A DNA stretch of 64,000 nt from Deinococcales bacterium. Its GTDB lineage: Bacteria > Deinococcota > Deinococci > Deinococcales > JAAFIG01. The DNA is taken from positions 29,084 to 93,083 of the forward strand of contig JANNVX010000015.1 in NCBI GenBank assembly GCA_031414595.1, written 5' to 3'. Position numbers and translations under genes: made by a program. Under the pieces are notes generated by a model. The model was not told the DNA's origin and searched no databases. It was given only the letters and a program-made list of their open reading frames with translations. This document shows positions 1-64,000 of the stretch, piece after piece. How positions within the stretch are numbered: position 1 is the first letter of the stretch; the number at the start of each line of letters is the position of its first letter.

Positions 1-1
1 A

Positions 2-808
2 GATGTCTGGGCGCTTCATGCGGTCGGGCATACCTTTGAAGAAACTGGGCGATTCCAAGACGGCATGAAGTATTATGATGTAAGGGCAAATGACTGGACA
101 ACAGGCAATTACTTTATTATTCATAACTGGTGGCACTATGCGCTTTTTGCACTTGAGGCTGGGGATACAACTCGGGTTCTCGAGATTTTTGATGCGGTGC
201 TGTTCAATGCCGATAATGGTGGGCTTGCGCTGCAATTGCTTGATGCCAGTGCTTTGTTGTGGCGCTTACGGCTCGAGGGACACCGCGAAGAGACACGCTT
301 CTCGAGACTCGCGGTGAAGTGGCTACACCGCATTGAACCTGCTTACTACGCTTTTAATGACATGCATGCAGTCATGGCTTTGGTTGGGGCGGGTTGGTTT
401 GAAGCTGCTTCAAACTTGATAAAAAGCCGTGAAACTTGGCTCGAGACCAAACCCAGTGCAAATAATGCTGTCATGACCAGAGAAATTGGTTTACCAGTCT
501 GCAAGGCGATTCTGGCGTTTGAACAAGGGCAGTTTGAAACGGTTGTGGCGCTGTTGTATCCGATTAGGCGCCGAATTCATGAATTCGGCGGTTCACATGC
601 CCAACGCGATGTGGTGCTAAAAACCCTGATTGAAGCGGCGTTGCGTGGTAAAAAATTTGACCTTGCCCAAGCGATGTTATCGGAACGAATTGCTGTCCGC
701 CCCAAAAGCCCATATAACTGGCTAAAGTATTCAAAAGCACTCGAGGGGATTGGACAAGACACCAAGGCAGTGTTAGCAAAGGACAAAGCCAAGGAGTTAC
801 TGCCCTAA
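2..808 (+). CDS. TPR protein, TTC38-like (5' end lies outside the window)
   Basis: Frame is open from position 2 (DVWALHAVGHTFEE...). Motifs HNWWHYALF, DASALLWRL, FNDMHAVMA and GGSHAQRD are typical of TTC38-like proteins. Confidence 0.8.
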   Translation, partial: DVWALHAVGHTFEETGRFQDGMKYYDVRANDWTTGNYFIIHNWWHYALFALEAGDTTRVLEIFDAVLFNADNGGLALQLLDASALLWRLRLEGHREETRFSRLAVKWLHRIEPAYYAFNDMHAVMALVGAGWFEAASNLIKSRETWLETKPSANNAVMTREIGLPVCKAILAFEQGQFETVVALLYPIRRRIHEFGGSHAQRDVVLKTLIEAALRGKKFDLAQAMLSERIAVRPKSPYNWLKYSKALEGIGQDTKAVLAKDKAKELLP

Positions 809-1905
809 GCCCGTTGGCTTCGTCGTTGCAGCAAGACCGAAATGATCAAAAGTGGTATTCCTAAAATGGTGATGACCGTAGGAATACTGTTTGGATTACT
901 GCCTAAATTCGAGGCGATGGGCGGAATCAGCACCGCACCAAAATTCGCGGCTGCCACAACCAGACTGGCTGCCGCCACACTCGAGGGGATGGCTTGGGTT
1001 AGCCAGACAAAACCAGTCGGGAAAATCGGTCCAAAACCAAGTCCAGCGATTAAGTAGGCATACGGCGCTAAACTTGGGACATGGGTTAATGCCAAACCAA
1101 AAAGCGCTAAGGCAGAACTGCCAATCACAATCGTGGCGGGCTTAAAACGCAGTGCAACAGGCACAATTAAAATTCTCGAGGCGGTGATTCCACCCCAGTA
1201 CAAGGCGTTCCATTGGGCGGCGGCTTCTTCGCTAAAGCCTAAACCTTCTTTGAGTTGCCGAGGCTCGAGGGTCGCGGCACTGACTTCTACGCCAACGTAG
1301 ACAAAGAACAGCAGCACAAATAAGCCAAACAGTCCAGAATACACAAATTGGGTTTTAGGCTGATCGAGCTTGCTGGCACGAAGCCCAAAAAGCAGTGGGG
1401 CTAAGGTTAAGGTGGCGGCGGCGACAATTAAAAATGGAGTTCTCGAGTCGTTTGGAAAAGCACTGACCAGAATTGGACCAACAATTGCCCCAACTCCAAA
1501 TAAGGCATTCAAGACATTGGTCATGGCGGTGCTGTTGTTGCCAAATCCTGTCGAAAAAATCGTGTTAAACGATAAATCCATCGTGCCAAAACCAAGCCCG
1601 ATAATCACTGCACCAAGTAATGCCAATCCCCAAATTGGAGCGAATGCCACGCTTAAACAGCCAAGAATCAGTAAACTCGAGCCGAGCAGCAGCACTTTGC
1701 GCCAACCCAAGTTTTTCTCGAGTGGGGCAAGCAGTAAAATTCCGGTCATTGAACCTAAAAAATGTGCCGAGACGATAAAACTGACGGTGTTGGCATCTAG
1801 GGCAAATCGTTCGCGGAAAGCAAATTGAGCCGGTCCATAAAAGGCTTGGACAGCGCCAATTAAAAGAAACGCAAGAAACCCCGCCGCCGTAGCCGTTTTA
1901 GTCAT
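805..1905 (-). CDS. MFS transporter (FucP/TsgA-like)
   Basis: About 12 hydrophobic segments; motifs LNALFGVGAIVGP, FFVYVGVEV and GPIFPT. Confidence 0.85.
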   Translation of the reverse strand: MTKTATAAGFLAFLLIGAVQAFYGPAQFAFRERFALDANTVSFIVSAHFLGSMTGILLLAPLEKNLGWRKVLLLGSSLLILGCLSVAFAPIWGLALLGAVIIGLGFGTMDLSFNTIFSTGFGNNSTAMTNVLNALFGVGAIVGPILVSAFPNDSRTPFLIVAAATLTLAPLLFGLRASKLDQPKTQFVYSGLFGLFVLLFFVYVGVEVSAATLEPRQLKEGLGFSEEAAAQWNALYWGGITASRILIVPVALRFKPATIVIGSSALALFGLALTHVPSLAPYAYLIAGLGFGPIFPTGFVWLTQAIPSSVAAASLVVAAANFGAVLIPPIASNLGSNPNSIPTVITILGIPLLIISVLLQRRSQRA

Positions 1906-1910
1906 CAGGG

Positions 1911-2861
1911 CTATTTAATCACAGCCCAAGCCGTATTGTGCAAGATGTCGCGCTTAAAGTCGCTGTAACTATGAATGTTCAGGCGTGGGTAACTCATTTT
2001 TCGACTCAAAAAGGCTGAGCTATTCGGTAACGGGGCAAGTAACGCCCCAGACTGCAAAGTTTGTCCCATACCTTCAAAGTAACCCAGCCAAGCCCGAAAA
2101 GCGGCACTGGTACGGCATTTTGTTTTGTAGTTTGGAATTGGTTTTGGTGGCATTAACCCGTAAGGATAAGCCAGAATCATACTCGAGGTTGCAAAGTATT
2201 TACAAACCCCATCTATTTCTTGAATCACAGCATTATTGCCCAGCTTTGACATCATTGGATGGCTGACCGTGTGGTTACCAATGGTAAATCCGTGCTGACC
2301 TAACCAAGTGATTTTAGCTTTGCTTTGCGTGCCAAAAGGAGCGCCGCCATTACTGACATTCAAAAAAAATGTGGCTTTGGCAGTTGGAAAAACACTGAGC
2401 AGCACACCCAAACCAGATGTTGGGTCTACCGAGCCATTCTTTAAGAACCGAAATTGACTGGCATGACCATCATCAAAAGAAATCGCAAAAGGCTTTTTAC
2501 CAGTGCAGCGCTTCATAAAGGTTGCTTTGGTGTACTCGAGTAAATCAATTAAGCAATAACTTTTAGTTGAGAGTGCCAATAAAATCTTCTTAAACTCGGT
2601 AGGTTTAAGGCTATAGATACTACTACTGTTGCTCGAGAAACGGTGCAGCATTAAAATGGGAATCCCCTTTTGTTTGCCGTACACATTCTTAGGTGCTGTC
2701 ATTGAACGCAATCTAGGCTTTTTTTGTTTCTTTTGACTGATTACAAATTCCGATTTTGTATTTAAGCGCTCAGTCAGGCGAGATACTTTTCTGGAAAAAG
2801 TTGCAGAACCACCAATCAGTAGAAAAACACTTAAAAACGCCATCAGTTTAATCGGCAGCAT
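1911..2861 (-). CDS. Polysaccharide deacetylase family protein (CE4/NodB), N-terminally anchored
   Basis: ISFDDG, GNHTVSHP and AYPYG motifs; hydrophobic N-terminus. Confidence 0.85.
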   Translation of the reverse strand: MLPIKLMAFLSVFLLIGGSATFSRKVSRLTERLNTKSEFVISQKKQKKPRLRSMTAPKNVYGKQKGIPILMLHRFSSNSSSIYSLKPTEFKKILLALSTKSYCLIDLLEYTKATFMKRCTGKKPFAISFDDGHASQFRFLKNGSVDPTSGLGVLLSVFPTAKATFFLNVSNGGAPFGTQSKAKITWLGQHGFTIGNHTVSHPMMSKLGNNAVIQEIDGVCKYFATSSMILAYPYGLMPPKPIPNYKTKCRTSAAFRAWLGYFEGMGQTLQSGALLAPLPNSSAFLSRKMSYPRLNIHSYSDFKRDILHNTAWAVIK

Positions 2862-5800
2862 TGGCTTGTCCCTCGTTTTTAATGCTGTAGACCCTCGAGA
2901 TACCGCCAGTATCGGTGGTTACGCCCCACAAGGCATCAGCAATTTCCATGGTGGCTTTTTGATGGGTGACCAAAATAAATTGTGTGCCTTGGTCTGCCAG
3001 TACCCGCAAAAAATGGGTAAAACGGCGGATATTGGCTTCATCCAGTGGTGCATCCACTTCGTCAAGGGCGGCAAAAGGCAGTCCAGCATGTCCTTCTGGC
3101 GCTCGAGAAAGCGCAAATAAAAATCCTAATGCCGCCATTGTGCGCTCGCCAGTGCTGAGCAAATGCAGCGCCCTTGTACGTTTGCCTTTGGGTGTGACCC
3201 GCAATGCCAGTCCTTCGAGTGCGCCGGTTTCATCACGAATCGTCTCGAGTTCGCCTTCGCCACCCAGCAGTTGGGTGCTGTATTCCCGAAAAGCTATTGC
3301 CACCCGAGCAATACTTTCTTTTAATCGCGCTGTCACATCACGTTCGAGTTCGTCCAGCGCCACCTCGAGTTCTTGGACGGCGGCTAAAGAATCTGCCACA
3401 CCAGTCTCGAGTTCAAACAGCCTTGTTTGTTCACGGATAAATTCTTCGGCAGCCAGCATATTGACCGCGCCGATTTCATCAAGTCGGTTGCGGATTTGAT
3501 TAACTCGAGTTGTCCAACTTCGCGGTGTACCTTCGGGGTCTGGGATTTGTAGTAATGCCTCTAAAACCCCAGCCTTTGTAGGGGAGATGTCACGAAGTGA
3601 CAGAGGGGTCGCCCTTTCTGACGATTCAATGGCTTGGTCAGAGGGTATAGTTTTCGAGGCAAATTCTGGGCTATTCTCGAGCAGTTCAGTCTCAACCGTC
3701 TCCAAATTTGTTTCGCGCCGAGCAATGGCTAACTTTGCGGTTTCAATGTTTTCGCGTTCGCTCGAGACTTGCCGTGTGGTTTTGCTCAGTTCGCTTTCTA
3801 AGTGCAAGCGTTGTTTTTCTAACAACTCAAGTTCTTCTTTGGCTTGGCTTACACCAAGGTTGTCGGCTTGCTGCTCGAGTGCCACAATCTCAGGATTGGC
3901 TTGTTCTAATCGCGCTCCTAGTTCAAGTTCTTGTAAATAAATGCCTTCAAGCCGTTCACGGATTCGCTCGACTCGAGTCTGATTTTCTTGACTGCGCAAC
4001 AGGGCGGTTTGGTATGCCCGTTGCTTTTCGAGGTGAAGCGCAGCACGGTTCTGGGCTTCACGCCATGAATTTTCGGCTTGGCGTTCGATACCCCTTGCAG
4101 TTTCGATATTGGCAGTGGCGGTTTGTACAATTTGTTCTTGTGGACTAAGACTTGGTACTGCCATCTCAAAATCGGTTTGACCCACTGCGGCTGGCTCGAG
4201 TTTACTAAGGCGCTGCTCGAGTTGGGTTACGCGGTGTGCCAGACTTTCGCGCTTGGTTTCAGATTGCAATGCCAGTTGCCGTGCCGCATCGGTGTCGCGG
4301 CGCAACTGACTGACTCGAGTATCCATTTGGGTGGTGGCAAGTCTGGCTTGGCTGGCAATTTCTCGCATCTCATCAAGGGTTTTCTCGAGTTTGAGAAGTT
4401 CTTTTTCTAAGGTTTCGAGTTCGCTTTTGGTTTCATCTAAGCGGCGCAGTTCGGCAAAAGTTTCGCCCGTTGTGTCGCGTCCTCGTCCGCCTGTCACCGC
4501 CCCGCCCGCCTCGAGCAATTCGCCTTCGCGGGTGACTAAGCGTGGACGGTCACGGTATGCCCGAGCCAGCCGCAGACCAACATCAAGATTCTCGACAATC
4601 AGGGTTTCGCCAAATAAGCTCTCGAGAACTACTTGGTACTCGGATTCGACCAGTTCGGCAGCATAACCAACCACACCCGCTTCGTTGATAATCGGTAAAT
4701 TGCGGCGTGGGCGGGTTCGCAGAATATCAAGCGGTAAAAATGTAGCCCGACCGCCAGATTTTTTAAGTGATTCAATCACTTTTTTAGCCACTTCGCCAGT
4801 CTCCACGACAATATTTTCGATGCGCCGCCCAAGGGTAGCACCCACGGCTGTCTCGAGGTGTTGCGGCACACGCAGCAAGTCCGAAACCGGACCAATCATC
4901 CCTTTGACCCCACTGCCCAGCGCCCGACGCGAACCCTCAGAAAGATAAGAATGTGAGTTCTTCGCCGCTTCTAAACGGGCAAATTCTTTTTGCATCGGCG
5001 CACGGGCTGCCCTTAATTCCATCTGTCTCGAGCTACCAGCGCTTAGCTTGGCGGTGATGCTCATGGATTCACGTTCAAACTTGTCTAAGCCCTTTTGGGC
5101 GGTCTCGAGTTCGGTTTTGGTCTGCTCGAGTGCCAGCGCGGTTCGGGCAGCCTCGAGTTGGACGGGTTCGAGTTCGGCTTTGGTGGATTCAAGTTCTTGC
5201 GCCAAAGTCTCGCGCTCAGCATTGGCTCGGGCGCTCATCTCAACTTGTACCCGCACTTCACGCTCGAGCTTATCGCGCTCTGAACGCATTTTAGAAAGTT
5301 CTATTTTGGCATCGAGTTCGGCTTGAGAAGCGCTACGCAGGGCAGCTTTGGCTGCCATAAATGCCGCCTCTAATGCCAGCAAATCATCGCTTGGAACTTC
5401 GGGTTCAAGCGGCACGGTTTGCACCGCCAGCATTTGCAATTCAGACTCGAGCCTTAAGCGCTCCGACTCAAGGCTTTTGGCGTTGGCATCGGCATTGGCT
5501 GCCCGTTCCCGAGCCAGTTTTGCCTCGCCACGCAGACGCTCAAACTCGGCGGTCAGTTCGGCAAATGCCACTTGTTTATTTTCGCGCTCTAAACGTAATT
5601 GCTCGAGGCTGGTGCTTAAACCAGTCAGGCTTTTCGAGGCATTTTCGGTTCTGACCTCAGTCCCCTGTAATTCAAGCCGCAATTTACCAATTTCATCGCG
5701 CAGTACCCGCACTCGAGAACGCCGAATCGAGGCTTCTAAAGTTGTGACTTCTAAACTTAAGAGCGCAGATTCTTTGGCTGCCACTGCTTCAAGCTCCAAC

Positions 5801-6396
5801 TTAGCCACCCGCGATTTGACTTCATGGGTTAAATCCTCGGCTCGAGACAAATGAATCCGCGCTTGTTCTAAGCGCTCTAAACTCTGCGCTCGGCGGTGGG
5901 TGGCTCGTGATAACCCAGCCGCTTCCTCGAGATAACCCAGCATGGTGGTGGGGTTGGCACTAATCACCGCCCCGATTTCGCCTTGTCCAACCACTGCAAT
6001 CCCGCCAGGTCCTAGCCCAGAACCACGCAGCGCATCATGTAAATCACGCACTCGGACATTTTTCCCAGCCAGTTCAAGGTCAGAATCTCCGTCACGGTAC
6101 AAACGCCGTGCAATGCTCAACGCCCCGCTTGGCTGCTCGAGTTCAAGTTGCACCTCGGCTAAATTCAGGGCTTGTTTACCACTCGAGCCATGAAAAATCA
6201 GTTCGGTACTTTCCTTAACCCGCAGTTCCCGTGTTCGCGCCGTGTGGCTTGCCCAACGAATCGCCTCAATCACATTACTTTTACCCGAGCCATTTGGTCC
6301 AATCACGGCATTGACTTTGGGTGAAAACTCGAGCCTGACCCGTTCACCAAAACTCTTAAAGCCCTGAATCGTAATCCCACGCACCCGAATGGTCAT
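2848..6396 (-). CDS. smc: Chromosome segregation protein SMC
   Basis: Walker A GPNGSGKSN, coiled coils, hinge GRATFLPL, signature LSTGE, Walker B LDEVDAPLD. Confidence 0.95.
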   Translation of the reverse strand: MTIRVRGITIQGFKSFGERVRLEFSPKVNAVIGPNGSGKSNVIEAIRWASHTARTRELRVKESTELIFHGSSGKQALNLAEVQLELEQPSGALSIARRLYRDGDSDLELAGKNVRVRDLHDALRGSGLGPGGIAVVGQGEIGAVISANPTTMLGYLEEAAGLSRATHRRAQSLERLEQARIHLSRAEDLTHEVKSRVAKLELEAVAAKESALLSLEVTTLEASIRRSRVRVLRDEIGKLRLELQGTEVRTENASKSLTGLSTSLEQLRLERENKQVAFAELTAEFERLRGEAKLARERAANADANAKSLESERLRLESELQMLAVQTVPLEPEVPSDDLLALEAAFMAAKAALRSASQAELDAKIELSKMRSERDKLEREVRVQVEMSARANAERETLAQELESTKAELEPVQLEAARTALALEQTKTELETAQKGLDKFERESMSITAKLSAGSSRQMELRAARAPMQKEFARLEAAKNSHSYLSEGSRRALGSGVKGMIGPVSDLLRVPQHLETAVGATLGRRIENIVVETGEVAKKVIESLKKSGGRATFLPLDILRTRPRRNLPIINEAGVVGYAAELVESEYQVVLESLFGETLIVENLDVGLRLARAYRDRPRLVTREGELLEAGGAVTGGRGRDTTGETFAELRRLDETKSELETLEKELLKLEKTLDEMREIASQARLATTQMDTRVSQLRRDTDAARQLALQSETKRESLAHRVTQLEQRLSKLEPAAVGQTDFEMAVPSLSPQEQIVQTATANIETARGIERQAENSWREAQNRAALHLEKQRAYQTALLRSQENQTRVERIRERLEGIYLQELELGARLEQANPEIVALEQQADNLGVSQAKEELELLEKQRLHLESELSKTTRQVSSERENIETAKLAIARRETNLETVETELLENSPEFASKTIPSDQAIESSERATPLSLRDISPTKAGVLEALLQIPDPEGTPRSWTTRVNQIRNRLDEIGAVNMLAAEEFIREQTRLFELETGVADSLAAVQELEVALDELERDVTARLKESIARVAIAFREYSTQLLGGEGELETIRDETGALEGLALRVTPKGKRTRALHLLSTGERTMAALGFLFALSRAPEGHAGLPFAALDEVDAPLDEANIRRFTHFLRVLADQGTQFILVTHQKATMEIADALWGVTTDTGGISRVYSIKNEGQANAAD

Positions 6397-6965
6397 GGAC
6401 TACATTCCTTAGCAGTAAACGGTTTGCTGGTCGGAATATGTCCACCGATGGTGGCAATCGGCTGACCAGACAATAAAAATTTGACCTTCTGAACACCTTC
6501 TAAATTCAGCATCGTGTTGGTGATGCCGCAAACCAGCAGCAGTTCGCCTTGAGTGCCTAAAGTAATTTTTTGCCAAGCAGCCTGAAGGTCAATAAAAACC
6601 GTGTCTTTATGGGCAAAAACGGTTGGGACTGGCAACTGAGAAATCAGTGCGACTGCACCGTCTACCTTGGGTCCGGCAATAAAGTTTCGCATGGCAACAC
6701 CAGCCCGAGTCTCGAGGTCATCGAGTTCTAAACCTGCGTCGCGCTCCTCGACCGCAAAGGATTTACCATCGGGGGTGACAAAATAAAGTTTGAGTTGCAA
6801 ACGCGAACGCGAACGATCCTCGGGTTGTAATAACCTTGGGTCAATGGCAAGCGGTGTCGGACGGGTTTGGAAGTAACGTACCGCCAAAACCCCAACCAAG
6901 AGCAAGGCAAAAATAATGTTCCAAGGCGAGAACAACCAACGAAAAAAGAGTTTGACCCATCTCAT
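6393..6965 (-). CDS. GerMN domain membrane-anchored protein
   Basis: N-terminal TM helix; LYF...GP, ITNTML and GHI motifs; overlaps both neighbouring genes. Confidence 0.75.
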   Translation of the reverse strand: MRWVKLFFRWLFSPWNIIFALLLVGVLAVRYFQTRPTPLAIDPRLLQPEDRSRSRLQLKLYFVTPDGKSFAVEERDAGLELDDLETRAGVAMRNFIAGPKVDGAVALISQLPVPTVFAHKDTVFIDLQAAWQKITLGTQGELLLVCGITNTMLNLEGVQKVKFLLSGQPIATIGGHIPTSKPFTAKECSP

Positions 6966-8422
6966 TTTGGCGGTGTTCCTGTTGGGTCTGGTTTTTTGAC
7001 AGGCACGGGCTTACCAAGGTACTCGAGAACTGCGTAAGCCACAGCTTCGGCTCGAGCCACAGACTCATCGGGGTTTTGCAGTAAATCTCGGTCTGTTTGG
7101 CTGGACAAATACCCAAGTTCTAAGACCACCGCCGCTTTAGGGGCGCGTTCAAGGGCGGTATGACTGGTTAATCCTGACACTCGAGCTGCACCATTTGGGA
7201 CACTGAGAATTCTGGCGCTAATCATGTCAGCTAAACGCTGCGAAGCGGCTCTGGGCGATAAGAACCGTGCCAGCAGTTTACGGTCACGTTCTGATTTTGG
7301 ATTTTCTAAGGCATCACGCCCAGCTTCTAAAATCCCTTCGGTGGGGGCATCTGGCGACAAGTAAAAAATCTCTGCGCCACTAGCAGTCGTATTTGGCATA
7401 CTTGATAGGTGCAAACTAATCAGCACATCGGCTTTGACCGACAATGCCTGACGTTCTTCAAGGGAAACTGTTTTATCGGTGTCTCTGGTGTACTTAATTT
7501 TTACGCCACGCGGCGCAAGAATCGCTGCAATCCGCCGCGCCATACTCAGCGCAATTTCTTTTTCGCGCAGATTACCTGCAACAATTCCGGTGTCTGTTCC
7601 ACCATGCCCGGGGTCTAAGACCACAATACTCGGGCGAGCATCAAGTGCCACATTTAAGCGGTCAAAACGCGGACCGACATCAATAATCACCCGGGCTGGA
7701 ATACCCTGAGAAGCTGCCACGGCAAAGACCGAATAGCCAAAATCGGGTTTGAGGTTGACCCTGACCTCGAGTTTATTGGCATTTTGTTTGACCTCAAAAA
7801 TATCCACGAATTTACCACCGACTTGGTATGGCGCAGCATCACCAGACACAAACCGCAAGGTCACAATCAAGACATTTTTTTCAATCCGACTCGAGAAACC
7901 CACATCTCTATCCACTTCTAGCACAATCCGATCCGACTTTTCGGTCTTATCACTCGAGACTGTTCCTAAATTGGCTTGTGGCAAGCTGACTAAGTAACGC
8001 CCACCAGAATCATCAAAACTGCCACCAACCGCCTCGGCAACACTGCGGACTGGAATCAGAATTTTACCATTTGCGCCCATTCCAGCCGCCGAAGATTTGC
8101 TGCGAATTCCATTAACCTCGAGTCCATTTGTCCATTGGGTAGCGGCATCATAAGCGTTATCGGCAAGTGCTAAGCGCAAAACTTTACCGCCTTGCTTTAG
8201 TAGAACGGCTTGGTTGGTCATTAAAGTCTCGAGACCTAAAGCCGCCGCGAATTCCAAACCCGCAAAAGCCACACCGTTGTACAAAAAGGCTTTTTGGTTG
8301 CTGCCCATGACCGTTAAACCCCGAGACTGCACCGCCTGACCAAGCCCAAGCCAAGCCACCCCAAACAGCAAGACAAGTACAAGCAGCCCTCGAGCCTTGA
8401 AATGGATGCCAGCACCATTCAT
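6962..8422 (-). CDS. N-acetylmuramoyl-L-alanine amidase (Amidase_3)
   Basis: Signal peptide; VVLDPGHGGTD, ISLH and LELGYLS motifs. Confidence 0.9.
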   Translation of the reverse strand: MNGAGIHFKARGLLVLVLLFGVAWLGLGQAVQSRGLTVMGSNQKAFLYNGVAFAGLEFAAALGLETLMTNQAVLLKQGGKVLRLALADNAYDAATQWTNGLEVNGIRSKSSAAGMGANGKILIPVRSVAEAVGGSFDDSGGRYLVSLPQANLGTVSSDKTEKSDRIVLEVDRDVGFSSRIEKNVLIVTLRFVSGDAAPYQVGGKFVDIFEVKQNANKLEVRVNLKPDFGYSVFAVAASQGIPARVIIDVGPRFDRLNVALDARPSIVVLDPGHGGTDTGIVAGNLREKEIALSMARRIAAILAPRGVKIKYTRDTDKTVSLEERQALSVKADVLISLHLSSMPNTTASGAEIFYLSPDAPTEGILEAGRDALENPKSERDRKLLARFLSPRAASQRLADMISARILSVPNGAARVSGLTSHTALERAPKAAVVLELGYLSSQTDRDLLQNPDESVARAEAVAYAVLEYLGKPVPVKKPDPTGTPPK

Positions 8423-8844
8423 CGGTACATCTCCATTTCACGCTTGGCTGATTTGGTTTTCTCGGCTTCACGCTTATCGTGTAGTTTTTTACCCCTTGCT
8501 AGTGCAATTTCGAGTTTAATTCGCCCCCGCACAAAATACAGACGGACTGGCACAATTGTTAAGCCCTTACGAGTCACAGAGGAAAATAAATCGGTTAATT
8601 CCTTGCGGTGCAGCAACAATTTTCGTTTGCGTCGCGCCTCGTGATTATTGTAGGAAGCCTTGCCATACGGCGGAATATACAAATTTTCTAGGTACAACTG
8701 ATTGCCCTCAAAGCGGGCATAAGAATCTCTGAAATCCACCCCACCACCACGCATGGACTTAATTTCTGTGCCTCGCAATTCGACACCCGCCTCAAAGCGA
8801 TCCAGCAATTCAAATTCAAAACGAGCGCGGCGGTTCTCGAACAT
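8419..8844 (-). CDS. smpB: SsrA-binding protein
   Basis: ENRRARF, EAGVELRGTEIKS, RKLLLHRKE, GKKLHDKR. Start moved to the ATG at 8844, 6 nt after TACAAT. Confidence 0.97.
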   Translation of the reverse strand: MFENRRARFEFELLDRFEAGVELRGTEIKSMRGGGVDFRDSYARFEGNQLYLENLYIPPYGKASYNNHEARRKRKLLLHRKELTDLFSSVTRKGLTIVPVRLYFVRGRIKLEIALARGKKLHDKREAEKTKSAKREMEMYR

Positions 8845-8917
8845 TAGTGTATTGTAACCAAGCCATATGAGGACTGTGAAGAAACCTATCATCACCTATT
8901 TCTTATAGACTAAGCCC

Positions 8918-10171
8918 ATGACCGCTCTTCCTAAAATTTCACCCCATATTTTTGGCTGGTATGCCGTAGCTGCTTTTACAAACCTCAGTCTAGGCTTAAC
9001 GGCTGCCCTTAAATTTGTGGATGGTAACCTAGCCCTGCTGCTGGTTCTCTCGAGTACCGTTGTGGTGATTGCCCTTGCATGGGCAACCTTGGCGCAGACT
9101 GGACAGAACTGGGTTTATGCAAGTAGCCTTGGTGTGGCTGTCTCGAGCTTGCTGGCGGTGTTCTTGGGCGCTTGGGCATGGTTGTTGCCCGGCGTGGTGG
9201 CTTTTATCACCATGCTACCGTTGCTGTTGCGGGCTGGCAACTTACCGCGAGGAGCAGAAGCCGACCTCTGGGGTTGGATTTTTGTTTTCCCAGCCGTGTT
9301 TTTACTGATTGTTTGGCACTTTGCACCTGCTTTGTATGCTTTGGTCTTGTCTTTTTTGAAAAACTTTAATTTCCTTAAACCCCCAGAATTCGCTGGTTTT
9401 GAAAATTATACCGTCTTGTTGCGTGACCCAGTGTTCTGGCAGAGTTTACTCAATAGCTTTTGGTATGTGGTTGGAACTGTTCCAGTCGGCATTTTTATCG
9501 CCACGATTACGGCTATTTTACTGAACGAAAAAGTCAGGGGTTTACCGATATTTCGCACCCTTTACTTTTTGCCTTATGTGACCGCATTAACAGCCGCCGC
9601 CGCCGTTTGGAAATGGATTTACAACCCAGAATTTGGTTTACTCAACGCTGCCCTAGGTACAAAAGTGGCTTGGCTCGAGAACCCCAATGGTCTTTTTGCA
9701 ATTATTTCTGGTCTCGAGTTACCACAATGGGCAGCCGGACCGAGTGTGGCATTGTGTGCGATTATGGTCATGAGCATTTGGCATCACCTTGGCTACAGCG
9801 TGGTGATTTTACTGGCTGGCTTACAAACCATCCCGCCCGAATACTACGAAGCCGCCAGTTTAGATGGGGCAACATGGTGGGATAAAGTACGGCACATCAC
9901 TTTCCCGCTTCTGAGCGCCACGACGTTTTTTCTAGCGATTACTGGTTTAATTGGGGCTTTTCAGGTCTTTACCCAAATACTGGTGCTAACCCCAGATGGT
10001 GGGCAACTAAAAGACACCACCACGATTGTTAAATACCTATACGACAAAGGTTTCCGCGACAGCAATTACAGCTATGCCAGTGCCATGGCATTTGCTCTTT
10101 TTGTGCTGGTTTTTGTGATGACAATGGTTCAAAATAGGATTCTCAGTAAGCGCGTGACCTACGATATTTAA
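8918..10171 (+). CDS. Carbohydrate ABC transporter permease with extra N-terminal TM segments
   Basis: EAA loop YEAASLDGA, ITFPLL, YASAMA. No partner subunits nearby. Confidence 0.9.
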   Translation: MTALPKISPHIFGWYAVAAFTNLSLGLTAALKFVDGNLALLLVLSSTVVVIALAWATLAQTGQNWVYASSLGVAVSSLLAVFLGAWAWLLPGVVAFITMLPLLLRAGNLPRGAEADLWGWIFVFPAVFLLIVWHFAPALYALVLSFLKNFNFLKPPEFAGFENYTVLLRDPVFWQSLLNSFWYVVGTVPVGIFIATITAILLNEKVRGLPIFRTLYFLPYVTALTAAAAVWKWIYNPEFGLLNAALGTKVAWLENPNGLFAIISGLELPQWAAGPSVALCAIMVMSIWHHLGYSVVILLAGLQTIPPEYYEAASLDGATWWDKVRHITFPLLSATTFFLAITGLIGAFQVFTQILVLTPDGGQLKDTTTIVKYLYDKGFRDSNYSYASAMAFALFVLVFVMTMVQNRILSKRVTYDI

Positions 10172-11277
10172 TTTAACAAATGTGTCACATCCACCGCCCG
10201 TAACTCGGGGGCTTTTTGTTCTGGCAGCACATCCATTGCCACCAAGCCCGCGCCCAGTTCTGTGCCAGCCAAGTATTTGAGTTTATCTTTGGTGCGGTAC
10301 GGCGGGTAAAACTCGAGGTGAAGATGGGCTTCTGGGTGGGCTTGTCCGTCGGTTGGGGCTTGGTGCATGACCATCAGGTACGGAAAAATCGGGCGATTAT
10401 CAAACATATGGTCAAACTTTAAGAGCAGTGTTTTTAGCACTAGCGCCAAGTCTTTACGTTCTAAGTCTGTTAGCTCGAGTAAACTGGCTTTGGGGGCAAT
10501 CGGGGCTATCCAAGTTTCAAATGGGTACCTCGAGAAAGCTGGAATAAAAGCAATCACCGTTTCAGTTTGCACCACGACTCGTTCGCCAGATTCGATTTCG
10601 GCTCTTATAATCCCCTCGAGTAAACCCTGCCCTGTTTTTGCAAAGTGGGCAGTCTGCATCTCGAGTTCACGCGCTGGGACTGGTGGGATATGGTCATAGG
10701 CATAGATTTGCCCATGCGGATGATGCAGCGTCACCCCCATTTCTACACCGCGATTCTCGAAGGGCATGATGTATTTAATTTGTTCAAGTAAGCCAAGTTC
10801 GCGGTAACGGTCAGTCCAAACCTCGAGCAACAATTCGATTTGTGCCAAGGGTAGCCGCCCAAGACTCGAGTTTGCATCATTATCAAAAACCACGACTTCG
10901 CATTTGCCAACACCCGCTACAGTTGGGACAAGCCCAGCATCTAGGGCTTCGGGCGGGTTGTGGGCATCGAGTTCTAAACTCGGGAAACGATTATCAAAAA
11001 CCGCAATTTCATAATCCCCAACGGGTAACTCTGTAGGGATTTCTGGGTTGGTCATTCGAGCAAGCGGGTTGTAATCGGGTGGTGGTAAAAACGGACGACT
11101 CTGGCGGTGAGCCGCAAAAGTAATCCATTCACCACGAAGCGGATGCCAACGCATGTGTGGATTGCCAACAATTGGTTCATTGCCCGGACTCGGGGCAACA
11201 ATGCCGTCTGGAATGGGCATACTCGAGTACAGATGAAGGGCGCGACCATCTGGCTTGGTTAAGGTTTTTTTATGCAC
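10168..11277 (-). CDS. galT: Galactose-1-phosphate uridylyltransferase
   Basis: FENRGVEMGVTLHHPHGQ (HxHxQ), FDNRFPSL, KLKYLAGTE. Confidence 0.95.
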   Translation of the reverse strand: MHKKTLTKPDGRALHLYSSMPIPDGIVAPSPGNEPIVGNPHMRWHPLRGEWITFAAHRQSRPFLPPPDYNPLARMTNPEIPTELPVGDYEIAVFDNRFPSLELDAHNPPEALDAGLVPTVAGVGKCEVVVFDNDANSSLGRLPLAQIELLLEVWTDRYRELGLLEQIKYIMPFENRGVEMGVTLHHPHGQIYAYDHIPPVPARELEMQTAHFAKTGQGLLEGIIRAEIESGERVVVQTETVIAFIPAFSRYPFETWIAPIAPKASLLELTDLERKDLALVLKTLLLKFDHMFDNRPIFPYLMVMHQAPTDGQAHPEAHLHLEFYPPYRTKDKLKYLAGTELGAGLVAMDVLPEQKAPELRAVDVTHLLN

Positions 11278-11305
11278 GGCTTTATTGTATCAGGTGGCTC
11301 GAGTT

Positions 11306-11860
11306 TTACTGTGTATTGATAACACTTATGTCGTCTATGCAAAAAACCGAGGGTTTAGAACCTCTAAAATCGGCTTTTAAGTACATGGCAACTTCTTGCC
11401 CGCCGTTGACAGCAATACCTTTACGATTGGTAATATCTATTTTGCGAGTCAAGTACCTGTCTCGAGTATCGCCTGTGGTAATGGTTGAACCGACCAAGGC
11501 TTCACCATTTCCAACAAAAACCTTAAAAGAATTGGCACTTGTCCCTGTATTTTCTAGGGTGTCCACCCGAACTGAAAACTCGAGGGTGGTTGTGCCTTTA
11601 TTTGGGACGATAAAATCTTGCCCAATGTCAGGTTCGGCAAATTCACCTTGGGTACTAAGCGCACCATACGCTGCACCATTTTTTGCACAATAAGCCTGTG
11701 TTCCTCGAGAAGCCTTATTAGAACTATACCTCCAGCCTGTATTGGTTTCAAAACCACCATTGATGATGAGTTCAGTGGTAATTGGTGTTGGAGGTGTAGG
11801 GCAGGCGACTAAGCCAAAACTGAGCAGTAAACCAGTTACAGAAATAATTTTGTTGTTCAT
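11306..11860 (-). CDS. Lipoprotein with a CBM/galactose-binding-like domain
   Basis: SD AAGGAG before the ATG at 11860; lipobox LVAC; ELIINGGFE...FCIDDISV pattern. Confidence 0.65.
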   Translation of the reverse strand: MNNKIISVTGLLLSFGLVACPTPPTPITTELIINGGFETNTGWRYSSNKASRGTQAYCAKNGAAYGALSTQGEFAEPDIGQDFIVPNKGTTTLEFSVRVDTLENTGTSANSFKVFVGNGEALVGSTITTGDTRDRYLTRKIDITNRKGIAVNGGQEVAMYLKADFRGSKPSVFCIDDISVINTQ

Positions 11861-11909
11861 AGACTTCTCCTTTAGACCAAGTATGAAGTATGGGTGGTTA
11901 CACCCTTGT

Positions 11910-14900
11910 CTAAGGAACTGGCATTTTTGCCGTTTGTACCAAAAAGTCCGACCAGTGTAGCGGTAATTGCTCGCCAATTTCTTTCATTTGTTCTCGGGTT
12001 TTTTCGTAAGCTCGGGCTAAAGACTTATAATTTTTGTTTTTTAGTAACGCCTGTAACCACAGCCGTATCGCCTCGAGGTGGTATGGGTCGGACTCGAGTA
12101 AAATGCGCGTAATCCGGATCGCTTCGCCCGTGTCGGTCTCGAGCAACTGATTGGCTTGTTCAATTAGGGCTTGGTGGAGTGTTTCGCGCAAGCTGTCGTC
12201 TCGTTTGATGGCAATGCCTTCTAAGTAAATTCCTGTCCATAATTGGGTGTTTTTGGTGCTTAGGAATTCTTCGACATCGGTGCTGAATTCGCCAAGGGCA
12301 TAACCATTGGGCGTGGTGATGATCGTGTTTTCACCATGGCTTTTTCGGACTTGGTAAATGGTTTTTCGCAATGCACCGGCGGCTTGAAACTCGTTTTCGT
12401 TTGGGTACAGCGCATCGAGTAAATCTAAGCGCCGTATTTCGTTGCGCCCAGCGATTCGAGCCTCGAGCAGAACCGCAAATAATTCTTTGCGTTTTGTGCC
12501 TTTAATCAGTTCGTTTTCGATTCGTAGGTTGCCAAGAGCCGATAAGTATTTTTTTGGCAGGCTGATGGTGCTTATTTGATGCTCGAGTTGTGGGTAGAGC
12601 CGCAGTGCAACATTGGCATAGTACAAACTCTCAGATTTTCGTAATTCCTCGAGGTAGCCTCGAGCCATTTGGTAATTGGCATTGCGGCATTCGTGTTCCA
12701 AAGCATAAAAATTTGCATCTGGCAAACTGCCACCAGCCCGTAAGCGTTTTTCGGCTTCTAGTAAGGCTTGTGTGGCTTCGGGTTGTCGTCCCAAGGCGTT
12801 GAGGGCTTGGTAACGGGCATGGTGCGGATAATTTTGCATGGCAGGGTAGTTCAGTTCATTTCCCATAGCCAAGGCTTCATCGGCTAATACCAGCCCTTGG
12901 GTAGGATTGCCAAACAGCGTCAGTGATTTAGACAACTGGTACAAACAATTGTTAATTAAACGCGGATTTTGAATAGCTCGAGCCACTTCTAAGCCTTTAC
13001 GGGCGAATTTTAGGGCTAACATTGGGGCGTAAGGAATATCCCAACCTCGGTACAAATAACTTAGGTGATTGCAAACTTCAATGTGCAGACCCGTTGGCTG
13101 GTTACGAGCATAGTGGCTTTCGGTCTCGAGCAAATGCTGTTCGGCTTCTTGGTACTGGGCAAGTTCGGTGTAAATCGCGTAGGTCAGAATCGCACACGTC
13201 CAATAATGCTGATTGCCCGCTTTTTCAAACAGATTCATGGCATTTTGGCAGTTTTCGGCAGCTAAACGCGGTGCGCCTGAATAATACAAATCTGAACCCA
13301 AACGGTACAAAACAAAAGCAATACCTTGTTCGTCGCCAAGTTTTTTGTAGATTTGTAACGCTTTGGTAAAATCTTGGTGTTCGACCCCCAAGTAAGTATT
13401 TAGCCGTCCTCGAGCCAGTAGCGCATCAGCTTTATGATTTTCTTGGTCGGCGATGATAAGCACTTTCTCGAGAATTATGGCGGCTTTCTTAAAATGACTT
13501 AGGGTTGTTAAACTGCTCGCCAGCAATAACCAGAAACGTGCATTGCGACTTTCTTGTAAGGCAGGCGACCGTTCAAAAAAACAAACTGCCTCGGCTGCGT
13601 TCTCGGCTAAACTCCGAATCATCACCTGATGCTCAAGCCACAACAGTTGTTGTTGGTCTGGTATGGACTGGAGTAACTGTTCGGCTTTGGTGTATTGTCC
13701 AATTTTAGCCAACACACACGCCCACTCAAAAGTATCGTTGGCATTTGCATTTTGAGTAGCCGCAAATAAAGCCGCCGCTTTGACCATCTGAAAAGGCAAC
13801 ACCAAATGCGCCATTTCTCGAGCCAGATTGGACTGTTCGGGTTGGTGGTAAAACGGTAAGGCTTGCAGGGTTAAATCGGCGGCTAACGAATAATTTTTGT
13901 TGTTTTGAGCTGCAAAAATAGCTTGCTCGAGGTATTCTTTTTGGGTTGCTTCGGGCAATTCTGCCATTTTCAAATACCCAACTCGAGCCAAGGGCTGGTC
14001 TTTGAGGGCTTCTATAATGCGTCTGGCTAAGGTTTTTTGTTGGGCTGATGGAATGATTTGCTGTGTGACTTCTTGAAATAATGGATGGCGCAGTTCATCC
14101 CTGACTAAAATCCCTGCTTGTTCTAAATTGATTCGAGCCAGTAACAATTGGTCTGGTGTTAAATCCGCTACCAATGCCCAAAAATCAAAGTTTGAATCTG
14201 GTGGAATCATTGCCTTGGCATACAGCGCTTGGGCGACAAGCGTATCTTTGGTCAAATGCAATACCGATTGCTCAATCAGCACTTCGATGGTGATTGGTAA
14301 AATGCTTTTTTCGGGTTCATGCCAACGCCATTGCCGACCATCGTTCCATAAATAACCTTGTTGCCTTAAAAACCGCACAAACTCGAGGCTGAACAGTGGA
14401 TTACCTGTTGTTCGGGCAAATAACCAATCAAGAGCTTGACTTGGTAAAACTGCCAAAAATTCGGTCTCGAGCAGTAGTTTGGTGTTTTCTTGGTTCAAGG
14501 ACTCGAGTCTAAGCGCTTCAAAAGGTTCGGGTGGCAAGTGGCGACTGGTAACCAGTAAACCCACGCCTTTGCTGCGAGTTATACGCACCGCCAATTCTTG
14601 TACCAATTCGAGTTGACCGCCACTGACTTCATGAATATCTTCTAAGTGCAGGATAACTGGTGCAAGCCCGCCCAAAACTGCCACAATGGTATCTATTATT
14701 TTGATTGGTTCAACAAATTCATGTCGTTGCAGATTTTGGATCACTCGAGTACAAAATTCTGGAAGTTTACTCGGGCGTGGCAAATGCAGTAAACACTGCC
14801 CAAAGTCAAGGCTTGCATGAACACTTAAAGATTGGAACGAAAGTTCGCTAAAAAGTTGTTGTACAGCGTGTGTTTTACCAATGCCTGCTTCGCCCCACAA

Positions 14901-14996
14901 GCCCAGCAACAAACCATTTCGCTTAAACGGCAGCGCTTTACAGCGTTTTTGTAACCATGTGCGTTGAGACTCCCGATTCTCTACTTTTGCACGCAT
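11910..14996 (-). CDS. STAND-type regulator: N-terminal NTPase, TPR-like repeats, C-terminal wHTH/BTAD (SARP-like)
   Basis: Walker A GEAGIGKT, Walker B LHLEDIH, GNPLF. C-terminal LLDALYP, TTPNGYAL, TDVEEF and DPYHLEA. Confidence 0.8.
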   Translation of the reverse strand: MRAKVENRESQRTWLQKRCKALPFKRNGLLLGLWGEAGIGKTHAVQQLFSELSFQSLSVHASLDFGQCLLHLPRPSKLPEFCTRVIQNLQRHEFVEPIKIIDTIVAVLGGLAPVILHLEDIHEVSGGQLELVQELAVRITRSKGVGLLVTSRHLPPEPFEALRLESLNQENTKLLLETEFLAVLPSQALDWLFARTTGNPLFSLEFVRFLRQQGYLWNDGRQWRWHEPEKSILPITIEVLIEQSVLHLTKDTLVAQALYAKAMIPPDSNFDFWALVADLTPDQLLLARINLEQAGILVRDELRHPLFQEVTQQIIPSAQQKTLARRIIEALKDQPLARVGYLKMAELPEATQKEYLEQAIFAAQNNKNYSLAADLTLQALPFYHQPEQSNLAREMAHLVLPFQMVKAAALFAATQNANANDTFEWACVLAKIGQYTKAEQLLQSIPDQQQLLWLEHQVMIRSLAENAAEAVCFFERSPALQESRNARFWLLLASSLTTLSHFKKAAIILEKVLIIADQENHKADALLARGRLNTYLGVEHQDFTKALQIYKKLGDEQGIAFVLYRLGSDLYYSGAPRLAAENCQNAMNLFEKAGNQHYWTCAILTYAIYTELAQYQEAEQHLLETESHYARNQPTGLHIEVCNHLSYLYRGWDIPYAPMLALKFARKGLEVARAIQNPRLINNCLYQLSKSLTLFGNPTQGLVLADEALAMGNELNYPAMQNYPHHARYQALNALGRQPEATQALLEAEKRLRAGGSLPDANFYALEHECRNANYQMARGYLEELRKSESLYYANVALRLYPQLEHQISTISLPKKYLSALGNLRIENELIKGTKRKELFAVLLEARIAGRNEIRRLDLLDALYPNENEFQAAGALRKTIYQVRKSHGENTIITTPNGYALGEFSTDVEEFLSTKNTQLWTGIYLEGIAIKRDDSLRETLHQALIEQANQLLETDTGEAIRITRILLESDPYHLEAIRLWLQALLKNKNYKSLARAYEKTREQMKEIGEQLPLHWSDFLVQTAKMPVP

Positions 14997-15038
14997 TCGC
15001 CACTATACCCGAATTTAGAAATTAAGCTGTTAATAACG

Positions 15039-16658
15039 CTACATTTTATACTGCTTATACTGATGTAAAAGGGCGTTGGTGCTGCTGTCTTGTTCTGTCG
15101 GTGCTGCTTGACCCTCGAGCAATTGCGGGGCGATATTTTGGGCTAAGACTTTGCCAAGCTCCACGCCCCATTGGTCAAAGCTGTTCACATCCCAAATAAT
15201 GCCTTGCACAAAAACCTTATGCTCGTACAGGGCTACCAACGCGCCAAGTGTAAATGGGTTTAGTTCTTTTGCCAAAATGGTGTTACTCGGCTTATTGCCC
15301 GCAAAAACTTTGTGCGCTATCAGTTCAGGTTTCACGCCGTCTCGAGCCACCTCTTCGGGCATTTTGCCAAATGCCAGCGCTTGGGTTTGGGCAAAAACAT
15401 TGGCTAATAAAATTTCATGGTGGTTAGACAGTGGGTTTAAGCTCTGTGAAAAAGTAATAAAATCACAGGGAATCAGTTTAGAACCCTGATGGATTAACTG
15501 ATAAAAGGCGTGTTGACCATTTGTGCCGGGCTGCCCCCAAATAATTTGCCCAGTCTGATAGTCGGTTCTCGAGCCGAGTAAAGTGGTGGTTTTGCCGTTA
15601 CTTTCCATATCGAGTTGCTGCAAATAAGCACTAAAATAGGTCAGGTAGTGGTCGTATGGCAGTACCGCATGGCTGGCTGCTCCAAAAAAATTGTTGTACC
15701 AAATGCCGAGTAACCCAAGAATAATGGGCATGTTCTGATCTAGAGGTGCGGTGCGAAAATGTGTGTCCATGCTTCTAAAACCCTCGAGCATGGCGTGATA
15801 GTTTTGTTCACCAATCGCAATCATTAAACTTAAACCGACCGCCGAAGTCATGCTATAGCGCCCTCCAACCCAATCCCAAAAGCCAAACATATTCTTGGTG
15901 TCAATGCCAAACTCTGCCACGGCTTTGGCATTGGTACTGACGGCAACAAAGTGCTTTGATATTGCATCCTCGTCTTTTAAGACTCCCAAACTCCAAGCCC
16001 GTGCCGAACGTGCATTGGTCATGGTTTCTTGGGTGGTAAAAGTTTTAGAGCAAATGATAAACAGGGTTTCTTCGGGGTCTAAGTCGCGGGTATTTTCGGT
16101 AAAATCGGTGCTGTCAACGTTCGATACAAAACGAAATGTCAGATTTCGGCTCGAGTAAAACCCAAGGGCTTTATACGCCATCACAGGACCTAAATCAGAG
16201 CCACCAATCCCGATGTTGACAATGTTTTTAATCGGTTTATTGGTATGCCCAAGCCAAGTCTGATTGCGGATTTGTTCGGCAAAAAGCGCCATGCTGTCTA
16301 GCACTGCGTACACTTCGGGGATAACATTAGTTCCATCTACCCGAACATCGGCATCTCGAGCCGCCCGAAGTGCCGTGTGTAGCACCGCTCGGTTTTCGGT
16401 GGTGTTGATTTTTTGCCCCACAAACATGGCTTCGCGTTTCTGCTCGAGTCTGGAGGTTTTGGCTAACTCGAGCAGTAAGCTCATGGTTTTATCCGTGACT
16501 CGGTTTTTAGAGTAATCCAAATACAATCCAGCCGCCTCGAGTGAAAACCGAGTGCCACGAGAAGCATCCAAGTCAAATAATTCGCGCAAATGGGTGTCTT
16601 TAATTTCTTGGTGGTGTTGCTCGAGTGCCTGCCAAGCTGCTGATTGTGTGATTGACAT
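15039..16658 (-). CDS. pgi: Glucose-6-phosphate isomerase
   Basis: [36 protein letters not shown] before the ATG at 16658. Confidence 0.97.
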
Positions 16659-16754
16659 AAAACTCCTTTGGGGATGGCTAATTTTCTTATTTTTGATTGT
16701 GGGAAAATCACTTTTCACAAGGCGAGGCTTCTTGACCATATACGCGCACCTTAC

Positions 16755-16781
16755 GGGCATGGTCGCATGCCTCGCCCCTAC
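16755..16781 (-). repeat. GTAG-family REP-like palindrome
   Basis: GTAGGGGCGAGGCATGCGACCATGCCC; related to the copy at 20833-20856. Confidence 0.6.
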
Positions 16782-16798
16782 GGTTTATCGAATAAATT

Positions 16799-16847
16799 GA
16801 AAGAGGAAAGCGGATATTTAATTCCTCTTTCCTCTTTCCTCTTTCCT
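16799..16847 (-). terminator. Hairpin built from TTCCTCT heptamer repeats after gltA
   Basis: GAAAGAGGAA pairs with TTCCTCTTTC; about 3.7 tandem heptamers. Confidence 0.45.
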
Positions 16848-18017
16848 TCACCTCTGCTCGAGTGGAATCCAATGTGCATCCGAAGGACCCGTATAATTGG
16901 CGGTCGGTCGCAAAATACTGTTTTTATGGGTGTATTCGATGATGCTGGCTGTCCAACCTGCAATTCTCGAGAGTGCGAATATCGGGGTGAAGAAAGATTT
17001 TGGTAAGCCAAGGTCGGAGTAAACCACACCACTGTAAAAATCCACGTTAGGGTAAATGCCGCGACTGCCAAGGCGAGCCACAACAATCTCTTCGACTTTT
17101 TCGAGTGTGCTGTACGCTATGCTTTTACCGTGTTTATTGGCAACCACTTCGGCATATTCTTTAAGGACTCGAGAACGCGGGTCAAAGAATTTATAGACTG
17201 CGTGTCCGACCCCCATGATTTTCTCTTTTCTCTCGAGTTTGGCGTTGATAAACGCTTCGGCATTTTCTGGACTGCCAATCAAAGCCAACATGTCCATCAC
17301 AGCTTCGTTTGCTCCACCGTGCAGTGGACCTTTTAAGCTACCTATCGCACTGGTGACACTCGAGTACATATCCGATAAAGTGCTGGCAGTGGCGATGCCT
17401 GTAAAGGTACTGGCGTTCATACCGTGGTCAGCGTGGAGAATTAAAGCAATATCAAATAATCTGGCTTGCTCGAGACTCGGTTCGGCATCGTGCAGCATGT
17501 ACAAGAAGTTTGCTGCATGACTTAATTCTGACTTTGGAGCGATTGGCTCTAGTCCTTGTTGTAAACGAAACAGGGCAGCGATAATTGTGGCGGTTTGGGC
17601 GGTTAAATTTAGCGCCTTGTCGAGTTTGCCGCTTTCGCTCACGTCATCGGCATGGTCATCAAACATTGCTAGGCTCGAGATGGCGGTTCGCAGGGCGTGC
17701 ATCGGATGTAGGTTTTTTGGGTATAAACGCATCAGGGCGGTTAAACCACTGGGAATAACCCGGCGGGCTTTTAGCGCCAAATCAAAGGTCTCGAGTTCGG
17801 TTTGGCTGGGAAGACGAGCATTAAAGAGCAGAAAAGCCGTTTCTTCATAGGTGCTGTTCTCGGCGAGTTCTTGAATTGGAATGCCGACATATTTGAGGAT
17901 TCCTTTTTCACCATCTATAAATGAGAGCTTGGATTCGGTAAAAACCACGCCTTTTAACCCGTCCATGACGGCTGGCTTGGTGCTAATAGAAACATCTTGC
18001 GGGGTTGGTTGACTCAC
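16848..18017 (-). CDS. gltA: Citrate synthase (type I/methylcitrate synthase family)
   Basis: LHADHGMNAST, GPLHGGAN, MGVGHAVY, YPNVDFYSG. Confidence 0.92.
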   Translation of the reverse strand: MSQPTPQDVSISTKPAVMDGLKGVVFTESKLSFIDGEKGILKYVGIPIQELAENSTYEETAFLLFNARLPSQTELETFDLALKARRVIPSGLTALMRLYPKNLHPMHALRTAISSLAMFDDHADDVSESGKLDKALNLTAQTATIIAALFRLQQGLEPIAPKSELSHAANFLYMLHDAEPSLEQARLFDIALILHADHGMNASTFTGIATASTLSDMYSSVTSAIGSLKGPLHGGANEAVMDMLALIGSPENAEAFINAKLERKEKIMGVGHAVYKFFDPRSRVLKEYAEVVANKHGKSIAYSTLEKVEEIVVARLGSRGIYPNVDFYSGVVYSDLGLPKSFFTPIFALSRIAGWTASIIEYTHKNSILRPTANYTGPSDAHWIPLEQR

Positions 18018-18161
18018 TTTTAAGCTCCTTTGATTTTGGCACAGCCTTCAAAGTATTTTACACCTCGAGCCGTGCTGAATTACAGGTGTTTCTTAAGGAG
18101 TGATTAGAATACGTGCTTAAAGGTAAAACACAAAACGCAAACGTTTGTTACTTAAATCAAT

Positions 18162-18187
18162 AAAAAAGGGCGAACTTATGTTCGCCC
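18162..18187 (-). terminator. Intrinsic terminator of csp copy 1
   Basis: GGGCGAAC/GTTCGCCC stem followed by a U tract on the minus strand. Confidence 0.85.
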
Positions 18188-18205
18188 GAAAGTGGTCTGG
18201 TCGGA

Positions 18206-18412
18206 TTAAGCGCGGGTCACATTCGCTGCTTGTGGACCTTTGCCGTTCTTACCGTTTTCGATCTCGAGTTTTACACGAGTACCTTCTTCGAGATTACGGT
18301 AGCCATCACCTTGAATTGCGCTGAAATGCACAAATACATCTGGTTGACCTTCGACGCTGATAAAACCATAACCTTTTTCTGAGCTGAACCATTTAACTAC
18401 ACCTTCAATCAT
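18206..18412 (-). CDS. cspA: Cold-shock protein, copy 1
   Basis: RNP1 KGYGFI, RNP2 VFVHFS, KGPQA. Confidence 0.95.
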
Positions 18413-18520
18413 GAAACTCCTTGCCGCTAATTATTGCGGGTACAACATAGCCAAGAACCACATCTGCTTGAGAATTCGCTTTGCATTTCACAAAGGCTCT
18501 CAAGTCGAACCCCGACTAGG
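18413..18520 (-). promoter_or_regulatory. Structured 5' leader of csp copy 1, downstream of the extended -10 TGCTATAGT
   Basis: Three hairpins are conserved, with covariation, relative to the copy 2 leader. Confidence 0.65.
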
Positions 18521-18583
18521 CTCTATTACTATAGCAGATAATTGCCAAGTGTGTATGGGGTAATAAAATGTTGTAGTCGGTAC

Positions 18584-18609
18584 AAAAAGGGCGAACAGAA
18601 TGTTCGCCC
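18584..18609 (-). terminator. Intrinsic terminator of csp copy 2
   Basis: GGGCGAAC/GTTCGCCC stem followed by a U tract. Confidence 0.85.
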
Positions 18610-18646
18610 GAGTGAGGTCTTAAAATTGCGCTAGAGGCTGGTTGTC

Positions 18647-18853
18647 TTAAGCGCGGTTGACGTTGGCTGCTTGTGGACCTTTGCCGTTCTTACCGTTTTC
18701 GATCTCGAGTTTTACGCGAGTACCTTCTTCGAGATTACGGTAGCCATCACCTTGAATTGCGCTGAAATGCACAAATACATCTGGTTGACCTTCGACGCTG
18801 ATAAAACCATAACCTTTTTCCGAACTGAACCATTTAACTACACCTTCGACCAT
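18647..18853 (-). CDS. cspA: Cold-shock protein, copy 2
   Basis: 68 aa, differing from copy 1 at 2 residues; SD AAGGAG before the ATG at 18853. Confidence 0.95.
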
Positions 18854-18965
18854 GAAACTCCTTGCCGCTTTTCCTGCGGATAAAACCTGACTCGAGGACT
18901 GCATCTGCTCGAGTCTGACCGCCGCATTTCACGGGGTCTCTCGAGTCGAAACTCGACCAAGCAAC
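18854..18965 (-). promoter_or_regulatory. Structured 5' leader of csp copy 2, downstream of the extended -10 TGCTACACT
   Basis: Same hairpin architecture as the copy 1 leader. Confidence 0.65.
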
Positions 18966-19017
18966 AGTAGTGTAGCATAGAATTCAAGACTTTGTGCCTT
19001 TCGTAAACGTTTGTTAA

Positions 19018-19062
19018 ATTAGATTTGGATATAATCAAGCCATTAGATTTGGATATAATCAA
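19018..19062 (+). repeat. 21-bp direct repeat (24-bp period) containing the crtY -10 box
   Basis: ATTAGATTTGGATATAATCAA at 19018 and 19042. Confidence 0.9.
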
Positions 19063-19065
19063 CCA

Positions 19066-20244
19066 ATGCAACCTACCCAAGACTTTGATTATATTTTTGC
19101 TGGAGCAGGTGCAAGCGGTTTGGCATTGGCTTATTTTTTGCCTGCTTCGGCTCGAGTCTTGCTGATTGACAAAGTGCAAAAAACCAAGAATGACCGAACG
19201 TGGTGTTTTTGGGAAAGTACCCCCAATCCTTTTGACCATCTGGTTTATCGTCGCTGGGACAACATTTTTTTTTATGCTCCAGATTTTTCAAATCGCTTTG
19301 CGATTGCGCCGTATCAGTATAAAATGATTCGCGGCATAGACTTTTACACGTTTTTAAGGCAGGAATTGCAAAAACGTCCAAATGTAGAGTTTGTTTACGG
19401 CGAAATAGAAAATCTCGAGTCAGATAACCAAAAAGCTCGAATTACAGTGAATGGCACAACTCATACTGCTTCTTGGATTTTTAACAGTGCTTTACGCCCA
19501 GATGTACTAAGTGGTTATCATCATCTGCTCCAACATTTCAAAGGTTATGTCTTACGCACCAATCAAGCTGCCTTTGACCCCAGTACAGCCACCTTTATGG
19601 ATTTTCGGATTGCCCAAAACAACGAAACTCGTTTTGTCTATGTGTTGCCTTTTGACTCTCAAACTGCACTGGTCGAATACACCCTTTTCTCGAGTACAAT
19701 ACTGCCCGAAGCCGAATACGACACTGCTCTGCACGATTATCTTAAGCACTACCTAAAACTAGACCAGTATGAAATTCTCGAGACCGAAGCTGGGGTCATC
19801 CCGATGACCGATGCGCCTTTTGCCCGTTTACACAGCCCTCGAGTAATGAACATTGGCATTGCTGGCGGACGTGCCAAAGCCAGCACTGGCTATGCTTTTA
19901 AGCGCATTCTTTATCAAGCCCAAGCCATTGCTAAGCATCTGACGGAAACGGGTTCACCGCTTTTTTCGCAGAGCCGCTTTGATCGTCACGCTTGGATGGA
20001 TAGTGTCTACTTGCGGGTTCTCGAGCAGAAACGGATTGGTGGGGCGAGTTTTTTTAGTGATTTATTTAAGCACAATCCCGCCACGACCGTCCTTAAATTT
20101 TTAGATGAAGCCAGTAGCCCTTTAGAAGACTTAAAACTGATGTCTAGCGTCAATATCCCAGTTTTTAGCCGCAGTGCAATTGAGATTACGGCTCAGAGTG
20201 CGCGACGTTCACTAATCCGGATTGCACCCAATATCACACGATAA
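19066..20244 (+). CDS. crtY: Lycopene cyclase family protein (CrtY/CrtL type)
   Basis: FAD motif GAGASG; NDRTWCFW, FMDFR, FVYVLP, EAGVIPM, KASTGYAF. Confidence 0.88.
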   Translation: MQPTQDFDYIFAGAGASGLALAYFLPASARVLLIDKVQKTKNDRTWCFWESTPNPFDHLVYRRWDNIFFYAPDFSNRFAIAPYQYKMIRGIDFYTFLRQELQKRPNVEFVYGEIENLESDNQKARITVNGTTHTASWIFNSALRPDVLSGYHHLLQHFKGYVLRTNQAAFDPSTATFMDFRIAQNNETRFVYVLPFDSQTALVEYTLFSSTILPEAEYDTALHDYLKHYLKLDQYEILETEAGVIPMTDAPFARLHSPRVMNIGIAGGRAKASTGYAFKRILYQAQAIAKHLTETGSPLFSQSRFDRHAWMDSVYLRVLEQKRIGGASFFSDLFKHNPATTVLKFLDEASSPLEDLKLMSSVNIPVFSRSAIEITAQSARRSLIRIAPNITR

Positions 20245-20735
20245 ATAAACCAAATTGCCACACCTAACAAAATCGGAATGCCAATAAATATAAAAGACAA
20301 CATAAAGCCAAGTACGCCAACCCCAAAGGCAATCCAGAAGGTCTCGATAATCCATTTGCAATGTGACTCGAGATATGTGCCTTTTAATTCATCTCGTTTG
20401 ATGTACGCCATGATTAAGCCAGCCACACTGACCACACCAGCCGTCAAAATCGAAGCTCCCATCAGCACATGGGCAATTAGAATAAAAGTGTAATCGCTGT
20501 CTTGAACTGCCCCTGTTGGAAGTACCACAGGAGCTAACCGTGCTGGGATTGGTGCAATTGGCATTTGTGGAGGGGTTGCTAAAACTGTGGCAATTGGTTG
20601 CCAGTCGGTCATGCCTTCGGTCCAAACCAGTGCCTGAGCCGACAATTCGCCGTTACGCCGAAAATTCTCGAGTTGTGAGACTGAATAAGGACCGCGTTGC
20701 GCGTTGCTTTCGTAGACCATAAAAAACTTTTCCAT
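20193..20735 (-). CDS. GYF_2 (DUF4339) plus DUF4870-like membrane protein
   Basis: GPYS...LVWTEGMTDWQP, then three TM segments with SHCKWIIETFW. Confidence 0.75.
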   Translation of the reverse strand: MEKFFMVYESNAQRGPYSVSQLENFRRNGELSAQALVWTEGMTDWQPIATVLATPPQMPIAPIPARLAPVVLPTGAVQDSDYTFILIAHVLMGASILTAGVVSVAGLIMAYIKRDELKGTYLESHCKWIIETFWIAFGVGVLGFMLSFIFIGIPILLGVAIWFIYRVILGAIRISERRAL

Positions 20736-20832
20736 AAGCTACAATACGCGGGTTTTCAGGCAATCGTTCCCGAAATCAACTTGGGTTTTTATAAAATCCT
20801 GTTTTTGACTTAAATAAACATAACCTTTCGCA

Positions 20833-20856
20833 GGGCAAGGCATGCCTTGCCCCTAC
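20833..20856 (-). repeat. GTAG-family REP
   Basis: GTAG followed by the perfect 20-bp palindrome GGGCAAGGCATGCCTTGCCC. Confidence 0.75.
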
Positions 20857-20906
20857 GGTCAATGTTAAACTATTCTTATTGCAGGACATTATTTTTTATC
20901 AAGTCT

Positions 20907-21770
20907 TTAACGCCTTACTCTTGAACGCGGTGTACTTAAAATTTCATTCCAAACAAAACCAGAAACGGCTTCTTTGGTGTCTATAAAACGTTTGCTGTTG
21001 CCTAAAACTGGGCGATTGGTAGGTACAATTTCTTTGCCACGCACTTCTTGAATGCTACGCAGTGCCACCACCGTCGAACCAATTTCGCCAGGTACTGAAG
21101 AAAGCCCTTCTTGCTCGGGACGAAGCCCTCGGGGGCGGTCAAAATGCGGTTGGCGATTGCTGTGACCAAATGAATCTGGTCTCGAGTCGCGCTCGAGTTT
21201 TTCTTGGCTGCTGCTTTCTAAGTAGGTTTCGATGTTAGAAGTGATGGTGGTTTCGATTGGTTTACGGTCTTCTCGTTCCTGCGGGCGCTTCATGCCCATG
21301 GGGGCTGGTGGTGGTGGTTTGCCACGTCCCAATGGCGCTTGTGGGGCAACCTGAGCCGTAGTGCGTCCCATTTTCTGAGCCAATTTGCGCCGTAATTCTT
21401 CTTGAGGATTGGCACTGGCAGTTGTGGTGGTCCCCATGCCAAGTGCCTCGAGAATATCAGCTTGCAAGTCTTTGAGTTCTTGCTGGTTTGGTGGCGGTGG
21501 GGCTGGTCTGGACAGGGTTGCGTCTGGTTGCTCGTTGCGTTTCAAGTAGCCATCATAACTTTGTGTGGCAGGGTCAGCTTCGCGCTGTTCGGTCTCGAGC
21601 ATCGAACCACGCCGACGACGTTCTTCGGCTTCTTCGCCAGCCGCTTGGGATTCGCGCAGACGTTTCCCGGAATTGCCTAGGAAGTTAATTAGGCTCGATA
21701 AAACCACAAAACCAATGATTAAGAACTCGGGGTTTCTAAGAAAAAATTGAACGATAGTTTGAAGGTTCAT
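20907..21770 (-). CDS. Hypothetical membrane-anchored low-complexity protein (YqfB-like position)
   Basis: N-terminal TM; C-terminal GFVWNEILSTPR; third gene of the nfeD-floA operon. Confidence 0.7.
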   Translation of the reverse strand: MNLQTIVQFFLRNPEFLIIGFVVLSSLINFLGNSGKRLRESQAAGEEAEERRRRGSMLETEQREADPATQSYDGYLKRNEQPDATLSRPAPPPPNQQELKDLQADILEALGMGTTTTASANPQEELRRKLAQKMGRTTAQVAPQAPLGRGKPPPPAPMGMKRPQEREDRKPIETTITSNIETYLESSSQEKLERDSRPDSFGHSNRQPHFDRPRGLRPEQEGLSSVPGEIGSTVVALRSIQEVRGKEIVPTNRPVLGNSKRFIDTKEAVSGFVWNEILSTPRSRVRR

Positions 21771-21790
21771 ACTCCCCCTCGAGATTCAAA

Positions 21791-22765
21791 TTACTTACTG
21801 GCATCGCGTTTAGCCGATTCAGAAATTGCGCCACGCATACTGGTGTCGGCTTGTAAATTCTGCATGTTGTAATAATCCATCACACCTAATTTGCCGCTCT
21901 TAAATGCCTCGGCAAGCGCCAAAGGCACTTGGGATTCGGCTTCGACCACTTTGGCACGCATTTCTTGGACTCGAGCCTGCATTTCTTGCTCGACTGCCAC
22001 AGCCATAGCACGGCGTTCTTCGGCTTTGGCTTGGGCGACCCGCTTTTCGGCTTCGGCTTGGTCGGTTTTTAATTGTGCGCCAATGTTTTTGCCGACATCC
22101 ACTTCGGCAATATCAATACTAAGGATTTCAAAAGCAGTACCCGCGTCTAAGCCTTTAGCTAACGTGGTTTTAGAAATAATATCGGGTTGCTCGAGAACTG
22201 CTTTATGGTCTTGCGCTGCACCAATGGCAGCCACAATACCTTCGCCGACACGGGCGATAATCGTTTCTTCGCCAGCCCCACCGACCAACCTGTCAATTTT
22301 AACCCGCACGGTAATACGGGCTGTGGCAAGTAGTTGAATACCATCTTGTGCCATACCTGTGACCATTGGGGTTTGAATCACTTTTGGATTAACCGAGACC
22401 CGCACAGCATCCAGCACATCGCGCCCAGCAAGGTCAATGGCGGTGGCTTGCTCGAAGGTCAATGGAATTCTGGCTTTATCGGCGGCAATTAAGGCATCTA
22501 CGACCTTATCTATGTTACCACCCGCCAAGAAGTGCGCCTCGAGATTATTTTGAATCACATCTTTAAGTCCTGCCTTACGAGCTTTAATTAGAGGGTAAAT
22601 AATTCGAGCAGGAGAAACACGCCGTAAACGCATCCCAATTAAACTTGGTAAGCCGACATTGACACCGCTTGCCAAAGCCGAAATCCACAAACCAGTCGGG
22701 ATGACACTAAATAAAATCCAGAACGCCACGATGACCAAGACACCAATAAAAATAAATGCTTCCAT
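21791..22765 (-). CDS. floA: Flotillin-like protein FloA (YqfA)
   Basis: [41 protein letters not shown]. Confidence 0.93.
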
Positions 22766-22810
22766 GTAAATCCTCCTAAAGACACCACTAGACTACTCGA
22801 GAAATACCAT

Positions 22811-22861
22811 TAAGTCTTGGCTTTGACCACAATTGCCTAAGTCTTGGTCTTGACCACAATT
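22811..22861. repeat. 27-bp-period tandem duplication of the nfeD 3' end
   Basis: TAAGTCTTGG(CT/TC)TTGACCACAATT at 22811 and 22838. Confidence 0.85.
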
Positions 22862-24147
22862 CGCCTTCCCTCAACTCGAGTTACCTCAAGCATCGTACCA
22901 GATTTAATAAACTCACCATCGGCAACCACATCCATGCGTTCACCTTCGATACTGGCAATACCACTTGGACGTAAGTCTGAAAGGGCTGTGCCGAACCTGC
23001 CCTCGAGTTTAGAAGCCAGTTGATTGGGCATGATGGCGGCTGCGCCAGTGGTTGCCATGGTGGTGTTCAAAAAAATTGAGCGATTCAAAATCGTACTGCT
23101 TGGTAATTTCCACAAGGCAAGCCCGATACAAATACCCGCCACGATGGTGGCTGTGCCGGACACAACTGCAAAATTCTGACCAAATTGCAAGTAAATACTG
23201 GCGACAATACTGCCTAAACCAAGCAATCCAACCACGGTTGCTCCAGGGACAATTAAAAGCTCTGCCATAATCAGTAGAATCCCTGCAATAAATAAAATAA
23301 ACGCCACGGTACTGCCACTGCCGGTTAATAACCCACCCATAAAGTACGCCACCAATGCCAAAACGCCGATGATACCCGGTGCAGCTAAACCGGGATGAAA
23401 CAATTCAATTAAGATGCCAATAATTCCAATGGCGAGTAAAATTCCAGCCACAAACGGATTGGTCAGGGTTGCCCCGATTTGCTCAGATGGAGAAAGCACA
23501 TACTTCTCGAGCCGAAGATTAGCAAACCCAGCTTGACGCACGGCATCTTCAACACTTAAAGCGGTGAAATCCGCGATATTATTTTTGACTGCTTCGGGCG
23601 CGGTCAGGGTCAAAATCTCCCCTTTTTCTTTAAGCCCCGGAATGACCTTATTGGGATTGACCATCCCCTCGGCAGCATCTTTATTGCGACCCCTAGTCTC
23701 GGCAACACTGCGAAACTTTCCACGCACTGCACTGTTGATTTTTTCGCCCACTACGCCCTCGAGTGCCTGACCCGCCCCAGTGATTGGCAGTGCCGCCCCG
23801 ATTTCTGAAGCCGGCAGCATGGCGAGTTGCTCGGCACTCATGGCAATTAGCGCTCCAGCACTAAAAGCATTTCTAACCACCGCTAGGGTCGGCACTTTAC
23901 TCGAGACAATCGCATCCGACATTGCTATAGCCGCATCTACCCGACCACCGGGGGTTTGAATTTCAATCACGATTAACGGACGCTGTTCAAGATTGGCTTG
24001 ATCAATTTGCTTTTTGAGGAGTTCGGCACTGGCGGGTTGAATCTCACCTTCGACTTTAAGAATCACCCCAAGTTTATCGTTTTTAGCGGGTTGCGCCAAA
24101 GCAAACGTACCAAACAACAGCAGAAAGGAAAAAGTAAAACGTTTCAT
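22837..24147 (-). CDS. nfeD: Long-form NfeD (ClpP-like domain, TM domain, OB fold)
   Basis: TPGG, AFSAGALI, IGAALP, LRPSG; lies upstream of floA. Confidence 0.9.
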   Translation of the reverse strand: MKRFTFSFLLLFGTFALAQPAKNDKLGVILKVEGEIQPASAELLKKQIDQANLEQRPLIVIEIQTPGGRVDAAIAMSDAIVSSKVPTLAVVRNAFSAGALIAMSAEQLAMLPASEIGAALPITGAGQALEGVVGEKINSAVRGKFRSVAETRGRNKDAAEGMVNPNKVIPGLKEKGEILTLTAPEAVKNNIADFTALSVEDAVRQAGFANLRLEKYVLSPSEQIGATLTNPFVAGILLAIGIIGILIELFHPGLAAPGIIGVLALVAYFMGGLLTGSGSTVAFILFIAGILLIMAELLIVPGATVVGLLGLGSIVASIYLQFGQNFAVVSGTATIVAGICIGLALWKLPSSTILNRSIFLNTTMATTGAAAIMPNQLASKLEGRFGTALSDLRPSGIASIEGERMDVVADGEFIKSGTMLEVTRVEGRRIVVKTKT

Positions 24148-24191
24148 ACCGATAGTGTACGCGGTTTTAGGGCAAAAGGTTTCAGGATAAA

Positions 24192-25430
24192 TTACAACTC
24201 GAGAACACTCAGCACTTCAACATGATTGGTCTGCGGATAAAAATCATACGGCTGTACCAAGGTGAGCTTATACCCACCTCGAGCCAGCTTCGCCACATCC
24301 CGCGCCCATGTCGCTGGGTCGCACGATACATACACCAAACGCGGCGCTCGAGCCAGCAGCAAAGCAGTTAGTACATCCTTTTCCAAACCAGCCCTTGGTG
24401 GGTCAAGCACAATACAATCGGCAAAAACACCCTCGAGCCGCGAAGCATCCCCACGAGTAAAACCAATGTTATCCACCTCGAGTCTCGCAGCATCGGCTTG
24501 CCCTCGTGCCACGGCTTCTGGGTTAATTTCAATCACGCGGACATTGACAAAATTCTTCGCCAGATGCAAACCCATTGTGCCACTGCCGCCGTATAAATCA
24601 ATCGCTAAGCCACCCGTTCCAGCCAGACGCGCTGCCTCGAGATACATTTGGGAAGCCGCCACAGGATTGACTTGGGCAAAACTCGAGGCGGTCACCGAAA
24701 CCGCGTAATCGCCGTACTGCTCGAGAATGGATTCGAGTCCCCAAAGATGTTCCGTACCCGCCCGAAAGCGCCCCTCGAGCGAAGCAAAAGCATAACTAAT
24801 TCCAGCCACGCCCAGTTCTTTTAAGTGATACACAGCTTTTTTGAAGCGGTGCGGTTCTTCTTTGGCGATTAAACAGACCAAGACTTCACCCGTTAAAAAA
24901 CTGCCGCGAAAAGCAATTTCTAGGGTTGGCTCGAGACTGGCAGCTTTAATGCTGCTTAGACCATCGGCAACCCCGTGCATTAAAAGTGGATCGTCGTATA
25001 GCATCCAAATTCGGTGCGACAATGGAATTCGGTAGCCGAGTCCAACAGGAGAAAGCGCGTACTGCGCCCCAGAGCGATACCGCCACTCGAGCGAACTTGG
25101 TTTGGTCGGCAGCACAGTTACATCCTCGAGCTTCGCAATACGCTGCAATGCCTCGAGGATAAAACCACGCTTAAACTCGAGTTGTGCCTCATAACTGGCA
25201 TGAGCCAAATCTGCGGTTGGCGGCGTACCACGTGGCGGTTGGACTCGGGTGATGGATGGTTCAATCACCCGCACCAGCGTCCCCTCGAGCGCCCCACGTT
25301 TTTTCTTCAGTTCCACTTCCACCAGTTCGGTTGGCAATGCCCCAGCCACCAGCACCACGCCGCTTTCGGTACGCGCCAAGCCAAGACCACCAGAAACCAA
25401 TTTTTCGATACGCACTCGAGCAGTTGTCAT
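24192..25430 (-). CDS. TrmA/RlmD family RNA m5U methyltransferase
   Basis: TRAM-like N-terminus; SFAQVN, DLYGGSG, LDPPRAG, YVSCDPAT, FYPQTNHVE. Confidence 0.9.
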   Translation of the reverse strand: MTTARVRIEKLVSGGLGLARTESGVVLVAGALPTELVEVELKKKRGALEGTLVRVIEPSITRVQPPRGTPPTADLAHASYEAQLEFKRGFILEALQRIAKLEDVTVLPTKPSSLEWRYRSGAQYALSPVGLGYRIPLSHRIWMLYDDPLLMHGVADGLSSIKAASLEPTLEIAFRGSFLTGEVLVCLIAKEEPHRFKKAVYHLKELGVAGISYAFASLEGRFRAGTEHLWGLESILEQYGDYAVSVTASSFAQVNPVAASQMYLEAARLAGTGGLAIDLYGGSGTMGLHLAKNFVNVRVIEINPEAVARGQADAARLEVDNIGFTRGDASRLEGVFADCIVLDPPRAGLEKDVLTALLLARAPRLVYVSCDPATWARDVAKLARGGYKLTLVQPYDFYPQTNHVEVLSVLEL

Positions 25431-25456
25431 TGGCGCTAGTCTACCCTGTGATGTGG

Positions 25457-25789
25457 TTATTTCTCGAGACAAGTATCAAGTACGGTGATGGTCTCTAGGT
25501 TTGTACCCTTAAATAAAGTGGCTTCTTTACCCTTGTTCCACCAAGTATAGCCACTGCCAACATACCGCGCCCCAGAAGCCGAAATTTGGGTTTGCATTTT
25601 TAGCTTTACGCCATTCACAATGACTGTGGCAAAAGAACCCTGAAAGTTATTTAAGTAAATCGCTTGGACTCGAGTCCCTTTTTCGCATTTGTACGCCACT
25701 TTGAAGGGTGCATCAGAATCCGAATTGCCAGCCCCAGCTAAAGCGACACCAAAAAGGGATAGAACCAAACCAAAAAGGAATTTTTGCAT
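25457..25789 (-). CDS. mliC: MliC/PliC family lysozyme inhibitor
   Basis: Signal peptide; Y.C...SASGARY...WWNKG.EA...C. Confidence 0.85.
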   Translation of the reverse strand: MQKFLFGLVLSLFGVALAGAGNSDSDAPFKVAYKCEKGTRVQAIYLNNFQGSFATVIVNGVKLKMQTQISASGARYVGSGYTWWNKGKEATLFKGTNLETITVLDTCLEK

Positions 25790-25896
25790 AGACATTAGCA
25801 TAGCCACGCAAATTAGAATTAGGCTCGAGAAGGCTGTACAATGGGTATCCGAGAGGTCTTAATTTTAGAAATATTTCGTCGAATTACATGAATAGC

Positions 25897-25975
25897 AGGG
25901 CGAACACGGGGGTTCGCCCCTACCTGACGTGTTTTTACGCCGTAATTGTAGGGACAGACCCCTGTGTCTGTCCTG
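25897..25975. repeat. Back-to-back GTAG REP doublet
   Basis: GTAGGGGCGAACCCCCGTGTTCGCCCTG (minus, 25897-25923) and GTAGGGACAGACCCCTGTGTCTGTCCTG (plus, 25948-25975), with compensatory stem changes. Confidence 0.8.
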
Positions 25976-26027
25976 TTTTAACGATGATGTTGCATTCTTT
26001 CAGAGGCTCTGGCTGTACAATACGCCC

Positions 26028-27293
26028 ATGCTAACCGCGTTACAACTTGGGAATTTTAAGTCATGGCGTGAAGTCAATGTGCCACTAGCCCCAATCACAG
26101 GTTTTTTTGGCACAAACAGCAGTGGAAAAAGCAGCCTCCTGCAAGCGCTTTTGCTGATGAAGCAAACAGTAGAAAGTTCAGACCAAGGGCAGGTTCTCGA
26201 GTTTGGAGATGACAACAGTTTAGTACAATTGAGTTCGTACAAAGAACTTATTTGGAATCATGATTCAAATAATGCTTTGATTTTAGGATTTATGCGAGAC
26301 TTCAAAAACAGTAATCTTGAAATACTCTCAAAATCGTATTTGCCAATAAAATCTCTAGAGTTTGAGTGCAGAATTGTAGAGACTCGAGACACCATCAAAG
26401 TGGATTTTTTTCGATTTACTCCTGGAAATTCCAATCTGCCAATAAGTTCTGAATTTAGGCAAATTCGCAAATTTTATAAAATCGTTCATACAACTCAACA
26501 GGTACCAGGCGACTCTTTCTTCGGTTCTGGGAGTCTTGAAGTTGCTTTAGAAGAAGTTTTTCTTCAAATGTATTACTTAGGTCCACTTAGAGATTCTCCC
26601 AAACGATTTTACTCTTGGTCGGGCGCTGCCCCTTCAAATGTCGGTAAATCTGGCGAAAATACCATTGCTGCACTGCTTGCGGCTCGAGTTGGTGGCAATA
26701 AAGTCGGTGACACCCCACTCGAGAATTATATAGCCGAAAAACTAAAACAATTGGGTTTAATAGATTCTTTTCGGCTCGAGGAACTGCGCGAAGGCACAAA
26801 CATTTTTCGTGTGCTGGTGCGCCGTACTCCTGAATCCCCCGAAGTTTCCCTGACCGATGTTGGCTTTGGTGTTTCCCAAGTGCTGCCTGTGCTGGTGCTG
26901 TGCTATTACGTCCCCGAAGGTTCTACCATTCTGCTCGAGCAACCCGAATTGCACCTGCATCCCAGTGTTCAATCTGGTTTAGCCGATATTTTTATTGATG
27001 CTTATAAAACCCGTGGAGTACAAATTATTCTCGAGAGTCATTCGGAGCATTTATTACAGCGTTTGCAAAGGCGAATTGCCGAGGAGTTTGAAGGAATTAC
27101 CAACACAGACATTAGTGTTTACTTTTGTCGTCTCGAGCATGGCGAATCGAAACTCGAGTCGCTGGAACTCGATGAGTACGGCAATATCCATAATTACCCA
27201 GAAGAATTCTTTGGAGACCGTTTTGCAGAAATGGTCGCCGTGACAGAAGCAGGAATTGCAAGACGAGAAAAGAAGGTTCTCGAGCCTGTATGA
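26028..27293 (+). CDS. ABC/AAA_21-type ATPase with a DUF3696-like C-terminus
   Basis: GTNSSGKSS, DVGFGVSQVLP, LLEQPELHLHP, ESHSEH. The ATG at 26028 is 6 nt after TACAAT. Confidence 0.85.
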   Translation: MLTALQLGNFKSWREVNVPLAPITGFFGTNSSGKSSLLQALLLMKQTVESSDQGQVLEFGDDNSLVQLSSYKELIWNHDSNNALILGFMRDFKNSNLEILSKSYLPIKSLEFECRIVETRDTIKVDFFRFTPGNSNLPISSEFRQIRKFYKIVHTTQQVPGDSFFGSGSLEVALEEVFLQMYYLGPLRDSPKRFYSWSGAAPSNVGKSGENTIAALLAARVGGNKVGDTPLENYIAEKLKQLGLIDSFRLEELREGTNIFRVLVRRTPESPEVSLTDVGFGVSQVLPVLVLCYYVPEGSTILLEQPELHLHPSVQSGLADIFIDAYKTRGVQIILESHSEHLLQRLQRRIAEEFEGITNTDISVYFCRLEHGESKLESLELDEYGNIHNYPEEFFGDRFAEMVAVTEAGIARREKKVLEPV

Positions 27294-27781
27294 GTGCTTT
27301 TGTGATTGATGAAAATGTGCTTGTGAATGCCATGAAGGAAGCGCCCGACGAGAATACAACTGACGTATGTATCCGACAATGTGCCAAGACTTTATTGGAT
27401 GTCAGAAAAGGCATTGTTATTTTGGATGACACAAACATCATTTACCGAAAATACCGTAGCCATTTTAGAGAAACACCGACAAGAAAAACACCTGAATTCT
27501 TGGTTTGGTTGCTCAGTGTCCAACATATGCCCAAGTATTGCGAACGGGTTAAATTCACGCCTCTCGCGCCTAGTTTTCTCCAAGTCCCGCTTGAATTGCG
27601 AATCCCAGACGCAGAAAACAAGGTCTTTGATTTAGATGACCACATTTGGTTGGCGGTAGCCAAAGCCAGTAAAAATAGCCCGACCATTCTGAACGCCACC
27701 GATAGCGATTGGAAAAACTGGGAACAACAACTGCTAAAACACGGTTTTGATGTTCGCTGTATTTGCCAATTAAAAATCTAA
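27290..27781 (+). CDS. Putative PIN-fold protein coupled to the ATPase
   Basis: VIDENV, DLDDHIWLAVA and ATDSDW acidic pattern; ATGA overlap with the ATPase gene. Confidence 0.6.
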   Translation: MSAFVIDENVLVNAMKEAPDENTTDVCIRQCAKTLLDVRKGIVILDDTNIIYRKYRSHFRETPTRKTPEFLVWLLSVQHMPKYCERVKFTPLAPSFLQVPLELRIPDAENKVFDLDDHIWLAVAKASKNSPTILNATDSDWKNWEQQLLKHGFDVRCICQLKI

Positions 27782-27821
27782 ACTTTTGTCTCGAGTAGCA
27801 AAACCATGATACGTTTTACCG

Positions 27822-28457
27822 ATGACCATGACCACAACAGCCATTAAACCCGCTTTTATTATTGGTGTTGCCGGTGGTACTGGAAGCGGTAAAACCACTG
27901 TTACCGAAAGGGTTCTCGAGGTTGCTGGGGTGGGTAGCGTGGCAATTCTAGCCCAAGATAGTTATTACCGTGACCAAAAAGACTTACCGCGTGACCAGCG
28001 CCGAGAAATAAATTATGACCATCCAGATGCTTTTGATTGGGCGCTGATGCTCGAGCAACTGCGGCGCTTACGAGATGGTGAACCGATTTATAGCCCCATT
28101 TATGATTTTACCCACGACACCAGAGCCAGTAACACAATTGCAATTCTGCCTGCGCCAATTATTGTGGTTGAAGGAATTCTGGCACTTTACGATCCTGAAC
28201 TGCGAAACTTGTTTGATTTAAAAATCTTTGTGGATGCCGACCCCGATGTGCGTTTTATTCGTCGGCTGGAGCGTGATGTGCGTGAACGCGGACGCACCCC
28301 AGAGAGCGTGATTCATCAGTACCTCGAACTTGTCCGTCCAAGCCATTTGCAATTTATTGAACCGACCAAACGTTACGCCGATGTGATTATCCCGCATGGT
28401 GGGATGAACCAGCCAGCCCTCGAGATGTTAGGGGCGCGAATCAATGCGGTCTTGTAG
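27822..28457 (+). CDS. udk: Uridine kinase
   Basis: IIGVAGGTGSGKTT, NYDHPDAFD, RRLERDVRERGR, FIEPTKRYAD. Confidence 0.95.
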   Translation: MTMTTTAIKPAFIIGVAGGTGSGKTTVTERVLEVAGVGSVAILAQDSYYRDQKDLPRDQRREINYDHPDAFDWALMLEQLRRLRDGEPIYSPIYDFTHDTRASNTIAILPAPIIVVEGILALYDPELRNLFDLKIFVDADPDVRFIRRLERDVRERGRTPESVIHQYLELVRPSHLQFIEPTKRYADVIIPHGGMNQPALEMLGARINAVL

Positions 28458-29924
28458 CGCCGCTTGCGCTTCGGCGTTCTCGTCCCACGGGAGAATCTGT
28501 GTGCCGCGTTCAATGGTTCGTTCGTGTCCTTTGCCAGCCAGCAGCACCGTGTCGCCGTCTCGAGCCATCCGAATGGCGCTTTGAATAGCAGTGCGGCGGT
28601 CCGGGATGATTTCGTAACTTGTTCCCCCAGCCCCCAGAAAGGCGGTTTTGATCGTCTCGAGAATGGCGCTGGTGTCTTCGGTGCGGCTGTCCTCTTCGGT
28701 AAAAATGGCATGGTCAACGGTTCTGGCTGCCACACTACCAATTCCAGTTCGCCGATTTGGGTCGCGTTGCCCGGCTGCGCCAATCACCAAAATCAGCCTA
28801 CCTTTTGTGGTCTGTCTTAACGTTGTGGCGGCGACCTCGAGACTTGCGCCAGTATGAGCAAAGTCGTTAATCACCCGAAAAGGTTCGGCTTGTAGAATCT
28901 GCATTCGCCCGGGGACTCCCGCAAACGTCCTAAAACCCTGCTCGAGTTGCTGTTGACTTAATCCAAGATGCTGCCCAATGGCGTAAGCGGCGGCGGCATT
29001 GCTGGTGTTAAATGCACCAATCATCGGTAAGAAAAGCGGGTATTCTTCAAAACCATTTTTTAAGACAAATTCTATCCCATGGGCAGTCTCGAGGAGGTTG
29101 ATTGGCTGCCAATTAAATTCCGAGCCAAACGAATCAATCTCGGGGTACTCGAGTGTTGCTTGTTGTTTGAACCGCTCAAATTGTGTCCAGAAACGTGGCA
29201 AGAAATCATGTTCTACAACGGCGAATCGGCTTCGGGCGGGCAGTTTGGCTTTAGCCGCAAAATAGCCGCTTTCCGAACCATGAAAATCAATATGGTCGTC
29301 GGGGTAGAAATTGATAAACGCCCCAACTTCAAATTTAATCCCAGTTACCCGCTCGAGTTCAAGCGCATGAGATGAAATTTCCATCACCACATGGGTGCAG
29401 CCAGCCGTTAAAAATCGGTGCAGCAATTCGTAAACTTGGGGCGATTCTGGGGTGGTGAAATGCCCTGGTAGGTGTTCTTCACGTCCTGCAAAACGCACTG
29501 CTACGGTACTCATCTGGGCAGCCTTCAAGCCAGCGCTCTCGAGCAGATGATAAACCAGTGCAACCGTGGTGCTTTTACCTTTAGAACCTGTAATTCCAAT
29601 AATTTTGAGCTGCTTATCTGGGCGACCCCAAATTTCTTTTGCCAATAATGCACAGGTTTCCCTAGGATTCGGCACTTGAAGGTACGGCACATTTAACTCG
29701 AGTGGTTTAGACCCAATCACCGCGACTGCGCCATTCTCGAGGGCTTTGGGAATAAAATCATGTCCATCAAGTGGTTCGCGCCCAGCCAAAGGAATGCCAG
29801 ATGCAGCCACAAACACAAAATCGGGTTTAACCAGTCTCGAGTCAAGTGCCACGCCAGTTATTTTTGGGTTGCTCGAGAAGCTATGTTTTAGGTGGACTCG
29901 AGTCAGGAGGTCTGCGAGGTTCAT
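28428..29924 (-). CDS. murE: MurE family UDP-MurNAc-tripeptide ligase
   Basis: DGHDFI, GITGSKGKST, TTPES, MEISSH, VPGRM, DFAHT, AGKGHE. Confidence 0.92.
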   Translation of the reverse strand: MNLADLLTRVHLKHSFSSNPKITGVALDSRLVKPDFVFVAASGIPLAGREPLDGHDFIPKALENGAVAVIGSKPLELNVPYLQVPNPRETCALLAKEIWGRPDKQLKIIGITGSKGKSTTVALVYHLLESAGLKAAQMSTVAVRFAGREEHLPGHFTTPESPQVYELLHRFLTAGCTHVVMEISSHALELERVTGIKFEVGAFINFYPDDHIDFHGSESGYFAAKAKLPARSRFAVVEHDFLPRFWTQFERFKQQATLEYPEIDSFGSEFNWQPINLLETAHGIEFVLKNGFEEYPLFLPMIGAFNTSNAAAAYAIGQHLGLSQQQLEQGFRTFAGVPGRMQILQAEPFRVINDFAHTGASLEVAATTLRQTTKGRLILVIGAAGQRDPNRRTGIGSVAARTVDHAIFTEEDSRTEDTSAILETIKTAFLGAGGTSYEIIPDRRTAIQSAIRMARDGDTVLLAGKGHERTIERGTQILPWDENAEAQAALQDRIDSRP

Positions 29925-29978
29925 GCGCTACGATAACTGATTCCTCGAGCCGAGGTGATTTTTTATATACTGCTTGAT

Positions 29979-31226
29979 ATGCGAACCCCCAGTGTGCTTG
30001 AAATGCAAAGCCATCATCTCGAGTTGAATAATCCAGATTTTATCCTGAATCCTTACCCTGTTCTGGGGGAGCTTCGCCAAACCAAGCCAATTTTTTATGA
30101 CCCAATTTGGAAAAAAGTTTTTGTTCTAAGCTATGACCACATTTCAAGTTTATTGCGCGACAAACGCTTTGGGCGGAGCATTTTTCATCTCCTGAGCCGT
30201 GATGAACTGGGTTTCCCACCTCCCGACCCACGCCTAACGGCTTTTGATGCTTTTCAGGAGCATCATATTCTCGATATGGAAGGCTCTGGACATACTCGCA
30301 TTCGGGGTTTGGTGCAAAAAGCCTTTACGCCCTCAAAGGTCGAGAATCTTCGTTTGCGAATTCGGGATTTGGTGGCAAGCAGTCTCGAGAACCTGCCGCA
30401 AACTTTTGATGCAGTCGGTGATTTTGCAGAGCCGCTTCCTGTGATGGTGATTGCCGAATTGTTGGGTGTTCCAGCCTTAGACAGGCACAAACTGCGCCCG
30501 TGGAGCGCGGCGATAGTCAAACTCTATGAGCTTGGGTATTCAGATGAGACTGCTGAAGCAGGTAACACGGCGGTTCTCGAGTTTTCGGCATATATTCAAG
30601 CCCTTGCTAAGCAACGTCGGCTCGAGCCACAAGATGATTTAATTTCGGCGTTGGTACAAGTCGAAGAAGCAGGGGAGAGGTTAAGCAATGCCGAGTTAAT
30701 TGCCAACTGTATTTTGTTTTTGAATGCTGGGCATGAAGCCACGGTCAATGGTTTATCGAGTGCGCTTTTAGCACTGCACAACCATCCAAGTGCCAAAGCC
30801 GAGTTGGTCGCGGCTGTTTCGCAACCAGACACCGCAAAAATTTGGACAAGTGCGGTGGACGAATTGCTGCGTTTTGACACGCCCTTGCCAATGTTTGAGC
30901 GCTGGGTTCTCGAGGATATGGAATTTGCTGGGCTGCAACTAAAAAAAGGTATGGAACTGGCATTAATGTACGCCAGTGGCAACCGTGACCCAAATAAATT
31001 TGAGTATCCAGACCAAATAAACCTAGCTCGAGAACCCAATATGCACCTGACTTTTGGGCTTGGCACACACTACTGTATTGGCGCACCGTTGGCTCGACTC
31101 GAGATGAGTGTGGCACTGCGGATGTTTCTAAAGAAATTTCCAAATTACAGTATTCCAGAGCAGCCCCTTGAGTACACTGGGTTTGTGATTCGGGGCTTAA
31201 AACAATTGATCGTGCAAGTCGGATAA
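29979..31226 (+). CDS. Cytochrome P450
   Basis: AGHEAT, ELLR, heme motif FGLGTHYCIG. Confidence 0.95.
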   Translation: MRTPSVLEMQSHHLELNNPDFILNPYPVLGELRQTKPIFYDPIWKKVFVLSYDHISSLLRDKRFGRSIFHLLSRDELGFPPPDPRLTAFDAFQEHHILDMEGSGHTRIRGLVQKAFTPSKVENLRLRIRDLVASSLENLPQTFDAVGDFAEPLPVMVIAELLGVPALDRHKLRPWSAAIVKLYELGYSDETAEAGNTAVLEFSAYIQALAKQRRLEPQDDLISALVQVEEAGERLSNAELIANCILFLNAGHEATVNGLSSALLALHNHPSAKAELVAAVSQPDTAKIWTSAVDELLRFDTPLPMFERWVLEDMEFAGLQLKKGMELALMYASGNRDPNKFEYPDQINLAREPNMHLTFGLGTHYCIGAPLARLEMSVALRMFLKKFPNYSIPEQPLEYTGFVIRGLKQLIVQVG

Positions 31227-31380
31227 GTCATTCGAGGTGTGGAGGTACGTTGAATCTTAAAAATAACGTCTAGGACAAATTTCTCAAAACTCAAAGCCAA
31301 ATAGTCTGCTGCTGTTCAAAAACAATTTTGCTAAGGTCTGCATTGAAAAGTCTAGTCTAGTATGATACACTTGGTCTACT

Positions 31381-31614
31381 ATGGAAACCACAACAGTGAA
31401 TGTTTACCAAGCCAAAACTCAACTTTCGCAACTGATAGACCGTGCCTTGAGTGGCGAACAGATTGTCTTATCTAGGCGTGGAAAACCACTGATTAAGTTC
31501 TTGCCCCTCGAGAATACACCAAAAAAACGTGAATTGGGTTTCTTAGATTTTCCGCTTGAACCAGACTTTGATAAACGCTGCATGGAACAACTGGATTTTG
31601 AGATGTTCAAGTGA
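31381..31614 (+). CDS. Phd/YefM family antitoxin
   Basis: VNVYQAKTQLSQLI...GE.IVLSRRGKP. Confidence 0.9.
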   Translation: METTTVNVYQAKTQLSQLIDRALSGEQIVLSRRGKPLIKFLPLENTPKKRELGFLDFPLEPDFDKRCMEQLDFEMFK

Positions 31615-32003
31615 AATCTTACCTTTTGGATACCCATGTTTTTATCTGGGCAATTCGTGAACCAAAAAAATTGTCTATTGCGGCTCGTCGTATTCTCGAT
31701 AATCCTCAAGCCGATTTGCTCATCTCGAGTATTACACCTTGGGAAATCGCCATGAAATACCGCATCGGAAAAATGCCAGAAGCTGCCTATATTCTGCCGC
31801 AATTTGATTCGCATTTACAAAAAATTCGCGCTCGTGACTTACCATTTTCTTTGCAACATGGACTTGAAACGTCCAGTGTACAATTGCCTCATGGTGATCC
31901 TTTTGACCGAGCGCTTTTTGCTCAAGCCAAACTCGAGGGCTTAACCTTAATCAGTGCCGATACAGCCTTTGAAGATGCGGTTGGCGTAAAGGTGTTGTGG
32001 TAA
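31611..32003 (+). CDS. vapC: VapC/PIN toxin
   Basis: YLLDTH, WEIAMK, HGDPFDR, LISAD; GTGA overlap with the antitoxin gene. Confidence 0.92.
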   Translation: MKSYLLDTHVFIWAIREPKKLSIAARRILDNPQADLLISSITPWEIAMKYRIGKMPEAAYILPQFDSHLQKIRARDLPFSLQHGLETSSVQLPHGDPFDRALFAQAKLEGLTLISADTAFEDAVGVKVLW

Positions 32004-32011
32004 AAAAAACC

Positions 32012-32043
32012 GAACTCGAGAAAAATACATCTCGAGTTCTTTT
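32012..32043. terminator. Terminator hairpin with CTCGAG in both arms
   Basis: GAACTCGAGA, 8-nt loop, TCTCGAGTTC, then TTTT; an A tract lies on the other side. Confidence 0.7.
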
Positions 32044-32118
32044 AGGTGGATATTTTGGATTTGAAAAGCCCTACGAGAACTCCTACAAAACCCTCGAGAA
32101 GCTGCCTTTTGGCATGGA

Positions 32119-33597
32119 TTAGCGGTTCAAGTCAAAGACAAATAAGTAATGCTCGGTGCTGCGGGTTTTAAGACTCATTTCTTTGGGTGTACCAATTTCG
32201 ATTTTGGCTTTAACATCAGTCATTTCTAAACCGATTTCCGCCCCGTTCTTTTGTGGTGCGCTTAAACGCAGGGTTTTTACGCCAGCCATTGGCTCGCTGC
32301 TCTGTAGGGAAACGGGTACACTGGTGCTTTCGTGTGGGAATTTATAGTTGTTTGGGTTGCGCCACTCTCCTGTAACATTTGCCACGGCTGGGAAAATCCA
32401 ACCAGCCAAATAGAGCTTGTTGCCATACGCGGCAATGCCCATGTTGTGATCCATGGCGAGAACTTCTTTTTGCGTGCCGGTAAAGTAATACATTTCTTGC
32501 TCGAGTTTGCCGTCTAAGTTGTATTTGAGTAAAACACTATCGCCAAATTGATAATCAGCTTGGGTGTTTTCTTGATAGCCGATTCGTCCGCCTAAGTAAA
32601 GGCTATTGCCAATCACCCGAACGATTCTTGCATTGTTGCGGTCATTGCGAACCCCAGCGTTGTAGCGTTGCCCCCAGAGAATTTTACCATTGGGGTCTAG
32701 TTTGAATAGCTCGAGGTAGGTTTGTGTTCCGTGGACATCGCTAGCGGCATACAGATTGCCATTTGCATCCATATCAAGGTCAGAAATGGTGCTACCACGG
32801 GTTTCTTGGGGAATTTCTTTTGCCCAGTTAAACTCGAGTTTATCTTGAATTACGCTTAACTTGAGGATTTGTCCTCGGGCGGTGCGTCCGTTCCAACCGC
32901 CTAAGTAAAGGCTGCTGGCGTTGGCATTGGCAACGATGCTATACACGCGGTCATTGCTGCCGGGAGTTGGGTCTATGGTCAGGGCATCGAGTTGATTGCC
33001 GTTATTTGTATCAAAAATACTGACCAGAATCTGGGCTTCGTCGCCAGCGTCGCCGCCGCCACCAGCCACAAAGACCCGATTACCGACCACCGTCAGGCTC
33101 GAGGCGTTGGTTGCCCCATTGGCTTGGTTTTTCCAATGGGGTCGCCAGGCTTTGCTCCAGAGCATTTCACCGTTACTGGATAATTTGACAACAATTTGGC
33201 TTGGTGGTTCGGCATTGATTTTCCAAGCGGCTCGAGCCACGATATAAACACTACCTGCGCTGTCTATGGCGATAGAACGACTGGTTGCGCCGTGGTCGCC
33301 ATCTATGTAGCGCATCGGAGAATCTAAGCCCGGTGTGCCAATGCTTTTTGCCCATAAAAGCTCGCCAGATGGAGATACCTTAGAAACCAGTAAATCGCCG
33401 TAGTAAGTGTCCACAAAGCTCTTGGAGACCCCAACCGTGATGGCATTGCCGTTTGAATCCACCACCAAACCATTTAAGACATCCGAACTATTGCCTCCCC
33501 AAACGCGCTCGAGACTTGGTTTAGGGGTGCTGTTTTGGGCAAAAGCAAACACGCTTAAGCCAATTGCCAATGCAGTTGTTTGTAGAATTTTTTTCAT
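32119..33597 (-). CDS. Secreted beta-propeller-like protein
   Basis: SD GGAGG; signal peptide MKKILQTT...AFA; repeated D..GN.Y / K.D.NG..LW blades. Confidence 0.75.
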   Translation of the reverse strand: MKKILQTTALAIGLSVFAFAQNSTPKPSLERVWGGNSSDVLNGLVVDSNGNAITVGVSKSFVDTYYGDLLVSKVSPSGELLWAKSIGTPGLDSPMRYIDGDHGATSRSIAIDSAGSVYIVARAAWKINAEPPSQIVVKLSSNGEMLWSKAWRPHWKNQANGATNASSLTVVGNRVFVAGGGGDAGDEAQILVSIFDTNNGNQLDALTIDPTPGSNDRVYSIVANANASSLYLGGWNGRTARGQILKLSVIQDKLEFNWAKEIPQETRGSTISDLDMDANGNLYAASDVHGTQTYLELFKLDPNGKILWGQRYNAGVRNDRNNARIVRVIGNSLYLGGRIGYQENTQADYQFGDSVLLKYNLDGKLEQEMYYFTGTQKEVLAMDHNMGIAAYGNKLYLAGWIFPAVANVTGEWRNPNNYKFPHESTSVPVSLQSSEPMAGVKTLRLSAPQKNGAEIGLEMTDVKAKIEIGTPKEMSLKTRSTEHYLFVFDLNR

Positions 33598-33615
33598 GTC
33601 CTTCCTCCGCATATC

Positions 33616-33650
33616 AGTATCAAAGAAAGGTGTTATGTGGGTGTTATGCG
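33616..33650 (-). promoter_or_regulatory. Putative SARP-type box: 9-bp direct repeat with 11-bp period next to the -10 GATACT
   Basis: GGTGTTATG at 33629 and 33640 (plus strand). Confidence 0.6.
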
Positions 33651-36454
33651 AAAACATCAAAAGGCAAAATCTCCTCGAGCGAAATAAGTGGTTCAATCGG
33701 CACTTGCCCGATTTTTTGGCGCAATTCTTTGAGTATTTTCTCGAGCAATTGTTGTTCTCGGGGGGCTGGTTGGCGCTCCAAAACAAGGTTGGCAATGCGC
33801 CATGCTTGGAGGTACTGCTTATTTTCAAGCTCGAGTTCGGTCAGGGCAACAAGGGTCAGATTTGTTTGCGGTGCCGCTTCGAGTTGCAGACTTACTTTAA
33901 GGCTTTGCAGTAACATCTTTTTGGCTGGCTCGAGTTGCCCTAGGTCTTGTAGGGTCAGTCCAATACCACGCAAGGCAATCACTTCAACATAGCCGTGTCC
34001 CATACGCTGACAGCGTTTGAGGGTCTGTTCAAAACCACCTAGGGCTTGAGGGAGTTTTTGTTCACGGCGGGCGGTATCGGCTAAGTGGCTGCTGACCAGT
34101 GTTTCGCCAAAATGATCGCCTATTGCTTGGGCAATACTCAAACATGCCCTAAATAATTGTTTGGCTTGGCTTAATTGCCCAAGGTTTTTTAGGGCATCGC
34201 CAAGATTAAGCTGGGCAATAAACATGGCTCTGGGCTGAGCGCTTTTGCGCCGTAACTCGAGGCTCTCACGGTGGTACTGCACAGCTTTTTGGGCATCGCC
34301 ACTGTTTAAGGAAACCAAACCCAAAGAATTGAGTACCCGAGCCTTGGCTGCACCATCCTCGAGTTGCTGCATCAGACCTAAAGCGATTTCAAATTGCTGC
34401 GTGGCTTTGGTAAAATCACCCATGCCCTCAAAGACATTACCCAATTGATAGGCGCAAACACCAATCCCGCGTGGGTCGTTTTCGCGGGTATACAGTGCTT
34501 GGGCATTCTCGAGGGTTTTTAAGGTGCTGTGGTACAAACCCAAGCGAAATTCTGCCCATGCCAAGCGCACCAAGAGTTTAGCATGGGCAAGGGTGTTGGC
34601 TTGGCTGGCATCAGCCGCGATTCTAAAGAGTTGTTGAGCTTCAAAAAATAAGCCTCGTAAATCTAGGTAAGTCGAAAGAGCAACACTGGCAGAACTAAGT
34701 AATTCTATTTGCTGATGTTCACAGGCAAAATTCCAAGCCGCACGGATATTCTCGAGTTCAATCCGAACCGCCTCGAGATGATTTTTTGGTTCAATTTCTA
34801 GTTTGCCCTCGAGTTTGGCTAACCATTGCAAAAAATACTGAGCATGAGCGGCTTTGACCTCAATCTGGGATTGCAGATTTTTGATCGCGGCGTGCCGAAT
34901 CAGTTTGAGCATCGTAAAACGTCCAGCCTCGGCTTGGAGCAAAGAAGCGCTGACCAATACAGCCAAGTCGGTTAAATTGGCATGGGCAAAATGGCGGGCA
35001 GTATTCAGGTCAAAACCACCAACACAGACTGCCAAAACACAGATTTTTCGTTGTAAATCTGGGCTTAATCTGCGCCAAGAACCTTCAAAGACACTGCGCC
35101 AGTCCAGTAAATCGGTGTTCTGCTCGAGTTCTTCGGCGAGGGCTTTGAGGCTTAGGGTTCGCGTCCAAGTGGCAGCCAATTCCAAAGCCAAAGGCATTCT
35201 TTCTAAGGTAGCCACAATTCGTTGTGTCGCCACCAAATCCATTTGAAGGTTATTATTTTGGCGTTGACAGCCTTCAATAAAAAGCTGCATTGCGGGTTCT
35301 AAATTTAAGCCTTGCAGGGCATAAATCTGTTCTAAACCCAAACCAAGGGCTTGTCTCGAGGTAATCAGCAGTTGCACACCAGTGCTAAGTAACGCTTCTA
35401 CCAAACTTGTTTCGGGGAGCAATTGTTCGTAATTGTCCAGCAAAAAAGTGGTTCTGGGCATGGCACGGCAAATGTTCAACAATTGGCTTACTGCATCTTG
35501 ATGCGCCGAAAAACGAATTCCAAGGCTTTCGGACAGTTGCCCAAGTAAACCCGTTTGGTCAGTCACGTTTTCCAAAGAAACGCGGATGGCTTGTGGGCAA
35601 ATTTCTTTTGCCAAACGGGTTTTGCCCGCACCGCCAAAACCAGTGATGGTCAGTAGGTGGGTACTTGGGTTTTGCAACAATTTTTTAAGCACAGCAACTT
35701 CTTCTTCACGTCCAAAAAATGGTGTCTCTGGACGAACAAATGGCTGGCTAGGACGGTCTTCAAGAGATGCCAATAACTCGAGGGTACGCAAGGCTGGGGT
35801 CATGCCAACATCGCGCTGTAAAACGCCAGCGAAGGCTTGAAACGCTGCCACGCCTCGAGTGATGGATTTATTTTGTTTGCTTGCCACCATTAAAAGTTGC
35901 AAAGCATCTTCGGACAGTGGTTCAAATTTAAGCACCTGTTCAAGTATTTCTAAGGCTTGGGCGGTATTTCCAAGCATTAACATCTGGTCGGCGGTTTCAA
36001 TCGCCAAAGTGCGCCACAAAAGGAGTAAATCAAGCCGCTCTGTTTCTAACCAAGCCATAAATTCTGGTGCATCGGGTAAGAACCAATGACTCAGTAGATG
36101 AGGATTGACTTTTAAGGCTTGGGCATCTTTTTTTTGTAGTTGCAAACGCCACTGCTGCAAATCGCTTGTCCCTAAAAACTCGAGTGGTGCAGCCAGCCGT
36201 GACTTGCTGTCTTGACGCGCTAAGGCAACCCCAAAAGGCAACTGCCAAACCCGTTGTAACAATTGTCTTAGGTTACGCCGTGCTTCAAAATCCGGGGTAT
36301 CCAACCAGAATAGATTGCTGATTTCGGTTCTTGGTACCGGACAAGCCCGAATTGCCAAATAAATCAGTAAAGCACTGCGTTTATCTGGTGGCAATAAAAA
36401 ATCTTGCTGCTCGAGCCGTGCTGCTCCAGACCCCAGCAACTCGAGATGAACCAT
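33644..36454 (-). CDS. AfsR-like regulator (wHTH-BTAD, NB-ARC-type NTPase, TPR)
   Basis: LELLGS, ALLIYLA, EPLSE, FFGREEE, GFGGAGKT, LLDNYEQ, MPLALELAA, TPRs. The ATG at 36454 is 5 nt after TAAAAT. Confidence 0.88.
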   Translation of the reverse strand: MVHLELLGSGAARLEQQDFLLPPDKRSALLIYLAIRACPVPRTEISNLFWLDTPDFEARRNLRQLLQRVWQLPFGVALARQDSKSRLAAPLEFLGTSDLQQWRLQLQKKDAQALKVNPHLLSHWFLPDAPEFMAWLETERLDLLLLWRTLAIETADQMLMLGNTAQALEILEQVLKFEPLSEDALQLLMVASKQNKSITRGVAAFQAFAGVLQRDVGMTPALRTLELLASLEDRPSQPFVRPETPFFGREEEVAVLKKLLQNPSTHLLTITGFGGAGKTRLAKEICPQAIRVSLENVTDQTGLLGQLSESLGIRFSAHQDAVSQLLNICRAMPRTTFLLDNYEQLLPETSLVEALLSTGVQLLITSRQALGLGLEQIYALQGLNLEPAMQLFIEGCQRQNNNLQMDLVATQRIVATLERMPLALELAATWTRTLSLKALAEELEQNTDLLDWRSVFEGSWRRLSPDLQRKICVLAVCVGGFDLNTARHFAHANLTDLAVLVSASLLQAEAGRFTMLKLIRHAAIKNLQSQIEVKAAHAQYFLQWLAKLEGKLEIEPKNHLEAVRIELENIRAAWNFACEHQQIELLSSASVALSTYLDLRGLFFEAQQLFRIAADASQANTLAHAKLLVRLAWAEFRLGLYHSTLKTLENAQALYTRENDPRGIGVCAYQLGNVFEGMGDFTKATQQFEIALGLMQQLEDGAAKARVLNSLGLVSLNSGDAQKAVQYHRESLELRRKSAQPRAMFIAQLNLGDALKNLGQLSQAKQLFRACLSIAQAIGDHFGETLVSSHLADTARREQKLPQALGGFEQTLKRCQRMGHGYVEVIALRGIGLTLQDLGQLEPAKKMLLQSLKVSLQLEAAPQTNLTLVALTELELENKQYLQAWRIANLVLERQPAPREQQLLEKILKELRQKIGQVPIEPLISLEEILPFDVFA

Positions 36455-36462
36455 AAGGCATT

Positions 36463-37638
36463 TTAGCCTAGTTCGGCTCGAGGTGGTTCGGGCAGTTTTA
36501 GGGTGATTAACCAAGCTGGAATTAAAAGAGCTATTGTCACAAGCATGGCAATTTGTGGCGTGGTGGCTTCGGCAAGTTCTGCTACCAGTTTATACAGCAC
36601 CCCAGCCGTTCCCCAGCTAAATCCCATCATCAGGGCGCTGGTGGTGGCGGTTTTACCCGGGGCAAATTCTTGGGCTGCCACCACTGCTACAGGAATGGTG
36701 GCGTTGGCAAGTCCGCCAGTGGCAAAACACAGCAGGTAAAAAGGCACAATCCCAATACTCGAGGGGCTAACAAAGACCAGCAGTACAAAAAGCGGAATCA
36801 AAAGCAGCACACTCGAGCGTAAAACGGTGGTACGCCCGATTTTATCTGAAACCTGTCCACCAATAATGCCGCCGATGGCACTGGCGATGGAGAGCATAAA
36901 AAGCGAACCTGCAATCACCCAATCAGACTCTTTGTCTTTGAGAACAAAGGGCAGTAAACTGGCGTAAGTTACGGTACTTAGGCTTCGCAGCACCCCCATT
37001 GCCCAAAGGCTACGAATCGGACCCTTAAAAAGTTCGAGGTAGTCTCTTAGGGCAGTTGGTTTGATCAAAACTCGGCTGCTTGGGGTAATAACAAACGAAA
37101 TTATCCCCATTAAAAAACCAAGCGGCATTAACCAAACAATCCCTTGTAAGCCTAGGGCAGTGGCGGTTAAAGGACCGAGTGCTAAGCCAGCCGTGCCACC
37201 CGCACTAAAAATACTGGCGTATAGCCCACGTTTCTCGAGTTGAGAATTTTGTGCCACATACGCCGCGCCACTTGGATGAAAAACCGCGCTGCCAATGCCA
37301 GCCAGAACAATCAGCAGTGCCACCAGAAAAAACGAGGGTGCATGACCGATTAAAGTCATGCCAATCGCTGCCAATATCGGACCCGCCGCCGCTAACCATT
37401 TGCGGTCTACACGGTCGCCAAGTGCGCCAAAAAGCGGCTGAGAAACACTGCCGACCACCGATAAAATCGCCACCAATGTTCCTGTGTCGCCAAGGGTGAT
37501 GTTAAATTTATCAACCAGTGCAGGTTGTAAGGGGGTCAGTAAACTGGTGAAATTATCGTTGATAAAGTGGCTGGCGGTCATCACAGCCACAATGGTTGTT
37601 CCAGAAGCGGCGGCTAATTTTGTACTCGAGGTTTGCAC
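36463..37638 (-). CDS. MFS transporter (Fsr-like)
   Basis: SHFIND, QPLFGALGDR, SAVFHP, SDKIGR. Confidence 0.88.
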   Translation of the reverse strand: MQTSSTKLAAASGTTIVAVMTASHFINDNFTSLLTPLQPALVDKFNITLGDTGTLVAILSVVGSVSQPLFGALGDRVDRKWLAAAGPILAAIGMTLIGHAPSFFLVALLIVLAGIGSAVFHPSGAAYVAQNSQLEKRGLYASIFSAGGTAGLALGPLTATALGLQGIVWLMPLGFLMGIISFVITPSSRVLIKPTALRDYLELFKGPIRSLWAMGVLRSLSTVTYASLLPFVLKDKESDWVIAGSLFMLSIASAIGGIIGGQVSDKIGRTTVLRSSVLLLIPLFVLLVFVSPSSIGIVPFYLLCFATGGLANATIPVAVVAAQEFAPGKTATTSALMMGFSWGTAGVLYKLVAELAEATTPQIAMLVTIALLIPAWLITLKLPEPPRAELG

Positions 37639-37697
37639 TAGCCCAGTTTACGCCCCAAGCCAAGTACGGCGCTGTACGCCAAAATGCTTGGCTAAGC

Positions 37698-37734
37698 AAA
37701 ACCCTTCGGTTATTATATTAACCGAAGGGTTTTT
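37698..37734 (-). terminator. Terminator downstream of tRNA-Ser
   Basis: AAAACCCTTCGGT/ACCGAAGGGTTTT inverted repeat. Confidence 0.8.
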
Positions 37735-37826
37735 TGGCGGAGAGGGTGGGATTCGAACCCACGGAACCCCTTACGAAGTTCAACGGTTTTCGAGACCGCC
37801 CCGTTCAACCGCTCTGGCACCTCTCC
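37735..37826 (-). tRNA. tRNA-Ser(CGA)
   Basis: GGAGAGG acceptor stem, anticodon loop CT-CGA-AA, long variable arm, GGTTCGAATCC, encoded CCA. Confidence 0.95.
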
Positions 37827-37908
37827 GCACGGTTGCAGCGCAAGAGTGTATCACAAGGGTTTGCATTTCGGCTAGTCTCGAGAAGTTTCATGTTTTTCTC
37901 ATATAGGT

Positions 37909-40212
37909 TTAAGGCAGGGCAGCAAGCGTCAAATTGATATTCGGCAAACTCGTCCCGTTAAATTGCAAATTCAAGTTGCTTTCCTTGCCTAAATCCCCAG
38001 AATCACAGGCTTCGGCGTTGCTGTTTTTATTGACACAAGCCACGACTCGGTATGTGCCAGCTTGGAGCGGATTGCCATTTCTCGAGAGCGTGATGCTGTA
38101 CGCTACTGCGCCACTTGTGCCGTTAATCGTGACCACTGCTCGACCAGTCAGGGCGCTTGTGCCTTCGTAGCAATCGCGGTCTGCGGCATCTACTGTTGGG
38201 CATCCAGCCCCAGCATCAGGCGCACTCCGCAAACGGTCAGCATACATATAGACACTGGTTTTGACACTTGGGGCGGTGCTGTTGGTGGCTTTAGAAAGGG
38301 CAGCGCCTGCTTGGAGTAAGCCTGCCCCAAAATCGGTGTCTTTGCCGGTTGTACCTAAGTCTTTGGCGGTGGACTCGAGAATGTTCTGCACTTCGACTCT
38401 GGTTAGGGTTGGGGTTTTGGCAAACATTAAGCCAGCCACCGCCGCAACTTGTGGGGCAGCAAAACTGGTGCCGCTTTTGAGTTCATAATTGTTGGTGTCA
38501 AACTTTAAGGACAATAAAGATTCGCCCGGGGCAACAATGTCTAAGGCTGCGCCAGTCGCACTAAAACTCGAGCGGGCGTTGCTTTTATTGACCGAACCGA
38601 CCGCAATCACATTGGGGTTGCTGGCGGGGAATTGTACGGCTGTGTCCGTACCGCACTGCAAGCCGCCGCTGACCCCGTTATTTCCAGAAGCCGCTACCAG
38701 CACTGCACCTTTACCAACAGCGTAAGTAATCGCGTTTTCGGTCAGTTTATCGGGGGTCTCAAAAGCGTTGGTTTGGGTCGCGCAAACGCCTAACGACATG
38801 CTGATGACTTTTGCACCTTGGTCGGCAGCATACTTAATACCTTTAGAAAGTGCCACAGTATCGGCAATTGCGCCTAATGCGTCTGCTCCGAAAACCTTAA
38901 CTGCCAAGACTTTACCGCTTTGGGTGATACCAGCAATTCCAGCTTGATTGTTGGTGGCAGCCGCAATCAGACCGGTTGCAAATGTGCCGTGTCCTCCGCC
39001 CTGAGTAGGAGTTAATTCGCTTGGGTCGCTGTCTTCGGTTAAGCATTTGGGGTCGTTGGCTTGGGTACTTGGGTCATCTACATAGGAGGCACAAAAATCC
39101 TTACCGAGCGTTACCCGCCCAGTCAAATCTGGATGATTGGCGTTGATACCTGTGTCCAGTACGGCAATCAGGTTATCTGGCACACTGACTTGGGTAAACC
39201 ACGCGCCAGCCGCATCAATCTGGGTCAAGTTGGCTTGGTCAGCATATTGGGGGTCGTTCGGGGCATCTTGCAGGCGGTATAAGTAATTGGGTTGAACGGT
39301 TGCGCCAGTCTCGAGCATCAGTTTTTGGGCAAAAGCGCTATCGGTCATACCACGTGGCACACTGACACGAACAAAGCCGCCATCTGAACGGCTGGTGGTG
39401 CTGCGTAAACTGGCACTGCTGCTCGATAAAGATTGTAAGCTGCTGCTGCTGAGCAGTAAAACCTCGCCTTCGACACGGGCTGCCTTCCAGTCTGGGCTGG
39501 TTTGGCGTTCACGTATGGCTTGAGGCTCGAGACCAATGGCTTGAGGAATGACTGGCGCACTGAGTAAGCCCGTATTTAAGGTGACTGTGCCACTGATGCC
39601 GCCACTGGCAATAATGGTCAGTTGAAATTCTCCAAATTGGCTCGAATCACTTTTGCTGGTGGCGCGAATTGTGGCTGTGGCTGGGTTGGGGACACTGCTT
39701 GGCGAGTTGTAATTGCCAGCCGCATCTATTGTTCCCCTTGTTGCACCTTCGACGACACTCCAATTGATATTGGTGGTCGGGTTGTTGTTTTCGGTGGCGG
39801 AAAACAGCACTTGGGTGTTAATCGCCACACTGCGAATGGTGGTCGCTTGCTGAACTTTGATCACCGAATTGACCACAGGGGCTTGTAAATTAACCGTTAC
39901 AGTAGCGGTTTTGGTGGTGTCCTGAACACTTTTAGCGGTAATCAGCAAACTGCTATTGGCGGTAATACTGGCAGGGGCAGTATAGGTGGCGCTGTTACCG
40001 TTGGGGGTAAACGTGCCAATGCCTGTTGGCGCGATTGTCCACGTCACGGTGGTGTTTTGAGCATTGCTGACTGTTGCCGTCAGGTTTAAGGTCTGTCCTT
40101 GCTGGGCATTGACCGAACTGGGCAAATTGACACTGATGCCCACAGGTGGTGGTGGACACGCCACAAGAATTGCTGCTAACGCAAAAGCCCCAAACACATA
40201 AGGTATCTTCAT
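37909..40212 (-). CDS. S8 subtilisin-like lipoprotein with Ig-like N-terminal domains
   Basis: Lipobox LVAC; catalytic triad motifs VLDTG, HGT and SGTSFA. Confidence 0.9.
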   Translation of the reverse strand: MKIPYVFGAFALAAILVACPPPPVGISVNLPSSVNAQQGQTLNLTATVSNAQNTTVTWTIAPTGIGTFTPNGNSATYTAPASITANSSLLITAKSVQDTTKTATVTVNLQAPVVNSVIKVQQATTIRSVAINTQVLFSATENNNPTTNINWSVVEGATRGTIDAAGNYNSPSSVPNPATATIRATSKSDSSQFGEFQLTIIASGGISGTVTLNTGLLSAPVIPQAIGLEPQAIRERQTSPDWKAARVEGEVLLLSSSSLQSLSSSSASLRSTTSRSDGGFVRVSVPRGMTDSAFAQKLMLETGATVQPNYLYRLQDAPNDPQYADQANLTQIDAAGAWFTQVSVPDNLIAVLDTGINANHPDLTGRVTLGKDFCASYVDDPSTQANDPKCLTEDSDPSELTPTQGGGHGTFATGLIAAATNNQAGIAGITQSGKVLAVKVFGADALGAIADTVALSKGIKYAADQGAKVISMSLGVCATQTNAFETPDKLTENAITYAVGKGAVLVAASGNNGVSGGLQCGTDTAVQFPASNPNVIAVGSVNKSNARSSFSATGAALDIVAPGESLLSLKFDTNNYELKSGTSFAAPQVAAVAGLMFAKTPTLTRVEVQNILESTAKDLGTTGKDTDFGAGLLQAGAALSKATNSTAPSVKTSVYMYADRLRSAPDAGAGCPTVDAADRDCYEGTSALTGRAVVTINGTSGAVAYSITLSRNGNPLQAGTYRVVACVNKNSNAEACDSGDLGKESNLNLQFNGTSLPNINLTLAALP

Positions 40213-40291
40213 GGTTGTCATTATGAACCACAAAACCTGTGTTTAGGGTAAGCGCAACCTTAATCTAGCCTTAGACTTGTATAATATAGGT

Positions 40292-40849
40292 GTGCCATCG
40301 GGTCAAGTTCACAATTTAATCAACACCCTGTCTTTTGTGGGAATTGCGGGTTGTTACGGCTATGCACACGCGGCGGGCTGGGTCAAACTCGAGCCAACGA
40401 CCTTACTCACCTTCTCGGGAGCGTTTATAGCTGGAACATTTATGCTTTCGCCCGACCTTGATTTAGCCGAACAGAACGTGGATTCAAAACGCAATTGGGG
40501 TCTTCTTGGATTTTTATGGATTCCTTACGGGATGATGTTCTCGCATCGTGGCTTGTCTCATACTTGGATTGTCGGTCCACTGACTCGAGTGCTGTATTTG
40601 TGTGTGCTGCTGGCAGTCCCGATTTGGTTACTGCGACAACCCGTTCTCGAGACTGAGTTACCCGGAGTGACCAGAGGTATTGTCCATGACCTCCTAGACA
40701 GTCTGCAAAATGTTTTCTCGAGTGGCATTCTGGCTTCGCAAGCTGTTTTGGGTTTAGCGCTTGGCTATTATGTTTCGCAATGGCTGCATTTAATCGCCGA
40801 CGGGGTTGCACCAGACTTACAAATTTTGCGTAAGAAACGTCGCCGTTAA
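40292..40849 (+). CDS. DUF2227 family metal-binding membrane protein
   Basis: MPSG..H start (GTG 6 nt after TATAAT); LSPDLD, HRGLSH, HLIAD. Confidence 0.8.
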   Translation: MPSGQVHNLINTLSFVGIAGCYGYAHAAGWVKLEPTTLLTFSGAFIAGTFMLSPDLDLAEQNVDSKRNWGLLGFLWIPYGMMFSHRGLSHTWIVGPLTRVLYLCVLLAVPIWLLRQPVLETELPGVTRGIVHDLLDSLQNVFSSGILASQAVLGLALGYYVSQWLHLIADGVAPDLQILRKKRRR

Positions 40850-40884
40850 GATTCTTGCCACCTCTCATTGAAATCTAGCGTACA

Positions 40885-41427
40885 ATGACAGACGCCGTGA
40901 AAACCCAAACCATAACTTACCTCGAGTCCCGTCCTGTGACGCTGACCGATATCTCGTTGCTCCATCAATTTTATAATCACAGTCAGCATTATTTTGATAT
41001 TATTGCTGCGCCTTTACCGACCTTGGAGGATGTCACAAGGGAACTTGACACTGCCTTAAGTAACCCGCGCCGTAACTTAGAGTTTTATCTGCTTGATGGC
41101 GAAGTTGTGGCGTACTTAGACACGACCTTGGATTACCCTAAAAAAGCCGATGCGACGGTTAATTTGTTACTGGTTGCCGAACACAAGCAACACCTTGGTC
41201 TGGGTTCGCAAATAATGCAGCGTTTGGAAGCACGTCTAAAAACCCGAGCCGAACGCATTCTGGCGGGAGTCTTTGGACATAACCCAAGGGCAGTGCGTTT
41301 CTGGGAGCGACTTGGGTACAGTTTTGCGATAGATGCCCGTCCGATTTTGTCTTGGTACGCTAAGCACCTCGAGCCAAGTTTGGTGATTTCGGCTAAATCC
41401 CGAGAAACCGAGGCGGTGCTACGCTAA
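40885..41427 (+). CDS. GNAT family acetyltransferase
   Basis: QHLGLGS and NPRAVRFWERLGY. Confidence 0.85.
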   Translation: MTDAVKTQTITYLESRPVTLTDISLLHQFYNHSQHYFDIIAAPLPTLEDVTRELDTALSNPRRNLEFYLLDGEVVAYLDTTLDYPKKADATVNLLLVAEHKQHLGLGSQIMQRLEARLKTRAERILAGVFGHNPRAVRFWERLGYSFAIDARPILSWYAKHLEPSLVISAKSRETEAVLR

Positions 41428-41488
41428 GTTTTGTCTGTCTTGATTATAAAATCTCTGATTTTAGTACGCCCTTAAAGACAACAGTATT

Positions 41489-42238
41489 TCAAGTTTCCTG
41501 CATACGCATGTTCAGTTGTGTACCAGCAAATTCAAAACCAAGTTTTTCATATAGACACTGAGTGCCCTCAGCCGCCGAAAGCCAACAAAGGTTTTGCCCA
41601 GTGGCAAAGTAATGGCTTAATAATTCTTGGCAAAGTCTAAAAGCGTATCCTTTTGCCTGATGTTGTGGCGTTGTCCAAACTCCAGCCAATTCACCATCTT
41701 GTACACCTTGAATCACCGCGCCAGATACCATTTCTCCATTTTGATTGAGCCACATCCCAGACACAGACCCAGCCTCTAAGCCCAGCAGCATCGGCTCGAG
41801 CCATTGTCCGCCTGTTTCGTCGTCCGTACCGCCAAAGGCAATGCCTTGATGACGCAAAAATTGGGTCACTTCAATATAATTATTTTGCAGAGGCACGCAA
41901 ACTGCTGCTTGGGTAGGCTTGACCAATTGGGTCGCTTCTAAGGTCATGACTGGTGCGCTCATATCAACTTCAAAACCCGCTTGCTCGAGGGCAGATTTTA
42001 GGTCTGGAAAGAGTTGATGAAAATACTCAAGCCGAGCGGTGCGCTGCTGCGCCGCAAAAACACTTTTTAATTCAAAGATAGCCTCTGACCAATCCAAAAA
42101 ATCCATGTGAGGCATGGCAAAACTTAGATGCTCACCTGAATGTTTTGAAATAAAAATATCAAAGCCAGAAGTTCTGATGTGTTCTCGCCCAAATATACCA
42201 ATTTGGCGCAGGCTGTTGGCTAAGCGGTTTAGAGTCAT
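41489..42238 (-). CDS. GNAT family acetyltransferase
   Basis: ELAGVWTTPQHQAKGYA and LYEKLGF. Confidence 0.85.
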   Translation of the reverse strand: MTLNRLANSLRQIGIFGREHIRTSGFDIFISKHSGEHLSFAMPHMDFLDWSEAIFELKSVFAAQQRTARLEYFHQLFPDLKSALEQAGFEVDMSAPVMTLEATQLVKPTQAAVCVPLQNNYIEVTQFLRHQGIAFGGTDDETGGQWLEPMLLGLEAGSVSGMWLNQNGEMVSGAVIQGVQDGELAGVWTTPQHQAKGYAFRLCQELLSHYFATGQNLCWLSAAEGTQCLYEKLGFEFAGTQLNMRMQET

Positions 42239-42247
42239 GATTTTACT

Positions 42248-42640
42248 TTAACGTAATTTCGCCCGAACATCATCAAGGGCTGCTTCAAAAGCATCAATAA
42301 ATACGTCCTCCAAAGTTTTATCATCCTCGAGTTTGGTGGCAAATTCCTCATCACTTGCCCAGCGCAGACGCACATCCCAAGCACTTGAGATTTTACCATT
42401 GGCGGCTATCACATCGCCCAGCCAAGCAACGGCTTCCACGGGGTCTGTAAACGGCGCAAAGTAGCGTTCGTTACGGACTTCATTTTCGCTTGAGACCAAC
42501 CAAACATTGGCTTGGATTCGTCCACCATCACGGCGCAAAAATACTTGGTCTACTTCCCAAGTGTTGAAGCGCTGTATGGCTCGAGCTTGGAATGGTTTGG
42601 CACGGCGCGGCATGATTAACATTAACTGGTAAGTCTTCAT
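42248..42640 (-). CDS. Hypothetical protein
   Basis: 130-aa ORF with a purine-rich upstream region; divergent from guaB. Confidence 0.7.
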   Translation of the reverse strand: MKTYQLMLIMPRRAKPFQARAIQRFNTWEVDQVFLRRDGGRIQANVWLVSSENEVRNERYFAPFTDPVEAVAWLGDVIAANGKISSAWDVRLRWASDEEFATKLEDDKTLEDVFIDAFEAALDDVRAKLR

Positions 42641-42656
42641 CTTTCGTCCTTGGTGA

Positions 42657-44138
<1,482 letters not shown>

Positions 44139-44141
44139 ACT

Positions 44142-44804
44142 CTAATTTGAAGCTTCAACAAAACCAATGTGCATTATAAAACGTGGCAATCCAGACTCGA
44201 GAATGGTATTTGCGCGAAAGCGTTCAAATAATGCTTGAAGTTCAATGTAGAACTTATCGGCTTGATCGGCGGGCATCGTTGCCTCTGCCCAGTCGTGTAA
44301 GGGGCGACGTTCCGACGAAAAGTGGTTGAGGGTTTGGGCTGGCTGCGACATCGGTTGGAGATTCAAACAAGCGCCTTTTTGGTCACGGTATAAACGCAGT
44401 TGCCAATGCTCGGTCAAACGAAAACCTACAGCAGCCACATTTTGTGAAAATCGGTCATAGTCTCGTTGCATGATTCGTTGTAGTAATTCAGTATTGTCTA
44501 AACCCTCGAGTGGAACAACTGGGAATATAAATTCGTCTGCGACAGCTTGATAATACTTAATCGCACTTCCTGCTCGGGTTTCGATTCGAGTGATTTGTAT
44601 GAGATTAAGTTTTAAGAAACGATTCGTCCAATAAGCCATGACGTTGAGTTTTACACCGACTTCTAAGGCAGCATTTTTGACGGTTGTTTCTGTTCCAATA
44701 AATTGAGCGAGGTAATTGGAAACGTGTTTTTTCATAAATAAAGTGGCAATTCGAGGTTGCTTTATTTCTTTGGTCACGAAGCTGGTCAACTTTTGTTCTG
44801 TCAT
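44142..44804 (-). CDS. Putative winged-helix transcriptional regulator
   Basis: TVKNAALEVGVKLN...LNLIQITR...GSAIKYY; divergent from a membrane protein gene. Confidence 0.65.
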   Translation of the reverse strand: MTEQKLTSFVTKEIKQPRIATLFMKKHVSNYLAQFIGTETTVKNAALEVGVKLNVMAYWTNRFLKLNLIQITRIETRAGSAIKYYQAVADEFIFPVVPLEGLDNTELLQRIMQRDYDRFSQNVAAVGFRLTEHWQLRLYRDQKGACLNLQPMSQPAQTLNHFSSERRPLHDWAEATMPADQADKFYIELQALFERFRANTILESGLPRFIMHIGFVEASN

Positions 44805-44964
44805 CTGACCAGTTTACCCTGTAGATTTTTTTCACGCCTAAAACAAACTGTTTAGGCTTTTGATAAGCCAGTGTAGATTCTCTAAAGAAGTCTTTTTGAC
44901 TTGTTTGCAGCTAAGTTTTTTCGTAAAAAGAGTTAGAGAACCTATGCGGCAAAGCGAGGTTATT

Positions 44965-46038
44965 ATGAATAGTGTTAGTCAGCAAAGCTCAGGTCAACGC
45001 TTACGTCCCTATGCTAGTCAAGTTGATAATTTTGGAACAATAATTCTTGGCTTATGGTTAATTATCGGGGTTTTTATTGATGGTTTTGCCCATAATAATT
45101 TACGAGGCACGATAGAAAGTTTTTTTACACCTTGGCATGGCATTTTGTACAGTGGGTTTGTGGCAGCCGCAATTTGGACAATGTGGTTGGTGATTCGTGA
45201 AATTCGCCGTGGACATACAGGTTTAGCCGCAATTCCAGTTGGTTATGAACTAGGGTTGCTTGGCGTGTTTATTTTTGGAGTCGGTGGCATTGGCGATTTA
45301 ATCTGGCATCAAGTTTTTGGAATTGAAACAGATGGAGCGGCTTTATTATCGCCAACTCATTTACTACTTTTAACTGGTGGAACACTGTTGGTCACCAGCC
45401 CACTACGTTCAAGTTGGGCAGCACTTGGTCGCACACCAGGTTTTATTGAGTTTCTACCAACGTTACTCTCGAGTTTAGCCGCCTTTTCTTTTGCTTCTTT
45501 TTTTCACCTTTACGGCTGGGGATTAACCAATGTCCCAGATGGAATGGTGTACATGGATTGGTTAAAGAAAAATACCAATGGCGGCTCGATTTTTGTGGCA
45601 CATGCGTCGTATTTAGCGGCTGTGGGTGCATTGTTTAGCAACGTCATTATTATCTCAATGGTACTTTTTTTGCTGCGCCGATGGCAGACTCCATTTGGTA
45701 CTTTCCTCATTATTTTTACCTTGAACACTACAGGGATGGCAATTATTGGTGGCGCAGCCAATGGGGTGGCGATATTGGCAAGTGCTTTGGCTGGATTATT
45801 TGCAGACGTGTTTATTGCGTGGCGCAAACTATCGAACAAAAATATTCTCGAGTTCCGCGCCTTGGCATTACTACTACCACTTGTGATTTGGGGATTGCAT
45901 TATCTTATGCGTCATTTAACGGGTGGAATTGCACTCGAGGTCGAATACTGGACAGGTATTACCCTCATGACAGGTTTAAGTGGTTTGGTTTTAAGTCTGT
46001 TGATACTACCGCCCGAACTGCCAAAAGGAATAGATTGA
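44965..46038 (+). CDS. Polytopic membrane protein with two D-x3-H...P-x-H motifs
   Basis: DGFAH...FFTPWH and DLIWH...LSPTH; about 10 TM segments. Start uncertain (44944 or 44965). Confidence 0.75.
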   Translation: MNSVSQQSSGQRLRPYASQVDNFGTIILGLWLIIGVFIDGFAHNNLRGTIESFFTPWHGILYSGFVAAAIWTMWLVIREIRRGHTGLAAIPVGYELGLLGVFIFGVGGIGDLIWHQVFGIETDGAALLSPTHLLLLTGGTLLVTSPLRSSWAALGRTPGFIEFLPTLLSSLAAFSFASFFHLYGWGLTNVPDGMVYMDWLKKNTNGGSIFVAHASYLAAVGALFSNVIIISMVLFLLRRWQTPFGTFLIIFTLNTTGMAIIGGAANGVAILASALAGLFADVFIAWRKLSNKNILEFRALALLLPLVIWGLHYLMRHLTGGIALEVEYWTGITLMTGLSGLVLSLLILPPELPKGID

Positions 46039-46068
46039 ATCCTTCTTAATGCAAGGTAAGATGAGCTT

Positions 46069-47214
46069 ATGAACTTAACCGATGACCAACGCGCTGTTCT
46101 CGAGATGGTGACTGATTTTTGCAAAAAAGAAATCGCGCCATTTGCTGCTCAGTACGATAAAAGCGGCGAGTACCCTTGGCGGCAACTCGAGAAACTAGCA
46201 GAACTTGGCTTGCTCGGTGCAACTGTGCCAGAAGCGTATGGCGGCTCTGGACTTGATGCTGTGACTTATGCGTTGTGTCTCGAGCAAATCTGTAAAGCCG
46301 ATGCTAGTGTGGGCGTAATTGTTAGCGTGACCAACGGTTTACCACAGCAAATGCTGCTGCATCATGGTACTGAAAGCCAAAAACAGCGCTGGCTCGTGCC
46401 ATTGGCTCGAGGCGAAAAAATTGGTGCGTTTTGCCTGACCGAAGCCAATTCGGGTTCAGATGCCGCTAGTTTACGAAGTCGCGCAACTCAAGACGGTACA
46501 GATTGGATTCTCGAGGGGCAAAAAGTCTGGATCACCTCTGGCGGACAAGCCCAGACCTACTTGGTGATGGCACGTACCAACAACGAACGCGGCTCGAGGG
46601 GAATTAGCTGCTTTGTTCTCGAGAAAGGGATGCAGGGTTTAAGTTTTGGTAAACCCGAAGAAAAAATGGGCTTACACGCGGCTCACACCACGACGGTCAA
46701 CATGGATGGTGTGCGGGTCCCCGGCGAACACATGATAGGCACTGAAGGACAAGGACTGATTATTGCCCTCTCAAGCTTAGATGGTGGAAGAATTGGCATT
46801 GCCATGCAAGCCATCGGCATTGCCCAAGCTGCTTTTGAAGCTGCCAGAGATTATGCTTTTGCCCGTGAGCAATTTGGCTCGAGACTGTCCGAGTTTGAAG
46901 GAATTAGTTTTAAGATTGCGGACATGGCAACGCGAATTCACGCCAGTCGTTTATTGGCACTAGACGCTGCCCGCCTCAAAGAGGCTGGAAAACCATACAG
47001 CAAAGAAGCAAGTATGGCAAAACTCTTTGCTTCAGAAACTGCAAATTTTGTGGCTAAAGAAGCGATTCAGATTTTTGGTGGCAATGGTTACAGCCGAGAA
47101 TACCCAGTCGAACGCCATTACCGCGATGCCAAAATCACCGAGATTTACGAAGGCACTTCTGAAATCCAGCGCCTTGTCATTTCGAGACAAGTTTTTAAGG
47201 ACTCGAGGCAATAA
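46069..47214 (+). CDS. Acyl-CoA dehydrogenase
   Basis: FCLTEANSGSD, KVWITSG, EEKMG, REQFG, IYEGTSEIQR. Confidence 0.95.
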   Translation: MNLTDDQRAVLEMVTDFCKKEIAPFAAQYDKSGEYPWRQLEKLAELGLLGATVPEAYGGSGLDAVTYALCLEQICKADASVGVIVSVTNGLPQQMLLHHGTESQKQRWLVPLARGEKIGAFCLTEANSGSDAASLRSRATQDGTDWILEGQKVWITSGGQAQTYLVMARTNNERGSRGISCFVLEKGMQGLSFGKPEEKMGLHAAHTTTVNMDGVRVPGEHMIGTEGQGLIIALSSLDGGRIGIAMQAIGIAQAAFEAARDYAFAREQFGSRLSEFEGISFKIADMATRIHASRLLALDAARLKEAGKPYSKEASMAKLFASETANFVAKEAIQIFGGNGYSREYPVERHYRDAKITEIYEGTSEIQRLVISRQVFKDSRQ

Positions 47215-48615
47215 TTATTTGTAATAATTTTTAAGCATCTCTTGGTATTCTGGCGGCAAACGTGGGTCAAGCACCGCAGATTCGGCGGCTCGGCGGTACG
47301 TTGGGCTATTGGTGGGGCTGGTGAAACCATTTCTTGGGTCGCCGGGTAGTTGCAAAGCGCCACTGCGGACATTGTTGCCTTTGGGTGTGCCTTGGAGGTA
47401 CTCGAGTTTGCCCTTGCTGCTTTGACGGTTGGCAGCCACAGGGTTGCCTTGTGCGTCCCTTGCGCCTTGTCCGGGGCTGGTGTTGCGGCTTCCATTCCCG
47501 TTCGGGTTTTGAGGGTCAAACCCTTGGTAGTCCTCACCTTTGTCTATTTTGTCTTGAGGGTTACGTCCACGTTGTCCACCTTCTGTGCCGTTACTTGATT
47601 GGTCTGCGCCATTTTGCCCATTTTGTCCAGTGCCGTTTTGTCCACCCTGAGCGCCGTTTTTTCCGTTCTGTCCTTGTCCGTTTTGGCTGCCTTGTTGCCC
47701 ATTCTGCCCGTTTTGGTTGCCCTGTTGTCCGTTCTGCCCGTTTTGGCTGCCTTGTTGCCCGTTCTTGTTGCCTTGTTGCCCCTGTCCAGTTCCACTTTCC
47801 CCGTCGCCATTTTTTCCGTCGGCACTGCCCGAATTTCCAGCGCTTGGTGGGTTGGCATCCTCGACTTTACCGCCAGATTCTCCTGTTTTATTTGGGTCGC
47901 GGTCCCTTACTGCGCCACGCTCTAAGGCTTCTAAGAATTCTTTAGAGATGGCTTCGGGGTCTTCGGTGGCACTGCCACCGCCGGGTTTCAGAGCGCCTAA
48001 ATTCTGCTCCGACGCACTGCCGCCAGAAGCTGCCTGCCCTGGTTTGGCATCTGCTCCTGCTGGTGGTGCATCTCGAGTCGGTGCATCTAAAATTGGTTCG
48101 GAGGATTGTCCGGCTGCTGAAGAAGGTGAATTGGGATTATCAAAAGATTCTCGGGTGACAGTGCGGTCAGTTGGGCTAAGGGCAGCATTAACGGTGCGAG
48201 GTGGTAATACCAGCAGCAAACTTAAAAGGAGTGCCATACCCAAACCCTCGAGCCACGGGAGGGCTGGGAGGTCGGTGTTTTTTTGGGTCGCAAGCGCCAT
48301 GTTCAGCAAGCGGTTTTGGAAACCATGTTCGTCTGGTTTGGCGCTTAGGGCAGTGGTGTAGGCTGCGCCAGCCGTATTTTCGATTTCTTGCAGGGTTTTT
48401 TCTGGTTTGGCGGTTGGCATAAAAACGCCAAGCAGCGCAAGCAATAACCACAACGGCGACGCGCCTAAAGCCCAGACCACCAAAAGTAAAAGTGCCACAC
48501 CAATCAGCACGGCTCGAGTTTTAATTTGAATGGCGCGTCGGGTAAACCATTGGCGGTGCAAATTTAAGCTGGGGTGTTGCCAGTAAGTGGGTAGATTTAA
48601 CTTGCGGCGTATCAT
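47215..48615 (-). CDS. Membrane protein with a long Gln/Gly/Asn-rich tail
   Basis: SD AAGGAG and ATGA overlap at 48612-48615; TM segments; terminal RLPPEYQEMLKNYY. Confidence 0.75.
   Translation of the reverse strand: MIRRKLNLPTYWQHPSLNLHRQWFTRRAIQIKTRAVLIGVALLLLVVWALGASPLWLLLALLGVFMPTAKPEKTLQEIENTAGAAYTTALSAKPDEHGFQNRLLNMALATQKNTDLPALPWLEGLGMALLLSLLLVLPPRTVNAALSPTDRTVTRESFDNPNSPSSAAGQSSEPILDAPTRDAPPAGADAKPGQAASGGSASEQNLGALKPGGGSATEDPEAISKEFLEALERGAVRDRDPNKTGESGGKVEDANPPSAGNSGSADGKNGDGESGTGQGQQGNKNGQQGSQNGQNGQQGNQNGQNGQQGSQNGQGQNGKNGAQGGQNGTGQNGQNGADQSSNGTEGGQRGRNPQDKIDKGEDYQGFDPQNPNGNGSRNTSPGQGARDAQGNPVAANRQSSKGKLEYLQGTPKGNNVRSGALQLPGDPRNGFTSPTNSPTYRRAAESAVLDPRLPPEYQEMLKNYYK
47678..47781 (-). 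repeat. 30-bp coding tandem repeat (GQQGSQNGQN units)
   Basis: About 3.5 copies of CCGTTTTGGCTGCCTTGTTGCCCATTCTGC. Confidence 0.85.
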
Positions 48616-49118
48616 GTCACTCCTTGTTGGCGGGGTTTGGTCAAAAGCATCAAACCAATACATACAATACTCGAGCCAATTAAGACAATCATTGGTAAAG
48701 CATAAACACTGGGCTGAAAACCATTAAAAAAAAGTGCCAGCACGCCCAAGGCAGGAAAAATCTGTGAGGCGCTGGGCAGCATCCGTGCAAAGCCATATGA
48801 ACCTAAAGCAATCAGGTAACTCGAGAAAATACTGCTTGGGAAGCCTTCGCGGGCTTCTATCGAAAATGCCCAAAGTTCTGGCGGTGCAAGAATAATTGCC
48901 CATAAGGTTAGGGCGCTTAAGGCATCTAGGGGTTTGGCTTGGTGCAGCATTGCGCCTAACACCATTAACCCAATTAAACGCAAACAACCTATCGCATGAA
49001 AGCCCAGTGGCTCGAGTCCAGTGGTTCTGGGGCTAAGGGCAGCCAGGGTTAGTATCTCGAGGGCAATGACCACACTGAGGACTTGATAGGGTATTTCTTG
49101 TTCAAAAATATCGTTCAT
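48612..49118 (-). CDS. Hypothetical membrane protein
   Basis: Several hydrophobic helices; overlaps both neighbours. Confidence 0.65.
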   Translation of the reverse strand: MNDIFEQEIPYQVLSVVIALEILTLAALSPRTTGLEPLGFHAIGCLRLIGLMVLGAMLHQAKPLDALSALTLWAIILAPPELWAFSIEAREGFPSSIFSSYLIALGSYGFARMLPSASQIFPALGVLALFFNGFQPSVYALPMIVLIGSSIVCIGLMLLTKPRQQGVT

Positions 49119-50365
49119 GGCTGTTCCGCCAAGGCAATCAGGAGTGTGCCACCTTCTTGTTGCGCCATCACGCTTCCTTCAGGCAGAACTTGCATCAGGT
49201 CTACATACTCATCCCACGGCAGGGTTTCATAAATTTGGCTTTGAATTTGCCGACTTGCACCAACGGCTAAGGGTTCTTGACGACCAAAGCCACGAATAAA
49301 AATTTTATCGAGCTTAGCGCTACTTTCGTTGATTAACTTGCCGTTCTCGAGCCGCATCGGGATTCGGGTCGCCGACGGCGGGGTGAGGTAACGGATTTGC
49401 TGCCAACCTGCGTGTTGTAAAGTGGTGCTACCAATTTTGTAATCGCGCTGAATATGATTTGTGCCTTCCAAGGGTAGTACACCTGCCGGCAAATTCCAGT
49501 CTGGACGCAAAGAAAAACGGGCGTGAATCGTCCACTTTAAGCCCCAACCGCGAGCGCCAATCAGCACCGTGCGTTTGGTTTCATGAAACGGGGCTACTGG
49601 TTGCGATGCCCACCAACCCAAAACCGCTAAAACAGTGCTGCCAGCCGCTAAACCAATGGTGTAACGAATCTCAGAACGCTTTAGGCTGTACAAAAAAAGC
49701 AGCACCACAAAAGTCACCACCGACCAAAGCCCGAGGGCAAAATGACGGCGCTCTGGGGCTTTAGCCGTCGGAGCGTGCTGCTCGAGAATTTTTAGCAACT
49801 TAATTTGCGGTGCAGAGGTTTTTATTGCTCCTAAGCCAGTATTTCCGACGGGTATGCCAGCAGAGATTTCTTTTAAGTTTGCACCCCCAGCCAAGACACT
49901 TAAAGCAGTTTGTGGCTCGAGGCGACCAAAAATCGTATGTCCCGCCAAGTACAAACTCGGCTCTAGTGGCAAGCGGGTTTCATTTAATTCAAGTGGTACA
50001 GCACTGGGTTCAAAGCGTTTGGTGATTGTGCCAGTCGCACCACTTAAGGTAATTTTTACCATACGGGTCGTGGTGATTGGCAGAATTAACCGTGTTTCCC
50101 GGATTCCAGTTTCATCGGGCAATTCTAAAAAAGCAGTAATCGGAGTTAAGCCCTCGAGAACCCGCCCTTCAGAAGTCTCGAGCTTGGCAGTAAACGCCCC
50201 GCTATTTGTGGCAACCAAACGAAATTCCACCCAGCTTTGACTCGAGAATTGCCCTTGCCAGCCGAGTTCGGCAAAAGCTCCGGGTATTTGCACCCTACCT
50301 TCGTCTTCGGCTCGAGCCATGCCGAATAGCAGTAAAGCCACCAAGAAAAAACAGACTCGAGTCAT
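49115..50365 (-). CDS. Hypothetical exported/membrane protein
   Basis: Signal peptide and two internal TM helices; ATG 6 nt after TAAACT. Confidence 0.7.
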   Translation of the reverse strand: MTRVCFFLVALLLFGMARAEDEGRVQIPGAFAELGWQGQFSSQSWVEFRLVATNSGAFTAKLETSEGRVLEGLTPITAFLELPDETGIRETRLILPITTTRMVKITLSGATGTITKRFEPSAVPLELNETRLPLEPSLYLAGHTIFGRLEPQTALSVLAGGANLKEISAGIPVGNTGLGAIKTSAPQIKLLKILEQHAPTAKAPERRHFALGLWSVVTFVVLLFLYSLKRSEIRYTIGLAAGSTVLAVLGWWASQPVAPFHETKRTVLIGARGWGLKWTIHARFSLRPDWNLPAGVLPLEGTNHIQRDYKIGSTTLQHAGWQQIRYLTPPSATRIPMRLENGKLINESSAKLDKIFIRGFGRQEPLAVGASRQIQSQIYETLPWDEYVDLMQVLPEGSVMAQQEGGTLLIALAEQP

Positions 50366-50553
50366 GATGGCAGTTTACAAAGTAAACCGGTTAGAAGGGT
50401 GTCAAGGTTGTGGCTTTTTTCTGAAGCTAGATTGCTCAAAAGCAGTGCTGCTTTATCATAGGGTGTGTCCTGCAAAATACCGAAAGGCTGGAAATTTTCA
50501 ATTCGGCAAGACACAATGGTGCTGGACTTAAAAAACAGCTAGACTACTGGTCT

Positions 50554-52299
50554 ATGCAAAAAAACATGGTCTTATTAGCGGCGTTTGGCGTTCTGTCTTT
50601 TGTTCCTGCTTTTGCCCAAAGCACCCAGACTGGCACTGGTGGGGCGGCTGCCACTGTGGATTCTCGAGCCACCAAAGCTGCTTTGGATGTACTGCGGAGC
50701 GGCGGTAATGCCATAGACGCGGCGGTCGCGGCGGCGGCAGTGCTGAATGTGACTGATCCATTTAGTGCGGGCATTGGTGGTGGTGGTTTTATGCTGATTT
50801 ACAATGCCAAAACCAAAAAAGTCACGACCATAGATGCCAGAGAAAAAGCCCCAAGTGCAGCCACCGCCACTTGGTTTAATGGCGCAAATGGGCAACCGCT
50901 TGGTTTTGCCGAACGGGTCTCGAGTGGATTATCGGTAGGTGTCCCCGGGACAATCGCTGGTTGGGATTTGGCATTAAAACGCTATGGCACAAAGTCATTA
51001 GCCGCCATGGTGCAACCTGCCATTGGCGTGGCTACAACAGGCTTTGATGCCGATGCAACCTATGTGGCACAAGTCGAAGGCAACCGCACCCGTTTTAATT
51101 GGTTTCCAGCTACGGCTGCCTTGTATTTAACCAAAGATGGCAAAGCCCCAGCCGTGGGAAGCCTTGTTAAGAATCCAGATTTGGCGCAAACCTTTAAGTA
51201 CATTGCTAGTGGTGGTTCTAAATGGTTTTACAATGGCGCAATTGCCAGAGAAATCAGTGCCAATGTGCAGCGTCCACCAAGTATTGCTAACCCACCACAG
51301 CCGATTCGCGGCGCACCGTTGACCGAAAGCGATATGGCAGCCTACAAAGCCATCGAACGCGCTCCAACCGTCAGCACCTACCGAGGTCACACAGTCTACG
51401 GTATGGGCAGCCCCTCAAGTGGTGGTTTAACCGTCGGGCTTGCCTTAAATTTACTCGAGGGATTTGACTTGTCTGCCATGCCAAGAGAACAGGCGGTTCA
51501 CTTATACTTAGAAGCCAGTCGTCTTGCTTTTGCTGACCGAGGGGTTTTTATGGGCGATGCCGATTTTGTACCAGTACCAGCCATTGGATTACTGAGTAAA
51601 GCCTATGCAGCCGAACGCCGTAAACTGATGACCGAAAAGGCAGTTGAAAACCCAGCCGTGGGAAACCCTGCACCATTTAATTTAAGTGCCTATTTTCCCG
51701 ACCCACTAGCCGTGTTTTCAGTCGAACCGCCCCGTCAGCCTCGAGAAACCACCCACATCAGCACCGCCGACAAAGACGGTAATATCGTGGCGTACACTTT
51801 CACCATCGAAACAGTTGGCGGAAGCGGCATTGTTCTCCCCGGGCGTGGATTTTTACTGAATAACGAATTGACCGACTTTGATGCCGTGCCGAACATTGCC
51901 AATAGTGTTGCAGGCAATAAACGCCCCCGCTCGAGCATGAGTCCAACCATTATTTTCAAAGATGGTCAACCAAAATACACCCTTGGAAGCCCGGGCGGAG
52001 CAACGATTATTACCACGGTACTGCAAAGCACCCTAAACTTAATTGACTTTGGAATGACCATGCCAGATGCGATCAATGCCCCCAGATTCTCTCAGCGCAA
52101 TGCCGCCAATACAGGACTCGAGAGCAATGCTAACCCTGAACTGGTCAAAGCCTTAGCCGCTCGAGGGCATAAATTTGGCGCTCCTGCCGAAATCGGCGCA
52201 GCCACAGGCATTGCTTTTAACCAAGATGGTTCAATGACAGCTGCCTCTGAACAAGTCCGCCGAGGCAGTGGCTTTGCTGGAGTGGTCAGTCCAAAATAA
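50554..52299 (+). CDS. ggt: Gamma-glutamyltransferase
   Basis: GGNAIDAAVA, GIGGGGF, DARE, nucleophile ETTHIS, KRPRSSMSP, GSPGG. Confidence 0.95.
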   Translation: MQKNMVLLAAFGVLSFVPAFAQSTQTGTGGAAATVDSRATKAALDVLRSGGNAIDAAVAAAAVLNVTDPFSAGIGGGGFMLIYNAKTKKVTTIDAREKAPSAATATWFNGANGQPLGFAERVSSGLSVGVPGTIAGWDLALKRYGTKSLAAMVQPAIGVATTGFDADATYVAQVEGNRTRFNWFPATAALYLTKDGKAPAVGSLVKNPDLAQTFKYIASGGSKWFYNGAIAREISANVQRPPSIANPPQPIRGAPLTESDMAAYKAIERAPTVSTYRGHTVYGMGSPSSGGLTVGLALNLLEGFDLSAMPREQAVHLYLEASRLAFADRGVFMGDADFVPVPAIGLLSKAYAAERRKLMTEKAVENPAVGNPAPFNLSAYFPDPLAVFSVEPPRQPRETTHISTADKDGNIVAYTFTIETVGGSGIVLPGRGFLLNNELTDFDAVPNIANSVAGNKRPRSSMSPTIIFKDGQPKYTLGSPGGATIITTVLQSTLNLIDFGMTMPDAINAPRFSQRNAANTGLESNANPELVKALAARGHKFGAPAEIGAATGIAFNQDGSMTAASEQVRRGSGFAGVVSPK

Positions 52300-52376
52300 A
52301 GGTTTCTCGAGTCTCTATATTGATCAATAGCTCGGTAGTTTTTTGATTTTTCGTATCGGTGACGCATTTGGTGTTC

Positions 52377-52402
52377 GTAGCAGCGAATCTCTGTGTTCGC
52401 CT
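52377..52402 (+). repeat. Degenerate GTAG REP
   Basis: GTAGCAGCGAATCTCTGTGTTCGCCT, similar to the copy at 25897-25923. Confidence 0.5.
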
Positions 52403-52469
52403 TATAGGATAGCAGAATTTGGATTTAGACTGAGAAATGTTCCAAACTATTGATAAGTGTATTTGAATT

Positions 52470-52506
52470 AAAGAACCGCTCGAGATTGTTTCCCGAGCGG
52501 TTCTTT
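52470..52506. terminator. Terminator after the S8 lipoprotein gene, with CTCGAG in the stem
   Basis: AAAGAACCGCTCGAGA/TCCCGAGCGGTTCTTT; one G-U pair in the minus-strand RNA. Confidence 0.8.
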
Positions 52507-52518
52507 TGCTTTGCAAGT

Positions 52519-55500
52519 TTACCAAGTCGCTGCAAAGCCAGCGACGCTCGTACCAAGGATGATGCTTAGTTGCGTTGGGAAATTTTGACTAAAATCAAAA
52601 TTAGTACAAGTGCTACCAGGAGATGGATAACACGAAAAGTATTCTGTAAATCCATCGTAATTGGTATCTATCAGGCTACGAAATGCGTATCCTGTGGCAG
52701 CCAGAATACCTGTGAAGCGGTAGACATAACCCTGCCCTTCGACCCAGTTCATGACAATTCGCACTGGTTCAGGGTTTGAGATAAAGGCATTGCCATCAGC
52801 ATTTACTTGTCGGGCTTCAATCATCAATCGTCCAGATGGGTTTGAGGCTGTGCCTTGAATATAGTACACAGGGGCTGTGGTGGACTGCAAACCAACTGTG
52901 GCAATGATACTGCCAACATATGCGCCATCGGCTAAACCAGTACGATTGAGGGTCACATTAACGGTTGTTGTGGCGTTGCCCGCCAGTGTTCCTGTGGTAC
53001 TGTTGCTGACTGTGGCAGATAAGAAAGCATTGGATGTGGTTATCGTAAAGTTACCCGTTGTGGCTGTCATGTTCTCTAAAGTTAAATCGCCAGTTGTTGC
53101 ACTGGTGCTTAAGTTAAGTCCCGGTAAGCCAGCGTTAAAAGCATTCTTAAATTGTAAGAATGCGCCAGGAAAACCGTTTCCAATTGCGCCATTGACGGCA
53201 GCTTGGGCATCCACCAAGCCGGCTCCACATCCTTTAGCACAGTCGTTCGCAGCATTTAAGACCGAAGCGGTGGTTTGTAAATAATAGGTGGCTTGGTAAA
53301 CATTGAGTTTTGGTAATGGCACAGCTTGGGCTAAACGCGCCGAGTTCATCAGGGCAATAATCCCAGCCACATGAGGGGCTGACATGCTCGTACCTTGTTT
53401 TTGACCATAGCCCCAAGTGGTGCAGCCTGTAGTAGGACTTGGCTGTCCTTGTGGTTGTAAAACTCCTAAGACAGTAATCATACAACCTTGGGTTGATAAG
53501 ACTTGATTTGGACTTAGAGCAGATAAACTATCCCCGCCAGGTGCAGTAATTTCGACTGATGTACCAAAGTTAGAAAAGTATGAACGTTTCGCCACAGTAG
53601 CTGTTGGACCAACTGAACCAACAGTAATCACACCATTTTGACCTGCTGGGGCGTATTTAGACGCATCATCGTTGCTATTTCCTGCCGAAACCACCACTAT
53701 TTTACCAGCCGCGTTAATTTGGTCTATTGCATCTTGGTAGGATTGGTCTGTACCTAACCCACCAAGGCTCATGTTCAAGACATCGGCTGGAAATGGGTTT
53801 GTAATGTTACTTGTGCCACTGCTGGTGGTGGTCGAAACGGTAATACCAGCCGCCCAGAGCATCCCACGAATAATATCGGAGCGCTGACCGCCAGAAGGTC
53901 CTAGCACCCGAACAGCCATCATTTCCACACCCCAACCAATTCCCGCAATGCCAGTTGAGTTATTGGTGCAAGCGCCAATTGTTCCAGCCACATGTGTCCC
54001 ATGGAAACTCGTACCAGAGTATGGTCCAAGGTCATAAGGGTCGTCGTCATCTACGGTATCGGGTTCAGTGCCTGCTGTGCTGTAACTCACAAAATCGTAC
54101 CCCGGTTGCCATTTATTGGTGGTGCAGTACAAATCTGGGTTAGTGCTGGGTTCTCGAGTGCTGTTGGTGTCATTGCCAATATAGTCGGCTTTGTTGTACA
54201 AAATACCTGTATCTAAAACTGCGACACGGACATTGGGTGTTCCAGTGGTTGTATCCCATGCCGAATTGATTTTTGCCATGCCGTAATGCCAAATATTATT
54301 GGGGCTGGTGGCAGTGGTCTGCACTGGGTAAAGTGGATCATTAGGGGTGGTGATATGAGCGCGGTCAATATAATTTGGCACTGCCCATTCAACATCGGCT
54401 CGAGCGCGGAGTTGGGCAATAAAATTCAGGGTATCCACGGCTATTGGTGATTCTGCTTGAATACCATCAATGCTGTTAGTGGCTGGGGTATTTTGGGCAG
54501 TCAAAACGACTGTTGTGCCGTAAAGTGGTTCTTGGTTATCGACAGCTAAAGTCCGCGCCGCCACACCAGCCGCAGGGGTTTTGAACTTGACAATGGCTTG
54601 CCCTTCGACAAATTCGGCTTCTTTGGGAATACCCAAGGCTTCTGGGCTACTGGACGTGACATACGGTACTTTAATTGTCCCAGAATAGGTTAGCCCAACA
54701 GGAGTGACAATATATATTGGGGCAGTCGAAATTTTAATGTTATCAAACTGAATTTTTGTGCAACTAGCGCAACCTGTAAGCGCAGCATTTGGTCCACCAC
54801 GAAAAGCAATTTCTTTTGCCCCAGCAATCCCACTGGCTCGAGTCACGACATTGGTTGTATTGACTACACCTTCCTCTGGGCTGCGGGTAAAACGCATCAC
54901 GGGTTCGTTCGCGATGACAAAGCTCATTCTAAAACGGTACGGGTCGTTGGCAGCTGTTGCGCCTTTTGGCATTTTCAAAGCTATCGTCACTTCGCCGGTA
55001 TCGCCAGACGCAAACGCCCGTGTCCAAGTTGGGGTAGCGGTGGCACAATTGGCGGTGCAGCGCCGTGCAACATAGCCATACTCGAGAACTTCATCGGTGT
55101 TATTAATATAACCAGCAGTTCGGGCTTGTTGGCTGGCAAGGGCGGCTTCGCTGATATGGAAAAATTGCAAATCGGCTTTATTGGCATCTACAGTGGTGGT
55201 ATCGTTTTGCATTGTATGGGTTGGTTTGACTTTCTGGGCATCAGTCGCGCTGGTAATCGGGTTGTTACCAAAGTCAAGGATGGTATTTAAGGCAGTTCCA
55301 CCAATATTGGTGCTTTTAGCAACTGCGTAGAGCGTTAGGTTGTCAAAGGCTTGGTTGGCAGTGATTTGAAAAGTTGCAGTAATGAAATTATCGGTATTGC
55401 CTATGTTGCTGATGTTCTGGTATGTGCCGGGGGTAATAAAAGTGACCGCAGAATCGGCTAATGCCGCCGCAGGACGTATTTGTCCAGAGTTGCTGTCTGA

Positions 55501-55638
55501 ACCAATTCCTAAGCTGGTTACGCCAACAACCCCAACAGAAAGATTGTTAATGGTGTCTGGCTGTTTATTTGGGGTTTGGGTACAAGCCGCTAAAGCCACA
55601 AAACCAATCAAAACCGACGAAATTATTTTGTGATTCAT
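52519..55638 (-). CDS. Large lipoprotein: unassigned ~300-aa N-terminal domain, S8 protease, beta-rich C-terminal domains
   Basis: Lipobox LAAC; triad motifs VLDTG, HGTHVAG and QGTSMSAPHV. Confidence 0.9.
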   Translation of the reverse strand: MNHKIISSVLIGFVALAACTQTPNKQPDTINNLSVGVVGVTSLGIGSDSNSGQIRPAAALADSAVTFITPGTYQNISNIGNTDNFITATFQITANQAFDNLTLYAVAKSTNIGGTALNTILDFGNNPITSATDAQKVKPTHTMQNDTTTVDANKADLQFFHISEAALASQQARTAGYINNTDEVLEYGYVARRCTANCATATPTWTRAFASGDTGEVTIALKMPKGATAANDPYRFRMSFVIANEPVMRFTRSPEEGVVNTTNVVTRASGIAGAKEIAFRGGPNAALTGCASCTKIQFDNIKISTAPIYIVTPVGLTYSGTIKVPYVTSSSPEALGIPKEAEFVEGQAIVKFKTPAAGVAARTLAVDNQEPLYGTTVVLTAQNTPATNSIDGIQAESPIAVDTLNFIAQLRARADVEWAVPNYIDRAHITTPNDPLYPVQTTATSPNNIWHYGMAKINSAWDTTTGTPNVRVAVLDTGILYNKADYIGNDTNSTREPSTNPDLYCTTNKWQPGYDFVSYSTAGTEPDTVDDDDPYDLGPYSGTSFHGTHVAGTIGACTNNSTGIAGIGWGVEMMAVRVLGPSGGQRSDIIRGMLWAAGITVSTTTSSGTSNITNPFPADVLNMSLGGLGTDQSYQDAIDQINAAGKIVVVSAGNSNDDASKYAPAGQNGVITVGSVGPTATVAKRSYFSNFGTSVEITAPGGDSLSALSPNQVLSTQGCMITVLGVLQPQGQPSPTTGCTTWGYGQKQGTSMSAPHVAGIIALMNSARLAQAVPLPKLNVYQATYYLQTTASVLNAANDCAKGCGAGLVDAQAAVNGAIGNGFPGAFLQFKNAFNAGLPGLNLSTSATTGDLTLENMTATTGNFTITTSNAFLSATVSNSTTGTLAGNATTTVNVTLNRTGLADGAYVGSIIATVGLQSTTAPVYYIQGTASNPSGRLMIEARQVNADGNAFISNPEPVRIVMNWVEGQGYVYRFTGILAATGYAFRSLIDTNYDGFTEYFSCYPSPGSTCTNFDFSQNFPTQLSIILGTSVAGFAATW

Positions 55639-55796
55639 TGTTCACCGCTTTCTAAGAAGTCTTGACCGAAGGTCTCAAAGTCACTGCTAAGCCCATTTGT
55701 ACCTATTGGCAGAGACACCCCTGTGAGTGCTACGTATTGGTTTTGTGGCTCGAGATTTGGCTTTTGATAGGGTTGCTTCCGAGTTTGTTCGATCAT
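55635..55796 (-). CDS. 53-aa peptide with a RiPP-leader-like YxxPxL motif (absent from the ORF track)
   Basis: SD GGAGG 6 nt upstream. Translation: MIEQTRKQPYQKPNLEPQNQYVALTGVSLPIGTNGLSSDFETFGQDFLESGEQ. Its TGA overlaps the S8 gene ATG (ATGA). Confidence 0.75.
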   Translation of the reverse strand: MIEQTRKQPYQKPNLEPQNQYVALTGVSLPIGTNGLSSDFETFGQDFLESGEQ

Positions 55797-55918
55797 TTAT
55801 TCCTCCGTGTCAAATTGTTATTTTAGAATTAGTCTACCCTTAGAAACCCAGTTAGTCGAAACTGAGAAGTCAACCAACTTTTGGATAGTCTATTCCCCAA
55901 CCCTTTGACTTGTATACC

Positions 55919-55952
55919 AGTTTAAGCGGGCAGCGTCACACCAGCGTTAGAC
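55919..55952 (-). promoter_or_regulatory. Putative promoter: -10 TAAACT with an 11-bp tandem direct repeat
   Basis: CAGCGTCACAC CAGCGTTAGAC at 55931-55952 (plus strand). Confidence 0.55.
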
Positions 55953-56034
55953 GAAAAGTGACCTTCAAAAGATGTAAAAATGCAATCAGACTCGAGCTAT
56001 AAAACTAGCCTAAGTCTGAACTGATAAACAAAAT

Positions 56035-56256
56035 CTAATAATGATCTAATTTAGAAAGCACATCTCGAGCCTCGGTAGGGTCGGTAATCGCTAATTTAGT
56101 GCCACCTTCAAAGTACAACACCAAACTGACATTGCTGCCCGAGGCTTGGGCTGGTGCATTGCGTCCAACTCCTGCCCCTAAACTACCAGAGACTTCGTAA
56201 TACTGGATGCTCTCGAGATTCACACCGCGATGCCCGACCCGTAAAAACTTTGCCAT
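56035..56256 (-). CDS. Small hypothetical protein
   Basis: TATACT 7 nt before the ATG; hairpin downstream at about 55986-56019. Confidence 0.65.
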   Translation of the reverse strand: MAKFLRVGHRGVNLESIQYYEVSGSLGAGVGRNAPAQASGSNVSLVLYFEGGTKLAITDPTEARDVLSKLDHY

Positions 56257-56304
56257 AAAGCAGAGTATAAACCAAATTTGGATTCGCTAAATTAGTGAAC
56301 TGGC

Positions 56305-56871
56305 TTAAGTCTCAAGCGGTGGTAATTGCTCATACAAACTCGATAAAACCACTTCAAAATCTAAACTTGGGAATTGCAATACAGCATTCCCCTCGAGCTT
56401 TTTATAACGCCATTCAGCCCTATCCCTCGAGAACACTTCGGCAATCGGTTCGACTTGCGAAAGCAATACATACTGCTCCAAACTTGGGATTTGTTGATAG
56501 GCTTGCCATTTCTCGCCTCGGTCTATGGCTTCGGTGGTGACTGACAAGACTTCAACAATGATTGTTGGACGGTGCTTAACTCGAGCTTGGTCAAGTGACC
56601 TGTCGCAGTACACAAATGAATCTGGATAATACCCCTTACCACTTGGGGTTCGTACCAGCACATCATTGGATTGTGCATAACAGCCTTTTGGAAAGGCTTT
56701 GTTTAAAAGCATTGCGGTTAAAATAATTGCCAGTAAATTATGTCTATCTGTTCCGCCAGCCATAACAAACAGATTACCATCTACAAACTCATGGCGTTCT
56801 TGACTATGAATTTCAAAGGCAAGAAAATCTACAAAAGTCGCTTGGGTTTTGATAGGTGCATCTCTGGTCAT
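56305..56871 (-). CDS. Uma2 family PD-(D/E)XK endonuclease
   Basis: RHEFVDG..MAGGT..H, YYPD, IVEVLS.TTE.IDRGEK, Y.QIPSL.QYVL. Confidence 0.9.
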   Translation of the reverse strand: MTRDAPIKTQATFVDFLAFEIHSQERHEFVDGNLFVMAGGTDRHNLLAIILTAMLLNKAFPKGCYAQSNDVLVRTPSGKGYYPDSFVYCDRSLDQARVKHRPTIIVEVLSVTTEAIDRGEKWQAYQQIPSLEQYVLLSQVEPIAEVFSRDRAEWRYKKLEGNAVLQFPSLDFEVVLSSLYEQLPPLET

Positions 56872-56918
56872 GGGTTTAGTATACTCGAGGGTCATGAGGT
56901 CGGTATACTCGAGTGAGT

Positions 56919-56960
56919 AAAAAATTCCCCTCGAGGCTCGAGGCTCGAGGGGAATTTTTT
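56919..56960. terminator. pnp terminator made of three CTCGAG copies
   Basis: Perfect 17-bp arms AAAAAATTCCCCTCGAG/CTCGAGGGGAATTTTTT; loop GCTCGAGG. Confidence 0.9.
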
Positions 56961-56968
56961 AGGGTATT

Positions 56969-59188
56969 TTAGCGCCTTGGTCCACGGTCACGGTCCTTAA
57001 AACCATCTTTACCACCACGGTCTGGGCGTGGTCCGCTTGGGCGGGCTGCCCTTGCAGGGACTTTACCCTCGAGTTCTGGGCGGCTCAGGTCTATTTTGCC
57101 ACGGTCATCTATGTTCACGACCTTAACTTGGAGCTTATCGCCAACGTTAAGCGCATCTTCGACTTTGGCAATCCGTTCCTCGGAAATTTGGCTAATGTGC
57201 AGCATGCCGTCAAGTCCGGGGATGATGTTAATAAATGCACCAAATTCCATGATTTTCACAACTGTGCCGTTGTAAACCCCACCCACTTTGGCTTCTTCGG
57301 TACTGCCTTGAACCCGCTCGAGAACTGCTTGGGCGGCGGCGGCATCGGCAGAGTAAATTCGCACTGTGCCGTCTTGTTCGATGGTGATTTCTGCCCCCAT
57401 CGCCTCGAGTTCGCGGATGTTTTTGCCACCCGGTCCAATGATTCCACCGATTTTTTCGGGTGGAATTTTGGTGGTCAGGATACGTGGTGCATACTGGCTC
57501 ATTGCGCCACGTGGAGCGCTAATCACAGCGTCCATCTTATCGAGAATATGAATTCGGGCAACACGGGCTTGCTCGAGGGCTTCACGCATTAAACTTGGAG
57601 TGATGCCCTTAATTTTCATATCCATTTGCAAAGCGGTAATGCCAGCCCTCGTGCCACAAACCTTAAAGTCCATGTCACCAAGCGCGTCTTCCATACCCAG
57701 AATATCGGTCAGAATCGCGTACTGCTCGCCCTCTTTGATTAAGCCCATGGCAACACCAGCCACAGGTGCTTTTAGAGGTACACCAGCATCTAAGAGCGCC
57801 AATGTCGCGGCGCAAGTGGTTGCCATACTCGAGCTACCGTTGGACTCGAGGACATCACCCACCACCCGCACCACATAGGGGAAATCGTTATAGGCTGGCA
57901 TGACGGCTTTAATGGCGCGTTTGGCAAGGTTGCCATGTCCAATTTCACGCCGCGATTGACCGCCAACCCGTTTGACTTCGCCCGTGCAGTAGGGCGGAAA
58001 ATTATAATGCAGCAAGAATTTATCGTTATCTTCTAAACCAAGGTCGTCAATAATTTGTTCACTCCGACCAGTGCCAAGGGTGGCGGTGCCAAGTACCTGA
58101 GTTTCACCGCGAGTAAACAAGCTCGAGCCGTGGGTGCGTGGCAAGTAACCCGTCTCGATGGTAATTGGGCGAACTGTTTGTGGGTCACGTCCATCAGCCC
58201 GAATCCGTTCCTCGAGAACCATCTTCCGCAGGGTATTTTGTTGAACCTTGTCGAAGGTATTCTTAAGCGCCGTGACTCGAGCCGCGTGAAGTTCTAAGTC
58301 GTCGGGGTCGGTGCTGCTTGGGGCTGGGTTGAGTTCGGCAATAATTGCATCACGCACAGCTTTAATGGCTGCACCTTTGGCTTTTTTACCCGCCGTTAAA
58401 ATTGCGGCTTTGAGGTTGGAAGCGGCAGCTTTTTCGGTAAATGCGGCTAAGTCAGCGGCTTTTACGGCTTCTTTAGCTTCGTCTACTTTTGGTTGCCAAT
58501 TAAAAGCGGCTTGTCCACATTCGGCTTTCATTTGCGAAATTAAGTCAAGCACACCTTGCATTTCGGCTTGGGCAAATTCGATTGCGCCGACCAGAATATC
58601 TTCGTTTTGTTCGCTCGCGCCAGCCTCAACCATCAACACTGCGTCTTTTGTTCCAGCCACCACAAGCTCGAGTTTTGAGGCTTCGATTTGCGATAAGGTT
58701 GGATTCAGCACATACTGCCCGTCCAAATGCCCAACCCGAACACAAGCCGTCGGACCATCCCAAGGAATATCGGAAATGGCAAGGGCAGCGCTGGCAGCGA
58801 TAGCGCCAAGTACATCTGGGGTATTTTCTTGGTCGGCACTGATGACGGTAATAATGAGTTGGGTTTCAAAGCGGTAGCCTTTTGGGAAAAGCGGACGCAC
58901 TTGACGGTCGGTTAAACGCGCCGACAAAATTGCCTTTTCGCCGGGGCGACCTTCACGGCGCATAAACGAACCCGGAATTTTACCGACACTATAATGGCGT
59001 TCCTCGAATTCTACCGTTAATGGCATGAAATCTAGCGTACTTGGCTTATCCGAAGCTTGTGCAGTCGCCAGAATCATCACATCACCGTAGCGCAAAACCA
59101 CACTGCCACTGACCAGTTTTGCAACTTTTCCTGTCTCGAGACTCAGTTCTCTGCCACCCAATGTGGTCTTATAAATTTTTGCTTCCAT
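56969..59188 (-). CDS. pnp: Polyribonucleotide nucleotidyltransferase
   Basis: [35 protein letters not shown] and S1 domains. Confidence 0.97.
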
Positions 59189-59278
59189 GTTTCACCTTTT
59201 CTTCGACTTCATGTCGGATTTGATTTTTTACCCTTGGCATTCTCTCACAATAAGATGTGAGGACAACAGGGTAAAAAA

Positions 59279-60229
59279 CTACGGTTCTAAAAATTTGCGA
59301 AAATACACGTAACCAGGTTGTCTTGAGAAACCCAAACGCTCAAGCAACGGTAACGTTCCTACATTTAGAGGGTCGAGATGAACTTCTATCATTGAGAAGT
59401 TGTTTGTTTTTGCCGCTTGAATAGCACGGACAACAAGGGCAGTGGCAATTCCAGTTCGCCGCAATTCAGGGGCAACACCACCAAATTCAAAAAAGAAAGT
59501 TGGGTCATTAGCATATCCAGTACATAATAATGCCCCAACTATCTGATGATTCTGCCATGCAATCCAACAAAACTCGGGCTTAAATCCAAATGCACCTAAT
59601 ACCTCACGGTCAAAATACGTTTGGCTGAGAATTTTTGTGGAAAAGGAAGGGTTGAACTCGGCAGCCAAGGAATTCCTAAACTCGAGTAAAGTAACTTGAT
59701 GGGTTTTTGAATCAGCCAATTCTGCCCACGTTTGTAGTGTAATCCCTTGAGTCAATAGCCTCGGCTCAAGCCGTATGTCTGAAGAAAAATGCTGAGGCTC
59801 GAGCGCTAACCAGAGGGTAGGTTCTATAGGTACAAAACTGTGTTTTGCATAAAATACTTGATGCGCGTCCCAATTTTCACGAATTTGTACCTCGAGCATT
59901 CCACCCCATTTGGAGCAGTGGCGTTCAATTCGTCTGATTGCCTGCGAGCCAATTCCATTGCGAGAAAAATCAGGATGAACAATCAAATCCAGAAAAAAGG
60001 CATGATTTGCCAATGGAGATTCAAATGGAATGGCTTCAAAAGTTGCTACACATCGACCATCAACAAAAACTAATTCCATTAAGGCTTGTTCATCAGGTTG
60101 AAATCCCGCCATTTCTGCCATGGTTTGCTCAGCAGTGTAGACATGGTTTTTGTATATCGTGTTGGTTAAGCTAACTCGAGCCAGATGATGCTCTAAGGTA
60201 TTTTCAAAAACCACAAATTCAAGATTCAT
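59279..60229 (-). CDS. Tandem GNAT acetyltransferase
   Basis: Two motif-A segments, VHPDFSRNGIGS and VAPELRRTGIAT. Confidence 0.8.
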   Translation of the reverse strand: MNLEFVVFENTLEHHLARVSLTNTIYKNHVYTAEQTMAEMAGFQPDEQALMELVFVDGRCVATFEAIPFESPLANHAFFLDLIVHPDFSRNGIGSQAIRRIERHCSKWGGMLEVQIRENWDAHQVFYAKHSFVPIEPTLWLALEPQHFSSDIRLEPRLLTQGITLQTWAELADSKTHQVTLLEFRNSLAAEFNPSFSTKILSQTYFDREVLGAFGFKPEFCWIAWQNHQIVGALLCTGYANDPTFFFEFGGVAPELRRTGIATALVVRAIQAAKTNNFSMIEVHLDPLNVGTLPLLERLGFSRQPGYVYFRKFLEP

Positions 60230-60648
60230 GATTCCTCGAGCATCAGCACATTAAAACCAGCTTGCCGAAAATGATGGTCGGTGGTGAGGACATCTTTAAT
60301 GCCTTTAGACTCCATGACCAGCATCGAAAAGCAATCCACGCCGCTCCAAGCCTTATCTTTGCGCTTACGATAGAATTCTGTTACTGCAATCAGCCAGTTT
60401 TTTCCACTGGTGATGATTTCGATACGCTCATTGATGATAAGTGTCTCAATAGACTCAGCCACAAAAACCCTCAATGCAGAATCTGATTTAGAGAACCAAT
60501 TTAAGGTTTCAAACAAAATGGCATCAGTAGTTACCCAAGCATAATTTTCAAATTTGACAGCTAAGGTTAAGGCTCTTGTGCGTTCTTGATCGCGCAAATT
60601 AAAAAGTGCAACCCAAAATGAGGTATCTATAAAAACTGTTGGAATCAA
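60226..60648 (-). CDS. vapC: PIN/VapC toxin
   Basis: VFIDTS, WSGVDCFS, TTDHHFRQAGF. Confidence 0.88.
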   Translation of the reverse strand: MIPTVFIDTSFWVALFNLRDQERTRALTLAVKFENYAWVTTDAILFETLNWFSKSDSALRVFVAESIETLIINERIEIITSGKNWLIAVTEFYRKRKDKAWSGVDCFSMLVMESKGIKDVLTTDHHFRQAGFNVLMLEES

Positions 60649-60821
60649 AATTCCCCCATTCCTTGTTGATTCACTTTGGTTGAGCCGTCTCGAGGAACGC
60701 TATCCCACGCTGAATCTGGGACTTTCGCGGCTGAACGCTCTAAATTATCAAGAAAAATGGAGATAGGACTTTTCTTTTTACGTGGGCGTTTTGATTTAAT
60801 AGAATCAAGAATTAAAGTCAT
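60645..60821 (-). CDS. Putative antitoxin
   Basis: 58 aa, overlaps the PIN gene; VP...W..VPRDGS motif; ATG 6 nt after TACAGT. Confidence 0.7.
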   Translation of the reverse strand: MTLILDSIKSKRPRKKKSPISIFLDNLERSAAKVPDSAWDSVPRDGSTKVNQQGMGEF

Positions 60822-60869
60822 ATATTCACTGTAGTACAAACCTTCTCAAATTTCCATGCTTAAATTTGC

Positions 60870-62447
60870 TTAGCGCTCCTTGGCGATTGCCTCGAGAAAC
60901 CACTTTGGAAGGCGTTTTTGTTGTCTCGAGACCCACATTGGAAACATAGAATCCAAAATATAGGTGGTAGCGTGGTCTTCGGAACTTCTGACGGCTCGTC
61001 CGTAGGCTTGCACAATTCGCAGGGCGGTGCGCCATTCGTACCAAGCGGGGTCTATGAGTCTTCGGGCATTGACTTGTGGGTCGCCTAGGTATGGGTATGG
61101 GACTTTGACGATGACTTGAAAACGGGCTTGTTCATCGGCTAAATCTACCCCTTCGGTCATGCTTGGTGTCAGCAGCACCGTCGGTAAATTCGAGGTCAGG
61201 TGACGCTCGAGTGCATCTTCGCGGCTGGCAGAATCGTAATGATAAATCAGGCGTTTGCCGGCTGGCAGGGTACTGACCAAATAGCGCAGAATTTTATAAC
61301 TGTGGGCGTGAATAATCCCTTTTTCGCCTTGGTGTTTCTCGAGCAGCTTGGCAATTACAGCACTGAGTTTGGGCAGTTCGGCATCCAGTGTATCGCGGTT
61401 TAATCTTGCGACATTGAGTGGGTAAATCGGGCGGTTTTGTGGCGGGAAGCTGCTTGGCACACGAATAAAAGCGGCATCGGCAGGGTCAATTCCAAGGGCG
61501 CGAAGAAAGGTTTCAGCATCTAGGATGGTGGCAGAAAGCATCAAAATTCGACTCGAGTGCCTAAAAAGAAATTCTTCAGCAAAAGCATTGACCATAATTG
61601 GTCGAAATTTCCACCACTGGACGCTGCCATCAAAGGTCACGTCGTCCGATTGTTCGGCAATCCAACCCGCATCGGGTGAATCACGCAGCATCACCGCACG
61701 GCGAACCAAGTTTTCTAGTTCGTTTTTCTGGACACTGATGTCTGGTGGTGGGGCTTCAAGGGTTTTAATTTGTTCCTCGAGCCGAATTAACGCCCGCATC
61801 ATGTCGGGGATTAAACTTGCGACAAAAGAAATCCTGTCCTCGAGATCGGTAATTTGTGGAAAATCTATATCTATGCCAGCCCGAGCCAAGGTTGACTTTG
61901 AAACAAGGACTTCCACAAAACGCATCAGCATTTCTTCGGTGTTGTGGGCTTCGTCTAAAATCAGTAAATCGCGTTTTTGAAATGCCCCTTGATGGTTGAT
62001 TTCACCCATAAAATACGGGTAGTTCAGGGTGGCAATACTCGCGTGAAGTGCGTCGTCTTTAGCAATTAAATAGGTGCAATCATCACAAGCTGGGAATTTC
62101 TTACCCGCCAAACATGGGGCTGCACCCGCATGGGTGTCCATCACCAGACACGGATAATTGCTGCGACCTTTAACCGAAGCAAGGTCTGGAAAATCTCTGA
62201 TGTACTGGTCTTGTAAAATTTTTTGGGCGGTCAAAATATAGGCATTTTTGGCTTCCCTTGCAAGGGTAACAGCAATACCGCTTTTCCCCGCGCCAGTTGG
62301 GGCTTCAATCACCACAACCCGCTTACCTCGAGCATATGCGCCCCTAGCGGCATCCAAGGCTTCGCGTTGTCCCGGACGGTAGGCGGCGTATGGAAAATGG
62401 GTAGTTTGGCTCGAGTTGTCAATGGCGGAATCTTGGCTCGAGGTCAT
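60870..62447 (-). CDS. DinG/XPD-like helicase (compact, Fe-S type)
   Basis: APTGAGKS, KGRSNYPC with four Cys, DEAH, LMLSAT, QAYGRAVRS. Confidence 0.88.
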   Translation of the reverse strand: MTSSQDSAIDNSSQTTHFPYAAYRPGQREALDAARGAYARGKRVVVIEAPTGAGKSGIAVTLAREAKNAYILTAQKILQDQYIRDFPDLASVKGRSNYPCLVMDTHAGAAPCLAGKKFPACDDCTYLIAKDDALHASIATLNYPYFMGEINHQGAFQKRDLLILDEAHNTEEMLMRFVEVLVSKSTLARAGIDIDFPQITDLEDRISFVASLIPDMMRALIRLEEQIKTLEAPPPDISVQKNELENLVRRAVMLRDSPDAGWIAEQSDDVTFDGSVQWWKFRPIMVNAFAEEFLFRHSSRILMLSATILDAETFLRALGIDPADAAFIRVPSSFPPQNRPIYPLNVARLNRDTLDAELPKLSAVIAKLLEKHQGEKGIIHAHSYKILRYLVSTLPAGKRLIYHYDSASREDALERHLTSNLPTVLLTPSMTEGVDLADEQARFQVIVKVPYPYLGDPQVNARRLIDPAWYEWRTALRIVQAYGRAVRSSEDHATTYILDSMFPMWVSRQQKRLPKWFLEAIAKER

Positions 62448-62520
62448 GGCTGCAATCTAACACAATTATGCTCTAAACTAAAAATTGTTTTCTGTGAAAG
62501 CATCGCTTATGCTACACAAT

Positions 62521-63570
62521 ATGAATTTAACCCCCAAAGAACAAGGTTTCACCATGCCCGCAGAATGGGCGCAACACGAATGCGTTTGGACGGCTTACCC
62601 AGCCAATAACCAGATGTGGCTTGGCTATCTCGAGGCAGTTCGGACGGACTTTGCAGCTTTTTTGCGGTTACTCTCGAGTTTCGAGCGGGTCGAACTTGTT
62701 TGCCGTGACCAAGAAGCCTTAAGCGATGCCCAAACTCGGCTCGAGGGTTGCAATGTGCGTTTTCATTTACAGCCGCATAATGATGTTTGGTTTAGGGATT
62801 GCGCTCCAATTTTTGTGACTCGAGGAAAAGAAATAGCTGCCATAGACTGGAAATTTAATGGATGGGGCAATAAATTTGATTCAGAGTTAGATGATAAAAT
62901 CCCAGAATTTATTTGCTCACACCAAAACATGAAACGTTTCCAAACCGATGTTGTCATGGAAGGCGGCGCACTCGAGGTCAACGGCGCGGGAGTGCTGCTG
63001 ACCACCCGCCAGTGCTTACTCGAAAAGCACCGAAATCCAAGTATGACTCCAAACCAAATTGAAGAAGTTCTGCGCGATAACCTTGGTATAGAAAAAATAC
63101 TTTGGCTCGAGGATGGCATGGAAAACGACCACACTGACGGGCATATAGACACCATCACTCGGTTTGTCTCGAGCAACACGATTATTACTTGCATCTGCGA
63201 AGATGTTACCGACCCAAATTACGCGGTTCTCGAGAAGAATTTAGCGCTGCTCAAGACTTTTACCAATGTTCACGGTCAGCCGTTTGAAATTATTACTTTG
63301 CCACTGCCCAAAAATAAGATGTTCTTAAGCGGCGAAATGGCTCGAGCAGAAGGTGCAGAAGGGGAGAGGCTTCCACCAACCTATGCCAATTTTTACATTG
63401 GCAATGGCTGTGTGATTGTGCCGACCTACAATGACCCCAACGATCAAATTGCCCTCGAGATTCTAAGACCACTTTTTCCAAACCGCCAAGTGATTGGAAG
63501 CTCGAGTCACGGGTTAATTCATGGTGGCGGGAGTTTTCACTGTGTTACCCAACAGCAGCCACTTGTTTAA
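62521..63570 (+). CDS. aguA: Agmatine deiminase family protein
   Basis: MPAEW, WFRD, EGGA, DHTDGHID, TYANF, GGSFHCVTQQQP. Confidence 0.93.
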   Translation: MNLTPKEQGFTMPAEWAQHECVWTAYPANNQMWLGYLEAVRTDFAAFLRLLSSFERVELVCRDQEALSDAQTRLEGCNVRFHLQPHNDVWFRDCAPIFVTRGKEIAAIDWKFNGWGNKFDSELDDKIPEFICSHQNMKRFQTDVVMEGGALEVNGAGVLLTTRQCLLEKHRNPSMTPNQIEEVLRDNLGIEKILWLEDGMENDHTDGHIDTITRFVSSNTIITCICEDVTDPNYAVLEKNLALLKTFTNVHGQPFEIITLPLPKNKMFLSGEMARAEGAEGERLPPTYANFYIGNGCVIVPTYNDPNDQIALEILRPLFPNRQVIGSSSHGLIHGGGSFHCVTQQQPLV

Positions 63571-63623
63571 GTTTACTCGAGACCACGCTTATAAAATGTA
63601 AATCTAAAATGGTAAAATGAGCC

Positions 63624-63860
63624 ATGAGCCAAATCGAAGTAGAACAAGCTGCATTGCAATTGCCGATGAAAGCACGGGCGTTTCTAGCCCAAAAGCTCTT
63701 GGAGAGTTTAGAGCAACCCAGCGAAGCCGAACTCGAGGAATTATGGCTTGCCGAAGTTGGAGAACGAATTAAACGAGTCGAACGTGGTGAGTCAAAACTG
63801 ACTTCTTTTGCCGATGCGTTGCAACAAGCTCGAACCGTGGTTGCTAAAACCCATGCTTGA
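63624..63860 (+). CDS. Putative addiction module antitoxin (usually paired with RelE/ParE)
   Basis: ALQLP..RA.LAQKLLESL...W.AE...R pattern. Confidence 0.8.
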   Translation: MSQIEVEQAALQLPMKARAFLAQKLLESLEQPSEAELEELWLAEVGERIKRVERGESKLTSFADALQQARTVVAKTHA

Positions 63861-63863
63861 ACT

Positions 63864-64000
63864 TAGTGCAGCGTCGGATTAAGAAGTAATCTTTGGATAC
63901 CTGTCCGCAAATTTCGTCCGAGCAGATTTGATCGAAAATTGCCAATTAATCTTTATACAGCGCTTATTCCGCTCTTTAACCCAAGTCTTTACTTCACGCT
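63864..64000 (-). mobile_element. End of an IS630-family element (continues beyond the window)
   Basis: Minus-strand frame 63998-63879 reads REVKTWVKERNKRCIKINWQFSIKSARTKFADRYPKITS*, a typical IS630 transposase C-terminus. A TA at 63864-63865 marks the likely end. Confidence 0.75.

Follow-up and report, generated by a model that had tools for sequence, protein, structure and literature searches.

What maintains the palindrome CTCGAG at about 5.3 copies per kilobase along a contig of an uncultured member of the Deinococcales? The window, by which we mean the whole 64,000-nucleotide stretch of DNA that was analysed (1..64000), holds 341 copies, distributed over genes on both strands and the spacers between them. 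The original prediction, made from the letters of this stretch, counted 31 sites within the first 5 kb and about 58 within the first 10 kb, and took the motif for a genome-wide signal tied to an orphan methyltransferase with repair-driven fixation, DNA uptake or chromosome organisation.

A highly iterated hexameric palindrome

Both counts were reproduced exactly. In 100 dinucleotide-preserving shuffles of the window, the null model used here, CTCGAG occurred on average 7.43 times (s.d. 2.86, maximum 18) and none of the 100 reached 341, which corresponds to a 46-fold excess. Codon phases 0, 1 and 2 contain 187, 57 and 61 of the window sites, respectively, and 36 sites are intergenic according to crude gene calls, in agreement with the predicted occurrence in three frames, on genes of both strands and between genes. 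The assembly as a whole (4,488,778 bases in 120 contigs, 47.2% GC) contains 23,235 copies, one per 193 bp, where base composition alone predicts 972; the ratio of 23.9 confirms the roughly 25-fold enrichment that had been proposed.

The signal is confined to the complete motif. The control palindrome GAGCTC has six copies genome-wide, and the other palindromes with a TCGA core, far from being equally enriched, are depleted (ATCGAT 89, GTCGAC 26 and TTCGAA 29 copies). The motif is exactly six bases long, with flanks carrying at most 0.026 bit per position across the genome; with such uninformative flanks, the sites do not represent a repeat family. Under a maximal-order Markov model the observed-to-expected ratio (O/E) is 1.16, a value that says little because 23,235 of the 25,876 CTCGA pentamers already lie within CTCGAG. 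A clade of uncultured Deinococcales has, in CTCGAG, a genuine highly iterated palindrome, and the predicted genome-wide signal at the level of DNA is fully supported. A literature search found no publication on CTCGAG iteration in Deinococcales. The longest site-free stretch of the window, a gap of 1,674 bp at 52485..54152 (contig C15, 81568-83235), falls within the gene of a 1,039-aa subtilase and, at 47.7% GC, is not foreign-looking.

Distribution of the trait

All 18 other sampled genomes of the family are enriched in CTCGAG, giving 19 assemblies including this one; the closed family genome G013 has 23,515 sites. The trait is also present outside the family, in G253 (24,536 sites), and a Deinococcales relative with a 93% identical PNPase segment carries 71 sites in 10,652 bases. 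The PNPase-based search for related loci otherwise returned mostly distant phyla. Enrichment is independent of GC content, which is about 47% here and 60.6% in a 20-kb sample of G013. A Deinococcus-like genus (g7) avoids the motif, with 128 to 457 sites per 4.2-4.8 Mb.

Three possible comparative handles on the trait were rejected. Counts of CTCGAGNCTCGAG across the phylum, in a tally that includes G265, are 38-275 in ten of ten family genomes and at most 24 in each of 291 others, but as a phylum-wide proxy the word missed G253. G253 and G197 do not form a close pair with and without the trait: 31 G253 open reading frames (ORFs) are 57.5% identical to G197 and 56.4% identical to this genome, so the pair is deep despite its common genus label. 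The copy number of Uma2 nucleases is 6-40 in the family, but 10-16 in the unenriched genus g9. A 16S rRNA primer motif was not found in the assembly.

Codon usage and effects on proteins

Coding DNA of the genome carries 5.15 CTCGAG per kb and intergenic DNA 5.34 per kb, and the density is flat around gene starts and stops. Shuffling of synonymous codons within each of 4,013 ORFs (crude longest-ORF calls; ten replicates, with amino-acid sequence and per-gene codon usage preserved) yielded 2,017 sites, compared with 20,809 observed. The approximately tenfold excess that remains, together with the equal intergenic density, bears out the claim that codon usage alone cannot explain the motif. The preponderance of phase 0, in which CTC GAG encodes Leu-Glu (12,352 of the 20,809 coding sites, with 4,086 and 4,371 in phases 1 and 2), would fit an enrichment that simply reflects codon usage, amino-acid composition, a repeat family or faulty assembly. 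Such an origin is refuted by the codon shuffle, by the uninformative flanks and by the presence of the trait in 19 independent family assemblies plus G253; moreover, CTC makes up just 7.9% of Leu codons that do not precede Glu. Its chance of being correct is negligible.

CTCGAG is frequent enough to alter protein sequences. The Leu-Glu dipeptide is doubled in the proteome, and at aligned positions Leu-Glu pairs are 1.7 times as numerous as in a trait-less relative.

Conservation, turnover and placement of sites

Each of the 18 one-mismatch neighbours of CTCGAG occurs 173 to 1,368 times in the genome, against 23,235 copies of the site itself. The transversion neighbours are depleted, an outcome that a single T:G-type repair pathway would not yield, whereas the six transition neighbours, with O/E of 1.06 to 1.26, are not. 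A new finding is that sites exceed their neighbours by the same ratio within genes and between them (20.5 in coding versus 17.6 in intergenic DNA for transitions, and 55.1 versus 55.5 for transversions). If forward and back mutation rates are equal, the scaled advantage of the site is about ln(18-55), that is, 3 to 4. The two cytosines of the motif decay at similar rates and there is thus no single deamination hot spot.

Alignment of the window with seven genomes of the same genus showed that, in all seven, 56-89% of sites are intact, compared with 20-67% for phase-matched hexamers. Intact sites number 204 of 234 in G005 (157 expected from phase-matched hexamers), 199 of 224 in G001 (132), 145 of 189 in G004 (86), 132 of 184 in G003 (48), 110 of 157 in G007 (40), 82 of 131 in G006 (28) and 49 of 87 in G002 (17). 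Three trios with an outgroup gave 22, 21 and 18 losses, 6, 5 and 5 gains, and 12, 10 and 7 ambiguous cases; an excess of losses over gains is not expected of a drive that is still rising, although these numbers are small and parsimony is biased.

Sites arise by substitution, not by insertion: none of 19 six-base indels holds the motif, which rules out its insertion as a six-base unit, and 16 of all 490 indels overlap a site. Turnover is visible at 171..184 in the eight-genome alignment, where this genome has CTCGGG at 171 and CTCGAG at 179, and its two closest relatives have CTCGAG at 171 and no site at 179. At 10865..10870 the three closest relatives have CTACTG, three bases away from the site found here, and the more distant G003 agrees with this genome in both hexamer and flanks; to judge from the alignment, it looks like an allele imported by recombination. 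The same pattern, with G007 as the distant match, is found at 46186, and the site and flanks at 179 likewise match a more distant genome.

In unconstrained DNA, sites are placed almost at random. The pair correlation of intergenic sites has a value of 0.97 at 13-20 bp and lies between 0.9 and 1.1 past 30 bp, and no short period, helical or otherwise, was seen among inter-site distances up to 400 bp (amplitude ≤ 0.01). Short-range repulsion of sites was rejected as a property of the underlying force, as it nearly vanishes in intergenic DNA.

CRISPR spacers, imported DNA and palindrome avoidance

CRISPR spacers, which are samples of invading DNA, have CTCGAG at host density, a finding that is new. 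Nine sites occur in the 58 spacers (2,117 nt), where composition alone would predict 0.43 (Poisson P = 9e-10) and the host density 9.5; the spacers also contain three copies of 31 host-avoided palindromes, against 13.4 expected. The spacer result comes mainly from the array on contig C11 (eight sites in 950 nt), because the other two arrays have few sites (one in 476 nt and none in 691 nt). CTCGAG is also found in the CRISPR repeats, the core of which was not found in the other 18 family genomes. No full match to the 58 spacers occurs elsewhere in their own genome, and no source was found in the 18 family genomes, in cultured phages or, apart from one chance match, among plasmids; two spacers tried in IMG/VR had no exact match there. 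A 29-base partial match on contig C3 was discarded as a source, since C3 carries ordinary chromosomal genes.

DNA that looks recently imported is without CTCGAG. In the genome, 50 gaps of 1,400 bp or more are free of sites, and the largest of them have 31-39% GC. A three-site pattern matched at least 126 viral stretches; among 80 loci scored by their flanks, none resembles the 47% GC genome studied here, and the 18 densest have 63-72% GC, many also with GAGCTC. Five whole viral records contain 0.6 to 3.7 CTCGAG per kb.

Extreme avoidance of other palindromes accompanies the trait, which is also a new observation. Palindromic hexamers with O/E ≤ 0.10 make up 34 of 64 here, 27 of 64 in G253 and 3 of 64 in the trait-less G197, a pattern suggestive of heavy restriction pressure and DNA traffic.

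DNA methyltransferases

The window was predicted to lack a DNA methyltransferase, which fits the 45 ORFs scanned, whose only methyltransferase is of the tRNA (uracil-5) type. Five Pfam DNA-methyltransferase families, searched in this genome and in five members from five genera, gave no orthologue group in more than three of the six genomes; in these profile searches G010 had no C5 family member and G013 no N4/N6 beta-class member. Among the genomes searched, no predicted DNA methyltransferase is conserved across the family, again a new result.

A TaqI-like methyltransferase, one of the candidates originally named, does exist on contig C89 (2,134 bp; no other ORF longer than 94 aa). This predicted 559-aa Eco57I + TaqI_C adenine methyltransferase shares 48% identity, across 99% of its length, with a protein named 'Modification methylase BstVI' at NCBI; BstVI is presumably an isoschizomer of XhoI. 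The enzyme type is present in just 3 of the 18 other family genomes, and the closed G013 gave no first-look candidate for it, which removes it as a family-wide cause. A second TaqI_C enzyme, identified by a domain match, lies at C4:28783-30786.

Other candidates were set aside. A permuted SPPY methyltransferase on contig C72 is matched in 6 of 18 genomes at E values up to 1e-5, with at least 62% identity in only 3. D12-class matches occur in five of five genomes but are not orthologous, the copy here being 26-28% identical, in partial alignments, to those of G013 and G011. Among 52 ORFs with the pattern [DNS]PP[YFW], the 21 checked in Pfam added only housekeeping enzymes of the RsmD, RsmC and PrmC types, and an NPPY ORF without a Pfam match (C18:13994-14800) has a cysteine/histidine pattern that, by eye, resembles a nuclease rather than a methyltransferase. 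No Vsr-type endonuclease was found. There was also no match to PF04555, the XhoI nuclease family, a weak result given that the same search was positive in 0 of 14 control genomes.

Origin of the iteration

A directional force at the level of DNA, specific for CTCGAG, acts independently on every candidate site in all long-resident DNA. It extends to genes in three frames, to spacers and CRISPR repeats, and to foreign DNA that CRISPR has sampled. Under this force the whole hexamer wins out over each of the 18 sequences one letter away from it, existing sites are shielded from decay, and codon preference and mild protein constraint both give way. The best explanation, with a probability of roughly 0.4, is a hexamer-specific bias in repair or gene conversion involving a putative reader protein, a mechanism that we infer from these properties. 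Such a protein would read CTCGAG; in heteroduplex or mismatched DNA with one strand one letter off, repair would be resolved towards the site-bearing strand, and homologous recombination between lineages would then spread site-bearing alleles. A methyltransferase conserved across the family is unlikely to be the reader, because none was found. The positional conservation of sites is also predicted by per-site selection, and the available part of Xu et al. 2018 (PMC5861425) reads the same pattern for HIP1, the iterated palindrome of cyanobacteria, as selection and not as biased repair.

The force might instead arise from selection for a tag of kin or self. A cellular system would read the density of CTCGAG and either prefer the DNA of relatives in transformation or recombination or spare it from defence, and the mobile elements of these hosts would copy the tag; this includes the uptake-sequence reading now proposed for HIP1. 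The motif does mark long-resident DNA and is missing from low-GC islands, the DNA from which spacers derive has it at host density, the window contains mosaic haplotypes among same-genus genomes, and the extreme palindrome avoidance is a sign of restriction pressure. As far as the accessible portions of the sources extend, a role of HIP1 in DNA-uptake recognition (a 2026 paper) and better transformation with HIP1 (a 2024 preprint) have been put forward. However, a six-base palindrome with uninformative flanks offers weak specificity beside uptake sequences of 9-12 bases and has no known receptor. If density were read fragment by fragment, saturation would be expected, yet no homeostasis of density is seen among intergenic sites, and phages do not need an uptake tag. 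We consider selection for such a tag somewhat unlikely. A broader and still tentative idea, of about the same or slightly better standing, is that CTCGAG density may be a lineage-wide identity mark: an undescribed, non-methyltransferase system would convert near-sites in repair or recombination, or spare or import DNA by density, and phages and plasmids would have had to adopt the mark. If so, hyper-iterated palindromes would be a general answer to extreme restriction pressure, reached independently in cyanobacteria and Deinococcales.

A HIP1-like scheme, common to the original prediction and Elhai 2015, has a methyltransferase marking CTCGAG and methyl-directed repair turning near-sites into sites. 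It could draw on the C89 and C4 enzymes, on the incompleteness of metagenome-assembled genomes, which may lose such genes on short contigs, and on natural methylation of CTCGAG, described (in the accessible text of the reports) as m5C in a Halorubrum strain and in hot-spring genomes. It has against it the patchy occurrence of the C89 and C72 enzymes (3 and 6 of 18 genomes), the closed G013 with its many sites and no such candidate, the profile and [DNS]PP[YFW] screens, and the like decay of both cytosines; we judge it improbable. Less probable still, by analogy with the proposal of Xu et al. 2018 for HIP1, is that CTCGAG might be bound by a protein that organises the nucleoid or chromosome. 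The even density along genes and spacers and the fixed positions of sites between genomes would suit such a protein, but the lack of any short period, the near-Poisson intergenic placement and the presence of the motif in CRISPR-sampled invader DNA speak against this role. Of the original interpretation, the genome-wide, codon-independent and HIP1-like character of the motif stands; the link to an orphan methyltransferase and the part in chromosome organisation gained no support.

Comparison with known iterated sequences

To our knowledge, three decades of work on HIP1, all of it within one phylum, have produced no accepted function or mechanism. CTCGAG is a second, independent and denser iterated palindrome, in another phylum, with a shorter and different motif and no conserved methyltransferase found, and the case therefore separates general features from those that may be peculiar to cyanobacteria. 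The general ones comprise the conservation of positions, the lack of the motif in imported DNA, its occurrence in CRISPR repeats and heavy avoidance of palindromes; the methylases DmtA and DmtC may be the cyanobacterial part. The case also shows how far a force on DNA can reshape a proteome. A clade with trait-bearing and trait-less genomes at similar GC offers a direct comparative route to the responsible gene, and CTCGAG density can be used in practice to tell resident from imported DNA in these metagenome bins.

Genomes usually avoid restriction targets, and CTCGAG is the sequence recognized by the XhoI, PaeR7I and BstVI systems. The C89 enzyme is related to a protein named after M.BstVI, but the motif here is enriched 24-fold, unlike an avoided restriction target; genus g7 does avoid it. 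The uptake sequences of Pasteurellaceae (USS) and Neisseriaceae (DUS) are 9-12 bases long and non-palindromic, with an oriented core and informative flanks, and occur about once per kilobase; their uptake preference has been proven experimentally, and they are thought to accumulate by a recombination-linked drive. Like CTCGAG, they are present genome-wide in thousands of copies, mark resident DNA and affect coding sequence, and they differ from it in length, symmetry and flanks. Very-short-patch repair by Dcm/Vsr in Escherichia coli enriches CCWGG and depletes CTWGG, modestly and through T:G mismatches only. The likeness lies in a sequence-specific repair bias, here proposed, that shifts the oligonucleotide content of a genome; the difference is that all 18 neighbours lose to CTCGAG, that no Vsr was found and that one family genome has no C5 methyltransferase. 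Chi-like recombination hot spots are oriented and strand-skewed motifs, unlike a palindrome, which has no orientation and here occurs in CRISPR spacers at host density. Strand-discrimination sites of the Dam type are set apart by a conserved orphan D12-class methyltransferase, of which none was found for CTCGAG among the genomes searched.

The closest parallel is HIP1, as the original prediction had proposed. HIP1 is GCGATCGC, accompanied by alternate HIPs in cyanobacteria (Elhai 2015, PMC4390886; Xu, Lawrence and Durand 2018, PMC5861425); palindromes of this type are over-represented 15- to 300-fold (Xu et al. 2018). A periodic distribution on the 10-90 kb scale also characterises the HIP class. 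According to the available portions of Elhai 2015, in which the word CTCGAG does not occur, HIP1 is found about once per 1,000 nt and a motif-specific methyltransferase is present wherever a HIP motif is frequent; the excerpted 2026 paper names the HIP1 methylases as DmtA and DmtC. Both HIP1 and CTCGAG are short GC-rich palindromes, over-represented tens of times in genes and spacers, kept at orthologous positions and scarce in imported DNA, and their hosts are rich in restriction-modification genes. CTCGAG has six letters rather than eight, belongs to a host that is not cyanobacterial and, with one copy per 193 bp, has about five times the density given in those portions. It also doubles one dipeptide of the proteome, unlike HIP1, and no conserved cognate methyltransferase was found for it among the genomes searched, where HIP1 has DmtA and DmtC.

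Enrichment of the CTCGAG hexamer

The window contains 341 copies of CTCGAG, compared with 7.43 expected from 100 dinucleotide-preserving shuffles (s.d. 2.86, maximum 18), none of which reached the observed number. The site positions give 31 copies up to 5 kb and 58 up to 10 kb, in exact agreement with the counts of the original prediction. Measured in 4-kb steps, the GC content of the window ranges from 0.458 to 0.520. The assembly (4,488,778 bases in 120 contigs, marker-gene completeness 94%), in which the window corresponds to C15:29084–93083, contains 23,235 sites, or one per 193 bp, where 972 are expected from composition (ratio 23.9); the second most enriched palindromic hexamer reaches a ratio of only 2.15.

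The motif spans exactly six bases, with each flanking position carrying at most 0.026 bit, and all 18 of its one-letter neighbours, at 173 to 1,368 copies each genome-wide, are outnumbered by it. The proposed control hexamer, GAGCTC, occurs 6 times in the whole genome, against the 23,235 copies of CTCGAG. The enrichment had been predicted to set this hexamer apart from others sharing the TCGA core, and the other TCGA-core palindromes are in fact strongly depleted (ATCGAT 89, GTCGAC 26 and TTCGAA 29 copies), with 69% of all TCGA tetramers (23,235/33,474) lying inside CTCGAG. The maximal-order Markov ratio of 1.16 for the genome is uninformative, because nearly all occurrences of the pentamers CTCGA and TCGAG belong to the hexamer itself.

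Codon usage and the proteome

Open reading frames were defined by a crude longest-ORF rule, which yielded 4,013 ORFs covering 90% of the genome. Coding DNA has 5.15 sites per kb and intergenic DNA 5.34, and the ratio of sites to one-letter neighbours is the same in both (20.5 versus 17.6 for transitions and 55.1 versus 55.5 for transversions, coding and intergenic, respectively). The coding sites are distributed over the three codon phases as 12,352, 4,086 and 4,371. Within-gene synonymous shuffling, which preserves the protein and the codon usage of each gene, gave a mean of 2,017 sites compared with 20,809 observed, bearing out the claim that codon usage alone does not explain the motif; this null is conservative, because the codon usage that it preserves is already inflated by the motif. 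Codon usage and artefact are excluded as the source of the enrichment.

The motif encodes 12,352 of the 20,614 Leu-Glu pairs, and CTC accounts for 7.9% of leucine codons that are not followed by glutamate. Leu-Glu has the highest observed-to-expected ratio of all dipeptides in the proteome (2.23), and Met-Glu (0.52) and Val-Glu (0.72) fall below expectation. For comparison we used G197, a member of the Deinococcales of similar GC content (49.7%) that does not have the trait, through 308 reciprocal-best orthologues (56.8% identity, 113,481 aligned dipeptide columns). The aligned columns hold 1,841 Leu-Glu pairs in this genome and 1,081 in G197, a ratio of 1.70; 118 of the 1,148 Leu-Glu pairs of G197 are encoded by CTCGAG. 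Of the CTCGAG-encoded Leu-Glu pairs in this genome, 31% are also Leu-Glu in G197, the most frequent replacements there being LD, IE, LQ and VE.

Structural RNA genes resist the force without fully escaping it: the 69 tRNA and tmRNA genes (5,680 nt) contain 7 sites, compared with 29.4 expected at genome density. Outside the window, at C56:144–2945, at least five tRNA genes (Ser, Ser, Cys, Thr and Glu) lie within 3 kb and contain one CTCGAG each.

Retention, turnover and spacing of sites

The window was aligned with seven congeneric genomes, covering 16,471 to 41,837 positions at 75 to 92% identity. In all seven, CTCGAG sites are retained far above hexamers of matching codon phase: 204 of 234 sites are intact in G005 (157 expected from the matched hexamers), 199 of 224 in G001 (132), 145 of 189 in G004 (86), 132 of 184 in G003 (48), 110 of 157 in G007 (40), 82 of 131 in G006 (28) and 49 of 87 in G002 (17).

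With G004 as the outgroup, changes were polarised in three trios: losses number 22, 21 and 18, gains 6, 5 and 5, and 12, 10 and 7 changes are ambiguous. C-to-T changes, at either cytosine, make up most of the losses. Several apparent gains are two to four bases away from the hexamer of the closest relatives, and a more distant genome (G003 or G007) shares both hexamer and flanking sequence with this one at window positions 179, 10865 and 46186; we read the multi-base gains as probable alleles imported by recombination, and not as multi-base mutations. Insertion of a six-base unit was rejected as the origin of sites, none of 19 six-base indels containing CTCGAG.

Site density stays level across the starts and stops of genes, dipping slightly over their initial 30 bp and rising slightly near stop codons, and the spacing of sites has no helical period. 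Close pairs are scarce genome-wide (pair correlation g = 0.37 at 7–12 bp). The intergenic values are 0.53 at 8–12 bp, 0.97 at 13–20 bp and approximately 1 beyond, and most of the short-range scarcity is attributable to coding DNA. The genome has 50 gaps of 1,400 bp or more without a site, the largest of which, at 31–39% GC, look imported. At window positions 16704–16790, immediately downstream of the gene for phosphoglucose isomerase, lies a repeat of approximately 60–85 bases, probably a small mobile or REP-like element, with dozens of copies at 84–100% identity in this genome and its genus relatives; the window copy has no CTCGAG.

Distribution of the trait and avoidance of other palindromes

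All 18 other sampled genomes of the family, from five genera, carry 4.3 to 6.8 CTCGAG per kb, and GAGCTC is present at no more than 25 copies in 15 of them, with 114, 161 and 568 copies in the remaining three. Other families of the order have 0.6 to 2.9 sites per kb, and a Deinococcus-like genus avoids CTCGAG (128 to 457 copies per 4.2–4.8 Mb). A Deinococcales relative with a PNPase segment 93% identical has 71 sites in 10,652 bases. Densities in G196, G198 and G200 are 3.6, 3.5 and 2.6 per kb. The trait extends beyond the family: in G253, assigned by its label to a different one, 24,536 sites occur in 3.5 Mb, a density of 7.0 per kb, alongside just 30 copies of GAGCTC. In sampled sequence, the ratio to composition is 27 in G253 (GC 51%) and 1.2 in G197 (GC 50%), and in a 20-kb sample of the family member G013 (GC 60.6%) it is 12.8; the trait is therefore independent of GC content. 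G253 and G197 were rejected as a close pair: they have a genus label in common, but 31 ORFs of G253 are 57.5% identical to G197 and 56.4% identical to this genome.

In the two trait-bearing genomes examined closely, the trait goes with extreme avoidance of most other six-base palindromes, in a three-genome comparison that is a correlate and not a test; in this genome the avoidance is found together with approximately 26 DNA methyltransferase genes. Observed-to-expected ratios of 0.10 or less were found for 34 of the 64 hexamer palindromes in this genome, 27 in G253 (136 kb) and 3 in G197 (1.27 Mb); several avoided palindromes have fewer than 10 copies in the 4.5 Mb of this genome. Palindrome log ratios of this genome correlate with those of G253 at r = 0.65 and with those of G197 at 0.14.

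The window also contains a gene for a Uma2 (PF05685) restriction-endonuclease-like protein (56305–56895, minus strand). Uma2 has 24 matches in this genome, 6–40 in each of the 18 other family genomes and 0–1 in the Deinococcus-like genus, and is likewise expanded in a genus (g9) without motif enrichment. At 25929–27781 (plus strand), an AAA_15/AAA_21 ATPase carrying a DUF3696 tail overlaps the next ORF, which encodes 163 residues and has no Pfam match; the pair resembles a defence-type module of two genes. No Pfam match at E ≤ 1e-5 was obtained for three successive ORFs (482, 168 and 416 residues) at 47215–50365 (minus strand), and more ORFs without a Pfam match lie at 44142–46038.

The signature in invading DNA

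The CTCGAG signature is common to invading DNA and is missing from low-GC islands. Three CRISPR arrays outside the window (C11:14152–16121, C82:70753–71697 and C101:43–1634) use two related 35-base repeats, each containing one CTCGAG; a search of the 18 other family genomes did not find the repeat core. Nine sites lie in the 58 spacers (2,117 nt), whose own composition predicts 0.43 (Poisson P = 9e-10) and host density 9.5; the spacers also contain 3 copies of the 31 host-avoided palindromes, where 13.4 are expected. The result is mainly that of the C11 array, which has 8 sites in 950 nt; of the other two, one has a single site in 476 nt and the other none in 691 nt. Full spacer matches elsewhere in this genome and the source sequences of the spacers were searched for and not found. 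Taken at face value, mobile DNA meeting this host carries the host’s whole palindrome signature. Three viral contigs of 63–66% GC contain 100 (G314), 40 (G312) and 18 (G313) copies of CTCGAG and 1, 0 and 1 of GAGCTC, respectively; some viruses therefore share the asymmetry.

Methyltransferases and nucleases

On the question of METHYLTRANSFERASE, this genome has approximately 26 candidate DNA methyltransferase genes from five Pfam families. It has no match to Vsr or to the XhoI nuclease family, although the latter search was positive in 0 of 14 control genomes and so proves little. A tblastn search of the 26 methyltransferases against 56% of G197 gave no match.

The TaqI-like methyltransferase that the original prediction proposed to look for does exist, on contig C89, but was found in only 3 of the 18 other family genomes and not in the closed genome, G013. 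The enzyme has 559 residues with Eco57I and TaqI_C domains and is 48% identical to a protein named ‘Modification methylase BstVI’ by NCBI; among solved structures, it is closest to M.BseCI and to two adenine-specific methyltransferases without a name. Such a gene stands alone on a very short contig twice (C89, 2,134 bp; C78 of G001, 1,787 bp), which suggests that it is mobile or repeat-flanked and may often be lost in binning. The relative in G016 is part of a 1,403-residue open frame.

The same five families were searched in G013, G011, G010, G006 and G012, with clustering at 40% identity and 60% coverage. No methyltransferase group occurred in more than three of the six genomes, most of which are incomplete bins, in a search that would miss a new enzyme fold. 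G010 has no C5 enzyme and G013 no beta-class N4/N6 enzyme. Among the Eco57I-type proteins of these five genomes, which are type ISP, IIG-like or partial, none has a TaqI_C domain. A permuted SPPY enzyme on C72 was rejected as a family-wide methyltransferase (6 of 18 genomes), and a [DNS]PP[YFW] screen (52 ORFs, 21 of them submitted to Pfam) added only housekeeping RNA and protein methyltransferases.

Nature of the force

A DNA-level force specific to the CTCGAG hexamer acts on each site independently and with equal strength in coding and non-coding DNA, protecting existing sites and reshaping codons and proteins. Our leading interpretation, to which we assign a probability of about 0.4, is a repair or gene-conversion bias: a putative protein would read CTCGAG and thereby bias repair or gene conversion, aided by recombination between lineages. 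Nearly the same facts would be accounted for if CTCGAG were a selected tag of kin or self for uptake, recombination or defence, a possibility that we regard with some doubt; in the consulted part of Xu et al. (2018, PMC5861425), positional conservation of the cyanobacterial palindrome HIP1 is interpreted as selection. The present results are compatible with drive as well as with selection.

A link to an orphan methyltransferase, as originally proposed, is weakened and appears improbable, no conserved orphan enzyme having been found among five Pfam families in six genomes. Methylation of CTCGAG is known in nature, according to the source excerpts consulted, and non-orthologous enzymes of the same specificity are therefore possible. 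A nucleoid binding site is less likely again; the spacer signature fits a force acting on any DNA living in these cells, and fits a purely chromosomal function less well.

Comparison with HIP1

Full-text literature searching returned no published report of this CTCGAG repeat, and the word is absent from the text of Elhai (2015, PMC4390886); in the literature searched, the repeat is apparently unpublished. By analogy, it appears to work like HIP1, three of whose defining features are found for CTCGAG here. The two differ in that the host is not a cyanobacterium but belongs to another phylum. HIP1, in the descriptions available, has the methyltransferases DmtA and DmtC; here, candidate enzymes are present in this genome, and no conserved orphan methyltransferase was found among the five Pfam families searched in six genomes. 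The CTCGAG motif is also shorter, and it is approximately five times denser than HIP sites, which are put at roughly one per 1,000 nt in the consulted part of Elhai (2015).

What the first reader, a model, noticed from the sequence alone, without database searches (positions are those of the whole stretch)
52519..55952. Hidden 53-aa RiPP-leader-like peptide coupled to a modular S8 lipoprotein
Seen: an ORF below the track cutoff (55796-55635) with a strong GGAGG SD, whose stop overlaps the lipoprotein start (ATGA). It reads MIEQTRKQP-YQKPNL-EPQNQYVA-LTG-VSLPIGTNGLSSDFETFGQDFLESGEQ. The next gene is lipobox, then a ~300-aa domain I cannot assign (NLTLYA, PTH, ADLQFF, VLEYGYVAR), then a subtilisin. 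The unit has its own repeat-bearing promoter and terminator. Known: YxxPxL followed by a Thr near the cleavage site is the RRE-binding leader pattern of lasso peptides and related RiPPs. No RRE, cyclase or B protease is nearby, and there is no Asp/Glu at core positions 7-9, so it is not a canonical lasso precursor. Inference: an undescribed peptide-plus-lipoprotein system, in which the peptide is matured in trans, is processed by or inhibits the S8 domain, or completes the N-terminal domain.
Basis: partly seen in the sequence, partly recalled or inferred. Interest (0 to 1): 0.85.

Follow-up and report, generated by a model that had tools for sequence, protein, structure and literature searches.

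The report
Phosphopeptide-type precursor coupled to surface lipoprotein
The hidden 53-codon gene is real and looks like the substrate peptide of a peptide-modifying pathway related to lasso peptides, and it is always made together with a surface lipoprotein, which hints at what such modified peptides are for.

Summary
The 53-aa ORF (55796-55635, minus strand) has a GGAGG site, and its stop overlaps the lipoprotein ATG.

It belongs to a small-protein family. Y, P, L, G, S and P are invariant in 120 members (motif YxxPxLE...TG[VI]SLPIGT plus an acidic tail). This genome has 15 copies. Each lies directly upstream of a lipoprotein that shares a ~300-aa N-terminal domain and carries varied cargo; 14 of the 15 overlap by ATGA.

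The motif spacing matches lasso leaders and the precursors of linear polyphosphorylated peptides (LPP, Popov 2026). The genome encodes, on other contigs, a lasso-type RRE with an HprK-like kinase, and a nucleotidyltransferase-B2 peptidase fusion. Across 19 family genomes these track the peptide. The lasso cyclase occurs in only 3 of 19.

The strongest evidence comes from Deinococcaceae. There a related peptide-lipoprotein pair lies beside the RRE-kinase genes: 19 of 30 loci examined, and 39 of 51 kinase-bearing genomes have the lipoprotein domain within 3 kb.

My reading: a cyclase-less, kinase-type RiPP precursor matured in trans. The lipoprotein is an integral partner, and the peptide-lipoprotein unit has been amplified about 15-fold in this lineage. 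The role of the lipoprotein is inferred only. No modification, translation or binding has been shown.

Earlier notes of this scan describe RRE-kinase cassettes in other phyla, but not this system.

The parts
55635..55796 (-). 53-aa precursor-like peptide gene, stop included. It is one of 15 paralogs in this genome.
55802..55806 (-). GGAGG Shine-Dalgarno site, 5 nt before the peptide ATG.
   Evidence: Read directly from the sequence.
55719..55796 (-). Leader-like part of the peptide, residues 1-26. Y10, P13 and L15 form the RRE-binding type motif; T25 is the penultimate leader residue and G26 the last.
   Evidence: Invariant or near-invariant in 120 members. The spacing equals the lasso YxxPxL...T(-2) pattern (PMC10368454, passages) and the LPP motif (PMC13381572, section 6).
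55638..55718 (-). Core-like part of the peptide, residues 27-53: invariant head [VI]-S-L-P-I-G-T, then a variable acidic tail. Ser28 (codon 55713-55715) is the predicted phosphate acceptor. The last codons (GEQ) double as the SD and start context of the lipoprotein gene.
   Evidence: The acceptor role is an inference from S3 of LppA and BsfA.
52519..55638 (-). 1039-aa lipoprotein gene. Its ATG overlaps the peptide's stop (ATGA).
55582..55638 (-). Lipoprotein signal peptide with lipobox LAAC (residues 1-19).
   Evidence: The lipobox Cys is invariant in 19 paralogs.
54694..55551 (-). Shared N-terminal domain (residues about 30-315), a beta-sandwich. It is the constant partner of the peptide family.
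   Evidence: 20 paralog loci in the genome. No Pfam or NCBIfam model. AF2 pLDDT 75.8 and pTM 0.79. Best fold match only Z 5.8. Profile match to the Deinococcaceae cluster lipoprotein: 97.9%, E 5.5e-13.
53224..54234 (-). Peptidase_S8 (subtilase) cargo domain, residues 469-805. It is preceded by a weak fervidolysin-type N-pro match (residues 337-422).
   Evidence: E 4.3e-43; N-pro E 0.08, below the cut-off.
52522..53223 (-). C-terminal region of about 230 aa with no family match.
55932..55948 (-). Direct repeat AACGCT-N5-GACGCT (11-nt period), about 135 nt upstream of the peptide ATG. A candidate binding site for SARP/AfsR-type regulators.
   Evidence: The link to a regulator is an inference.
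52470..52506 (-). Terminator-like hairpin (16 bp) followed by UUUAAUU.

Best explanation
The 53-aa ORF encodes a precursor peptide of a cyclase-less, kinase-type RiPP pathway derived from the lasso machinery.

Proposed steps:
1. Peptide and lipoprotein are translated together from one mRNA. The peptide has its own GGAGG site. The ribosome ending on its stop sits on the lipoprotein ATG (ATGA), which also has an SD inside the peptide's last codons. (Read directly from the sequence.)
2. The leader (residues 1-26; Y10, P13, L15, T25) is bound by a discrete lasso-type RRE encoded on another contig. (Inferred.)
3. The HprK-like kinase that follows the RRE gene phosphorylates the invariant Ser28 next to the leader/core junction, as LppK and BsfK do on S3. 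(Inferred.)
4. A nucleotidyltransferase fused to a B2-type leader peptidase may add a further group and removes the leader after T25-G26. An adjacent MFS transporter is a candidate exporter. (Inferred.)
5. Outside the cell, the modified core (head VS(P)LPIGT plus an acidic tail) acts together with the shared N-terminal domain of the lipoprotein it was made with, most simply as its ligand. (Inferred, and the weakest step.)

The peptide-lipoprotein pair is the conserved unit of the system. In Deinococcaceae it lies beside the enzymes. In this lineage it has been copied about 15 times with different cargo domains, served by one set of enzymes in trans.

My odds:
- precursor of this RRE/kinase/N-B2 set: about 0.75
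- Ser28 is phosphorylated: about 0.5
- the mature peptide binds the N-terminal domain: about 0.3
For: Real gene and family:
- 15 of 20 N-domain lipoprotein loci in this genome carry the peptide upstream. 14 of those 15 overlap by ATGA and 1 overlaps by 1 nt.
- Y, P, L, G, S and P are invariant in 120 members. Synonymous codons vary at the invariant residues.

Precursor-like features:
- Y10 to T25 is 15 residues and Y10 to S28 is 18. This matches the LPP motif YxxPxVLxHQxIxFETxxS, which also shares H/Q at Y+8 and a hydrophobic residue at Y+11. It also matches lasso Y(-17)P(-14)L(-12)T(-2).
- The nearest language-model clusters include 'lasso RiPP family leader peptide-containing protein' at score 0.90.
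- Weak NCBIfam hits: lasso_leader_L3 in 2 of 120 members and lasso_cyano in 1 of 120.

Enzymes:
- The 83-aa PqqD protein matches lasso_PqqD_Strm at 3.5e-14, below that model's cut-off. Its closest solved relatives are the lasso RREs TbiB1 (2.4e-6) and TfuB1 (1.9e-5).
- The 310-aa protein after it has H-x14-G-x2-G-x-G-K-T-x15-E-D (sequence, counted by eye). That is the spacing of the lasso-precursor-kinase motif H148-G163-G166-G168-K169-S170-D186-D187.
- One NTP_transf_5 + Transglut_core3 fusion exists, with an MFS_3 gene 5 nt after it.

Co-occurrence in the 19 genomes of the family:
- peptide 16, RRE 13, kinase 13 (the same 13 genomes, genes adjacent), N-B2 fusion 14, lasso cyclase 3.
- The three genomes without the peptide (87-91% complete) also gave no match for the RRE, the kinase or the N-B2 fusion. 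Two of them have a congener that has them all.

Physical linkage in Deinococcaceae:
- Two loci were read in full. A peptide (Y..P.V...G.W..VTL..S...) overlaps a lipoprotein gene by 14 nt and is divergent from RRE-kinase; the N-B2 fusion is alongside.
- That lipoprotein matches the N-domain profile at 97.9%, E 5.5e-13.
- Of 30 kinase loci (+-1.5 kb), 22 hold such a peptide, and in 19 a lipoprotein start follows it.
- Among 125 genomes, the kinase is in 51 and the N-domain in 57. My comparison of the two lists gives 48 with both, 3 with kinase only, 9 with N-domain only and 65 with neither. In 39 of the 51 kinase-bearing genomes an N-domain match lies within 3 kb of the kinase.
Against: - No evidence of translation, modification or export. 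No RNA run was listed.
- The RRE match is below NCBIfam's cut-off. The kinase matches HPr kinase only weakly by sequence (E 0.22), and its motif was counted by eye.
- The Deinococcaceae peptide aligns to the family profile only weakly (E 0.0096, probability 4%). Homology there rests on position and motif.
- In three genomes with peptides no RRE or kinase was found: G004 (57% complete), G017 (82%) and G007 (94%, which has a single peptide).
- The genomes are related, so the co-occurrence counts overstate independence.
- Five N-domain paralogs here, and 6 of 7 examined in G007, have no peptide. So the domain does not strictly need it.
- The peptide has no signal sequence, and the exporter is only a neighbour-based guess.
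- Nothing shows contact between the peptide and the lipoprotein.
- In the f1 peptides Ser lies at core +2 if a B2 peptidase cuts after T-x, not at +3 as in BsfA.
Confidence: 0.6

Rival explanations
1. Dedicated cytoplasmic escort or anti-folding chaperone. The peptide is made just before the lipoprotein from the same mRNA. It pairs as a beta-strand with the nascent N-terminal domain or signal region to keep it fit for export. Its likeness to RiPP leaders is only a shared strand-forming motif.
For: - The ATGA coupling is conserved in 14 of 15 paralogs and across genera.
- The peptide has no signal sequence.
- The partner is always the N-terminal domain, not the cargo.
Against: - It does not explain the co-occurrence and physical clustering with the RRE, kinase and N-B2 genes.
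- It does not explain why the motif spacing equals that of known kinase substrates.
- N-domain paralogs without a peptide exist.
Confidence: 0.12
2. Regulatory leader ORF. The peptide acts in cis, or as a cytoplasmic signal, to set translation or transcription of the lipoprotein gene. For example, it could be a ligand of the TPR sensor of the SARP/STAND regulators found next to some loci.
For: - AfsR/SARP-like regulators (Trans_reg_C, BTAD, NB-ARC, TPR) lie beside 4 of 13 peptide-lipoprotein loci, and one lies beside RRE-kinase.
- Direct repeats at an 11-nt period lie upstream of 4 of 15 loci, where about 0.14 hits are expected by chance.
- The translational coupling itself.
Against: - The conservation is at the amino-acid level over 24 residues in the middle of the peptide, not near its end.
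- The lipoprotein gene has its own SD.
- Regulators are seen at a minority of loci.
- It does not explain the kinase and peptidase set.
Confidence: 0.1
3. True lasso peptide precursor, knotted by the lasso gene cluster on contig C58 of this genome.
For: The genome has a lasso set: Asn-synthase-like cyclase, B2, a 90-aa protein in the RRE position (no family match) and an ABC exporter. The leader motif is lasso-like.
Against: - That cluster has its own, unrelated precursor.
- The cyclase was found in only 3 of 19 family genomes, against 16 with the peptide.
- Core positions 6-7 are invariant G-T, and no Asp/Glu sits consistently at positions 7-9.
Confidence: 0.03
4. Immunity-type arrangement. 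The modified peptide is an exported bioactive compound, and the lipoprotein's N-terminal domain sequesters it at the cell's own surface, as LanI lipoproteins do for lantibiotics (recalled knowledge, not from a call).
For: The lipoprotein is encoded directly after the precursor and beside the enzymes in Deinococcaceae. The N-terminal domain has no invariant catalytic-type residues.
Against: - Large and varied cargo domains (protease, nucleases, propellers) are not expected of an immunity protein.
- 15 precursor copies share an invariant head, which suggests a common structural role rather than 15 toxins.
Confidence: 0.1

Closest known systems
Linear polyphosphorylated peptides (LPP; lppA-K-B-S-D-N), Popov et al., Nat Commun 2026, PMC13381572 (I read sections 6, 7, 11 and 12)
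   Same: - A linear peptide, with no cyclase.
- The precursor has a conserved N-terminal YxxPx[VL]...T-x-x-S motif with the same spacing, and a variable C-terminus.
[quoted passage not shown]
- Proximity to polysaccharide synthesis genes. Here a CapD-like gene lies next to the N-B2 fusion.
   Different: - No SipW-like LppS peptidase was found in this genome. A lasso B2-type peptidase domain fused to the NTP transferase is present instead.
- An MFS transporter is the neighbour, not an MsbA-like pump.
- The paper states that LPPs are restricted to Bacillota; this is Deinococcales.
- The precursor is obligately coupled to a lipoprotein gene.
- Here the precursor is multi-copy and dispersed, with the enzymes in trans.
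Phosphorylated lasso peptide pathways (Bradymonas bsf: BsfA/B1/B2/C/K/N/D; paeninodin type), PMC10368454 (I read passages only)
   Same: - Leader with YxxPxL at -17 to -12 and a recognition residue at -2.
- An RRE that speeds up an HprK-like kinase, which phosphorylates Ser3 of the core.
- A B2 leader peptidase and a nucleotidyltransferase.
- The kinase motif has identical spacing.
   Different: - No macrolactam cyclase goes with the peptide family (3 of 19 genomes, and those have their own precursor).
- No acidic ring-closing residue.
- Lipoprotein partner.
- N and B2 are fused.
LanI-type immunity lipoproteins of lantibiotic clusters (recalled; not tested)
   Same: A lipoprotein encoded with a RiPP precursor that acts on the mature peptide at the cell surface.
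   Different: No sequence or fold relation was shown. Here the lipoproteins carry large, varied cargo domains and number about 20 per genome.
Modular lipoproteins with a constant N-terminal module and variable C-terminal domain, such as myxobacterial SitA toxins (PMC8546572; search listing and abstract only)
   Same: A lipobox plus a conserved N-terminal domain followed by polymorphic cargo, some of it nucleases.
   Different: No relation was shown. SitA has downstream immunity genes and no upstream conserved peptide. Most cargo here is not toxin-like.

Membership tests
LPP (linear polyphosphorylated peptide) RiPP family | Precursor with the N-terminal YxxPx[VL]...T(-1)-x-x-S(3) motif and a variable C-terminus. 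| tested here: met
   In 120 members Y, P, L and S are invariant and T is in 115 of 120. Y to T is 15 residues and Y to S is 18, as in YxxPxVLxHQxIxFETxxS.
LPP (linear polyphosphorylated peptide) RiPP family | Discrete RRE and HprK-like kinase. | tested here: met
   An 83-aa PqqD protein plus a 310-aa P-loop protein form one operon on contig C75. The kinase motif spacing matches. They are unlinked to the window. They are present in 13 of 19 family genomes.
LPP (linear polyphosphorylated peptide) RiPP family | SpI-like (SipW-type) leader peptidase LppS. | tested here: not met
   No TIGR02228 match in this genome, which is 94% complete. A B2-type domain is present instead.
LPP (linear polyphosphorylated peptide) RiPP family | NTP transferase (LppN) and MsbA-like exporter (LppD). 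| tested here: inconclusive
   There is one NTP_transf_5 protein, fused to B2. Its neighbour is an MFS_3 transporter, not an ABC pump. No genome-wide search for an MsbA-like partner was made.
LPP (linear polyphosphorylated peptide) RiPP family | Polyphosphorylation of the Ser after the leader. | not testable with these tools
   This needs mass spectrometry.
Lasso peptides | Leader with YxxPxL at -17 to -12 and Thr (or Ile/Val) at -2. | tested here: met
   Y10, P13, L15 and T25, compared with PMC10368454.
Lasso peptides | Macrolactam cyclase (C) acting on the precursor. | tested here: not met
   The only cyclase is in a cluster with its own precursor. It was found in 3 of 19 family genomes, against 16 with the peptide. 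No cyclase was seen in the two Deinococcaceae clusters read in full.
Lasso peptides | Asp or Glu at core position 7, 8 or 9 to close the ring. | tested here: not met
   Counting from V27, positions 6-7 are invariant G-T and positions 8-9 are S/N/T/G/A. Counting from G32, acidic residues fall at positions 6 to 10 without consistency.
Subtilase (Peptidase_S8) lipoproteins | S8 catalytic domain. | tested here: met
   PF00082, E 4.3e-43, residues 469-805. I did not check the catalytic residues one by one.

The most novel reading that the evidence does not exclude
The modified peptide is not an antibiotic. It is a built-in adaptor for surface-protein display. A phosphorylated (and possibly further decorated) VS(P)LPIGT head, made in fixed ratio with each lipoprotein, docks into the shared N-terminal domain. 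It then ties a whole family of lipoproteins (protease, nucleases, propellers) to the envelope or its polysaccharide, or switches them on. That would give LPP-like RiPPs, whose role their describers call unknown, a first physiological function. It would also show a RiPP pathway serving about 15 dispersed precursor-client pairs in trans.
Probability: 0.2. Interest if true: 0.9.

Novelty: new variant of a known kind. Interest (0 to 1): 0.72.

Why it matters
Popov et al. (2026) state that the biological roles of LPPs and paeninodin-type phosphorylated lasso peptides are unknown, and that LPPs are restricted to Bacillota.

- This is a related, cyclase-less kinase pathway in another phylum. Its precursor is always coupled to a surface lipoprotein gene. 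The coupling takes the form of a compact cluster in about 40% of the Deinococcaceae species searched, and of about 15 dispersed precursor-lipoprotein modules in this lineage.
- That gives a concrete, testable client for such peptides.
- Some Deinococcus species are cultured (recalled), so if a strain carrying the compact cluster is available the tests could be done in a tractable host.
- It is also an unusual case of one RiPP enzyme set serving many unlinked precursors.
- The 45-55-codon genes are named only 'hypothetical protein', or are unnamed, in public records. No Pfam or NCBIfam model covers them.

Tried and rejected
- **Complex prediction** of N-terminal domain residues 20-330 with the peptide, both given as alignments: 'no answer', score 0.00. 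This is not evidence either way.
- **RNA evidence**: no RNA holder was listed.
- **Fold of the N-terminal domain.** Foldseek against the PDB gave nothing at E<=0.001; a TasA fibre hit at probability 0.6 was not convincing. VIA-align wide gave a best Z of 5.8 (WSSV VP37) and 5.4 (the SadB lipoprotein), within the background range. No fold assignment follows.
- **Fused forms of the peptide**: only 3 proteins of 111-127 aa, probably long start calls. The two long hits of the profile search (1711 and 995 aa) are repeat proteins with chance likeness.
- **The search for related loci** would not take alignments A2, A3 or A1. A degenerate DNA pattern for TG[VI]SLPIGT then gave 107 stretches. 17 of them had the family's upstream Y..P.L. 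The 10 of those 17 that showed titles are all 'MAG: Deinococcales bacterium'. The other 90 stretches look like chance matches.
- **Own precursor beside RRE-kinase in this family:** none found in 10 loci with the family's regular expression.
- **Ring-closing residue counted from G32:** inconsistent, so rejected.
- **Peptide tied to the S8 protease:** rejected, because the cargo varies.
- **** repeated the family-level peptide search, because the family holds only the same 19 genomes.
- **Literature.** 'SLPIGT' gave 0 papers. 'YxxPxL' gave 4 papers, all on lasso peptides. Deinococcus + lasso peptide + kinase + lipoprotein gave no listed paper that holds 'lasso peptide'. Deinococcales + lipoprotein + small ORF gave nothing relevant. 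I did not see the supplements of either paper I read; they may hold wider precursor or RRE lists.

Full report
**1. Observation**

It spans window 55796..55635 on the minus strand and encodes 53 aa. GGAGG lies 5 nt before the ATG. The TGA overlaps the ATG of a 1039-aa ORF (55638..52519) as ATGA.

The large ORF begins with a lipoprotein signal (…VALAAC). Residues about 30-315 match nothing in Pfam or NCBIfam. Peptidase_S8 covers 469-805 (E 4.3e-43), preceded by a sub-threshold fervidolysin-type N-pro match.

A 16-bp hairpin (-27.1 kcal/mol, z -7.2) with UUUAAUU follows the stop. The simple scan missed it and found no sigma-70-type promoter upstream of the peptide.

**2. The ORF is a gene, and a family**

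The window lies in a 4.49-Mb, 94%-complete assembly. Related public records are titled 'MAG: Deinococcales bacterium'.

The N-terminal domain has 20 paralog loci in this genome.
- 15 of them carry a related 45-55-aa ORF directly upstream on the same strand.
- In 14 of those 15 the stop overlaps the lipoprotein ATG by 4 nt, and in one by 1 nt.
- One copy starts with GTG. For one copy I found no canonical start.
- A sixteenth, truncated copy (contig C102) is followed by an unrelated gene.

Aligned, 120 database members share invariant Y10, P13, L15, G26, S28 and P30. E16, T25, L29, I31 and G32 are at least 90% conserved. A variable, acidic tail follows. Its last codons (…EGEQ*) also spell the SD of the lipoprotein gene.

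The invariant Ser uses six codons from both codon families in 12 paralogs, so selection acts on the protein.

A profile search of 1.84 billion representatives gave 189 hits at E<=0.001. Nearly all are 38-90 aa long. No fusions were found. No source gives a functional name apart from one evident mis-annotation.

**3. The partner is the N-terminal domain, not the protease**

The paralogs' C-terminal cargo includes:
- Exo_endo_phos + LTD + Big_2
- RCC1
- DUF5122 propellers
- FG-GAP
- SBBP
- cadherin-like domains
- PKD + Endonuclease_NS_2
- CarboxypepD_reg/TIG
- several with no match

The five paralogs without a peptide include the PKD/nuclease one and the two CarboxypepD_reg/TIG ones.

AF2 models the domain as a beta-sandwich (pLDDT 75.8, pTM 0.79). 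It has no convincing structural relative.

**4. Distribution**

- The peptide profile hits 16 of the 19 genomes of the GTDB family that holds the window's genome (here called f1). In four other families of the order it gives only a borderline hit in 1 of 22 genomes.
- Where I compared coordinates, the pairing holds in other genera. In G013, 5 of 8 peptide hits lie upstream of listed N-domain hits, and in G006 7 of 9. Three further hits are followed, again with the 4-nt overlap, by lipoproteins of this type.

**5. What the peptide resembles**

YxxPxL at -17 to -12 with Thr at -2 is the lasso leader motif (PMC10368454, passages). Here Y10, P13, L15 and T25 have exactly that spacing.
- The ESM Atlas places the peptide next to 'lasso RiPP family leader peptide-containing protein' clusters (0.90).
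- NCBIfam lasso leader models touch 3 of 120 members weakly.

It is not a lasso precursor.
- The only cyclase in the genome lies in a cluster with its own, unrelated precursor.
- That cyclase is found in 3 of 19 family genomes.
- No acidic residue sits consistently at core positions 7-9.

**6. The enzymes**

The genome has three PqqD matches.
- One is an 83-aa protein. It is closest to lasso PqqD chaperones (3.5e-14, below the cut-off) and to the solved lasso RREs TbiB1 and TfuB1.
- Its gene overlaps by 4 nt the gene of a 310-aa P-loop protein. That protein's H-x14-G-x2-G-x-GKT-x15-ED has the spacing of the motif reported for lasso-precursor kinases (counted by eye).
- No precursor lies beside this pair in 10 loci of the family.
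- The genome's only NTP_transf_5 protein is fused to a lasso B2-type peptidase domain. An MFS_3 transporter follows it, and a CapD-like gene precedes it.

After I had reached the RRE-kinase idea, earlier notes of this scan pointed me to Popov et al. 2026. I read sections 6, 7, 11 and 12.
- LPPs are linear peptides.
- Their precursors carry YxxPxVLxHQxIxFETxxS.
- The precursors are bound by an RRE and polyphosphorylated on S3 by an HprK-like kinase.
- They are cut after T-1 by a SipW-like peptidase.
- An NTP transferase and an exporter lie in the cluster, often near capsule genes.
- Their role is unknown, and the authors describe them as restricted to Bacillota.

The present family matches that motif position by position: Y, P at +3, L at +5, H/Q at +8, an aromatic residue at +11, T at +15 and S at +18. 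No SipW-type peptidase is found here. The B2 domain would take that part.

**7. Co-occurrence**

| Feature | Genomes of 19 in the family |
|---|---|
| Peptide | 16 |
| RRE | 13 |
| Kinase | 13 (same genomes as the RRE, genes adjacent) |
| N-B2 fusion | 14 |
| Lasso cyclase | 3 |

- G009, G010 and G012 (87-91% complete) lack all of the first four. G009 and G012 each have a congener that has them all.
- Exceptions: G004 (57% complete) and G017 (82%) have peptides and N-B2, but no RRE or kinase was found.
- G007 (94% complete) gave no match for the RRE, the kinase or the N-B2 fusion. It has a single peptide, and 6 of its 7 examined N-domain loci have no upstream peptide.
- In G013 and G008 the RRE-kinase and N-B2 genes are adjacent.
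- These genomes are related, so the counts overstate independence.

**8. Physical linkage in Deinococcaceae**

In two high-GC genomes of the sister family I read the locus in full.
- A small ORF (…YTPPQVTALGAWEAVTLVGSVPFNG… or …YEPPRVQDLGAWQAVTLIGSVGFN…) overlaps a lipoprotein gene by 14 nt.
- The pair is divergent from RRE-kinase, and N-B2 is alongside.
- Here the full lasso consensus appears: Y, P, L/V, G at +9 and T at +15, with Ser at core +3.
- The lipoprotein's N-terminus matches the N-domain profile (97.9%, E 5.5e-13, 247 columns).
- The peptide itself matches the family profile only weakly (E 0.0096).

At larger scale:
- The kinase is in 51 of 125 genomes of that family.
- Of 30 loci (+-1.5 kb), 22 hold such a peptide, and in 19 a lipoprotein start follows it.
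- The N-domain is in 57 of 125.
- Comparing the two lists by hand gives 48 genomes with both, 3 with kinase only, 9 with N-domain only and 65 with neither.
- In 39 of the 51 kinase-bearing genomes an N-domain match lies within 3 kb of the kinase.
- The partner lipoproteins there also vary: 398-425 aa with or without LTD, and about 1150 aa.

**9. Reading**

The peptide-lipoprotein pair belongs to a Deinococcales-wide system whose enzymes are those of phosphorylated lasso and LPP pathways without the cyclase. In the window's lineage the pair has been amplified and scattered while the enzymes stayed single-copy.

Shown:
- the gene family
- the translational coupling
- the motif identity
- the co-occurrence
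- the clustering

Inferred:
- RRE binding
- phosphorylation of Ser28
- leader removal by the B2 domain
- export
- any contact with the lipoprotein

The step from modified peptide to lipoprotein function is the weakest. I favour the N-terminal domain as receptor of the mature peptide, at odds of about 0.3.

**10. Regulation (side evidence)**

- AfsR/SARP-like STAND regulators lie beside 4 of 13 peptide-lipoprotein loci, and one lies beside RRE-kinase.
- Direct repeats [AG]ACGCT-N5-GACGCT at an 11-nt period lie within 400 nt upstream of 4 of 15 peptide genes. That is 5 of the 54 genome-wide hits, where about 0.14 are expected. The window's locus is one of them.

**11. Limits**

- There is no expression or chemical evidence.
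- The complex job gave no verdict, and no RNA run was listed.
- The kinase motif and the 2x2 tables were read by eye from tool output.
- I did not see the supplements of the two papers.
- I did not test whether the system occurs outside Deinococcales. Earlier notes of this scan describe RRE-kinase cassettes with lasso-type leaders in other phyla, one with a lipoprotein in the operon. I did not check them.

Noticed in passing
Whole genome G000; about 10 copies in window 52300-56300: The palindrome CTCGAG occurs 23,235 times in 4.49 Mb. That is one per 193 bp, 24 times the base-composition expectation. It is by far the commonest hexamer, so it resembles the HIP1 highly iterated palindrome of cyanobacteria (a recalled comparison). 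In the peptide paralogs, L15-E16 is written CTC GAG in 11 of 12.
   Followed up: partly
G000 contig C58 (locus L065:4931-8954, minus strand): A complete-looking lasso peptide cluster. It has a precursor (…KPQLKILGNAFTEILKGGPVADGDYGRYIRIEFNP), an ABC exporter, a 90-aa protein in the RRE position with no family match, B2 and an Asn-synthase-like cyclase. The cyclase was found in only 3 of 19 family genomes.
   Followed up: partly
Window 55932-55948 (minus strand), and upstream of peptide genes on C18, C49 and C86: Direct repeats [AG]ACGCT-N5-GACGCT at an 11-nt period. The same repeat type (GACGCT-NNTGC-GACGCT) recurs at other sites in the genome (C86:49599-51285; C88:191691, 280377, 284689; C67; C56). 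I did not examine the genes downstream of those sites.
   Followed up: partly
G000 contigs C18, C49, C75 and C88 (loci L176, L177, L064:5069-7894, L178): Four paralogous AfsR/SARP-like STAND regulators (Trans_reg_C/BTAD, NB-ARC, TPR; 828-1078 aa) lie next to peptide-lipoprotein loci. One of them is divergent from the RRE-kinase operon.
   Followed up: partly
Window 56305-56895 (minus strand), and G000:C75:72812-73435: Uma2-family (PF05685) genes lie just upstream of two different peptide-lipoprotein units. This may be chance in a genome that could be rich in this family.
   Followed up: no
G000:C9:4821-7172 and C54:17100-17400: Two peptide-less N-domain lipoprotein genes (CarboxypepD_reg/TIG cargo) are each preceded by an ORF that looks like a WD40-repeat protein to the eye (no family scan was run). 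Its stop abuts the lipoprotein start.
   Followed up: no
Window 56035-56256 (minus strand): A 73-aa ORF between the Uma2 gene and the peptide's upstream region has no Pfam or NCBIfam match.
   Followed up: no
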